Virus record (IMG/VR): IMGVR_UViG_3300034053_000030 | Coordinates: 1-41,699 of that record | Strand: one strand, 5' to 3' | Length of the DNA: 41,699 bases | Source of the DNA: a virus | Taxonomy: Duplodnaviria; Caudoviricetes | Shown: positions 1 to 41,699 of the stretch, piece by piece | How positions within the stretch are numbered: the stretch's first letter is position 1 | Layout: each line of letters begins with the position of its first letter | Notes under the pieces: generated by a model | Told to the model about the DNA's origin: nothing | The model's input: only the letters and a program-made list of their open reading frames with translations | The model's database searches: none | Made by a program: the position numbers and the translations under genes

Positions 1-127
1 GTCAGATCAACATTACCAACCGGCTTAGTTGCTTTTGCCGCGCTCAATGCCCCCGCGTACTCTTGCGCCACTGCTGGAGCCTCAGCCAAATACAACCCAT
101 GCCCGTAAGCCTGAGCCCCCTCGCCCG
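1..127. repeat. 127-bp terminal direct repeat, left copy (circular assembly overlap)
   Basis: 1-127 (gtcagatcaa...tcgcccg) is identical to 41573-41699; 127 is a typical assembler k-mer length; an ORF reads across the join. Confidence 0.95.
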
Positions 128-599
128 TCCCGATCTTGCTCATGTCGAACTTGTCAAACTTGTGCGGGGAACCGTGATAGGCAATCATCCCCTGCTGATC
201 GCGCAACCCTTTGGCAAGCGGCGATAGGTTTTCGACTGGCCCGGCGGCTTTTCCAAGAATCGCCTTAGCCCCGACCAGTGCCCCAAGCGCAGGAACAAAC
301 GGCAGCACGCCTACCGCATTAAGCGCCGCCGTGCCGTAATTCCCTGCCCGCGCCTCTTTCTGCGCTTCGTATCCAGACTGGATATCACCGAGCACCGGAG
401 TAAATCCAATCGCTGCATTGATCGATGGGTTGTCGTAAGTCTTCTGCGCCGCCTTCGGAATAGCCGTTATCAGGTCCGACCCGAGTTCGGCGTTCTGCGT
501 GGCAATGTTTGCATTCAAAGCAGCAGCCAACCGCCCGCGCTTGTCGTCCTGCGGCTTTGGCGTGGTGGATTGTACGAACAGGTCAGAGAGGCGGCCCAT
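1..599 (-). CDS. 5' part of origin-spanning ~393-aa protein with ADP-ribosyltransferase-like (polyvalent-protein ART) domain; continues 41572->40990
   Basis: ATG at 599 just after the nozzle stop; manual translation MGRLSDLFVQ...GFTPVLGDIQSGYEA...IAYHGSPHKFDKFDMSKIGTGEGAQAYGHGLYLAE; in frame with ORF 40990..41667. Confidence 0.75.
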   Translation of the reverse strand, partial: MGRLSDLFVQSTTPKPQDDKRGRLAAALNANIATQNAELGSDLITAIPKAAQKTYDNPSINAAIGFTPVLGDIQSGYEAQKEARAGNYGTAALNAVGVLPFVPALGALVGAKAILGKAAGPVENLSPLAKGLRDQQGMIAYHGSPHKFDKFDMSKIGTGEGAQAYGHGLYLAEAPAVAQEYAGALSAAKATKPVGNVDL

Positions 600-601
600 A
601 T

Positions 602-2170
602 CTACTGCGCCCCAAGTTTCTCAAAATGGTAGGTCAGCGCGTGAAGCTCAAACGCCTCATCGCTGGAATGAGTGATCACAGGAGCGATGCCAACCGAGCA
701 GATTTCTACCGGCGTCAATCCACCCGGACGCGTGTCTCCGGTAATCGTCGTGGTCGGCGTCTTAAAATCGGGCTGGCGAGCGTCAAACTTGTGCGCGATC
801 TCGGCTGTTCCAATAACCACGGCGTCGAGCCCCATCACTTGTTTTAATTCGCCTGGAGCCTTGAAGTCGAGATAGGCGAATTCGATTTCTACCGCAATCG
901 AAGTACCGTTGTCGGTATGCGCGTTTTCGTCTAGCTTGAAGACGCTATCGCCTGATCGGAAATAAAGATCGCCGTCCAATTCCGTGACGTCGCGAATGGC
1001 GAACGGGAAAACATACCGCGACCAGGCAGAAATCTTCGAGGTCCGGGAGAAGGAATAGATGTATGCGGTGCTGCCCACCGTAACCCAGAACTGACCGCCG
1101 CCCCGGAAGTAGAAAGCCCGAGCGCCGGAAGTGGGCGTAAATACCGGCTTAACAAGGGCGTCAATTGGTGAGCCAACATCCACATCCATCAGGCTGCCGG
1201 TGTTGGTCTGGGTGGTGATTGACCGAACTCCATCACTTGACGCGAAAAACACGTCACCGGCCATGTTGGCAGCGCCGTAAGGGAACGGACAGCCCACATC
1301 GAGCGATTGAACGAATCGCATTAGCGAAGGGTCCGGATCAACGGACCAGACCTGTGACGAGTCGCGGAAGAAACACACCAGATTGCCGGCGTACTCTCCC
1401 AGTGCGGTCGGGTTTGTAGCCCCGGATTGCTGCACGCCAACGCCGAGAAAGCCGGCATCAGACGCGGTAGTCCAGTCACGCGGCGCATTAGTTGCGGAGA
1501 ACCGCACCACGTCATCATCGGTTGCAAATATCTTGCTGGATTTCTTGACCACGGCGGCCGTGTGCGGGCAGTTGATATCCGTGATCGCCGTTGCGCGACA
1601 GGTCCAAGTTACTGACCCATCCACGACAGTTGCCCCCGGCGTGGTCGGCCATACCGGCTGCCCGGCCGCGGTCGTTCCCGCCGTCGTTACCTCGTAACGG
1701 AAACCGTTATCAACCGTCGGCCGCCGAATCGTGTTAAGCGTGTAAGCGGTCAGTGCTACCCATGCCGACAGCGATGCCGTGCTATCGATGTAATGGTGTC
1801 TGATGTCGCCGTTGATATAACCTGCCGCGACGTACAAAAACCCGTTAAAAACGTCGGCGAAATGGATCGTTGATACTGCGGTCGTCGGGGCGGTCGGGTG
1901 TGGAATCTTGTTCGCGACAAAGCGCGTATCGGCATGGCTGATCGTGCCGCTGCCGTAAAAGGTGTTGAGCTTGCCGCCTGCCGAACGCAAGCCGACTGTG
2001 CCACTTTCGAGCGTTGCAACAGGGGATAAGCCGGGCCGCTTGCGGATCGTCCGGCCCGTGGTGACATAGGCGTTATCGAGCGTCCGCAGTCGGTTGGCGT
2101 CAGAAACCGATGCGCCTTTGCGGAGGTCTAGCCCGGCGTCGAAACGGTCGAACGCGATAACTGAAGGCAT
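602..2170 (-). CDS. tail nozzle / DNA-stabilisation protein (P22 gp10/T7 gp12-like) with inserted small Trp/Thr-rich domain
   Basis: 522 aa, beta-rich, follows adaptor; SAWSRYVF-type motif; synteny. Confidence 0.65.
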   Translation of the reverse strand: MPSVIAFDRFDAGLDLRKGASVSDANRLRTLDNAYVTTGRTIRKRPGLSPVATLESGTVGLRSAGGKLNTFYGSGTISHADTRFVANKIPHPTAPTTAVSTIHFADVFNGFLYVAAGYINGDIRHHYIDSTASLSAWVALTAYTLNTIRRPTVDNGFRYEVTTAGTTAAGQPVWPTTPGATVVDGSVTWTCRATAITDINCPHTAAVVKKSSKIFATDDDVVRFSATNAPRDWTTASDAGFLGVGVQQSGATNPTALGEYAGNLVCFFRDSSQVWSVDPDPSLMRFVQSLDVGCPFPYGAANMAGDVFFASSDGVRSITTQTNTGSLMDVDVGSPIDALVKPVFTPTSGARAFYFRGGGQFWVTVGSTAYIYSFSRTSKISAWSRYVFPFAIRDVTELDGDLYFRSGDSVFKLDENAHTDNGTSIAVEIEFAYLDFKAPGELKQVMGLDAVVIGTAEIAHKFDARQPDFKTPTTTITGDTRPGGLTPVEICSVGIAPVITHSSDEAFELHALTYHFEKLGAQ

Positions 2171-2811
2171 TAGGCATCCCTCGGCCTGGCCAGATAAACG
2201 TCATCCACGTCGCGCCGGGAGAAAACCGCTTGCCCCCGTGCTTGCGCCCGCAGCTTCTCCAGTGCAAGGGATAGCTGCTGGCTGTAGATTTCGGCGTCCG
2301 CCTGTTTGTAATGTGCCTTCGCTGCCGCCAGCGCGTGCAGGAAGATCATTCCGTCGTCAATGCTGGCGCGGTCGCTGTCTTGCGTGAATCTGGAGCAGGT
2401 CGCGACGTAATAGCGGCGGATGGTGTAGGCGGCGTCAGGAGCCGGCCAGATTTCCATCTGGGCATACCGCTCAAACCGAGCCGGGATGGTTTGAGAATTA
2501 TCGGTGCGCATGGCGAAGGTAATGCCCTCGCTCATCGGCACCCAAGTTGCCCCGTCATAAACCGCGATTTCTCGCAGCGGCCGGTTCTGGTCACAGTTCG
2601 CCGCCCAGTCGTACAGCGTTTGACCGATGCCGGTGGTTTTTTCGTCGTAAGTGATCAGGTTCCGCCAGTCAGCGCGGAGCCAAAGCTGATCCTGCGCTGA
2701 CTGTAAAAACGAGTCGAGAATCCCGCTATTGATGCCAGAAGACCCTTGAGCGCCGAAGCCAAGCCGGCTAGAGAGGGCGCTTCGCAATTCGCCAAGGGTC
2801 TGATAGGGCAT
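2170..2811 (-). CDS. head-tail adaptor (tail tubular protein A-like)
   Basis: 213 aa, N-term TLGELRSAL, EIWPAPDAAY motif, position between capsid and nozzle. Confidence 0.65.
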   Translation of the reverse strand: MPYQTLGELRSALSSRLGFGAQGSSGINSGILDSFLQSAQDQLWLRADWRNLITYDEKTTGIGQTLYDWAANCDQNRPLREIAVYDGATWVPMSEGITFAMRTDNSQTIPARFERYAQMEIWPAPDAAYTIRRYYVATCSRFTQDSDRASIDDGMIFLHALAAAKAHYKQADAEIYSQQLSLALEKLRAQARGQAVFSRRDVDDVYLARPRDA

Positions 2812-2813
2812 GA

Positions 2814-3146
2814 TTAAGCGTCGATGTCGGCGGCCTTGCCGGCCTTACCTGCTTTGGCCGGGCGGTGAGCGTAGGCTTCGAGCCCGCGAGCGGTGCGGCC
2901 GAAAACGCGTTCGGCGTAAAACTGGCCTTGGTCATTCGATCCGTAAGCGTTCATCAGGCGCGCAAATTCTTCTTCGGCGTCGATTTCGATTGCCGGGAAG
3001 TCCGGGGCAGAGGTAACGAGGGTGATTTTTCCCTCGCCGTGGATGTCTTTGAGGATTTCTACTTCATGTTCAAAGGCCGTGGTCGGAATCTTTTCCGCCA
3101 TGTCGCGATCGACCAGAACGGTAACGTGCTTTGCCAGCATGTGCAT
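2814..3146 (-). CDS. hypothetical virion-associated protein
   Basis: 110 aa, AAGGAG SD, in structural operon. Confidence 0.6.
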   Translation of the reverse strand: MHMLAKHVTVLVDRDMAEKIPTTAFEHEVEILKDIHGEGKITLVTSAPDFPAIEIDAEEEFARLMNAYGSNDQGQFYAERVFGRTARGLEAYAHRPAKAGKAGKAADIDA

Positions 3147-3154
3147 GCTCCTTG

Positions 3155-3183
3155 AAAAAGCCCCGACCCGTGAAGGCCGGGGC
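3155..3183 (-). terminator. intrinsic terminator downstream of capsid/cement genes
   Basis: minus strand GCCCCGGCC-ttcacg-GGTCGGGGC followed by TTTTT. Confidence 0.7.
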
Positions 3184-3191
3184 GGGTTGTG

Positions 3192-3527
3192 TTACGCCTG
3201 CAAGAAGCCTTCCACCGATCCGCTGGTGAAAACCGTGCAGTTGATTCGCATCCGGCGATAGCAGGTCACTGAAGCCAGCTTGCTGCCCGAGTTCGCGGCC
3301 GGGGCCACGAAGGTCAGCAGGTCGGTCCATGTAGCCGAGCCATCAGCGACGGAATCCAGGTCGTTGGTGCCCTGAATCTTCGCCGTGCCGACGAAGGCGC
3401 CGTTGGTGGGTTGGATCACCGCCAGAACCACGCTACCGCGTTGAAATACGGTATTCGTGGTTTCGGGCTTGACCGAAGCGTTTGCAGCTGCCGAAGTCAG
3501 CGCCGCGCCGAGGGATTGAGTTTGCAT
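3192..3527 (-). CDS. small capsid-associated (decoration/cement-like) protein
   Basis: 111 aa beta-rich, AAGGAG SD, directly after capsid gene. Confidence 0.55.
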   Translation of the reverse strand: MQTQSLGAALTSAAANASVKPETTNTVFQRGSVVLAVIQPTNGAFVGTAKIQGTNDLDSVADGSATWTDLLTFVAPAANSGSKLASVTCYRRMRINCTVFTSGSVEGFLQA

Positions 3528-3551
3528 GTGAGTATCTCCTTGGTTGGCGGG

Positions 3552-4619
3552 TTAGGTCAGCGACATGTAAGCGTGTGCGTTGCCACGGTTCGTAGTCAGC
3601 GTGCCACGCCAGGTCAGCGCCCAGTAATAGACATACTTGTCATAGACGCGGGGCGGCTTGCGGCTGACCATATCCTGACCATCCATCGGACGCAGGGTCA
3701 GGTGGCGCGTGTTGATGAAATAACAACGCTTGGTCCAGTGGATTGCCGGGGAAACGAAGCCGCCGAAGTTGTCATCGAACTCCGGGCACCAGTGGATCTC
3801 GATGCCCTTGAAGTAGATCGAACCAACACCGCCGTCAATGTCGCGAGCCTTGCCACCAGCGTATTGAACCTGCTGGCCGTTGAGGGTCAGGGCGGCAATG
3901 TAGGCATCGATGAAGCCCGCACCCGCCAGAATCAGATCAGGACGGCCGCCGTTCTTGACGCACGCGCGCCAGTTAGTTTCCATCACGCCAAGGAAGGTCG
4001 TTGCCTGCGCTGCCGTGGTCGGGACAGTCATACCCGTGGCGTAGCTGTTGCGCCAGTAGGTATTTGCCGCGACTGAACGATCGATACCGCCGACGGTGCC
4101 GGTGGTCGGGTTGCTGGCCACGATGGCATCCAAGCCGGTAATGGCATCGGTTGAGCTGGTGCCGTCCAGATGCAGGTACATCGAAAACTTTTCCTCGAAG
4201 CCGAGGCGAAGCGTTTCGGTGGATTCTTGCAGCAGGTTGGTCAGCTGAACACGTTCGGCTTGCGAGGCGTTGCCGCCCTTTTCGCCGTCGTCGATGCTGA
4301 TGCCGTTCTGTGCCAGACGATCTTCGTCAAGCGAAAAGCCGTCATGGGCCGAACGCCACGGGAATTGGGCTTGCTCGGTCGTGACGCGGCGATTGTAGCT
4401 AACGACGGAAGCGCCGTTGAACCACTGGAAGTTGCTACCGTACTGGTAGCGGAGTTGTTCGACGACGTACTGCTTGCCACCGGGGAAGGTCTTCTTTTTC
4501 CCCATCAAAGCCTTCATCAGAGGGCGTTCGACAGCAACTTGGTCAATCGGGTTGTTTTTGACGTAAAAATCTAGGGCAATTTTGCCCGCGTCTTGTAGTT
4601 CCTGTGCAGTAAATGCCAC
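3552..4619 (-). CDS. major capsid protein (355 aa)
   Basis: Likely GTG start at 4619 after AGGAG SD (ORF-track start 4727 lies in the leader); HK97-like motifs (GLDAIV, TVGGIDR, RPDLIL, YFINT); follows scaffold. Confidence 0.85.
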   Translation of the reverse strand: MAFTAQELQDAGKIALDFYVKNNPIDQVAVERPLMKALMGKKKTFPGGKQYVVEQLRYQYGSNFQWFNGASVVSYNRRVTTEQAQFPWRSAHDGFSLDEDRLAQNGISIDDGEKGGNASQAERVQLTNLLQESTETLRLGFEEKFSMYLHLDGTSSTDAITGLDAIVASNPTTGTVGGIDRSVAANTYWRNSYATGMTVPTTAAQATTFLGVMETNWRACVKNGGRPDLILAGAGFIDAYIAALTLNGQQVQYAGGKARDIDGGVGSIYFKGIEIHWCPEFDDNFGGFVSPAIHWTKRCYFINTRHLTLRPMDGQDMVSRKPPRVYDKYVYYWALTWRGTLTTNRGNAHAYMSLT

Positions 4620-4797
4620 GATTTTTCTCCTGAGTGAGTTGAGCGTTTCGGCAACATGCCGACGTTTCCGATGGCGAACACGGAAAACTGCCAAAGTCAC
4701 AGGAGGCGAACCCTGCTCTACTGCCACAACTGTTCTGTGCGTCGGGAGGCGATCCCCTCATTCCTGCCAGCGCGCCGGGATTTCTCCCGGCGTTTGG
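4620..4797 (-). promoter_or_regulatory. structured 5' leader of capsid mRNA
   Basis: GAAA-tetraloop hairpin 4773-4792, then three TGGCAG + TCGCC-loop hairpin units. Confidence 0.55.
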
Positions 4798-4800
4798 TCA

Positions 4801-4833
4801 TTTATATCAAGCGTTAATCAACGTGATAAATTA
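4801..4833 (-). promoter_or_regulatory. putative late promoter motif, copy A
   Basis: TAATTTATCACGTTGA-N11-TATAAA; same layout at 12008-12040. Confidence 0.55.
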
Positions 4834-4839
4834 AACTTA

Positions 4840-5925
4840 TCAGTTGCCGTAGCCCAATCCACTATTCAGGGCGTCAAGCATCGAAGTCGGAACGCGTGAC
4901 CCACCGCCCTGCCCGGAAGAGCGAAGCGGCGGCGGTGTTGCGGCGCGTTGCTGCTGCATCGGCATGGCTGAAATCGTCTGGTACAGAATCCGCACCTGAG
5001 CGGCCCACATGGACGGCGGGAAGTTCTGGGCGATGGTCGGAATCTGCTTAAGAATGATGTCTTCCTTCATCGCGTAATCGGGATCGCGCGCCGCCCATTC
5101 CTTACCCATCCGATCCACGTCCTGCATGGCGGTCGAACGTTCGGCCAATTGTCGCTGATTCTGCTGCTGCTGGCCTTGCTCGGCCTGTTGCCGCTGCGCC
5201 ATTGCCGCCTGTTGCTGGCGTGCTCTGGCAATCTCGATAGCGGCTTGCTCGTCCATTTGATAGGACTCGACGCGCTGCTTGAGGTCGGGGAATTCGGCCA
5301 GCGGGTCCGCACCGGGGAGTGGCTTGCCCATGGCTAACGAGATTTGCCGGCGTTGAGCATCCAACAAGTTCAAGGCTGATTGCAGGTCGCCGCGATTCAC
5401 GGCCCCGATGTAGTCAAAAGCCTTGGCGAAGTCTTCCGGCCGGCCGCCGGTCTGTTTCAGCACTTCGCGGAAGCTGTTCAAGTCCGATTCTGCTGCCTGG
5501 GCTCGGGCCGTGCTTTCATGGAGTCGTGAGGTCAGGGCTTGGAAACGCTCTTGCGCCCGCGCTGACAGCCCTTCCGGCATCGCCAGCTCGTCGCCGGGCT
5601 TCTGGGGTTTTGCTGCTGCTTTCTCGGCTTCTGCGGCCTTTTCTTCCTGCGCCTTGGCGAAACGGCCTTGCTCATCACGGGCACGCTCGGCAGCTTTGGC
5701 CTCTTCGGTCGGCTCGGTCTTTGAAAGACCCTGTTCGATCGCTTCCAGCATTGACGCCGGGCCGGTGTCGGTGGATTGGTCGGCCGCGATGCCCTGCCCC
5801 GCTTCAGTCGCTGATTCTTGGCCGGTCGATTCGCTGATTGACTCGCCGCCGCCTGCGCTGCTGCCCTCGCCGCCGGTTTCGATGTCGCGCAACTGAGCAA
5901 AAAGCTTCTTCATGTAAATGGTCAT
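4840..5925 (-). CDS. capsid scaffolding protein
   Basis: 361 aa, acidic and helical, RARDEQGRFAK motif, upstream of capsid. Confidence 0.75.
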   Translation of the reverse strand: MTIYMKKLFAQLRDIETGGEGSSAGGGESISESTGQESATEAGQGIAADQSTDTGPASMLEAIEQGLSKTEPTEEAKAAERARDEQGRFAKAQEEKAAEAEKAAAKPQKPGDELAMPEGLSARAQERFQALTSRLHESTARAQAAESDLNSFREVLKQTGGRPEDFAKAFDYIGAVNRGDLQSALNLLDAQRRQISLAMGKPLPGADPLAEFPDLKQRVESYQMDEQAAIEIARARQQQAAMAQRQQAEQGQQQQNQRQLAERSTAMQDVDRMGKEWAARDPDYAMKEDIILKQIPTIAQNFPPSMWAAQVRILYQTISAMPMQQQRAATPPPLRSSGQGGGSRVPTSMLDALNSGLGYGN

Positions 5926-5940
5926 TTCTTCTTCTCCTGG

Positions 5941-6234
5941 TCAAATCATCAGCAACAATGCGGTTTCTTCTTCGCGCTTCCGCCGCGTTACTCTTGCGGC
6001 TTCGCGTGCTCGTGCGATTACATCTTCAGCAAATGCCGCCGAAAGCATCTCGCCGCGTAGTCGAGAAACGACTTCCGGCGGTAAGGCTTCGGCGACTTCA
6101 TCAGGAGTTTGTTTTTTGGTGCGGGGTCTGTCTTCCTTCCGGCTCGACCCGCCCAAACTGGCAAACAGGACAGAAACCCCGCCCCAAGCATTGCCCCATG
6201 CTTTGCCGAAGGATGAGCCCCATGCCGATGCCAC
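5941..6234 (-). CDS. hypothetical protein with N-terminal WG repeats
   Basis: MASAWGSSFGKAWGNAWGG; start overlaps upstream stop codon. Confidence 0.65.
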   Translation of the reverse strand: MASAWGSSFGKAWGNAWGGVSVLFASLGGSSRKEDRPRTKKQTPDEVAEALPPEVVSRLRGEMLSAAFAEDVIARAREAARVTRRKREEETALLLMI

Positions 6235-9200
6235 TAATTAGGCCCCCAAGGATCGGCTTCTGTGCCAGCGCCATTGACCGTCAGGCTATTAACCTGCTTG
6301 ATGTTGGCGTGAATTGGCGTCGTTTGGGCTGCGGTCAGCGTGGCCGAAGCATTAGCCGCCGCCGAAGGAATTGCCGCCAGGACGGTGGCAATATCCCCGG
6401 TGATGATGTTTGACCCACCCACCGATACCACGCTCGAAACCACGTGATCAACCAACGGATAGATATTCCCGCCCGTCGTGTCGATAATGTCGGCAATGGT
6501 TCCGCTAGTAGCATCCCGCCCGAATCCGCCCGTAATCGTCAAAGGAACCGATGGCGAAGACGTGTTCTTGATCTTCATGGAGGTCAGCAGGTAATTCGCC
6601 GGATCGACGCCATCAACGTAGGCGATGTCGTCAGCGATGCCGGTTGCCGTGCTGATCCAATAAACGAAGGCCGCATAGATGCGCTTCCAAGTCGTGGTTC
6701 CGCTGGCGATGTTGATATTGACCAGGTCGGTAGCGGCGTCGGTAAAGGTGATGCCAGTTACCGTCGAACCATCCACCGCGTTGGTGTTGTACGTCGTGTC
6801 CGCGACCTGGTTGACCGGAAACGACACGGCAATCCCGGCGCCAGAAGCCGCTGCGGTGCCAGCGTTGTTCTCGATAAATTCCTTGGCCGTCGCCCCGCTG
6901 ACATACGAAACCCGGATGCGAAGAGCGCGCGCACCGGAGATTGAGGCAGCTACCGTGTCCGTCCATAGTGTTTGCGGCGCAGCGGCGGGAACGCCGTTGT
7001 AAAGCTCAATGCTGTGGGTCGTGTCATAGACCTGAATGCGTGAGCCAGTCACGTAGCCCGTTGCGGTGAATGACTGGTATTCGACCGGAGCTGCAATCTT
7101 GACCGGCGTGTTGGCCGCGGCCCGCGTGATGTCTGCATCCACCAGCGACGTGGTTCCGCTGGTCGTGATGATCACGCCAGCGTAAGCATCGCCGGTTCCG
7201 CTGCCAATCCCTGTTGCGGTAAATTCAGTGCCGATGTTGTTGTTCGCTGCACCGATCAGGGTGAAATTCGTAGTTCCCGGCGTCTTGATCTTGTAATACC
7301 GGCCGACGACGAAAGCGCCGGCCGCAACGGTGGTTTCCGGGTATTTGACATAGACCTTGTTGGTCGCCGGTATGCCGGCGAAGGTCGTATTCGCCAGATT
7401 TACCGCCGTGACGGTCGTTTCCAGCGCCAGGTGATAGCCGGTTACGCTTACGCCATCTGCCTTAACGCAGCTTAGCGACGTGCCGCTTACTGTGGCACCA
7501 TCCGCAGAAAATGAACAGACGGCGCCCGTCGTCCCGCTGATTGAATCGTCTGGCTCAGAAAGCGAGCAGGTAGTGAGATTCCCGTTCTTGAACGCCACCG
7601 TGCCGCATTTCGACCAACTTGCTGAAGTCCATGCAAAACCGGCCAGGTCGGAAAATGTGTGGCCGATCAACGAAAACCCAGTTGTCAGCAATTCCGCCGA
7701 CAAACTGCTCGCCGCATCTACTGTGAAGGGCTGGAGCGTGAGCGACGTGATGGTCGTTGACCGGAGGTCTATCGTGTCGCTGGCGGAGGTTTTCAACGTA
7801 ACGCCCGCCGCGCCGGCCATTGACCGCCACTGTGAATCATTAACTGATGGGGTATCGACGTTCTGCGAGGATAACTTCACATAGGTTTTGTTTGCCCCGT
7901 CACCTAGCTGGAATCCGACCTTGTGCAATAGTTGGCCGCTACCCTGTAGCGCAGAGAACCCTACAAAGTGTGGATAGGGGGGCTGTCGCGGGATCAGGTT
8001 GCCACCCGATAGCTGCAAGGCAATATGCTCTGATGTAATCGGCGTTGCCGAGTTACCGCCAATGATTGCAGAATATGCATTCTGCACTATTGGCGAGCTG
8101 AGGAATATCTGGATGGCTGCGTTTGCAGCACCTTTTCGGTGATAGAAAAACCCTTTTTTAGTTATTGATGCTGGCAGGGACGCGCTCGATGCAATTGGCG
8201 TTGAGGTTCCCGGCAGGATCGTAACCACACCAGATAGCTGGGCCGACCAGTCTTTCTGTTCAAGCAGGCTATAGGCGAGATAGTTGTCCGAAGCGTCCGC
8301 CAGAACAATAATCAGGCCGTTGGCTCCAACATGCGTTGATGAGAATGTGCCGCCGATACCAAATGGTATCTGGACAGGCTTGCCAGAAACGTCGATGGGA
8401 TCACACGCAACAACAGCGCCGCACCACGCATCTGTCCCGCCCAAAGATTCGTTCGCAGAAAGCGACAGCCCAAGATACGCCCAAGGGAGAGTTGTTGGCT
8501 GACCTGCACTGATGGTCGTGCTGGCTGCGGTGTGTGGGTTGATTCCTAGCGCAGTGAATCCGGTTATGGAGTTGGGAGCAGAAGTCGTCAGGGTTACGAA
8601 CCCGCCCAACTTTTGAATGTATGACCTGCCCTCTACGGCCCTGATTGAACCGTCGGTTCCGCCTGCGCTCTTTACCGCGAGCACCCATGACCGCCCCGAG
8701 TTGGCGGCGTTATCTGCCGTCCATGTGAATGTGGGAATCCCGCTGGCTGCTGCCTGAAAACGCACACCGGACGACGACTGAGGCGTGGTACACATCACGT
8801 TCAAGTTATCAATTTCTGCAATGGCGTATGAGCCGTCCCATACAACGCTGTCGAGGATGAGACAGTTCGGCGTCGTTGGCGTCAGCGCAGGCGAAGCGCA
8901 AGTTCTACCAATTGACCCGCTAACCGTGGCGATACCGTCGATCGCATTAGCTGCCGTGCCGGATACGTCCGCCCCTCGGATGATGTATACCGTAGTGCTT
9001 GACGTTCCGGCCGCAGTTGATCCAACCGTTAATGAAGTATCGCCGCCCGTGTCGGCCTTTTTTACAAACCACCGCGAAATCCATGAATCGTTTGTCTGCG
9101 CCGTGCTTAGTCCGGTGCCTCCAGTAACAGAGAGTGTCGATCCCGTATTACGAACAGCGACCAAGACTGCGATCAGATCGCCGGTTTCGTTTTTTGGAAG

Positions 9201-9263
9201 CGTAACAGTCCAAGATGTTCCACCAAGGTTGCTATTTACAACGTTGATCACTGACGCAGCCAT
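6234..9263 (-). CDS. large Gly/Thr/Ala-rich beta-structured virion protein (fibre/appendage-like), 1009 aa
   Basis: Long ORF, GAGG SD, composition typical of adhesin/fibre proteins; lies between portal and scaffold. Confidence 0.6.
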   Translation of the reverse strand: MAASVINVVNSNLGGTSWTVTLPKNETGDLIAVLVAVRNTGSTLSVTGGTGLSTAQTNDSWISRWFVKKADTGGDTSLTVGSTAAGTSSTTVYIIRGADVSGTAANAIDGIATVSGSIGRTCASPALTPTTPNCLILDSVVWDGSYAIAEIDNLNVMCTTPQSSSGVRFQAAASGIPTFTWTADNAANSGRSWVLAVKSAGGTDGSIRAVEGRSYIQKLGGFVTLTTSAPNSITGFTALGINPHTAASTTISAGQPTTLPWAYLGLSLSANESLGGTDAWCGAVVACDPIDVSGKPVQIPFGIGGTFSSTHVGANGLIIVLADASDNYLAYSLLEQKDWSAQLSGVVTILPGTSTPIASSASLPASITKKGFFYHRKGAANAAIQIFLSSPIVQNAYSAIIGGNSATPITSEHIALQLSGGNLIPRQPPYPHFVGFSALQGSGQLLHKVGFQLGDGANKTYVKLSSQNVDTPSVNDSQWRSMAGAAGVTLKTSASDTIDLRSTTITSLTLQPFTVDAASSLSAELLTTGFSLIGHTFSDLAGFAWTSASWSKCGTVAFKNGNLTTCSLSEPDDSISGTTGAVCSFSADGATVSGTSLSCVKADGVSVTGYHLALETTVTAVNLANTTFAGIPATNKVYVKYPETTVAAGAFVVGRYYKIKTPGTTNFTLIGAANNNIGTEFTATGIGSGTGDAYAGVIITTSGTTSLVDADITRAAANTPVKIAAPVEYQSFTATGYVTGSRIQVYDTTHSIELYNGVPAAAPQTLWTDTVAASISGARALRIRVSYVSGATAKEFIENNAGTAAASGAGIAVSFPVNQVADTTYNTNAVDGSTVTGITFTDAATDLVNINIASGTTTWKRIYAAFVYWISTATGIADDIAYVDGVDPANYLLTSMKIKNTSSPSVPLTITGGFGRDATSGTIADIIDTTGGNIYPLVDHVVSSVVSVGGSNIITGDIATVLAAIPSAAANASATLTAAQTTPIHANIKQVNSLTVNGAGTEADPWGPN

Positions 9264-9307
9264 TTACCCGCCCCTCGCCATACGTGCCGCCACATAGAGG
9301 CAGGAGG

Positions 9308-11689
9308 TCATTGCACAACCTCAACGCCGATCATGTCCCCGGTATCAGGATCGCGAATCACCCGGCGCGGCGCGGTCATTTGTGCCTGCATCCCGGTCAG
9401 TGCTTGTGCGAACTGCCCGCCCATGTCGGCCATCGCTTGCTGCATTTGTTGCATCATCGCGGTAAGGTTCTCGGCTTGCTGGCCGGCTTGTTGCGCCGTC
9501 GCCTGCTGGTCCTGTACGGCCTGCCCGGTCTGCGCTATGCCGAACATCTCTCGTGCCAAGGCAATACGTTCTTGACTGGCTAATTCTGCCTGCTTGTCGG
9601 CGCTTCTGATTCGCTCAATCTCGATCTTGGCAGCGGCGTCGGCCTCGGCTTTGATTCGGACCTCTTCGAGCCGGGCGGCGATTGCTTCCTGATCCGACGA
9701 CTGCCGGGCGTTGAACTCATCAACGGCTTTGCGCTTCTCCCAGTCGAAACGCTCACGTTCAAGGTCCATCTTGGCCGCGCTGCCCTCTGCTATCTGTTTC
9801 AGTTGGGCGTTTTCGGCCTGCAACTGTTCAAACATGGCCTTGCCCTGTTCGATTTGTTGCTGCACTTCCGGCGGGATGGCCGGCGGTTGTTCGCCTTCCT
9901 GTTTTTTCGGCAGGAAGGATTCAATATCAATCCGCTCATCAAACCGGCGCAAGGTTTCTTCAAGCAGCTTCATGGCGGTTTCGGCCATGTCTTGCTGTCC
10001 AGTCTCCCGCATTTGTCCAATCTGGGTAATGGCCTGCTGAATCTGCGGCAAGAGAGCGCCCCACTGTTCGCGTTCTTTGGCCTGGTTCGGTCGCCCGGTC
10101 GATCCGGCGCGAATCTCGATCGAGACCAGCCCGAAAACCTGCTCCCGGTTCATCTGCGGCCAAACAGCCTCAGGGCCGGCGATCCGCTTGACCTCTTCCA
10201 GCCCCATCTCTTGCAAACAAAGTTCGGCGGCGTAGTTCGCCATGTCGGCAATCCAGTCCTCCACCACATCTTGACGCTCGGCGACCCTCGACTGTAGGCC
10301 CTGCGCCATGATTTCTGCTTCGGTCGCGGTCTTGGCCTTATTGACGACACCCTTGGCGGCATCGCCAGCCCCAAGAACCATCTCGGCGTCTCGAAGGATC
10401 GGCTGAACGTCATAGGTCGCCGGGTCAATCGGCGGGTTCTGCATCACCGCAAGATCGTTTTGCAGCGGGGTATTCGGATCACCCTCGACAAGAATGATGT
10501 CGTTAGACCTCCGGTTTGTGATAGATAAAATATCTTTATCGGTCAGCGAGCCGCCCTTGCGAGCCAGCCGAACAGGCAGGTTTTCCTTGCGATGCTCCGA
10601 AAAGTTCGTGCGCGTGGTGCTGTATTCGTCCTGTAGCTCGATCAGAAGCTCAGCGTCGGAAAGCGGCTCCATGCGGCCATCGACCGGGTTGAACGCCAGC
10701 GCGAAGAACGAATAGAAGCGGCGACCAAGGGTCTGCGGCGTGTAGGGATCACGCGCCCATTCATCACACCCATTGCAGAGGGTATAGACGGTGTTATCGA
10801 TGCGGTTCCAGATTTCAAACACGGCGACCAGTTCAGCCTTGTTGTCGCTGGTGTTGCTGCTCCGGTCCTTTTTGTCTGACCCGTAGCGGCTCGCCTTCTT
10901 CGGCGGTTCTTTGCCGAACATTTCCTTGTACTTATCGACCGTCATCCAAACACGGTGCGCAATGGCTTCGGCCTGTTCGTAGGCATCAAAGTCATTTATG
11001 GCGTCATCAAGGATGAAAATGTCTTCCGTCAGCACGCGATCGATCACGATGCCAGACGCGGCGACGACTTCGGCCTGCGCTTGGAGTGCGGCCATTTGCT
11101 GATCAAGCTCAGCCTGCTTGGCTTCCAGCTCGCCCCGCGAATCGTCGCCGTCTTCGATGTCGCTGATCAGCTGGCGGATTTTCTGGATGTTGTCCTGCGT
11201 GTCGGCAATCCGATTTTCAATGATCGGGTCTTTGCGGATGTCCTTCTGCCAGCTGACCTTGGTCCAACCCATTGAGGTCGTCATCGCCGCACGAATCGCC
11301 GACTTGGCGCGCTTCTTCAGCTTGCCATCGGTCACAAAGGACCGATTCAGTACCGCCTGCATCGTCTTGCAGAACGGCCCGACCCACCCATAAGCGTTAC
11401 CGCCGGCGGCTTCGGTCGGAATTACCGATATTTCCGGGTTTTTGGCGTAAATCTGCGGCAGGATCGCGGCAAAGTTGGAATGAATGATGTTGGTTCGGAC
11501 TAATCCGCCCTTGCCATCGCTCCCCGCATCGCCACGAACGTATTGACGATTCTTCTTGTAGCGCTCTTCCTGTTTGGATTCGGTCTGCGCCTTGAGCGCG
11601 CTTTCGATGCGCTTGCTCCATTTGCGCGCCAATGCCTTCTGCTGGTCGCTCTGCTCTTCTTCGGCGGGATTCGTGGCGTAATCGCTCAT
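9308..11689 (-). CDS. portal protein
   Basis: 793 aa after TerL; KTATEAEI motif; Gln-rich coiled-coil C-terminus (P22-like barrel). Confidence 0.85.
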   Translation of the reverse strand: MSDYATNPAEEEQSDQQKALARKWSKRIESALKAQTESKQEERYKKNRQYVRGDAGSDGKGGLVRTNIIHSNFAAILPQIYAKNPEISVIPTEAAGGNAYGWVGPFCKTMQAVLNRSFVTDGKLKKRAKSAIRAAMTTSMGWTKVSWQKDIRKDPIIENRIADTQDNIQKIRQLISDIEDGDDSRGELEAKQAELDQQMAALQAQAEVVAASGIVIDRVLTEDIFILDDAINDFDAYEQAEAIAHRVWMTVDKYKEMFGKEPPKKASRYGSDKKDRSSNTSDNKAELVAVFEIWNRIDNTVYTLCNGCDEWARDPYTPQTLGRRFYSFFALAFNPVDGRMEPLSDAELLIELQDEYSTTRTNFSEHRKENLPVRLARKGGSLTDKDILSITNRRSNDIILVEGDPNTPLQNDLAVMQNPPIDPATYDVQPILRDAEMVLGAGDAAKGVVNKAKTATEAEIMAQGLQSRVAERQDVVEDWIADMANYAAELCLQEMGLEEVKRIAGPEAVWPQMNREQVFGLVSIEIRAGSTGRPNQAKEREQWGALLPQIQQAITQIGQMRETGQQDMAETAMKLLEETLRRFDERIDIESFLPKKQEGEQPPAIPPEVQQQIEQGKAMFEQLQAENAQLKQIAEGSAAKMDLERERFDWEKRKAVDEFNARQSSDQEAIAARLEEVRIKAEADAAAKIEIERIRSADKQAELASQERIALAREMFGIAQTGQAVQDQQATAQQAGQQAENLTAMMQQMQQAMADMGGQFAQALTGMQAQMTAPRRVIRDPDTGDMIGVEVVQ

Positions 11690-12000
11690 TGCATGGGCCT
11701 CATTTCGACCGTGGCCTGTAGCCCGGTGTTTGCGTCGTGGTGCCGTAGCGCGGCGATGGTGTCGCGCAGTCCGCCCGCTGCCAGTTGGTCGGCTTGAGAC
11801 GGTAGCGAGGCGCGGACAACGATGAACTCCCCATCGAACGATGAGCCATTCACGGAAAATATCCAGTAAGGCAGGCCCACCTCGGCGACAACGCGCTGCT
11901 CGGCGACTGGCTCAGGATCAACCAAAGCAAGCAGCTGCTCGGCGTTAAGAGAGGGCCGAGTCAGGCGAAGCCCGGTGATAATCTGAGAGAGTTCGTTCAT
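11686..12000 (-). CDS. hypothetical protein
   Basis: 104 aa; stop overlaps portal ATG (ATGA). Confidence 0.55.
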   Translation of the reverse strand: MNELSQIITGLRLTRPSLNAEQLLALVDPEPVAEQRVVAEVGLPYWIFSVNGSSFDGEFIVVRASLPSQADQLAAGGLRDTIAALRHHDANTGLQATVEMRPMQ

Positions 12001-12007
12001 GCGCGAT

Positions 12008-12040
12008 TTTATAGGCCAGAATGCTCAACACGACAAATTA
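12008..12040 (-). promoter_or_regulatory. putative late promoter motif, copy B
   Basis: TAATTTGTCGTGTTGA-N11-TATAAA in the TerL-portal intergenic gap. Confidence 0.55.
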
Positions 12041-12042
12041 TA

Positions 12043-13602
12043 TCATCTCGGCTTGACGCTACGGTATTTGCTGATCAAGTCCGGTTCGTCGGTCAATTCA
12101 AGCAAATGACCAAACGTCCCCGGCTTCGGGCGCTCTTCCACGGGGTCAGGAACCCGCGCATCGCGCATTTGATCAACGAAGCGGCCAATCAGCGAGCACA
12201 CATCGACGGCATCATCAAAAACCCCAACTGGAAAGGTGAGCAACTGGCGCTCTAGTCTGTCCGCCCACTCGGCGTTCCTCGGCAAATGCACCATGCCGCT
12301 CGAAACCATTGCCTGAAACGCCCGCGCCCGCGTCGGTTTATCGTGAATGCTCGGCAGCCACTCAAGGCGACAAAGCGACCGCCGCGCCTTCATCCGGCGC
12401 ATTAGGAACGGTTCGACGGCCCGGCGGATCGGCCCGGCCTCGCCCACCCATGCTAAGGGCTTCCACTTATCCACTAGATCAAGCTCTGTCTCAATCCACT
12501 CATCGGACGCCGTTTGACCAAACCACCAGTCGAGAATATAAAGCTCGCCTTCAGGATCAAGCCCAAAGACGCCATGTTCGGTGAAGTCGCCACCGTCTGC
12601 TGTAACCGCGTAGTCACTGGCCCCATAGGTGCGCAGGTGTTTCGGCGGCCTGTCGTATCGGTTAAGCTGATCTTTCTTGAAGTAGTCGCCAGAGTCGGCG
12701 ATCGGCACCTGCTGATAGAGCGCGGACCATGTGCGGGCCTGCTTTTTGAAGATGGCCCAGTGGCGGTCGGTAAACCACTGCGGCCAGAGGTACTCACCAA
12801 CTCCCCGCCCAAGAGGATCATCAGCGCGCTCGCATTGCGCCTGAAGGCTTAAAACGCGCCATGTTTGCCCGTCCCTGCAAAGAATATCACCGCTTTCGCC
12901 GGCCCAGTTCTCAGGAAGGATTCGCCCGGCAAGGTCGCCCATGCTCCATCGGGTCTGAATAATCACAATCCACCCGCCAGGGACCAGCCGGGTTAAAAGA
13001 TCATCCTGGTAAGCGTCGATTGTTTTTTTCTGGATCGTCTCGCTATCAGCATCCTCTCGCCCTTTAACCGGGTCATCGATGATCAGCCCGTGCGCCCGGT
13101 TCCCGGTGATGCCTGAAAGGATACCGCCGGCAAAGTATTCGGACCCGTTGGAAAGCGCCCACTCGTCTGCCGCGCTTGTCTCTGCGCTAATCCCTGCGCC
13201 GAAGATTGATTTGTAAGCCGATTGCCGGGCGATGTACCGCGCCCGCCTGCCGTGTCGCCTGGCTAAGTCGCTGCCGTAGCTGGCGAGGATGATTCGCCGG
13301 TCGGGGAACTTGCCCATGTACCACGTTGGCGCCACTACACTGCCATAGGTCGATTTTGCGCTGCCCGGCGGCATGAATACCATCAGCCGGCCGTGCGGGG
13401 TTTCCATTGTCTCCTGCAGCGCCTGAAGCAGGAGGCCATGATGCTCCGCAAGGCTGGTCTCAATCGGCCGAAAGAGCCATTCATCAGGGTCTTCGCTGGC
13501 TGGTTTGCCCGGAACTTCAACCGCGCTGGCAAATGCCCTAATATCTTCCCTTGCCCGCCGCCGCCTCAGTAACTCAACCGCCGCCGCTCGCTTGGTGATC
13601 AT
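12043..13602 (-). CDS. terL: terminase large subunit
   Basis: MPPGSAKST Walker A, LIIDDP Walker B, QTRW motif, C-terminal nuclease with DDAVD. Confidence 0.95.
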   Translation of the reverse strand: MITKRAAAVELLRRRRAREDIRAFASAVEVPGKPASEDPDEWLFRPIETSLAEHHGLLLQALQETMETPHGRLMVFMPPGSAKSTYGSVVAPTWYMGKFPDRRIILASYGSDLARRHGRRARYIARQSAYKSIFGAGISAETSAADEWALSNGSEYFAGGILSGITGNRAHGLIIDDPVKGREDADSETIQKKTIDAYQDDLLTRLVPGGWIVIIQTRWSMGDLAGRILPENWAGESGDILCRDGQTWRVLSLQAQCERADDPLGRGVGEYLWPQWFTDRHWAIFKKQARTWSALYQQVPIADSGDYFKKDQLNRYDRPPKHLRTYGASDYAVTADGGDFTEHGVFGLDPEGELYILDWWFGQTASDEWIETELDLVDKWKPLAWVGEAGPIRRAVEPFLMRRMKARRSLCRLEWLPSIHDKPTRARAFQAMVSSGMVHLPRNAEWADRLERQLLTFPVGVFDDAVDVCSLIGRFVDQMRDARVPDPVEERPKPGTFGHLLELTDEPDLISKYRSVKPR

Positions 13603-14072
13603 TGACCGTTGGCAATTGCCGCTAGTTCGTCATCGCTGCATTCGTGCGGGGTGGTTGGTGCGGCGTTGTTGTTTATCTGGATGGCAGTTTCGGGCGTCTT
13701 GCCGAGAACAGCTTCACGCCCCTTAAGAATTGTTTCAGCCCTGGCGCGGAAATCGTTTTGATTTGCACAGGGCTCTTTCATTGATTCCTGAACATTCTTG
13801 ATTGCTGCGTTGGTGAAAAACTGGATGTGTTTCGTCCGCTCCTGAACCTCGCGGTGAATGGCATTCACTTCGTATTCACTTTCGCCGGCAAGCTCTGTGT
13901 TGATGCGGGTTAGCGCATTCACTTTTTCAACGTGCTTGGGCTCGATTCCCTTGCACAATTTATTGATCGTGGCGGGAGATACTTCATAGCGCTTGGCAAG
14001 TTCGTTCTGTGATTTCCCTGCATGGAACTCGGCTAAAATATTCGCGCGTTGTTCGTCGTTCAGTCTTGCCAT
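13599..14072 (-). CDS. terS: terminase small subunit
   Basis: N-terminal HTH (SQNELAKRYEVSPATINK), directly upstream of and overlapping terL. Confidence 0.75.
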   Translation of the reverse strand: MARLNDEQRANILAEFHAGKSQNELAKRYEVSPATINKLCKGIEPKHVEKVNALTRINTELAGESEYEVNAIHREVQERTKHIQFFTNAAIKNVQESMKEPCANQNDFRARAETILKGREAVLGKTPETAIQINNNAAPTTPHECSDDELAAIANGQ

Positions 14073-14074
14073 GA

Positions 14075-14284
14075 TCACGCCACCATGATGGTTCGCCCAG
14101 ACTTGCCGGACACAAAGCGCCGAAGGACGATCTCGCCACGATCCGACGCACGTCTTAGGACTGCTCGCACGGTGTCAGGGCTTGCGCCGGTCTCCCTGGC
14201 CAGCTCTTCGACCGTCCGGTACATCTGGGCTTTGCTTAGGATGATCTTGGCCACCGTTGAAGGCCGCCCGGCTCTTTTATTCAT
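14075..14284 (-). CDS. small winged-HTH DNA-binding protein
   Basis: TVEELARETGASPDTVRAVLRR; GGAGG SD. Confidence 0.6.
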   Translation of the reverse strand: MNKRAGRPSTVAKIILSKAQMYRTVEELARETGASPDTVRAVLRRASDRGEIVLRRFVSGKSGRTIMVA

Positions 14285-14374
14285 TCCGCCTCCTGTGCAA
14301 GAAATAATGATAGCATACGCATACCTCCCGCCGCGAGTTTTCCTCCCTTTCCTCGCGGCTTTGCGCCCGCTGTG

Positions 14375-14402
14375 ATTATACCGGCGGGCGTTTTTCTTGC
14401 AG
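14375..14402 (-). promoter_or_regulatory. putative sigma70 promoter for packaging operon
   Basis: CTGCAA-16-TATAAT, pointing away from the attI-like element. Confidence 0.45.
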
Positions 14403-14515
14403 GGCTTGGCGGCTTAGTTATTTCTCCACAGGTTGACGGGTAAAGGCTTTGCGGTGCATATAACAGATTCCTAATGAGGTTATGCAGCAGTTTTGAGGTC
14501 TACATTGTGTTGGGC
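14396..14515 (+). other. attI-like recombination element, left
   Basis: Ends in GTTATGCAGCAG-N18-GTTGGGC core; aligns without gaps to 31839-31958 (minus). Confidence 0.7.
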
Positions 14516-14938
14516 GTCACGAGAATTCGCCCGTCACGTAATCCCACGTTCCCTCGCCATGACCCACGCAATAGCGCCCGTCGTTGTCGTGTCGTCGCGG
14601 AAACTCGCCGCGCCAAAGCCTGGCGGTAATTGTCAGCTCCATATCCGCAATGGAAACCTTCTCTCCGTATTCGTTGCGGATGAACGCCCCTGGGGCGGCC
14701 CACAGATTGCGCCAGTCGTCCAACGTGTTGATGTTGTCTTCAGGCATCACATGCAACGTGAAACACCAGCCGCCCGAGCTTTTGCCAATATGCAGCGGCT
14801 CAAACGGGCGTCCGCAGCATTCGCAGTCCGGCTTTTGGTGCAGGTAGTAGTTCGTTCCCATTCTCAATCCTTTCCGGGCAGTGACGCCAAACTGTTCATT
14901 TCACCGGACGGCCTTCGGCCGCTCGGTGAATTCCGGCG
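14510..14938 (+). mobile_element. integron-type gene cassette L1
   Basis: Starts G^TTGGGCGTCAC (14509-14520); its attC begins GTGACGCCAAAC (14881-14892), 11/12 complementary. Confidence 0.8.
14517..14861 (-). CDS. cassette L1 gene, hypothetical protein (114 aa)
   Basis: MGTNYYL..CECCG..LHIGKSSGGWCF; AAGGA SD; exactly fills the cassette. Confidence 0.75.
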   Translation of the reverse strand: MGTNYYLHQKPDCECCGRPFEPLHIGKSSGGWCFTLHVMPEDNINTLDDWRNLWAAPGAFIRNEYGEKVSIADMELTITARLWRGEFPRRHDNDGRYCVGHGEGTWDYVTGEFS

Positions 14939-14944
14939 TTGTGC
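14886..14944 (+). other. attC site L1 (59 bp)
   Basis: GCCAAAC-TGTTC-ATTTCACC...CGGCC-TTC-GGCCG...GGTGAAT-TCCGGC-GTTGTGC: R''-5-L''(8)...L'(7)-6-R'. Confidence 0.8.
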
Positions 14945-15299
14945 ACTTTCACTCGTCCCACATGTCGAGGTCAGCGCACACGGCATCCATGCCGGGCCTC
15001 GCCCTGTAGGTACAAAAATCGCCTTCGTGAATCCCGGTCACTTTCCGGTAAGCCTGCCCCGGCAAAATTCGCCACTTGTCGGCTTCGGCAGCCTCAACCA
15101 TCAACCGCTGCTCGCTCGTCTCGCATTCGGCAACAGTGTAGCCAGCGCGTCGCCACTGTTCGCTCGCGTCGCAGCGGTAATGCTTTTTCGCTATCACGAT
15201 CTTGTCGGTAAAAACCCGCTCCATCTCAACCTCCGTGCATAACATTACGGTCGAGGCGACCTGTCGCATAAAGCCGCGCCAGTCGCCTCACCTCCAGCG
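14939..15299 (+). mobile_element. integron-type gene cassette L2
   Basis: Starts G^TTGTGCAC; its attC begins GTGCATAAC (15235-15243), 8/9 complementary. Confidence 0.8.
14949..15224 (-). CDS. cassette L2 gene, hypothetical protein (91 aa)
   Basis: MERVFTDKIVIAKKHYRCDAS...; GGAGG SD; fills the cassette. Confidence 0.75.
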   Translation of the reverse strand: MERVFTDKIVIAKKHYRCDASEQWRRAGYTVAECETSEQRLMVEAAEADKWRILPGQAYRKVTGIHEGDFCTYRARPGMDAVCADLDMWDE

Positions 15300-15305
15300 T
15301 TATGC
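15237..15305 (+). other. attC site L2 (69 bp)
   Basis: GCATAAC-ATTAC-GGT(C)GAGG...CCTCACC-TCCAGC-GTTATGC, with canonical extrahelical base at L'' position 4. Confidence 0.85.
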
Positions 15306-15481
15306 TGCGTTTCACGATCAATCGTCGCCCGCAGCCATTCCGACCCGCCAAGCGCCTTGTAAACCGCTCCCTGGCGTATCCAGATGCGGGCGCATATCTG
15401 CTTTGTGGTCGCCATTGTGGCGCCGTCCTTGGCCTTGTTGCCGCTGTTCTGGCGCTTTCCTCCGCGTTTGGTTGCTGTCAT
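15245..15481 (-). CDS. small putative DNA-binding protein (RGG-R-x-x-G motif, RHH-like); runs into attC L2
   Basis: KRGGKRQNSGNK...YKALGGSEWLRATID. Confidence 0.55.
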   Translation of the reverse strand: MTATKRGGKRQNSGNKAKDGATMATTKQICARIWIRQGAVYKALGGSEWLRATIDRETQHNAGGEATGAALCDRSPRP

Positions 15482-15633
15482 CGAATCACCGCGCGAATCA
15501 CTTTAAGGCTGAACTTCAGTTCGATCAATCGGCCAAGGCTATACGGCACGGTGCCGCCGTTCGCATAAGCCAGTTTGACGATGCGCTTTGCTTCTTTGTC
15601 GGCTTCCGCCTGGCAATCGTAAAACTTGGTCAT
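15478..15633 (-). CDS. hypothetical protein
   Basis: MTKFYDCQAE..., coupled to neighbours by ATGA overlaps. Confidence 0.5.
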   Translation of the reverse strand: MTKFYDCQAEADKEAKRIVKLAYANGGTVPYSLGRLIELKFSLKVIRAVIR

Positions 15634-15827
15634 AACTGCACCACGCTTGCCGGTGTGTTTTGAACGCTTGAACCAGCAGAGCCGGCCCAAAAGGCATACA
15701 AAGCGGCGTCAGCGACGCTAGAAGCAATCGCGGCGGCTTCGGTGCTGAACTTGCCAAGAACAGCCGCGCCAGACACAACACAGAAGCTGCGGCCGATCTT
15801 CTTAACTTCGAGGTTGATGGTGGTCAT
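15630..15827 (-). CDS. hypothetical protein
   Basis: MTTINLEVKK..., AAGGAG SD. Confidence 0.6.
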   Translation of the reverse strand: MTTINLEVKKIGRSFCVVSGAAVLGKFSTEAAAIASSVADAALYAFWAGSAGSSVQNTPASVVQL

Positions 15828-15862
15828 GTTCGCCGCTCCTTGTGTTGTTGTGCTCCGATGCC

Positions 15863-16090
15863 TCAATTATATATCAAGCATTCAGGAGCGCAAGGACTTT
15901 CGTATATATTTTCAAAATACTTTCGCGCACGCCGATCCCGCATACAGCCTCGAAACGCCGCCCGGAGTCGCTTGGCCTCGCCATGGTCGCTCGACTGTTC
16001 GCGCATCAGGGCCAGCCGAGTGCGCGCCTGCTCGCTCCAAAACGCCCGGTTAGCGGCGGCGTCTGTCGATATTGCGTCAAACGTGGTCAT
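15863..16090 (-). CDS. hypothetical protein
   Basis: MTTFDAIS..., ATGA-coupled. Confidence 0.4.
   Translation of the reverse strand: MTTFDAISTDAAANRAFWSEQARTRLALMREQSSDHGEAKRLRAAFRGCMRDRRARKYFENIYESPCAPECLIYN
15866..15893 (-). promoter_or_regulatory. sigma70-like promoter driving small genes and the left cassette genes
   Basis: TTGCGC-16-TATAAT in an AT-rich patch. Confidence 0.6.
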
Positions 16091-16284
16091 GGCTGTTCGC
16101 ATCCCGCGCATTTCGGATCATCCGCCCGCCGGTCGTATTTGCATTCGACACTTCCCCGGTTCTCAATCCGCACCAGTCGGTCAAAGTACCTCCCATCCGG
16201 TAAATATTGCCGGTCGGGGGCGTAGTAACCGGACTGGCGGACCTTGGCCTTGCACGCGGCGTGGTGGTCGGATTGGCCGGTCAT
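16087..16284 (-). CDS. hypothetical Cys-containing protein
   Basis: 65 aa, coupled ORF. Confidence 0.5.
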   Translation of the reverse strand: MTGQSDHHAACKAKVRQSGYYAPDRQYLPDGRYFDRLVRIENRGSVECKYDRRADDPKCAGCEQP

Positions 16285-16493
16285 TTTGGCTTAATCCGCC
16301 ACTCAGCAAACGGAAAAACAGCGTCTGCGCTGTTTCCTCCTGACATTCGCTTTTCGATTAAGCCATTATTAGCGAGTGTGGTTGCTGATGCCGCTGCCGC
16401 GCCGTGTTTTCTTAGCGCCTCATAACAAATCCACCCTCCGCAGTCTGACAAAACATCAATTACCTTTTTTTGTGCCGCTGTCAGTTTGTCCAT
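16281..16493 (-). CDS. small winged-helix-like protein
   Basis: MDKLTAAQKKVIDVL...LANNGLIEK; AGGAG SD. Confidence 0.5.
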   Translation of the reverse strand: MDKLTAAQKKVIDVLSDCGGWICYEALRKHGAAAASATTLANNGLIEKRMSGGNSADAVFPFAEWRIKPK

Positions 16494-16669
16494 TTTTTCT
16501 GCTCCTGTGTGCGTCCTGTATCGGCCATTCGCAGCAACTCGGCGGCGAGGTCCATTGCTCGTTCCCATCCAAAACAAAAAGCGTCAATCTCTGCTTTGCT
16601 TTTGTTCTGGCTATACATCCACTTTTGCAGCGCGATTTCTCGCTCTTGATCTATTCCGTCGTCGCTCAT
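16481..16669 (-). CDS. hypothetical protein
   Basis: 62 aa, coupled ORF. Confidence 0.5.
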   Translation of the reverse strand: MSDDGIDQEREIALQKWMYSQNKSKAEIDAFCFGWERAMDLAAELLRMADTGRTQEQKKWTN

Positions 16670-16932
16670 TTCCCTATCTCCTTAAGTGCATCTGCCCGCA
16701 ACCGATCAGCTGCCGCCTGGCCGCGATGCTTCGCCACCTGAACCAGAAACGCCTTCACGGCCTCGCCGCCTTCGGTTTGATACTTCGCCACTACGGAGCG
16801 GACTTCGCAGGCGTGGCGAAAGTTCTCGACCTGAATAGCGGCTATTGCCTCGGCCTGTTCTTTCGGCAAACCGCCCTCTATTTCGCAAATTGCGGCTCGT
16901 TCGTCGAATATCTCAGCAAATAGATCACTCAT
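16666..16932 (-). CDS. hypothetical protein (FDERAAI-E-EGGL family common after primase genes)
   Basis: EIFDERAAICEIEGGLPKEQAE. Confidence 0.6.
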   Translation of the reverse strand: MSDLFAEIFDERAAICEIEGGLPKEQAEAIAAIQVENFRHACEVRSVVAKYQTEGGEAVKAFLVQVAKHRGQAAADRLRADALKEIGK

Positions 16933-17833
16933 CGGCCCAATCCGTCCCTTCTTTTTCTGGAATTTTAACGCTTACGTCGAAGCCTGCGGCCTTGAGTTTC
17001 TTTGCCAGCGAATAGGCCGACGCCTGTCCGGTAAAAGATCGATCGTTGTCGCCAAAGACCGTTACCCGCTTTACTGTGTCAGGGGGGCGCCATTTCTCCA
17101 TCCCGCCGGCCGTAATCGCTGACCAGACCGGGAATCCGAACTTCCGACATGCAACTAGCGCCGTTTCTATCCCCTCGGCAATTCCAATCTCCTCGCCGGG
17201 ATCACCAATCCGAACCGCCGCGCCGGAAATATCCCCGCCCGCAAGTAGCTTCTTCTGGCTTTCGACTGGCGCCTTGGCTCCTTCTGCGGTCAAGTAGATG
17301 CGATGCACGGCCACGCCTTTACCTTCGGCACTCATCACAACCGCCACCAGCGCAGGATAATGCGTCACCTCGCCATCATCGACATAGGCCAGCGCAGGAT
17401 GAAAGCGGAGCGAGGTAGGAATCACCACCTCGCCCGCTCTTGCGCGGATGTACCGGAACGCCGGGTCTCCTGGCGCGATCCGTATCGAGTCCTGCCAAAT
17501 CTTCTTCACTGCGGCCAACTTCTGCGCGTTCTCTGGCGCTACCGTTTCATTGACAGTCTGCCGAACCACCCCGGCAATCAACTGGACCTCTCGCGCGGCT
17601 TCCTTGAACGTCCAGCCCTTGAACAACTCCAGCAGCTTGTAACCGTCGCCGCTTCCGCATTGGTTGCAAATCCACGTTCCCCGGCTTTCCCGGTCATCGA
17701 ACCGGAATCTGTCTTTTCCGCCACAGATCGGGCAAGGGCCGTGCTTGTTGCGAAGGAACTGCGACTCGATCCCGAACGAGGCCAGCAGTCCCGGCCACCT
17801 GCCTGTGGCAATCTCTGCCGCGCTAGGCCGCAT
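16925..17833 (-). CDS. DNA primase (Zn-binding + Toprim, P4 alpha-like)
   Basis: HGPCPICGGKDRFRFDD, CNQCG, IAEGIETA, GDND, DWAD. Confidence 0.9.
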   Translation of the reverse strand: MRPSAAEIATGRWPGLLASFGIESQFLRNKHGPCPICGGKDRFRFDDRESRGTWICNQCGSGDGYKLLELFKGWTFKEAAREVQLIAGVVRQTVNETVAPENAQKLAAVKKIWQDSIRIAPGDPAFRYIRARAGEVVIPTSLRFHPALAYVDDGEVTHYPALVAVVMSAEGKGVAVHRIYLTAEGAKAPVESQKKLLAGGDISGAAVRIGDPGEEIGIAEGIETALVACRKFGFPVWSAITAGGMEKWRPPDTVKRVTVFGDNDRSFTGQASAYSLAKKLKAAGFDVSVKIPEKEGTDWADE

Positions 17834-19328
17834 GGCGTGCCTCCGCTTCCTTGGCCTTGGCAAAGCGGATAGCCTTCGCCGTGATCCAGTTCTTAGTTTC
17901 CTGCCTCGGCTCGGTCGGAATATCTTTCATCCCGCGCGGCCAGACGCCGAACTTGTCCTTGTAGGCGTGCGCCACCCAACCGTCCGACCGCTTTCCTTTT
18001 AGCGACAGCAGTTCCGAGTAGAACAGTTGTTTCTCTGCCGCCGTCGCCTTGAGTTTGCCTTTCTGCACCAGCGCCAGTTCGCCGTCTATGCTCTCGACGG
18101 TGTTTGGCATCACCTGCTGAAATCCGCACTTCGGACAGATCGCCACTTTCGGCGGCTTGATGCAATGGCATTGCGGGCATTTCTTCGGCAATGCTTCTTC
18201 GGCCTTCGGTTTGGAGGCTTCTTTTGACCGTCCGTCGTCCAACTCAAGCGGCAGGTCGTCAGTCGGGAACCCCAAACGCTGCACCGTGCCGCTGTGGTCG
18301 ATCACCAAGGCGCGTTCTTTTGTCTGGTGGGGGCGAAGTACCCGGCCAATCATTTGAATGTACCTGATGAGGCTTTTTGTCGGTCTAGCGAGGATCATTG
18401 TCCGGCAGGCGGGGAAGTCCCAACCCTCAGTCAGAATCCCGACGTTGCTGATGATCGTCGTTTCGCCGCTTTCAACCCGCGCCAGGATCGCTTTTCGCTC
18501 GTCTTCGTCGGTGTAGCAGTCGATGTGCTCTGCCACCACGCCAGCCGCTCTGAACGATTCGACGATGTGCTTGCTGTGCGCTATGTTGGACGCAAAGCAG
18601 ACGGTCGGCAAGTCTTTCGACAACTTCAGCCAATGCTCGACAATATCGCCGATCAGTTGCGGCTTATCGACCGCGCGGCCCACGTCGGAATCGGCCCAGT
18701 CCATTTCACCGAAGGCGTTTTTGGACTGCTTGATGCCGCTCATGTCCGGCTCAGACGGCGCGTAGATGTCGCAATCGACCAGAAAGTTTTCGTCAATCAG
18801 CGCCTGAATTGAGGTCGCTACGGTCATTTCCTCAAACAGCGGCCCGCCCAATTCTGGATAGTGTTTCCCCATGCCGCGCGCGAACGGTGTGGCGCTCAAT
18901 CCGATCACCGGAACGGCAGACCGCTGAAAGATCACGTTGCGGAAGTCTTTCGATCCAGCTACGCCGTGCGCTTCGTCGATGATGATGATGTCGCAGTCTG
19001 GCATTCCGCGCCGCGCCACCGTCTGGATGCTGCCGACGATCACCTGCGCGTCGATGTTGCGGGTGTTGTCGCCCTGGATGATGCCGTGGGCAATGCCAGA
19101 CCGGAAGAAACGCGCGCTGGCCTGCCCAACGAGGTGAATCCGGTTGCACAGGAAAACGATCCGCTTGCCCTTGGCAATAGCTCCGGCAATTATCGCCATC
19201 GCCATTTCTGTTTTCCCGCTACCCGTAGGCGAGTAGAGCACCTGCCGCTTAACCCCCCTAGCCAAGCAAAAGCGCAACGCCTGAATCGCCCCGCTCTGGT
19301 ATTCCCGAAGGTTGAGAAGATGGCCCAT
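17823..19328 (-). CDS. superfamily 2 DEAD/DEAH helicase with C-terminal Zn ribbon
   Basis: LREYQ, SPTGSGKT, DEAH, SAT, QMIGRVLR, CPQC..CPKC. Confidence 0.95.
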   Translation of the reverse strand: MGHLLNLREYQSGAIQALRFCLARGVKRQVLYSPTGSGKTEMAMAIIAGAIAKGKRIVFLCNRIHLVGQASARFFRSGIAHGIIQGDNTRNIDAQVIVGSIQTVARRGMPDCDIIIIDEAHGVAGSKDFRNVIFQRSAVPVIGLSATPFARGMGKHYPELGGPLFEEMTVATSIQALIDENFLVDCDIYAPSEPDMSGIKQSKNAFGEMDWADSDVGRAVDKPQLIGDIVEHWLKLSKDLPTVCFASNIAHSKHIVESFRAAGVVAEHIDCYTDEDERKAILARVESGETTIISNVGILTEGWDFPACRTMILARPTKSLIRYIQMIGRVLRPHQTKERALVIDHSGTVQRLGFPTDDLPLELDDGRSKEASKPKAEEALPKKCPQCHCIKPPKVAICPKCGFQQVMPNTVESIDGELALVQKGKLKATAAEKQLFYSELLSLKGKRSDGWVAHAYKDKFGVWPRGMKDIPTEPRQETKNWITAKAIRFAKAKEAEARHAA

Positions 19329-19771
19329 TATTCGCCCCCCACAACCAGACGAAGAACTGGAGCAATTTTCGCCTTCTTGGCTAGGGGCTTTTTCTGCCTA
19401 TGTTTACTAACTTCTTGGGTGCAACTGGCTTCACCCGTCTTGGTCGCTTGACGGGTGCTGAAAACTTCACCCGTAGGGGTGCAACCGGCTTCACCCGTTA
19501 GCGCCTGCTCGTTTATGACAATGCCACGTGTCGCGCCGGGCTTTCCTCCTGCCTTGTTAAACAGGCAAACAAGTAGGCCAGACTCAAGCATTTCATTGAC
19601 GATGTATTGCGATTGGCGTTCGCTAATGCCGCATCTTTTAGCGATGAACTTGATTGATGGTGCCGCAGTCCTTGTCTTACTCAGGTCTGCTATCAGCAGC
19701 AAAACAAGCTTTCTGCTTGCCCCGCCGTGATACTTAGCCCAAACAAGCCTATATAGGTCTTTCTTGCTCAT
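19328..19771 (-). CDS. HTH replication initiator-like protein
   Basis: KLVLLLIAD..PSIKFIAKRCGISERQSQ (HTH_36-like); contains internal direct repeats. Confidence 0.65.
   Translation of the reverse strand: MSKKDLYRLVWAKYHGGASRKLVLLLIADLSKTRTAAPSIKFIAKRCGISERQSQYIVNEMLESGLLVCLFNKAGGKPGATRGIVINEQALTGEAGCTPTGEVFSTRQATKTGEASCTQEVSKHRQKKPLAKKAKIAPVLRLVVGGE
19417..19498. repeat. three 22-bp iteron-like repeats (candidate origin)
   Basis: GGGTGC-N6-CTTCACCCGT at 19417, 19453, 19477. Confidence 0.7.
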
Positions 19772-20286
19772 ATGTGCCTCCACGCCTTGCCTGCCTTGAT
19801 ATCAAATACGCAGGAGGCGCTTACGCCATATTTTCCAGCCAACGCAACTAACTGGCCGTGGTAGCTGTTTCCGCTAAATAACTCTCGCTTAATTTCGGCG
19901 ACTGATTCGTCGGTCAGCTTGTGGTTGAAGTGCGACTCGCCACTCTTGGCTCTTCGCAACCCTGTCCTGAAAGCGTGCAAATGGTTTTCAGATTGGCTAA
20001 CCCACTCAAGATTCGATCTGTTGTTATTGCTTTTGTCACCATCTACGTGATTGACTTGTGGCAAGCCGTCAGGGTTAGGAATAAACACCATTGCAACCAA
20101 ACGATGGACGTAAAACGCTGAATTTTTGATCCGCTTCAGCGTTACCGTTCTATATCCAGCGTGTGGAGATTGCGTCATTTCTTCAGTTTTTCCGGTGTTT
20201 CGATAGTTGAATGAAAACACCCTTCCATCAACTGACACGCCGTAATGCTCTTCGTACCCAGGAACGGGAACAATTTCAGGATTCAT
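19768..20286 (-). CDS. NUMOD4-HNH homing-type endonuclease
   Basis: VPGYEEHYGVS..GRV; VHRLVA; VNHVDGDKSNN..NLEWV..EN..H. Confidence 0.9.
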   Translation of the reverse strand: MNPEIVPVPGYEEHYGVSVDGRVFSFNYRNTGKTEEMTQSPHAGYRTVTLKRIKNSAFYVHRLVAMVFIPNPDGLPQVNHVDGDKSNNNRSNLEWVSQSENHLHAFRTGLRRAKSGESHFNHKLTDESVAEIKRELFSGNSYHGQLVALAGKYGVSASCVFDIKAGKAWRHI

Positions 20287-20298
20287 TTTGTTTTTCCC

Positions 20299-20410
20299 AA
20301 AAAAAAAGCCCTAGTCGGAACTCTCACGCTGGTAGCGTGTTGGCGGACTGGTTCGGTACCAGCAGAGTCCCGGCTAGGGCTTACCGAATGATTCCCCCGC
20401 CAAGGGGATG
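20299..20410 (-). ncRNA. C4-antisense-like structured RNA / attenuator 1
   Basis: hairpin with TTGGCG loop, then long stem with multiloop carrying CCGCCAA, closed by T9. Confidence 0.65.
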
Positions 20411-20439
20411 CGCTTCTCACGGCGCGACTACATTTTACA

Positions 20440-20670
20440 TCAAATCAGTTTCTTCTGCTGCGGTGCGCCGATAATCGGAACATCATCGCCGACGTGCTTG
20501 CGGTAAAGTTCAATCAGCCGATCACCAACAGACCACGGCGGGTCTTTAATCTCGTCCCTCGTCATTTTCCTCAAATAGTCCGGGTTGCCGTAATGAATCA
20601 GCCTCGCAACCTGGCGGCAGCTTCCGAAAATTGAGCTTAATTCTAGGATTATTTTTGACCAGTCTGGCAT
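20440..20670 (-). CDS. HTH regulator-like protein
   Basis: MPDWSKIILEL..SCRQVARLI..DPPWSVGDRLIELY. Confidence 0.55.
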   Translation of the reverse strand: MPDWSKIILELSSIFGSCRQVARLIHYGNPDYLRKMTRDEIKDPPWSVGDRLIELYRKHVGDDVPIIGAPQQKKLI

Positions 20671-20767
20671 TATCAAGCCCCAAGTATTTGGCACAAGAAG
20701 GCCCATAACCTAGCCGAAGTGACTCGGCGTCGGTAATGGGTCTATGGCAAAGTTTGCAGCGTGTCAC
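20546..20767 (-). CDS. DUF6011-like Zn-finger protein
   Basis: GTG overlapping MTase stop; CKLCHRPITDAESLRLGYGPSC. Confidence 0.6.
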   Translation of the reverse strand: MTRCKLCHRPITDAESLRLGYGPSCAKYLGLDNARLVKNNPRIKLNFRKLPPGCEADSLRQPGLFEENDEGRD

Positions 20768-22986
20768 AGCCTGCCAATCGGCGCGAACCGATCTTTGATG
20801 TTGGCGATGTTGCCCTTGTAGGCGACAATGATTTTCTGCTCTCGCTTCGGAAACTTGCGGGTGTGCAAGGTCTTTTTCGCGTGCGCCAGGCGGGTAAATT
20901 CGCACTCGACATAAACGATCTGGTTATAAACAGACAGACCATTTTCTTTGAAGAAAACTACAGTTTCAGCTTCGTGGCAATGGTACGCGCCGTTTTTATC
21001 CCGGCTATCGCCGGTCATAACAACGAAAAAGCTGTCGTCCTTCAGGTGCTCGATGGCTTTCTTGTACCCCTTGAAAAGCAAATCCCTGAACTTCTCGTAG
21101 GTGTCAAAAGAGTTCAACTCACCTTCGGGCGGCTTGCCGTCGTAATCGACGTAATGCTCGACTTTGTAATACGGTGGGCAGGTGAAAACCATATCGAACA
21201 TTCCGTCCGGGGCGTGCGTCGATGAGTCGCTTTGCACCCACTTCACGCGCCCGCCAAACTCCGAGCAAATTTTATTGTTCGCATCGGCTTGGTTCTGCCT
21301 GATCTCGCTGGCGTAATATTCATAACCGCAAGCGCCTGCAACGTAGCCCATCTGAACGCCGCCGCCAAACGGGTTATAAACGCGCCCGCCATTTTTGGGC
21401 ATAAACATCCTAGCAATGGTTTCGCATGCAACAGGATCAAGAACCGAGGCATTCCCGTTGTGCGCTTTTGTTGTTGTCTCAATCTCGCCGGCCGCGTTGA
21501 TCTTCTTCTTTGAATTAACGATATTGCTCATGCCTTGCTCGCCTTGCCAGCAGCCTTCGCGAGTTGCATACGATGGGTTTGCCACGCCATTGACTTCACC
21601 GGCCAGGTCAATGCGCTCGCGCCATTCTTTCTTAAGCCGCAGCCAGTCGCCTTTAACCGTGTTCCACACGTTTGTCATGGTGATGTGTGCCAACAATTTG
21701 AGCCGCATCGTTTCGATATCACCCAGAACCATGTAATGAAACCCTGACATTTTCAGATAGGTTACGAAGCCAAGGCTTTCAAAAAGCGCCGGAGTTTCAA
21801 ACTTGCTTTTCGGATCGGTGGTAATCATCGCCGGATAGCCGTAGGTGTTCTGGTCGATCACCGCCTGCACCATTTTGGCGTAGAGTTCCTTGGTGTAAGT
21901 CTTCGGCTCGATCACCGATTGCAGCAGGCAAAATTCCTTCGATTCATGATTCACTTGGAACGTGAAAAATCCGGCGAACTCGCCATTGACCTTGAGGATG
22001 ATGGCCGAGTGAATCTGCATGTTCTTGCGCGCCGCCCGCTTGGCGATATCGTCTTCAATCGCCAGTTTCGACACGCTTTCCTCATACCCAGAACCGATCA
22101 CGCTCGGCGCGTAAATCCATTGGTATTCGTTTTTAATCAGGTCCATCTGCAATGCTGAGTTCATGGTTTCTTCCTTTTTGGGTTGTGTAACTTCAACTCC
22201 GCACTGATCCGGGCAGGCTTCGCACGTCCCGAGATAAATGCCAGCGTTATGTAATGAAACAAACTTCCCACCGCCTACTGCTTCGTCAATTTTCGTTAGG
22301 ATTATTTCTCCTTTCTTGACTCGTTCGTTTGAATTGCTGGCCCGCAATGGATTGTCAATCACGGGATGAATTGATAACAGATAGTCCTGTTTTGCTTTGC
22401 TATTAACTGCCCAATCTGAGTCGCCAAAGGCGCAGGTCACCACACGATTAACGCTCCGCAAACCGGCCACTCTAATGCGCTCAATTTGCCTGAGCCGGTG
22501 CTTCGTTTCGGCTTCGGTATCGAGCGCGCTGGTTGAGGTGTTGATAACCGCGCCAACCGCATGAAGTCGCGCCAGGTGGGCGTCTGTTAGTACCCTCCAA
22601 TGCTTGGTGATGATGACCGGAACCTTGCCTGTTCCGCGCAACGCCTCGCACACAGCAATCGTGTTATCCCAATCGTGAGACGGATCGCCGGCCGTGCCGA
22701 TGCGATACCATGAGGCATGGTGATCGCGCACCGCAATAAACACGTCGGCGCGGTTAATGTGATTGAACAACAGACGAGACACGCTGACCGAGAAGTCGAT
22801 ACCGTATTGATGCGCGGTCTTACTGGCGTAGCACTCTCCGTAGCAACCGCCGTTCGGGTAGCGTTTCATGCCAATGGCGCAACCCTTTACGGTATCCACA
22901 TCAAGTACGCCCTTGGCGTTCTTAACTGCGGTCACCAGCGGCAGGTAATGCCGTTTTGCGTGTTGCTCTCTGCTAAAAAATTCCAT
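20764..22986 (-). CDS. fusion: radical-SAM-like Fe-S domain + GNAT-like domain + amino-DNA methyltransferase
   Basis: GC-x11-CYGECYA, IGTAGDPS, IITKH; GNAT-like middle (FAGFFTF..LFESLGF); NPFGGG motif I and FTCPPYY motif IV; in-frame SD+ATG at 22164. Confidence 0.7.
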   Translation of the reverse strand: MEFFSREQHAKRHYLPLVTAVKNAKGVLDVDTVKGCAIGMKRYPNGGCYGECYASKTAHQYGIDFSVSVSRLLFNHINRADVFIAVRDHHASWYRIGTAGDPSHDWDNTIAVCEALRGTGKVPVIITKHWRVLTDAHLARLHAVGAVINTSTSALDTEAETKHRLRQIERIRVAGLRSVNRVVTCAFGDSDWAVNSKAKQDYLLSIHPVIDNPLRASNSNERVKKGEIILTKIDEAVGGGKFVSLHNAGIYLGTCEACPDQCGVEVTQPKKEETMNSALQMDLIKNEYQWIYAPSVIGSGYEESVSKLAIEDDIAKRAARKNMQIHSAIILKVNGEFAGFFTFQVNHESKEFCLLQSVIEPKTYTKELYAKMVQAVIDQNTYGYPAMITTDPKSKFETPALFESLGFVTYLKMSGFHYMVLGDIETMRLKLLAHITMTNVWNTVKGDWLRLKKEWRERIDLAGEVNGVANPSYATREGCWQGEQGMSNIVNSKKKINAAGEIETTTKAHNGNASVLDPVACETIARMFMPKNGGRVYNPFGGGVQMGYVAGACGYEYYASEIRQNQADANNKICSEFGGRVKWVQSDSSTHAPDGMFDMVFTCPPYYKVEHYVDYDGKPPEGELNSFDTYEKFRDLLFKGYKKAIEHLKDDSFFVVMTGDSRDKNGAYHCHEAETVVFFKENGLSVYNQIVYVECEFTRLAHAKKTLHTRKFPKREQKIIVAYKGNIANIKDRFAPIGRL

Positions 22987-23009
22987 TTGTGCCACAGCGG
23001 AATGCCCAT

Positions 23010-23112
23010 AAAAAAGCCCGTAGATTCCACCCTCTCCTTGCGGAGTTGGCCGACCCACGAGTCATGGGCAGGGTGGAAACTACGGGCTACTCTGAATGTG
23101 CGGCCAAGCACA
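23010..23112 (-). ncRNA. C4-antisense-like structured RNA / attenuator 2
   Basis: TGTGC-TTGGCC-GCACA hairpin, then stem/multiloop with CGGCCAA, T6. Confidence 0.65.
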
Positions 23113-23117
23113 ATGCG

Positions 23118-23146
23118 ATATTACAACGAACTAAGCGCGCCGGCAA
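23118..23146 (-). promoter_or_regulatory. sigma70-like promoter upstream of RNA element 2
   Basis: TTGCCG-17-TAATAT. Confidence 0.55.
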
Positions 23147-23331
23147 ACTTTATGTAGCCCGCACTCAGCCCGCGCCACTTCGCAGACGCACTGAGCGTGC
23201 CCGTTTTTAACCGCCCGGTCGTGATCGTATAGCGCCTGTTTAAGCAGCGCCCAGGTTACATCGGTAGGCTCTAGGCAATGGGCTTTAGCAGCGCGAACGA
23301 CTTCTGCCGATAGTTCGGATAGCGTGGTCAT
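23131..23331 (-). CDS. hypothetical protein
   Basis: MTTLSELSAE..., GGAGG SD. Confidence 0.5.
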   Translation of the reverse strand: MTTLSELSAEVVRAAKAHCLEPTDVTWALLKQALYDHDRAVKNGHAQCVCEVARAECGLHKVCRRA

Positions 23332-23975
23332 GGCTTCCCCTCCTTGGCGATGGCGGCGAGCAGTTCGGATTTGACCAGCTCGAAGCAATAAACAACAATC
23401 TCCTGATCCGATATTGGAGAAAGCCGATACTGCTGCATCACTTCGTAAAAGTCTTGGCTGTCGAGATAAGACGCCAGCCGTTCCACGTCTTGGCCTGACG
23501 AGGCGGGGTGGGTGTAGAGGAATCCGCTTTCAGGGCAATTGTCGTAGAGATTCCCGTATAGTTCTCTTTTGCCGTTGTCATCAACGCTTAGGTGAATGTC
23601 TCCGACAGGCTCCGACTGCGCCTTAAGCGAGGCAAGTTCTTCCTGCAACTCACGCATCCGCTCCATTGCCGGGATGCGATCCACTGGCAAATCATTACGC
23701 TGCGTGGCAAGGCGTAGGCGATCAACCACGTTCTGATGGTTGGCCTTCCACTGCACTAACTCCTTCGCCAGCTCATCGCGCTCGGCCGCAATGGTCGCGG
23801 CGTAGGTCTTGAGGCCGGCGATCTCGGCTTGCGCGTCGTCAAGTTCATTGGCCGCACGATTGCAATCGTGCCATGCGTTATTTGCTCCGTCCATGTCGCC
23901 GAACTTGTTGCCGTATTTCTCGGCATTCTTCATATACGCCGAATAGCGTTCAACTGATTGCATTAAGTCGCACAT
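23328..23975 (-). CDS. hypothetical coiled-coil protein
   Basis: 215 aa ORF, coupled to ninG. Confidence 0.6.
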   Translation of the reverse strand: MCDLMQSVERYSAYMKNAEKYGNKFGDMDGANNAWHDCNRAANELDDAQAEIAGLKTYAATIAAERDELAKELVQWKANHQNVVDRLRLATQRNDLPVDRIPAMERMRELQEELASLKAQSEPVGDIHLSVDDNGKRELYGNLYDNCPESGFLYTHPASSGQDVERLASYLDSQDFYEVMQQYRLSPISDQEIVVYCFELVKSELLAAIAKEGKP

Positions 23976-24598
23976 GCTTTCTCCCTCGTTAGTTCGCGCA
24001 ATTTAGCGCGGTAGTGATCACGCAATGCCTTGAGTTCAGCTATGGTGTATTTCTTCGGTTCGTGCGGACCCTCCAGCCACTCAACCTTTTCCAGTCCAAT
24101 ACGCTTAACAAGCGCCTGACGATACGGAATCGTTGCCCCGTGGTTGTCACAGTTACATTGCGAGCATTGTTTCCATATGTTCAATTCCTCCAGCGCCAAA
24201 GCGGGCTGGCGTCCCCGCCCGACGTAGTGGCCGGCATGGTATTGAACAGCGTTCATGTTGCCGCATGAAATACAACCTTCTTCGGCAAACAGCGCACGCC
24301 GGTAAGCATTAACCGCCGATTGTGTCTCCTTCATCCAATCAGCCCGCGTTTTGATCTTCTCCTTGCGCGCCTTGATTTCCTTGCGCTCGGCCTTTTTCAA
24401 CGCTTTTTCGTCTGAAACACGTTTCCGCGCTGATTTTTCTGCCACGGTGAGCGCATAGGCGACGTTGCAAGAGTATTCGCCGCAGGTTGGTTGCAGCGGT
24501 CGCGTCGGCTGATACTCTTGCCGACAGATGCGGCATTTTTTAGATTTCACTCGCTTAAACCCCATCGCGCCCATCATGGAATCAAAGGTCGGGTTCAT
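23963..24598 (-). CDS. ninG: NinG/Rap recombination endonuclease
   Basis: CRIC..C..C N-terminus; CISCG..HAGHY..NIWKQCSQCN; LEKVEWLEG. Confidence 0.9.
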   Translation of the reverse strand: MNPTFDSMMGAMGFKRVKSKKCRICRQEYQPTRPLQPTCGEYSCNVAYALTVAEKSARKRVSDEKALKKAERKEIKARKEKIKTRADWMKETQSAVNAYRRALFAEEGCISCGNMNAVQYHAGHYVGRGRQPALALEELNIWKQCSQCNCDNHGATIPYRQALVKRIGLEKVEWLEGPHEPKKYTIAELKALRDHYRAKLRELTREKACAT

Positions 24599-24993
24599 CT
24601 GTACCCCTCCGGCGGTGCAATCTCATGCTCAGACCAGACCACGTTTCTTTCTGCTCCAAAGGCCATCACCAGTTCTAAAAGCTCCGAAAACATCGCCTTG
24701 CTCATCTTACTGGTCCGCTGGCCAAGGATTACAAAGCCAGTTCCGTCCATATTCGGCACGACGCGAGACTTTACCAGTCCAGCCGAAAGCAGGTCCTTGA
24801 ACTCATCGGCAGACAGTTTGATGCCGTGCCAGGTGGTTTGCTTGGCGATGTCGTTGAGCGCGGCCCAAAGCGCGGCATTCTGAGCAAGCCCGCGACTAGG
24901 TTCCTTGATTTCGCAGTACCAGCCATCCGGCGCCGCATCAATCGCGGCATGGGCGCGCTGGCGGGCGGTGGCGTGGGCGAGGATGTATTTCAT
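24595..24993 (-). CDS. ninB: NinB/Orf recombination protein
   Basis: RGLAQNAALWAALNDIAKQ..GQRTSKMSKAMFSELLE. Confidence 0.9.
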   Translation of the reverse strand: MKYILAHATARQRAHAAIDAAPDGWYCEIKEPSRGLAQNAALWAALNDIAKQTTWHGIKLSADEFKDLLSAGLVKSRVVPNMDGTGFVILGQRTSKMSKAMFSELLELVMAFGAERNVVWSEHEIAPPEGYR

Positions 24994-25235
24994 GCGACTT
25001 CCGGTGCAGGAGTCAGCGGACGTTCGCCGCTATCGAACGGCTCCAGCGCATCGCGGAACTCGTCAGCAAGCGCGACCATCGCCGACGCAATGTCTTCGTG
25101 CGAGCAATGTTCAAAGTCTTCGCGCACAATCAACGCCAGCAGCGGCGCTAAGTGCATCGTGCGCAACTCGTTCCGACGCTTCATCAGCCGCTGAAGCTCT
25201 TCCTCTTCGCGCTTCGTCCATTTGTCTTTCATCAT
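24990..25235 (-). CDS. hypothetical protein
   Basis: 81 aa, coupled ORF. Confidence 0.55.
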   Translation of the reverse strand: MMKDKWTKREEEELQRLMKRRNELRTMHLAPLLALIVREDFEHCSHEDIASAMVALADEFRDALEPFDSGERPLTPAPEVA

Positions 25236-25411
25236 TCCCCCCGTTTGTACCCGGCGCGCTTCAAGGCCCGCGCTAGCCTCTTGTCATCCAACAGCACATG
25301 CGCCGGAATGCCGCGCTGCGCCCAATTTGCCACGGTCGATTGCTTGTAACCGTAGCGCCTAGCCACCTCGCCAGACTTGCCGAGTTTTGCGATTACTTCC
25401 TTTGCTTCCAT
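25232..25411 (-). CDS. Cro-like HTH regulator
   Basis: VIAKLGKSGEVARRYGYKQSTVANWAQRGIP; first gene after leftward promoter. Confidence 0.8.
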   Translation of the reverse strand: MEAKEVIAKLGKSGEVARRYGYKQSTVANWAQRGIPAHVLLDDKRLARALKRAGYKRGE

Positions 25412-25438
25412 TGTCGGGCTCCAATGACTAATAGCTGT

Positions 25439-25531
25439 ATGGTAGCGGCTAATCAATCAATAGTCAATCCCGCCTTGTGATAAAAATTTTCACAAAAAGG
25501 GATTGACTGGGCGGAATTGCTTTGCTAAAGT
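25439..25531. promoter_or_regulatory. divergent early promoters with nested palindromic operators
   Basis: Leftward TTGACT(25462-25467)-17-TACCAT; rightward TTGACT(25503-25508)-17-TAAAGT; inverted repeats AGTCAATCCC/GGGATTGACT and TTGTGA-N9-TCACAA. Confidence 0.8.
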
Positions 25532-25567
25532 TCGATCACTGCAACGCAACTACAAAGGGGAAACGAA

Positions 25568-25723
25568 ATGACCATCGAACAAAAAATTGCCGAAGAGTTT
25601 TGCGCCGAGTTCGCTGCAACTGGTAGCGTTTCGTTGGCCTTTAACAAGGTCTTTGGCGCCGGCGCTTACGAACAGTTTGCCGGCGATCTTTACGACGCTC
25701 TCCGCGCCAAGGTCGGCAAATGA
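25568..25723 (+). CDS. hypothetical protein (51 aa, not in ORF track)
   Basis: MTIEQKIAEEFCAEFAATG...LRAKVGK; AAGGGG SD; first rightward gene. Confidence 0.65.
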   Translation: MTIEQKIAEEFCAEFAATGSVSLAFNKVFGAGAYEQFAGDLYDALRAKVGK

Positions 25724-25941
25724 AAGCTGCCCACCATCCGTCACTATTCGCCAGCCGCGCAGCAAGCGATGTGCCCGTGACCAAATACAAACGCGGCCAG
25801 GTCGTATCAGTCGAAGTGGTCGCAGCCGGCACGCTTGAAACGGCCAAGACCGACATCACCCCAAAGCGCGGCCCGAAGCCGAAGAAGCCCGATGCAGCTA
25901 AATTTGCCGAAACCGGCGCTTACCAGTGGAGAGAAGAATGA
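25720..25941 (+). CDS. hypothetical protein
   Basis: ATGA-coupled 73 aa ORF. Confidence 0.5.
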   Translation: MKAAHHPSLFASRAASDVPVTKYKRGQVVSVEVVAAGTLETAKTDITPKRGPKPKKPDAAKFAETGAYQWREE

Positions 25942-26162
25942 ACAACTTACACCCGATCATGGCCCGCGCGCTGAATCCGTTTATTCCGCCGAGACCGTTG
26001 CGCGTCTTTACCGTGTCCATCTCCGGACGCGATCCGCTGAACGTCTTAGCGCCTTCGTCCATGGCAGCGATCAGCCGAGCGATTGAACTGCAATTCTCGG
26101 ATGACGACGAATGCCCGGCAGAGGGGATTTCGATTACTTGCAAGCCGGGCGCGCAATCGTGA
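25938..26162 (+). CDS. hypothetical protein
   Basis: MNNLHPIMARAL...; GGAG SD. Confidence 0.55.
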   Translation: MNNLHPIMARALNPFIPPRPLRVFTVSISGRDPLNVLAPSSMAAISRAIELQFSDDDECPAEGISITCKPGAQS

Positions 26163-26341
26163 AGCGCCTTATTCAATGGATGCGCGACCTACTCGCCGCC
26201 GACCGTCAAACGCTGCTTGATGACCTCCTGCACGAGCGCGAATTGATCCGCGACAGGATCGCCGCGTTTCGACAGGCAGAGGCAGATTGCGAGCGGCGGA
26301 TTCGTTCGGTCCAGCTTCAACTTATCAGGGACGCGAAATGA
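26159..26341 (+). CDS. hypothetical coiled-coil protein
   Basis: GTGA-coupled; KRLIQWMRDLL... Confidence 0.5.
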   Translation: MKRLIQWMRDLLAADRQTLLDDLLHERELIRDRIAAFRQAEADCERRIRSVQLQLIRDAK

Positions 26342-26430
26342 CGCCAGAACGCGAAGCGCAGGTCTGGCGCTGGATCATTCTGTTTCTTGTCGCCGCCTTC
26401 TGGGCGGTCGTTTATTGGGGGCTGGCATGA
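26338..26430 (+). CDS. 30-aa single-TM peptide
   Basis: MTPEREAQVWRWIILFLVAAFWAVVYWGLA; ATGA-coupled at both ends. Confidence 0.55.
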   Translation: MTPEREAQVWRWIILFLVAAFWAVVYWGLA

Positions 26431-26528
26431 AAGACTTTTGGAACGACATTGACTTTATCGAGGGCTGCGTCATTGGCGTTTGCCTGCTGATGATGGCTGG
26501 CGGTGCGATTGCGATGGTGATGCTGTGA
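26427..26528 (+). CDS. 33-aa single-TM peptide
   Basis: MKDFWNDIDFIEGCVIGVCLLMMAGGAIAMVML; coupled at both ends. Confidence 0.55.
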   Translation: MKDFWNDIDFIEGCVIGVCLLMMAGGAIAMVML

Positions 26529-26680
26529 TCCACGATAACCCATACGACGCCGCTGATGAGGCATGGCGCGACGAAGACCTCCGGCAGGCATTGGCCGACC
26601 AAGCGGACGAGGAATACAACGACCGCCGGCAACTTGGCCAGGCTGATGATCTGACCTGTGACGCAACGAAAGGCGAATGA
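26525..26680 (+). CDS. small acidic protein
   Basis: GTG start overlapping stop; IHDNPYDAADEAWRDED. Confidence 0.45.
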   Translation: MIHDNPYDAADEAWRDEDLRQALADQADEEYNDRRQLGQADDLTCDATKGE

Positions 26681-26946
26681 TGGAGATTGACGAACGCGAT
26701 TGCCGGCACGGACTGGCAGACTCTCAGCAAGAACAGGCCGACAAACTGCGTGGAAGCCACATCAAGAGCAACTGGTTCCATGATGCTGGAGCCTATGCCC
26801 GATGCAGCTACTGCGGCCGGTACAGCGACAGCCCGAAGTCTCTTGATAAAGGCGAACATCTGTGCGAATGCGGAAAACTGCACGGATGGACCGGCTCATT
26901 TGCTGCACCAAACAAAGATTCACAATGGAGCGACGCTACTAATTGA
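26677..26946 (+). CDS. Zn-ribbon hypothetical protein
   Basis: CSYCG..CECG. Confidence 0.55.
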   Translation: MMEIDERDCRHGLADSQQEQADKLRGSHIKSNWFHDAGAYARCSYCGRYSDSPKSLDKGEHLCECGKLHGWTGSFAAPNKDSQWSDATN

Positions 26947-27224
26947 CCACCTATTCAGTAGCAATTGACAACGAGGAATCCACGAAAAAGTTTTTTAGCT
27001 ATTACCCTGACGACGGCTTTGAACTGCACGAGACCGAAGACGAGGCGAAGGCCAGAGCGCAGTACGCAATCGACATGTACAGAGACGACGCCATGGAAGG
27101 GTGGGCTGAAGAGGTTGATAGCGTTTGCTGGGGAGAACTTAGGGAATACGCCAAGGAGATTGATACTACAGCAGAGTGTGGCGCTGATTCCTGCGATTTT
27201 CGACTTGCAACTTTTGCGGCCTAA
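26943..27224 (+). CDS. acidic hypothetical protein
   Basis: FFSYYPDDGFELHETEDEA..GWAEEVDSVCWGE. Confidence 0.6.
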   Translation: MTTYSVAIDNEESTKKFFSYYPDDGFELHETEDEAKARAQYAIDMYRDDAMEGWAEEVDSVCWGELREYAKEIDTTAECGADSCDFRLATFAA

Positions 27225-27230
27225 CGCCGC

Positions 27231-27259
27231 TTGCACGATCAACAGGAGTTAGATAGAAT
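27231..27259 (+). promoter_or_regulatory. sigma70-like promoter upstream of RNA element 3
   Basis: TTGCAC-17-TAGAAT. Confidence 0.65.
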
Positions 27260-27265
27260 GGTTTC

Positions 27266-27371
27266 GCGCTTGGCAGCGTACTTTTGGCAAGACCTCAAAA
27301 CCCTAGTGCAGGTGCCAAACCTGTCTGCCAACGCCCGAAAGGGTGACTAGGGTTCTGAGGTCTTTTTTTTT
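27266..27371 (+). ncRNA. C4-antisense-like structured RNA / attenuator 3
   Basis: GCGC-TTGGCA-GCGT hairpin; stem AAGACCTCAAAACCCTAGT/ACTAGGGTTCTGAGGTCTT with CTGCCAA in the multiloop; T9. Confidence 0.65.
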
Positions 27372-27383
27372 GGACTAACAAAA

Positions 27384-27959
27384 ATGGCAAAGAAAAAGCA
27401 AGCAGTCAATCTTTCTGCAATGTGCCGTTTCACAAAAAGCGTTCTTGGTCACTCTGGAAGAATGGGCGTTAGCATTTATGACCTGACCAGCAAGGCGCTA
27501 GAGAAACAAGGCTATTTCAAAGACGGCCTTAATTCAAAACAGCACGTCGTCAAATACTCAACTGTCGTTCTGGCTGAAGTCAAAAAACTAGGCCTCAAGC
27601 CGCAGAAGATAGCGCATAGCGAATCGCCAGCCAAGTCGGCCTATAGCGGTCCCAACGTTACTACTGATGCTTTTCTGGAAAGCTACGAGTGGCGCCGGCT
27701 TCGCATGGAAGCCATTAAGAAATATGGAGCCCGCTGCCAGTGTTGCGGTGCAACTCCGGCCGATGGAATCAAGATCAACGTCGATCACATCAAGCCGCGT
27801 AAGCTGTTCCCGCACTTGGCACTGTCTCTCGACAATCTTCAGTGTTTATGCGGCCCCTGCAATCATGGCAAGGGTAATTGGGACATGACCGATTGGCGTA
27901 ACCGGGAGCCAGAAGACGCATTTCTGTTAGCTCTCGACAAAATCAAATCAAGTGCGTAA
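27384..27959 (+). CDS. HNH endonuclease
   Basis: CQCCG..VDHIKP..NLQCLCGPCNHGK. Confidence 0.9.
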   Translation: MAKKKQAVNLSAMCRFTKSVLGHSGRMGVSIYDLTSKALEKQGYFKDGLNSKQHVVKYSTVVLAEVKKLGLKPQKIAHSESPAKSAYSGPNVTTDAFLESYEWRRLRMEAIKKYGARCQCCGATPADGIKINVDHIKPRKLFPHLALSLDNLQCLCGPCNHGKGNWDMTDWRNREPEDAFLLALDKIKSSA

Positions 27960-28027
27960 GCGGATCATGGAAGACGATGGCGGCATCCAATATTGGCAAC
28001 AACTAGGACAACAAGAGGAATACGAAA

Positions 28028-28711
28028 ATGAGCGACACGACGACAAAGAAAACAGGGCTGGAACTGCTGCGAGATCCTTTCCCGCCCCACCAAATAAGCA
28101 AACTGCCCAAGGGAACAAAGGCGCAGAACGAGTGCCCGGCTTCTGAGAAGGTCAATTGCAAGGTCTGCGGTGGCTGGCATCACCCGCGAATCATTCACCT
28201 TGATTATGTCGGCCATGCGGCTTTGACCGACCGGCTGCTGGATTGTGATCCGAGTTGGAACTGGGAGCCGCTGGCTGTTGGCTCGGATGGTTATCCGGCA
28301 GTCGATAAAGATGGTGGAATGTGGATCAAGCTCACCGTCTGCGGCGTGACCCGCATTGGCTACGGGGACGCGCAAGGCAAGACTGGCGGCAACGCGGTGA
28401 AGGAACGGATCGGCGATGCACTGAGAAACGCCGCCATGCGCTTCGGTGCGGCTTTGGACCTGTGGCACAAGGGCGAACTGCACAAGGACGAACCTGAGCC
28501 GCAAGAGCCTGCCGCGCCGGTCTTTGATGGCTTGGCGTATATCAAGGCAATCAACTCGCAGCTTGATGTTTGCAAAGACGAGGCCGCACTTGATGCCGTA
28601 AAAGAAGCCGCGAAGATCATGTGCGAAGAAATGAACGACCGCCCGACCTATCAAGCAATTCTGGCGCATTACAAGACCTGCCGCGCAAAACTACTGGACA
28701 TGCCATCATGA
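28028..28711 (+). CDS. Rad52/Sak-like single-strand annealing protein
   Basis: LDYVGHAALTDRL..WNWE; KERIGDALRNAAMRFGAALDLW. Confidence 0.8.
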   Translation: MSDTTTKKTGLELLRDPFPPHQISKLPKGTKAQNECPASEKVNCKVCGGWHHPRIIHLDYVGHAALTDRLLDCDPSWNWEPLAVGSDGYPAVDKDGGMWIKLTVCGVTRIGYGDAQGKTGGNAVKERIGDALRNAAMRFGAALDLWHKGELHKDEPEPQEPAAPVFDGLAYIKAINSQLDVCKDEAALDAVKEAAKIMCEEMNDRPTYQAILAHYKTCRAKLLDMPS

Positions 28712-29202
28712 ACCTCTATCAGCTCGCTAATGACTTCACCGAACAGGCTACCAGCCTCGCCGACTTGGACCTTGACGAACAGACCATTGCCGACACCTTG
28801 GAAGGGATGATGTTCCCGGTCGAAGTCAAAGCGACCAACGTCGCCGCCTTCGTGCTGAATCTGGAATCCGACGTGGCCGCGATCAAGTCAGCCGAGGAAA
28901 AGCTCGCCGCCCGCCGCCAGTCCATCGAGAAGCGCGCCAAGCATCTCCGCGACTACCTCAAGTCGAACATGGTCCGCTGCGGCATCTCGGAAATCACCGC
29001 TAATGACAAGACCTTTGCCATCAAGCTGAAGCAGAACCCGGAGTCGGTGAAGGTCGAAGACGAAACCGCGATCCCGGCGTCCTACTTCGTTGAGAAGGTA
29101 TCGCGCTCGCTGGATAAGACGCTGGTCAAGGCGGCTATCAAGAACGGCGCCGAAGTCCCCGGCTGCCATTTAGAGCGCGGGACTCGATTGGAAATCCGCT
29201 AA
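28708..29202 (+). CDS. Siphovirus Gp157-family protein
   Basis: MNLYQLA..; NPESVKVEDETAIP; LDKTLVKAAIKNGAEVPG. Confidence 0.85.
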   Translation: MNLYQLANDFTEQATSLADLDLDEQTIADTLEGMMFPVEVKATNVAAFVLNLESDVAAIKSAEEKLAARRQSIEKRAKHLRDYLKSNMVRCGISEITANDKTFAIKLKQNPESVKVEDETAIPASYFVEKVSRSLDKTLVKAAIKNGAEVPGCHLERGTRLEIR

Positions 29203-29350
29203 TGGTCTGCCTCTTCACCCCCAAGCCAAAGCACCCAAAAGGCCCGCGCTGCGAAGGCATGACCCACCGAGGCCGGCAGCGTTGCCAGTTCGCCGGCAAG
29301 TCGATGGTCGGCGGGAAGTGGGTGTGCCATCACCATGCGAAGGAATCGAA

Positions 29351-29785
29351 ATGAAGAAGCGCGGCGCAAAGATCAAACACAAATACCGTGCCGATCCGCC
29401 CATTGTCCGCACGATCACCGACCAGGCTAATGAAATAGCCATTCGATCAGCCGTGCATGAGCTATTCATGGGCGCTGGCACCGCGCAGACGCTGGACGTG
29501 ATCCTGACGCATCTGCACTTGCTACAGTTTGGCGCCGATGTGAAGCGCGATGAACAGGCGGATACTGTGTGCGAGGTGGCAGGGATTGCGCTCGATGCGA
29601 TCCTTTGCCGGTTCCGCGACACAGGCGAAATCTCAGCCGACGACGAGGAACGCAAGGCGGTCGAAATGCTTGTCTTTGAATCGATCTGCTTCTGGAAACG
29701 GCAGAGCGGCATGACGCGCGATGCCTGCGTCTCGGCGGTCAATGACTGGTACGCACAACTGGAACAGCAACGGGAGGCAGCATGA
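29351..29785 (+). CDS. hypothetical protein
   Basis: AAGGAA SD before MKKRGAK. Confidence 0.6.
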   Translation: MKKRGAKIKHKYRADPPIVRTITDQANEIAIRSAVHELFMGAGTAQTLDVILTHLHLLQFGADVKRDEQADTVCEVAGIALDAILCRFRDTGEISADDEERKAVEMLVFESICFWKRQSGMTRDACVSAVNDWYAQLEQQREAA

Positions 29786-30282
29786 GCCTGCTATCGCTTC
29801 AAGTCGCCTGCCTAATCGGCGCCTATCGTCCGCCCCGTGCAGAAGGAGGGGACATTCATCGTCTTTATGATGAGCCTGATCCTCCTGATCTAGTCGAAGC
29901 CGATTATGCGCCAGAATGTAGGACGGGTTTCAAGGTCTGCAAAACCTGCGGTGAAGAAAAGCCGATTGAAGACTTTTACCATCGCTCTGGCAGGAACTGC
30001 CGCACATCGGTCTGCAAAGAGTGCTACAAGATCGCAACGCGCAAGCGCACGTTAGCAAGACTCGCAGCAAAAGGCGTAGCGCCAGCGCGGAAAAAGTCAT
30101 CTGAAACGAGGCTAAACATCCTCAAGGCTTTAGGGATGGATCGGCTATCAGCAAAAGCTGTTGCGGTAAAGATCGGCATTGACCCGGAGCATTGCCGGCG
30201 CTACATGGACCGACTGACCGACGAGGGTAGGTTGATCAAAGAAGGCTCTTACGGGAGCATCACTTATAGGGCTAAAAGATAA
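29782..30282 (+). CDS. Zn-finger + winged-HTH protein (candidate transcriptional regulator)
   Basis: CKTCGEEKPIEDFY..CKEC; LSAKAVAVKIGID..LTDEGRL. Confidence 0.65.
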   Translation: MSLLSLQVACLIGAYRPPRAEGGDIHRLYDEPDPPDLVEADYAPECRTGFKVCKTCGEEKPIEDFYHRSGRNCRTSVCKECYKIATRKRTLARLAAKGVAPARKKSSETRLNILKALGMDRLSAKAVAVKIGIDPEHCRRYMDRLTDEGRLIKEGSYGSITYRAKR

Positions 30283-30536
30283 TGTGCAAAGAACTGGTAG
30301 ATGCAGCAAAGGCGTTAATCGCTCGATGGGAAACGCCGCTATGGAAGGATGCTCCGGCAACTGCGGAATATATCGATAGACTTAGGCGAGCGGTGGATTC
30401 GCAGCAATCAGCGAAGACCTGCCCGCCATACTGCAATCATGGCAGGGATTGCAACGCACTAGGTCAGGCGAACGGCGTGACCACGATTAACGAAGGCAAC
30501 GGCGCATGTTCCGTTTCGCCTGCAACGGAGGGTTAG
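30282..30536 (+). CDS. hypothetical protein; C-terminus runs through attC R2
   Basis: MCKELVDAAKALIARWETP. Confidence 0.5.
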   Translation: MCKELVDAAKALIARWETPLWKDAPATAEYIDRLRRAVDSQQSAKTCPPYCNHGRDCNALGQANGVTTINEGNGACSVSPATEG

Positions 30537-30538
30537 AA
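30449..30538 (-). other. attC site R2 (90 bp)
   Basis: minus: TTCTAAC-CCTCC-GTT(G)CAGG-CGAAACGG...CCGTTCG-CCTGACC-TAGTGC-GTTGCAA. Confidence 0.75.
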
Positions 30539-30799
30539 GGCATGTGCAAATGCAGAGACTGGTGCCGTGACTGGCGCGAAAGGCAAGGCGGGAAGTACCC
30601 GGCGAGCAACCACGCGCCGGGCTGCGATGAGTACAGGCTGGAAGAGTTTGCCCGTGTTGAGCATGACGGCGCAGCTTGCACGATGGAGCCTGCCGAAGCT
30701 GCTGCGATGGTTGCGGAGAGCGACTGCAAATACACCGTGACGCCGGTATTTTTGACCCGCGACCAGTTCGAGCGCATGGGCGAATTTCATGGGTTCTAA
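30455..30799 (-). mobile_element. integron-type gene cassette R2
   Basis: Starts G^TTAGAA (30800-30794); its attC begins TTCTAAC, a perfect complement. Confidence 0.75.
30542..30799 (+). CDS. cassette R2 gene, Cys-rich hypothetical protein (85 aa)
   Basis: MCKCRDWCRD..HAPGC..; stop TAA inside ttcTAAc core. Confidence 0.7.
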   Translation: MCKCRDWCRDWRERQGGKYPASNHAPGCDEYRLEEFARVEHDGAACTMEPAEAAAMVAESDCKYTVTPVFLTRDQFERMGEFHGF

Positions 30800-30852
30800 C
30801 GCCGGAAATAACGCGCCGCCGAAGGCGGTCGCCGTTGATTGACTTGTTAGAG
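30794..30852 (-). other. attC site R1 (59 bp)
   Basis: minus: CTCTAAC-AAGTC-AAT(C)AACG-GCGACCGCC-TTC-GGCGGCG-CGTTATT-TCCGGC-GTTAGAA; classical 59-base-element layout. Confidence 0.9.
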
Positions 30853-31844
30853 GGCCGACCGTGGCAAACGTGAGACTGACCCAAATTGACGGCGCACTGC
30901 CGAACCTTGCGCTGATGAAGCTGGCGCACTGGCACCGTGCGCGCGGCGATACCGTGACGCTGACGCGGGACATTGACCGCGACCTGTTTGAGCCGGCCTA
31001 TGACGTTGTTTATGGCTCGGCGATCTTCGGGTTTTCGCAGTTGCGCCTGATGCAATTCCAGCGGCAATGGCCGGGCGCCATCGTCGGCGGCAGCGGGACG
31101 CCATACACGCACACGGCTGAAGACCTGATCGGCGGCGAGTACGAACGCCACGACTACACCGACTACCCGGAGGTTGATTACTCGATTGGTTTTACGCAGC
31201 GTGGATGCCGGCTGTCCTGTAAGTTCTGCGTCGTGCCAAAGAAGGAAGGCCGACCGCGCAGCACGAACACGATTTCCGAGATTTGGCGCGGCAAGCCGCA
31301 CCAGAAGAAACTGCATTTGCTCGACAACGACTTTTTCGGAAACCCGGAGTGGCGGGAACGGATCGCCGAGATACGCGACGGCAAGTTCCGGGTTTGCATG
31401 AGCCAAGGAATTAACGTGCGGCTGATCGACGCGGAAGCGGCGGCAGCGCTGGCGACGATTGAATACCGGGACACAAAGTTTCAGGAGCGCCGGCTTTACA
31501 CGGCATGGGACAACCTGCGCGACGAAGCGATTTTTTTCAAAGGCGTGGATATGCTCGAAGCGGCCGGCGTGCCGCCGAAGCACCTGATGGCCTACATGCT
31601 CTGCGGGTATGACAAGACCGAGACATGGGACAGGATTTGGCAGCGGTTTCACCGGATGACGGAGCGCGGGATTGCGCCCTACCCAATGGTGTTCGACAAG
31701 GCACGGAAAGACCTTGTGGCATTCCAGCGGTGGGTAGTAACCGGGCTTTACCGGGCGATCCCTTGGAACGAGTACGAAAGAGCAACGAAGTCGCCGGAAA
31801 GCTCGGCGGCATTTGCGAGGGCGGTCGAACATGCTGCCCTCTAA
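30800..31844 (-). mobile_element. integron-type gene cassette R1
   Basis: Perfect 10-bp inverted ends GTTAGAGGGC (30846-30855) / GCCCTCTAAC (31836-31845) bracket the gene. Confidence 0.8.
30861..31844 (+). CDS. radical SAM protein (cassette R1 cargo)
   Basis: FTQRGCRLSCKFCVVP (CxxxCxxC), LLDNDFF. Confidence 0.9.
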   Translation: MANVRLTQIDGALPNLALMKLAHWHRARGDTVTLTRDIDRDLFEPAYDVVYGSAIFGFSQLRLMQFQRQWPGAIVGGSGTPYTHTAEDLIGGEYERHDYTDYPEVDYSIGFTQRGCRLSCKFCVVPKKEGRPRSTNTISEIWRGKPHQKKLHLLDNDFFGNPEWRERIAEIRDGKFRVCMSQGINVRLIDAEAAAALATIEYRDTKFQERRLYTAWDNLRDEAIFFKGVDMLEAAGVPPKHLMAYMLCGYDKTETWDRIWQRFHRMTERGIAPYPMVFDKARKDLVAFQRWVVTGLYRAIPWNEYERATKSPESSAAFARAVEHAAL

Positions 31845-31958
31845 CGCAAGTTAGTCCGCAGTTCTGCTGCATAACACCATGCGAAACGGCTGATATTCTC
31901 CGCAAAGCATTGTGCCGCAAGCCTGTGGGTAAATAAACGAATCACCAAACCCTGCAAG
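31839..31958 (-). other. attI-like recombination element, right
   Basis: minus: ...GTTATGCAGCAG-N18-GTTAGAG; paralogous to 14396-14515. Confidence 0.7.
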
Positions 31959-32112
31959 TCTATTTCCCGCAACCGTACCACCTAAGCCAACAGAACGAGG
32001 AACACCACGGGCAGCGCGCCCGTGGCTTACGCCGATAGTCAGCGAGTATTACGACTTTGGCGAGCATAGGTCAGCGCCCAGAGGTGACGCCGCCATGAGG
32101 GCGAATCTGCAA

Positions 32113-32634
32113 TCATGCTGCCCTCTTTGCCGCGAAGGAATCGACGCCCTTGCCAATTTGGCGCAGCCCGGCGTAAGCCCACGGAAGCGCCAGCAGCAGC
32201 CCAAGAATCGTTGCATCAGGAGATGGCACCAGTCCGACATATGCCAATGCCGCAAGCAGGCTCACCCAAGACTGTAGCGGGCGCGTTCTCCGGACCACAA
32301 TATCCTCTGCTTGATCTCCTGTTCGGATCGTCTGCTGCGTCGTTTCGTGCTCCGCTTGCAGGTCTTGCAGCCTGGCCGTCTCCATCGCCTGCACATGCGC
32401 CCGGATGCTGGCCTCTTCCTGTATCGCCAACTCTCGGAGTTTCAGCACAGTCGCCGGATCGTTCTGGAGCGATTGCAGCGCCTTGGCGGGATCATTGGTC
32501 CCCGTGGCACTACTGACCAGCGCAACGCCAGCAGCTACGGCACCAGGCACGTTGCCGGTGATTAGCGAGCCAACCAGCGCCGCCCCAGTTCCTGCGTTTT
32601 CTTTGAGCCATCCGCCAACCTCTTTCCAGTCCAT
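32113..32634 (-). CDS. holin-like membrane protein (GTA 3TM-holin-like)
   Basis: N-terminal amphipathic segment, coiled coil, RRTRP motif then TM segments; follows endolysin. Confidence 0.65.
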   Translation of the reverse strand: MDWKEVGGWLKENAGTGAALVGSLITGNVPGAVAAGVALVSSATGTNDPAKALQSLQNDPATVLKLRELAIQEEASIRAHVQAMETARLQDLQAEHETTQQTIRTGDQAEDIVVRRTRPLQSWVSLLAALAYVGLVPSPDATILGLLLALPWAYAGLRQIGKGVDSFAAKRAA

Positions 32635-32635
32635 G

Positions 32636-33094
32636 TTAGGTTAATCCTTTCGAGTAGGTAACGACGCCATTTGCACGGGATGCGGTCAGTAACTCGACAG
32701 GCTTTGACGGGTCTTTAGATAGCGAAACATGAACCCACTGGCCGAACTCGTTTATCACTTGCTTGCAGGGGAGGCCAAGGACCATCAGCCGTTGGCAAAC
32801 GTCAATCGTCGGCACTCCTGGAACGGTAAAGTCTGCCGCCAGTCCGGCGAGGTGATCGGATTTCTTCGCCCCGCCGATTAGTTTATTGACTGCCGAAGAC
32901 CGGAAGCCGGAAGACACGACAACGGGCCGGTTATACGCTAGCCTCAGCGGTTCGAGGATATAGACGCACAGGCCGCGAAGGTTTCCAATCTGTTCTGCGT
33001 TCGGCGCGTTATCAATGCCACGACGTGCAGCTTCTTGGCTGATGATCATCTCGCCGAGCGTGAAATGTTCCGAAAGCTTTAATAGGGAATCCAT
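32636..33094 (-). CDS. endolysin, peptidase M15A family
   Basis: HFTLGEM, SSGFRS..N..IGGAKKSDH..GLAADF, WVHVS. Confidence 0.9.
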   Translation of the reverse strand: MDSLLKLSEHFTLGEMIISQEAARRGIDNAPNAEQIGNLRGLCVYILEPLRLAYNRPVVVSSGFRSSAVNKLIGGAKKSDHLAGLAADFTVPGVPTIDVCQRLMVLGLPCKQVINEFGQWVHVSLSKDPSKPVELLTASRANGVVTYSKGLT

Positions 33095-33258
33095 CGCTCC
33101 GCTTTCTTCTTTTCGCGCGGCTCAAACATCAATGCCGCCCGCTTGCATTCGTTCCTGTCGTCGCGCATCCAATCAATCGAGCGCGGGTCTTTGAAGCGCG
33201 TGCATATCGTATCGTGATAGCCGCGAGTGGAGTATTTGCAGTCGCGGCAGTCGGTCAT
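33079..33258 (-). CDS. 59-aa Cys-rich protein (not in ORF track)
   Basis: MTDCRDCKYS...ICTRF...ECKR...WIPY; fills the gap between holin and endolysin. Confidence 0.55.
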   Translation of the reverse strand: MTDCRDCKYSTRGYHDTICTRFKDPRSIDWMRDDRNECKRAALMFEPREKKKAERWIPY

Positions 33259-33261
33259 CTT

Positions 33262-33489
33262 CTAGTCTCGGCCACGAATAACGGCCGGGCACGTTTTCGC
33301 GCAATCCGGATCGTTTGCCCTTCGCGAAACCACCATCCGCCGAATCAGTAGATAAACCTGCAATATCGTATAGATCAACGTCACCACAACAAGCCAGTCT
33401 TGAACGCCATACCCGAGAAACGTCATTCCTGAAACAGTGATGGCTGGAATTGCCTTAACGCCCTCGGCGGCTTGTTGCGATGGTGTCAT
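33262..33489 (-). CDS. holin (T7 gp17.5-like)
   Basis: AAGGA SD; GYGVQDWLVVVTLIYTILQVYLLI then basic tail. Confidence 0.75.
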   Translation of the reverse strand: MTPSQQAAEGVKAIPAITVSGMTFLGYGVQDWLVVVTLIYTILQVYLLIRRMVVSRRANDPDCAKTCPAVIRGRD

Positions 33490-33499
33490 GTTGTAATCC

Positions 33500-33877
33500 T
33501 TACAGTGTCGCGGCGAGTTGAAATAAACCATGCAGTTGATCGGAAGTAACGCCCAACGAAGTCGCCATCATTATCACCTTAGGATGGTTTTCCTCAAAAG
33601 CCGTGGCGAATTCCCACCAGTCTTTCATATCCTGATCGGACACTGCGATTGCTGATTCTACCTGCGCCCGTAATCCTGATGCGGTTAATGCCTGCCGAAT
33701 CTGGCGAGGAGAAACAACGATTACAGGAACGGGGACGGGATCAGCGGGCGTAGGCGTATTCCCCGCGGCCAACCACGCCAGATAAGCGGCGTAGTCGGTA
33801 TTCCTCGGGTCAAAAGGGATACAGGCACTATCGGATTGACGAATGACTGCGTTGTGGTTGGTGAGTTTGTAGGTCAT
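33500..33877 (-). CDS. tail fibre assembly/chaperone-like protein
   Basis: [23 protein letters not shown]; [10 protein letters not shown]; follows fibre. Confidence 0.7.
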
Positions 33878-33880
33878 GAT

Positions 33881-35431
33881 TTATAGCTCCGCTGACAGGG
33901 CGATGTAGGAGTTTGACGAGTTCCCTTGCAACAGTATTGGGCGGCCGACCGTCATCCCAGAAGTAGTTACGGCCAGCAAAAACGTATCAACATCACTCAA
34001 CCCAGTGATGTTGACGGCGGACACTGCCGCTGCCGCTGTCGCGTCATAAGTTTTGAGACTATTCCAGGTAAGCGTGGGTCCAGCGCGCATCCGGACGGGT
34101 ACTGAAAACGCTACTGCGGCATTATTCGCTACGTCGCAAAGACCGACGGCGTAGGATCCGGTATTGTTACCCACCGCAGACCTGTAGTAATACCGCTGAC
34201 ACAACGCCAACTCAACCCCAATCGGCCGATGCTCGAACGGAGTGGCTACTGAACCCGCTTCAAGCTGAATGTTCGCGACAGTCCCAGGCCCGAATTCAAT
34301 GGTCGTATTCGTTCCACCAGTGATTGATCCGGTAACTCCAGAAGCAGAGAGCGCACCCGCTCCGATCTTGCCTTGTGCAGTCCCCTCCCAAGATAGAATA
34401 TAGGTTCCAGTCTGTAGGTTCAAACCTTCAATAACTTGCTGTAGCACCTTGCCCGATGGAATAGTGACGGTCGTTTTGTTATTAACCGTGCTGAATGTGT
34501 AGGTGTCGGCGCTTGCGGCCATCTTCCATCGGTCATGACCGTAGAGTCCGGCACCAACAGCAGCGCCAGCGACATATACGCGCTGATTAATAGCGAAGTT
34601 GCCGTTAATAATCTTGTTGCGGTGCGAGAACTGCGAGCCATCCGGCCCGCTTCTGGCCTCGATAACGTTGGTTGCTGCGGCAAGTGTCTTGTTCGTCAGC
34701 GTTGCGGTATCCCCAGCGCCAATCGCCCCAAGCGCCGTGCGTGCTGCCGATGCCGAAGTGCTGCCCGTGCCACCGCTGGCCACAGGGATCGGATAAGCGA
34801 TTGACGCGGCCGACGCTGCTGATGCTGCGGCCGAGTTAGCTGCATTGACTGCGCTAGACGACGCCGCCGAGGCTTGAGTCGTTGCGATCCCCGCCGAAGT
34901 GGCCGCGCTGCTGGCTTGCGTCGTTGCCGTGCCTGCCGACGAGGATGCCGAGGATGCCGAGGCCGCTGCGTTAGTCTCCGATACCAAGGCATTTGCCGCA
35001 CTGACCTGTGCCGCCGCTGCGGCTTGTGCCGCGTCCGCCCCGGCGGTGAAACCAAATTGTTTCCAGTATTGGCCATCGAACGCCCCGCCAGAGGTATGCG
35101 CGATCGAACAGACATACGTGTAAGCGCCTTCGCTAGCGATGTCTTTGACGGCATAGGCCGTTGCCGGTGCCCACAAGCCACGAAGCGCGAAGCCGCCCAT
35201 CAGATTAAGCACTTCCGGCGAAATTGTATGGATCTCGACCGTCAAATCCCCCAAACGGCCATCATCGCGCTGAATCAGTTCAAGGTTGCCGCACAGTTCG
35301 TCAAGGGTAGTTTCGATATTGACCAGCTCCGCATCAAGCGCAGCGGTATTGACCGTTGATCGCCCAGACGCGTTATTTGCCTCCTGTTGTGAGAAGTCGG
35401 TGGTCGGCGTGTATGGTGTCGGCTGTGACAT
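33881..35431 (-). CDS. tail fibre protein
   Basis: N-terminal virion anchor, Ala/Ser-rich stalk, RNKIINGNF..QR and ELALCQRYY fibre motifs. Confidence 0.85.
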   Translation of the reverse strand: MSQPTPYTPTTDFSQQEANNASGRSTVNTAALDAELVNIETTLDELCGNLELIQRDDGRLGDLTVEIHTISPEVLNLMGGFALRGLWAPATAYAVKDIASEGAYTYVCSIAHTSGGAFDGQYWKQFGFTAGADAAQAAAAAQVSAANALVSETNAAASASSASSSAGTATTQASSAATSAGIATTQASAASSSAVNAANSAAASAASAASIAYPIPVASGGTGSTSASAARTALGAIGAGDTATLTNKTLAAATNVIEARSGPDGSQFSHRNKIINGNFAINQRVYVAGAAVGAGLYGHDRWKMAASADTYTFSTVNNKTTVTIPSGKVLQQVIEGLNLQTGTYILSWEGTAQGKIGAGALSASGVTGSITGGTNTTIEFGPGTVANIQLEAGSVATPFEHRPIGVELALCQRYYYRSAVGNNTGSYAVGLCDVANNAAVAFSVPVRMRAGPTLTWNSLKTYDATAAAAVSAVNITGLSDVDTFLLAVTTSGMTVGRPILLQGNSSNSYIALSAEL

Positions 35432-35512
35432 TTTCAGGAACCCTCTATGGAATATTTGTTGCGCGGTTTTGCAACCATCTGCGGACTGGCGCTGTGGTGG
35501 TATCTCATTGCT

Positions 35513-37597
35513 TCAGTTCCCTACACTCGTTCCCGTAAATCCGGCCGTTCCTGCGGCCCCACTCCCCAGAGCGCGGGCGAGGAATTCAAGCTGTTTTGGT
35601 GTCAGGCTATTAACCGACTTCGATGGCACAGACGCATTGACCGCCGACCGGACAGCGGCATCGTTTTTAACGACATTGGCCGCCGATCGGGCAATCGGAA
35701 CGCCCCATGTACCTACGACGGGGAGACGTTCGAGCGCATTGACGGCGCGCCCGGCCCAGACCATGTTGGGGTTTCCGAGAACGGGCGCGGCGGTCGGCGT
35801 TGATCCGATATACGCCCCCACCCGTGCAATCTGTCCGATCTTCTCCACCTCGCCAGGTGAAAAGAAGGCGCTCAGTTTTGACCGGCCAATGTCTCTTAAC
35901 GCCTTGGCGAATCTTTCCGGGGCCAGTGCTTTATCGCCGGCCAAGTTTTCACCGAAGGCCGCCCGCATGAGCCGAGACCCTAATTGCGCACGGGCTTGCT
36001 CGAATGCTTCCGGGTCGGTCTGCTTCAGCAGTTTTGCAAGGCCGATCACCTGATCAGTTTGGCCATTGACGACATAACGATTGACGAACTGATCGGCATT
36101 CGCCCCGCCTTGCGATGCAGCCTCAAGCGCCGGCACGGCCTCGTGCAGTTTGAAGCGTTTGGCCGCCGCCGCGACAGCCGGCGCAAAAGGCCCGCCGGTT
36201 GAGTCAGCCGCCAATACGGCGTTTTTTACCGCGCCGCGAAGCTGCGTCAATGCGGCATTCGTCGCCGGGTCGTTTCCTACGTTGTCATTGATAACTTTTA
36301 GCAAATCATCGGCGGCTTCTATCGTGAAAACCTTCTTTTGATTCGATGGCGACATGGGATTGAGCCCCAAGGCGTCTAGGTTATTTCTAACGCCACTAGG
36401 CACTTTATCGCCAAAGTTTTGCAGCACCTTCGCGTAATCTTGTGCCAGCCCTTGCAGAGGAACGTCGAGGTCTTTTCCGGCAGATTCTCTCGCGGACTTA
36501 TAAAGCCCGGAGACTCCCGCCCGAAGCGATTCGTCGGTGTTTTTCAGGCTGCCGACAAGTTGCGATCCTGCGCCGTAGGCATCGGACGCGCGATCATCGC
36601 CGTACCCACGTACCAACGATTGCAACTGGCGTAATTGTTCATCGAATCGATTGAGCAACGGTGCACCTTGGTTCGGCACTGCCCGCAAATTGCGCTCCGT
36701 GGCGAACTGCGTCGGATCGCGGGTAATTTGCCCTTGTGTCGGCTTAATGCCGAGGGCGTCAAAGTCCTTAAGTCGCAACAAGGCCGAGGCGTCAAGTTCC
36801 TTGCCCTGTTTCAGCGAAGCAAGCGCTTGTTGCCGAATTTCGTCAAGGTAGCCAGGCGGTAGGCTATCCGGCGATACGCCGGTTTCTGCCAGTACTTTTT
36901 TTACCGCCTCATCAGCAGCGAGCGAAGCTCTCGCCCCGGCAATCTCGGGGTTTTGCGTAGCCCGTGCAAAACGATTAGTGATTTTATCCGCCACTTTACC
37001 AACGACTGGCGTCAGCACCCCTCCGCCTACGGCGCCGGCGCCGGCCTGCATCAGTTTTTCAGCAGTGAAGCTTTCGTCTGCCCCAACCACTGGCGCTAAT
37101 GCCGCTCCGACAGCCCCCGCCCGTGCGCCTTGAAGGGCTCTTCCGCCTGTGGTTACGGCCTTGACCGGGACCGCCGCGCCAACTGCGAGATTGGCTGGAG
37201 AAATGATATTGCCGACCAGTCTGGCCACATCGAAACCATCACGGCCTTGCCCTTGGCGTGCCGCTTCGTAATCGGCGCTTTTCTGGTCAATTGCCTGATT
37301 GATCGTCGATGACTGGCCGAGCGTGGCAAGCTGCGCCGCGCCAACAACCGGATCGGCCGCGCCCATCGCTGCGCCATGTATCGCAGATCCTTTGCCGAGA
37401 TTGACGCCAGCCACCGAAGGATTCGATAACCAGTCTTGCGCGACTTTCGGCAGCGACTGCACGAGCTTTTCGCCGAAGCTGAGTTCCTGAGTCTCTGCGA
37501 CTGGCTTCCGGGCCACTGGCGGCGCGTCGAACTGGTCAAACGGGTTGGCACCGGTTGGCTTTGCCGGCGCGTCAAACTGGTCGAAGGGGTTGGCCAT
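35513..37597 (-). CDS. DNA ejection / internal virion protein
   Basis: Start MANPFDQFD (motif repeated twice), Gly/Ala-rich hydrophobic helices. Confidence 0.7.
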   Translation of the reverse strand: MANPFDQFDAPAKPTGANPFDQFDAPPVARKPVAETQELSFGEKLVQSLPKVAQDWLSNPSVAGVNLGKGSAIHGAAMGAADPVVGAAQLATLGQSSTINQAIDQKSADYEAARQGQGRDGFDVARLVGNIISPANLAVGAAVPVKAVTTGGRALQGARAGAVGAALAPVVGADESFTAEKLMQAGAGAVGGGVLTPVVGKVADKITNRFARATQNPEIAGARASLAADEAVKKVLAETGVSPDSLPPGYLDEIRQQALASLKQGKELDASALLRLKDFDALGIKPTQGQITRDPTQFATERNLRAVPNQGAPLLNRFDEQLRQLQSLVRGYGDDRASDAYGAGSQLVGSLKNTDESLRAGVSGLYKSARESAGKDLDVPLQGLAQDYAKVLQNFGDKVPSGVRNNLDALGLNPMSPSNQKKVFTIEAADDLLKVINDNVGNDPATNAALTQLRGAVKNAVLAADSTGGPFAPAVAAAAKRFKLHEAVPALEAASQGGANADQFVNRYVVNGQTDQVIGLAKLLKQTDPEAFEQARAQLGSRLMRAAFGENLAGDKALAPERFAKALRDIGRSKLSAFFSPGEVEKIGQIARVGAYIGSTPTAAPVLGNPNMVWAGRAVNALERLPVVGTWGVPIARSAANVVKNDAAVRSAVNASVPSKSVNSLTPKQLEFLARALGSGAAGTAGFTGTSVGN

Positions 37598-37598
37598 A

Positions 37599-38993
37599 TC
37601 AGCGCCCCTTCCCGAGCGCGGCGTCGGTGGCGGCCTTGCCATACTTGGCCGCGAAGGCACCGGCTAGGTTCGGATTGGCTTTCAGCATCGCAATCGCTTC
37701 GGAAGGCGGCGCTGCGGGTGCGTCAGATGGCTTTCTGTCGGGCACGTGGTAGCCGCTGGTCAGGTAGGAGCCATCCCGAAGCGCTTTTGCTTTCTCTTTA
37801 TTCACATTGACACGGCGTTCAGCCAGTGAAATGGCCCGGTCAAGAATCAACTTTCTCTGCTGCGGCGTTTTATCCGCCGACGCTTGAAGATCCATCAAGA
37901 TTTTGCGCTCGCCTTCCGTTGGCGCCCCGCCAAAGGTTGCTTTCAGTTGCTCTAGCGCCTGTCCGGTCATCAGATTATCGAGGTTTACCGTGGCATCGGC
38001 TGCGGGGTCGGTTCCGGGTAAATTGCTGCGGATCACGGCGCGCGTTTTGGCACCAAATCCAGAATATGCTTCGCTGTTCAGCCGGGTTGCCTCTTTCAGC
38101 ATGGCAATCGCGTTTTGTCCTGCCGCCGTCAAGTCGTCAGCTTCGAACGTCTCTTTCTGCTCGGTGGAACTCATCTTGCCGCGCGGCGCTACGGCCACCG
38201 GCTCACCATCCGGCCCGATCACGTATTGCGGCTGTCCGACCTTGCTGCGCTTCAGTGCCGCATCAGCCCGGTTAGCATCGGCCGAAGCGTATTGATTCGC
38301 GGCCTGTGCGGTGTTTTCCTTGGCGGCGGTGCGGCCGATTTCGTTCAACATCTCGGCCCCGGTAAAGTTCTGCATCACGCCGCCGGCCGTGTTGTTGTAA
38401 AGCGGCTTCCCTTCGCTGGCAGCCATTACGGCGCCAAGGTTCGGGATGGTGTCAGGGTTGGCCATTGCCGTATCAATCCGCCCCTGTCCCAAAAGCTTGG
38501 CAATCGCGTTCGCAGTGTCGTCGGCCTTGCTGTCGCCGGTCCCGCTAAGGTTCAGCAGGTGCCCGGTCCGCCCGGCGTTGAATCGCTGCATGGCCTGCGG
38601 CGTTGCCCATTCCGGCGTAGCCATCGGCAGTTCCGGTCGCGGTGCGTCGCCTTCCTGCATCGTGACAAATTCAGGGGTCGATCCCCAGTCGCCGCGCTGC
38701 AAGAAGCTTTCAACTGCCTTGGCTTGCGGATCGGTGAAGCCGGCCAGCCCCTGCGCGATCTTGCTGCCGAATTCTGGCGTATGAAACTGTGATCGGCGGC
38801 GCAATTCTTCGGCCTGTGCCGCGCGAAGCCCTGCCGTGGCCTGGCTCGATTCTGCGTCTGCTCTCAGCTTTGCCTGTTCGGCGAGCGCCTTGCTCATCTT
38901 GCTCTGGCCCTCTTCAAACGACGCCTGCCCGCCGCCGAGTTGCCTTCCAGCGTTGGCCCATGCTCCGGCAACATCCATGATTTCGCGCGCCAT
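37599..38993 (-). CDS. DNA ejection / internal virion protein
   Basis: Start MAREIMD after AAAGGG; FGGAPTEGERKIL motif. Confidence 0.65.
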   Translation of the reverse strand: MAREIMDVAGAWANAGRQLGGGQASFEEGQSKMSKALAEQAKLRADAESSQATAGLRAAQAEELRRRSQFHTPEFGSKIAQGLAGFTDPQAKAVESFLQRGDWGSTPEFVTMQEGDAPRPELPMATPEWATPQAMQRFNAGRTGHLLNLSGTGDSKADDTANAIAKLLGQGRIDTAMANPDTIPNLGAVMAASEGKPLYNNTAGGVMQNFTGAEMLNEIGRTAAKENTAQAANQYASADANRADAALKRSKVGQPQYVIGPDGEPVAVAPRGKMSSTEQKETFEADDLTAAGQNAIAMLKEATRLNSEAYSGFGAKTRAVIRSNLPGTDPAADATVNLDNLMTGQALEQLKATFGGAPTEGERKILMDLQASADKTPQQRKLILDRAISLAERRVNVNKEKAKALRDGSYLTSGYHVPDRKPSDAPAAPPSEAIAMLKANPNLAGAFAAKYGKAATDAALGKGR

Positions 38994-39003
38994 GATTTTC
39001 CCT

Positions 39004-39675
39004 TTACTGTTCCCAAGCGAAACCGCCGCCGCCTTGATAGCCCTGCCCCGGCTGGAAGTTGCCATTACCTTGAGTGGTTCGGCCATTCCGGGCCGCATAC
39101 GCAGACCCCAAGCCCTGAGCCAGCCCCCCAAGCGCCATTTGATTGTTATCCGGCATGCCTGCGGCGTTGATCCCGACGCCGGCCGCGTTCATCGATCCGC
39201 CTGCGTTGCGACCAATCGTTCCGAGTTGAGAGGCGTAATCCGCATTGATCAGGCCCTCTTCTGTCATCATGTCGTTAGCCCCCCGCACCCGGCCCATCGC
39301 CCGCGCCATATCCAGCGAGGTCTGTAGCTGGTCCGCTTGCGACTTGGCCGATGCGGTGCTGAAGGCTTCGGACAATCGGCCGCTAGCCTGTTCCGGCGCA
39401 GTGACCTTTTCGCGCGATTGAGTTAGCTGCTGTGCAAGCGACTCCCCGGCGTCCTGTCGGGCGGTGTCGAATCGCTGCGCACGGGCTTCCGGCGCGTATT
39501 CCTGCGCGTTCAGCATCGCGGTGTCTTCGGCCTTTTTGCTAAAGCTGTCTGACTGTTCCAGCGCGGCATTCATCGCCGCTTGTTGTCGGTCGGCGGCATC
39601 ATTAGCAGCTTCGTTTTGCACGTAGGTTCCGCCGGCCATTAGGGCTAAACCGGCAACTTCTGCTCCTGTACACAT
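39004..39675 (-). CDS. DNA ejection / internal virion protein
   Basis: MC-start Ala/Gln-rich protein typical of podovirus ejection proteins. Confidence 0.65.
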   Translation of the reverse strand: MCTGAEVAGLALMAGGTYVQNEAANDAADRQQAAMNAALEQSDSFSKKAEDTAMLNAQEYAPEARAQRFDTARQDAGESLAQQLTQSREKVTAPEQASGRLSEAFSTASAKSQADQLQTSLDMARAMGRVRGANDMMTEEGLINADYASQLGTIGRNAGGSMNAAGVGINAAGMPDNNQMALGGLAQGLGSAYAARNGRTTQGNGNFQPGQGYQGGGGFAWEQ

Positions 39676-39680
39676 ATCGA

Positions 39681-40541
39681 TTACCTCGTCACGTTGCCGC
39701 TGTAGCTGGTGTTATTCGGATAGACGTTGCCGAACTGATCTTTTTTCGCTTGCTCGGCCCCGGCGTTAAATTGCTGCTGGTTATAGCCGCCAACCAGATC
39801 GGAAAACACGTTCGACATTCGCGAACTCATTGCGCTATCTCGCGATTGGTCCGCGTTGGTTTTCAGTTGATTCAGTGCCGACTGCTGTGCCGAGCCTTGA
39901 TCCATGCCGGCGACGATTTTGCTAATCAGCCCCAAGCGTGTCTGTTCGTCGTTGCTGCGGACGGCCGTCATAGCCGAGTCAGCACGATTGCCCACATCAA
40001 GCAGGCCGCGATCAAGGCGCGTCTGAAACTCGCGCCCCAAGTCGATTGCCTGCGATGAGCCGCCCGTCCCTGCTCTTGCGGTGGCAAACTTCATGTCGCG
40101 CGCCGCCTTGGACTTGTCCTCTTCCAGTTGCTTCGAGAAGAAGTTGCCCACATCGCTGCGAACGGTGCCATACATGGCCTCACGCGCCGCTCTTGCTTCT
40201 TCGGCGGCCTGTGCCGCTGCTTGCGTCTTGGCGTCGTTAATAACGAAATCGCGGGTGGTCCTGATATCCCCGCCGCTCGTTGAGCCTGAGTCTGTCACGG
40301 TGCTGTTGTTATCTTGAATTGTGGTAAGCACCTCGTCATAGACAGGGCCGCCGCTGACGCCAAACAGACGATTTACCGCGTCCGTTCCCGCCGCAATCCG
40401 GCGTTGCCGCTCTGCCTCGCGCTCTGCCGCCCCACCATCACCACCGCCCCCGCCACCGCCACCGCAGCGGCGATCAAGTCGGGTCGGCAGTTGCGGGCAA
40501 ATCGGCTCGCCGAGAAATTCCAATCGTTTGCGCGAGATCAT
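39681..40541 (-). CDS. DNA ejection / internal virion protein
   Basis: poly-Gly N-terminal linker, ARAGTGGSS, helical. Confidence 0.6.
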   Translation of the reverse strand: MISRKRLEFLGEPICPQLPTRLDRRCGGGGGGGGDGGAAEREAERQRRIAAGTDAVNRLFGVSGGPVYDEVLTTIQDNNSTVTDSGSTSGGDIRTTRDFVINDAKTQAAAQAAEEARAAREAMYGTVRSDVGNFFSKQLEEDKSKAARDMKFATARAGTGGSSQAIDLGREFQTRLDRGLLDVGNRADSAMTAVRSNDEQTRLGLISKIVAGMDQGSAQQSALNQLKTNADQSRDSAMSSRMSNVFSDLVGGYNQQQFNAGAEQAKKDQFGNVYPNNTSYSGNVTR

Positions 40542-40993
40542 TGCCCGCCTCCTTCTACGTTCATGACAAAAATCGAACCGGCCCGCACAAAACCCAGGCC
40601 GGTATAAAGTCGTTCTGCGCCTTCGTGTCCGGTACTAACACCGGGGCGAATTTGCTTTGCGCCGCAGGCTTTAGCCCATGCAACAAACGCCCTGACAAAG
40701 CGCGCCGCAATCATTCCGCCGCGTGACTCCGGGCGGACAAAAAGCCCCATGTCGTTAGCCACCGTGTCCTTACCGAAATAACTCGGGTAGATGATCCCCA
40801 GCATGGCGGCGACAACCTCCCCCTTGTCTTCCGCCAAAACAACGAATTGAGCCTCGTTAATCAGCCGATGAAGGGTTGCCGTCAGCACTTCGCCATCGAA
40901 GTCCATCGGGGCGTAGTTGGATTCGTGGTGCATCGATCGCGCCAATGCGACAAGGGCGGGAATGTCGGCTGCCTTGGCTTGGCGGGGCGTCAT
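40538..40993 (-). CDS. GNAT acetyltransferase
   Basis: RQAKAADIPAL; LFVRPESRGG; AERLYTGLGF. Confidence 0.85.
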   Translation of the reverse strand: MTPRQAKAADIPALVALARSMHHESNYAPMDFDGEVLTATLHRLINEAQFVVLAEDKGEVVAAMLGIIYPSYFGKDTVANDMGLFVRPESRGGMIAARFVRAFVAWAKACGAKQIRPGVSTGHEGAERLYTGLGFVRAGSIFVMNVEGGGQ

Positions 40994-41699
40994 TTGCGCG
41001 CTACCCACTCACCCGGCGCCCAAGGCTCTAAACCTGTCGGGACGCCGTTACGTTCAAGGATGCGCGGCATGGCGTCATCGAAAACGACAAAGTTAGACGA
41101 GCCTTTACCGGCGCCGCGTGATCCGCCGTCTAGGTAGCGGATACCGGGAAGTCCTATCTGCTGCAATTGGTTCGTAACCTCGGCGCGGGCTTTTTCGCCC
41201 ATACCAGGGGTGCCCTCAAATACGGCGCTGTAGAAGTCTTTGCCCGTTGGGTCTTTGTATTGCCCGCCGACAACATCGGGCGACAAGTATTCAGCATTCT
41301 TCGCTGTGAATTGCTGCCATGCCGCCTGCACTTCCGGCGCCTGCTGACTCAGCGGCTTGTCCCAATCCAGAAAGCGGGCTACTGCTTCGTCGGGGATGTC
41401 GGTTTTGTAGAGTTGGCCGTTCTTCGATGCAGCGAGGTTATTATTAACCGCAGTCAGAAAGTCCCTACGGTCTGCGGTTGAAAGTTCGCCCGCATCAGTC
41501 AGCGCCCGAAAATCACGGCGCGCAGCTAACAGCGTTTCCGGTACATCATTTGGAAGGTTCTGGTAAGCCTGCGTCAGATCAACATTACCAACCGGCTTAG
41601 TTGCTTTTGCCGCGCTCAATGCCCCCGCGTACTCTTGCGCCACTGCTGGAGCCTCAGCCAAATACAACCCATGCCCGTAAGCCTGAGCCCCCTCGCCCG
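40990..41699 (-). CDS. 3' part of origin-spanning ART-like protein (starts at 599)
   Basis: GQLYKTDIPD..LDWDKPLSQQ; GLPGIRYLDGGSR..NFVVFD. Confidence 0.75.
   Translation of the reverse strand, partial: GEGAQAYGHGLYLAEAPAVAQEYAGALSAAKATKPVGNVDLTQAYQNLPNDVPETLLAARRDFRALTDAGELSTADRRDFLTAVNNNLAASKNGQLYKTDIPDEAVARFLDWDKPLSQQAPEVQAAWQQFTAKNAEYLSPDVVGGQYKDPTGKDFYSAVFEGTPGMGEKARAEVTNQLQQIGLPGIRYLDGGSRGAGKGSSNFVVFDDAMPRILERNGVPTGLEPWAPGEWVARK
41573..41699. repeat. 127-bp terminal direct repeat, right copy
   Basis: identical to 1-127. Confidence 0.95.

Follow-up and report, generated by a model that had tools for sequence, protein, structure and literature searches.

Two attI-type pads and inverted attC cassettes in a tailed phage genome suggest use of a host integron integrase

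A tailed phage genome (Caudoviricetes; IMG/VR record IMGVR_UViG_3300034053_000030, positions 1 to 41,699, a 41,699-nt stretch analysed whole and called the window here) appears to carry two host-type attI pads and genuine attC cassettes with antisense genes, which the integron integrase of the infected cell probably inserts, excises and exchanges. The host enzyme (IntI) likely acts in trans on the pads: with no recombinase found in its own genome, the phage would likely borrow it to trade accessory genes, both with other phages and with the chromosomes of its hosts. Directly visible in the DNA are the att sites and their counterparts in bacteria, the end-pairing scar, the inversion of the genes and a recurrence of the cassettes elsewhere, bounded by R boxes.

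Results

The contig is circular, with a 127-nt end overlap, and modules for head, tail, lysis and replication are all present. Searches for tyrosine and serine recombinases with PF00589, TIGR02249 and PF00239 gave no match at E<=10, PHROGs annotation of 63 ORFs gave no integrase, and neither an intI gene beside an array nor an intI remnant was found. An earlier note on this DNA had described a complete genome without a tyrosine recombinase; the profile search and the circular contig agree with it, but the CheckV completeness estimate is 53%. Genes for an annealing protein, NinB, NinG and Gam are present. Terminase and capsid relatives gave no informative pointer to the host.

Two early arms run outwards from a divergent promoter-like pair at 25439..25531, where ORF orientation flips. 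The arrays had been placed mirror-symmetrically at the ends of the two divergent early operons; this topology stands, but the distances do not match, with the pads 11.0 and 6.4 kb from the ~25.5 kb promoter region. In addition, a separate promoter-like signal precedes the left array near 15.9 kb (TTGCGC-N16-TATAAT, 15860..15895, minus strand). This signal, found by eye ahead of three small ORFs whose reading direction leads into the left array, scored under the consensus-scan threshold and is putative.

All four attC sites in the window have a 7-nt R'', a 5-nt spacer, an 8-nt L'' carrying a single extra base (two sites have C, one has T and one G), a hairpin, a 7-nt L', a 6-nt spacer and an R' starting with GTT. 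The attC of cassette L1 (14886..14944, 59 nt), which has long blocks in common with a bacterial attC in L382, and that of cassette L2 (15237..15305, 69 nt) lie on the plus strand, while those of R2 (30449..30538, 90 nt) and R1 (30794..30852, 59 nt) lie on the minus strand. A covariance model trained on 22 attC sites, all bacterial, returned exactly these as its top four matches with identical coordinates (E of 1e-10, 1.2e-5, 4.5e-4 and 7.6e-3, next match 1.3; E-values are rough owing to a short calibration), which bears out the positions, strands and canonical geometry first reported. A loose attC box pattern was non-discriminating, with 10 candidates in the window versus ~5.6 per simulated genome, and Rfam gave no match. 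Compared with shuffles, the fold of the L2 attC scored z -5.2 and the other three -2.2, -2.2 and -1.0.

The left pad (14396..14511, plus strand) contains the repeat GTTATGCAGCAG at 14479-14490 and the core GGTCTAC at 14497-14503, with a predicted crossover between G14509 and T14510. Its paralogue, the right pad (31843..31958, minus strand), has a predicted crossover between G31845 and T31844 and a divergent core, GGACTAACTTGC. The two align without gaps at 77 of 113 identical positions, against a background with a best of 48, a mean of 28 and an sd of 4.6. We scored GTT sites with an attI matrix built from 25 of 30 unselected bacterial IntI loci (five were dropped for low leave-one-out scores); three of the rows retained come from class 1 integrons and were anchored on an incorrect GTT, and results are given with and without them. 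The left pad ranked 2nd of 1311 GTT sites in the window and the right pad 231st (106th without the class 1 rows), while the top match, at 3068, falls inside a gene with no attC there. The array ends of L278, L279, L280 and L284 each ranked first in their own record.

In three bacterial genomes (L305, L308 and L312; beta/gamma-proteobacteria), the left-pad core also lies 87-130 nt upstream of an intact integron integrase, and its type predominates in unselected IntI-adjacent regions. The left pad has TTTTGAGGTCTAC in common with the IntI-adjacent attI of L398 and is identical, in register, at 25 of 33 positions to a solo site in L316; among 19 genome matches to the attI core pattern, 10 had a same-strand attC downstream. 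We class the right pad as an attI only by its homology to the left pad and its position. Identity among shared cassettes (L198, L199, L200) stops at the right-pad junction. The claim that a paralogous attI-like element opens each array is upheld for the paralogy and for the left core, found beside bacterial IntI, and is tempered by the divergent core and poor matrix score on the right.

A crude promoter scan found no consensus promoter in either pad. The whole left pad gave five weak matches in 251 genomes, none with an attC by the box scanner, and no bacterial counterpart; a two-box pad pattern gave two matches in 401 genomes versus nine for its reversed control. In viral contigs, 120 loci (of ~610 estimated) matched a short pad motif, none pad-like and none leading an array, and only one of 42 loci matching a longer pad pattern was real, in the L280 record. 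All seven metagenome loci matching the pad pattern were chance, and named phages gave only chance-level matches to the pad.

The four cassettes are L1 (14510..14938, plus strand, 429 bp), L2 (14939..15299, plus strand, 361 bp), R2 (30455..30799, minus strand, 345 bp) and R1 (30800..31844, minus strand, 1045 bp). Their first bases had been said to complement the R'' of their own attC, and they do, at 7/7 in both right cassettes and 6/7 in both left cassettes. It was observed that all four cassette ORFs are antisense to the attC/attI direction, an orientation absent from the earlier note. On the left, the L1 gene (14517..14861, minus strand) encodes a 114-aa phage protein of unassigned function (phrog_12436, weak) with 18 viral relatives and Atlas neighbours mainly in viral clusters, and the L2 gene (14949..15224, minus strand) encodes 91 aa (phrog_13613, E 1e-21). 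On the right, the R2 gene (30542..30799, plus strand, 85 aa) ends in a TAA stop that is the complement of the R' TTA, and the R1 gene (30861..31844, plus strand), with its stop codon at the crossover, encodes a 327-aa phage radical-SAM-family protein (phrog_9298; PF04055 weak; Atlas also supports this).

Competing sense ORFs in the cassettes had no PHROG match, and relatives confirm the antisense frames. Because longest-ORF counting is a weak test of orientation (34 of 49 cassettes antisense), homology was used instead: across 31 phage loci, 52 of 53 attC matches were antisense to the strand of the query gene. With all four genes antisense to attC, reading is expected to come from phage promoters towards the pad, and the inverted orientation thereby alters the expected expression of the array. 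A search run without a positive control found neither the R1 protein nor the L2 family in 251 genomes of the candidate host family.

Each of the four cassettes is also found in other phages, where its neighbours differ and the breakpoints fall at the R boxes; the cassette exchange proposed earlier is visible across unrelated phages at the predicted R-box crossover. The L2 gene has a 98% amino acid identical copy in L280 among different neighbours. An R2 homolog in the L417 array is 78% identical in amino acids, with DNA identity spanning 30520-30803, and the 3' end of the R1 cassette recurs in L198, L199 and L200, where different attC sites come after it. Over 49 cassettes, end pairing averaged 3.53 of 4, versus 1.97 +/- 0.13 when shuffled, and was perfect in 35. 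Copies of a given cassette often have dissimilar attC interiors.

The L1 cassette is found in the right array of an unrelated phage (G652, locus L284), at 84% DNA identity over 14509-14940. That genome is 100% complete, has no PF00589 match and has the same mirror twin-pad layout, with pads ranking 1st and 2nd of 1963 on the attI matrix. The L1 proteins are 94% identical versus 27-51% for the other six proteins that the two phages share. A second, opposite array was seen in G652 alone out of five array-bearing virus records searched over their full length; no attI core stood out at the examined array ends of G653 and G655. PF00589 was found in none of the three complete array-bearing phage records, and G654 carries a tyrosine recombinase. 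Hairpin-less remnants lie beside L2 homologs in L281 and L282, and L201 is nested among cassette copies without an attC. In the radical-SAM family, cassette copies form a single tight clade within ordinary phage genes.

No close relative with other content at these two pads was found among the searched viral, metagenome and named-phage sequences, and relatives of the terminase (58 loci) and endolysin (19 loci), at most 64% identical, had no arrays (seven rechecked with the covariance model). In bacteria, the first cassette of the integron L382 is a reverse one that carries a PHROG-family gene. Bacterial first cassettes paired 7/7 at the predicted crossover in 9 of 12 cases, and the sense ORF was longer in 10 of 12. 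IntI is present in 134 of 251 genomes of the candidate host family, that of G005.

Discussion

IntegronFinder applies the term CALIN to clusters of two or more attC sites that have no intI next to them, and CALINs have been proposed to be degraded integrons (PMC9024848); the window has two clusters of two attC sites by our own covariance model. Phage CALINs with phage-type cargo such as methyltransferases have been published (Qi, Rajabal, Ghaly, Tetu and Gillings 2023, PMC9892861), and IntI1 recombined five of six phage attC sites in that work. The present arrays are alike in their attC clusters without intI and phage-type cargo, yet in the example TJE1 from that paper the ORFs share a strand with the three attC matches, in contrast to the uniformly antisense genes here. 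The cryptic prophage Shewanella M16-3 has a CALIN with its own attI, as here, but also carries intI (PMC9892861). The consulted passages of PMC9892861 do not describe inverted genes, twin pads or host IntI acting in trans at a phage attI. Our literature search, with most subscription papers outside it, returned no paper describing phage cassettes in inverted form or attI pads in phages that lack an integrase.

Sedentary chromosomal integrons of beta/gamma-proteobacteria (IntI of TIGR02249, attI, attC array and solo attI copies) have the same attI core, attC type and end-pairing scar; in contrast to them, the phage arrays are without intI, have antisense genes and sit at a phage operon end. The class 1 attI1 repeat GTTACGCAGCAG (attI1 taken from L374) matches GTTATGCAGCAG of both pads at 11 of 12 positions, whereas the repeat-to-crossover distance is 18 nt in the pads and 20 nt in attI1, and the simple-site core differs. 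Secondary genomic insertion of cassettes at attG, whose consensus is only GWT (bioRxiv 10.1101/2022.09.11.507474), likewise involves IntI on DNA outside the integron, but the entry sites here are full attI-type sites with ordered arrays. Compared with a complete integron, the phage has attI at the array head, the attC geometry with the extra L'' base and the start-R'' complementarity, and lacks intI beside the array and sense genes with attC at the gene 3' end. The intact end pairing and the attI may argue against simple decay.

Each array probably comes last in an early transcription unit, its attI pointing against the direction of transcription. A cassette would then read attC-RBS-gene-stop, on the strand predicted to form the recombinogenic, folded bottom strand. 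Newly inserted cassettes would take the position farthest from the promoter and be expressed by read-through from a phage promoter, with no need for a Pc. In the same pad, conventional host cassettes, which are often anti-phage, would lie antisense and remain silent. The cassette pool would be on the phage side, made up of ordinary phage accessory genes shared among phages of beta/gamma-proteobacteria, and its members may occasionally land in host chromosomal integrons.

Several observations run against a role for host IntI. The right-pad core ranks low on the matrix and the top-scoring site in the window, at 3068, lies in a gene; the pad searches in bacterial genomes gave no counterpart and the two-box pattern fell below its control; neither the R1 protein nor the L2 family was found in the 251 genomes; and the searches returned no close relative with other content at these pads. 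The attC interiors also vary, which recombination of the bottom strand only does not predict, and the annealing protein, NinB, NinG and Gam could swap genes at short homologies. It is conceivable, though less likely, that the att sites are genuine but fossil: IntI would have assembled the blocks once, phage annealing proteins would later have moved them between phages by recombining short homologies in attC and R boxes, and the pads would be inert. The right-pad core, the 6/7 pairing of the left cassettes, attC interiors uncoupled from their genes in several cassette pairs, the annealing protein and Nin genes, the remnants adjoining L2 homologs and the attC-less L201 all fit such a history. 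They have to be set against independent copies that break at the R-box junction, the 35 perfectly paired cassettes, the top-ranked attI core at the ends of four unrelated arrays and pad spacing kept gapless over 113 nt in both pads. We consider it unlikely that the arrays are active with another enzyme, either an IntI from a co-infecting phage or prophage or a Xer-like host recombinase: the tyrosine recombinase in G654 would be a candidate source, but the pad core is the one beside canonical chromosomal IntI, common in the candidate host family, and the three complete array-bearing phage records had no PF00589 match. That the hairpins are transcription or RNA-processing signals resembling attC by chance, and the pads duplicated promoters, is very hard to credit given the exact covariance-model matches, end pairing, attI core identity and cassette-bounded homology, even though, of the four sites, just the L2 attC has a fold far better than its shuffles and the left pad abuts a promoter-like signal.

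Beyond trans action by the host integrase, we offer more tentatively that tailed phages of beta/gamma-proteobacteria might run mirror-image integrons, with host-type attI at operon ends, a hijacked host IntI and a separate pool of inverted cassettes derived from ordinary phage genes, which the phage would express and the host would not. In that case the radical-SAM family might be cassette birth caught in the act, and use of both attC strands might reshuffle hairpins between genes. If this holds, the origin of gene cassettes would be directly testable; gene families that exist on cassettes and also in plain phage form bear on that question.

The arrays would explain why standard tools class such loci as decayed CALINs, and they supply an attI consensus that can be applied in a host group whose attI is poorly described (PMC9024848). 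They would also give phages a site-specific route for turnover of accessory genes. Integrons are increasingly recognised as bacterial libraries of anti-phage genes (10.1101/2024.07.02.601686), and the layout described here suggests that phages may exploit the same enzyme, with orientation keeping the host and phage gene pools apart.

Results

attC sites and cassette ends

All four attC sites proposed in the earlier note (14886-14944 and 15237-15305, both +; 30794-30852 and 30449-30538, both -) have the geometry described there. The loose box pattern gave 10 candidates in the window against ~5.6 expected and is unselective by itself, so we constructed a covariance model, trained on 22 attC sites exclusively from bacterial loci. 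Its top four matches in the window (E 1e-10 to 0.008; next 1.3) were these sites, with exact coordinates and strands. Each cassette start was also said to complement the R'' box of its own attC, which it does at 6/7, 6/7, 7/7 and 7/7 bases. Across 49 cassettes, these four included, a mean of 3.53 of 4 variable R-box bases were paired (1.97 ± 0.13 when shuffled), and end pairing was perfect in 35. The distal attC of each array lies inside the coding sequence of the upstream gene, with 15245-15481 (-) and 30282-30536 (+) reading into or through the hairpin.

Pads as attI sites

The left (14396-14511, +) and right (31843-31958, -) pads were described as paralogous and attI-like. A gapless alignment bears out their kinship (77/113 identical; best background 48). 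The core GTCTACTTNRC|GTT, related to the pad core, stands at the ends of four unrelated arrays, and one version of this related core, searched exactly, has 19 matches in bacterial genomes. Three are placed 87-130 nt upstream of an IntI that is divergent and exceeds the TIGR02249 cut-off, 10 have attC on the same strand downstream, and several are solo copies without intI. Solo attI sites of this type, unaccompanied by intI, occur in bacterial chromosomes (L303-L309, L313-L318), several with cassettes, and one of these genomes holds at least three near-identical copies.

For an unselected test, 30 IntI loci were taken from the family of bacterial genome G005, presumably Rhodocyclaceae, in which 134 of 251 genomes have IntI. 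The attI matrix was learned from 25; 9 of 12 bacterial first cassettes show 7/7 pairing at the predicted crossover, which validates its anchor. The left pad ranked 2 of 1311 sites in the window; in each of the phage loci L278, L279, L280 and L284 the array end came first. The attI-like description holds for the left pad by matrix rank and IntI-adjacent core. The right pad ranked 231, or 106 once class 1 rows are dropped, and the window's best-scoring site is intragenic, with no attC; for the right pad the description therefore leans on homology and position. The class 1 attI1 repeat is matched 11/12 in both pads, but two bases nearer the crossover than in attI1. Both pads (14415-14435, +; 31940-31920, -) and the L280 pad (near 7130) carry a DnaA-box-like motif, TTAT-N-CCACAGG, at 83-84 nt on the upstream side of the crossover; it is also listed for L365.

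Inverted gene orientation

The window cassettes are L1 (114 aa) and L2 (91 aa, phrog_13613) on the left and R1 (327-aa radical-SAM-family protein) and R2 (85 aa) on the right; in each of the four the ORF runs antisense to its attC. The R1 and R2 genes end in a TAA stop complementary to the crossover, and their purine runs, which resemble ribosome-binding sites, overlap with attC at its R'' end. The antisense frames have relatives, and competing sense ORFs in these cassettes had no PHROG match. When a shared gene was used to orient 31 phage loci, nine had attC matches, 52 of 53 antisense. In contrast, the published phage CALIN (clustered attC without neighbouring intI) of TJE1 is conventional under the same model, as are 10/12 bacterial first cassettes judged by ORF length. 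On the strand opposite the right-hand genes, an open frame of 457 codons (30459-31832, -) has no family match, is interrupted in phage locus L198, and is probably a shadow frame.

Recurrence and origin of cassettes

On sequence comparison, the cassettes move among phages. R1 was also found in phage loci L198, L199 and L200, where identity stops at a junction that is the pad in the window and differing attC sites in those three. Relatives of L2 (98% identical, L280), L1 (94%, L284) and R2 (78%, L417) have new neighbours in longer inverted arrays. Other L2 homologs sit beside collapsed att remnants in L281 (near 4960-4990, two R boxes 5 nt apart) and L282 (near 230, hairpin absent).

The radical-SAM family has attC sites in only 3/80 viral loci. 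In a 36-protein tree (midpoint root; short rows and rows <55% identity excluded), four cassette copies and attC-less L201 form one clade (100/97) nested within ordinary phage genes. This fits a single conversion of a phage gene to a cassette and one later loss, with the direction not proven.

The same cassette gene often carries a different attC interior (L278, L280, L198, L279, window cassettes). L2 and its L280 relative are 92% identical from the R'' box on, with a hairpin score of 0.48 (background 0.40 ± 0.14); other pairs scored 0.63-0.73. L278 holds a 98% duplicate with two different hairpins, and near-identical interiors are reused across different genes in one genome (three in L278). 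Occasional top-strand recombination at R'' would exchange interiors while preserving end pairing; annealing-protein recombination is the alternative.

Twin pads and the host pool

No PF00589 match was found in the unrelated phage G652, a 100% complete genome of 38.4 kb with terminal repeats. Its recombination genes are followed by seven attC on one strand, and its replication genes by a single attC on the opposite strand. On the attI matrix the two entry sites take ranks 1 and 2 of 1963; the second holds a methyltransferase cassette that is inverted and whose ends match. Of 61 window proteins only seven are shared with G652: L1, at 94% and in the opposite arm, and six others at 27-51%. Upstream of the core the G652 pads are unrelated to each other (34/113); twin pads can therefore have independent origins. 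One array each was present in four further array-bearing records, searched whole.

In bacterial locus L382, an attI next to IntI is followed by a first cassette whose ends are perfect and which contains two antisense ORFs (712-1327); one of the two matches phrog_35913, with 103 relatives in the database. First cassettes of chromosomal integrons in L386 (2719-3063), L399 and L378 look alike, with weak or no family matches for their phage-looking antisense ORFs. R1 and L2 were not found among the 251 genomes, in a search without a positive control.

The phage genome

The window contig is circular (41,572 bp, 127-nt end overlap, 56.8% GC), with terminase, portal, capsid, tail, lysis and replication modules and two early arms diverging at ~25.5 kb. 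CheckV estimates 53% completeness although a terminal repeat is present, so the earlier "complete genome" carries that caveat. A six-frame profile search of the window gave no match to a tyrosine recombinase, an integron integrase or a resolvase; the first of these had also gone unrecognised in the earlier note. A 764-aa protein (20764-23058, -) has a C-terminal DNA methyltransferase domain and ~500 N-terminal residues without assignment. A promoter-like signal with terminal TATAAT (14340-14400, -) starts in the left pad's distal end and is directed into the terminase operon.

Discussion

The twin-pad observation is real, and the att sites, gene orientation, scars and cassette recurrence are visible in the sequences themselves. 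We consider it probable that the pads and inverted cassettes are worked by host IntI in trans. Fossil arrays shuffled by phage recombination are a distinctly less likely explanation. Less likely again is that another recombinase drives the arrays. Chance att resemblance is very improbable, the four attC sites being real by the covariance model.

Phage CALINs and IntI1 activity on them are already reported (PMC9892861); searches of the accessible literature turned up neither phage cassettes in inverted form nor phage attI pads lacking an integrase, and further CALINs in the supplement of PMC9892861 may include inverted cases. What appears new is the link from a phage pad to host attI sites adjoining IntI, the repeated twin-pad layout with one cassette in a switched arm, and a reverse cassette inside a host integron.

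SOS induction of IntI and its preference for the folded bottom strand are established (PMC8946536). Host IntI would act in trans on phage pads and attC sites, and new cassettes would enter at the promoter-distal end of the array. Phage promoters would read through newly entered cassettes, and conventional host cassettes in a phage pad would be silent.
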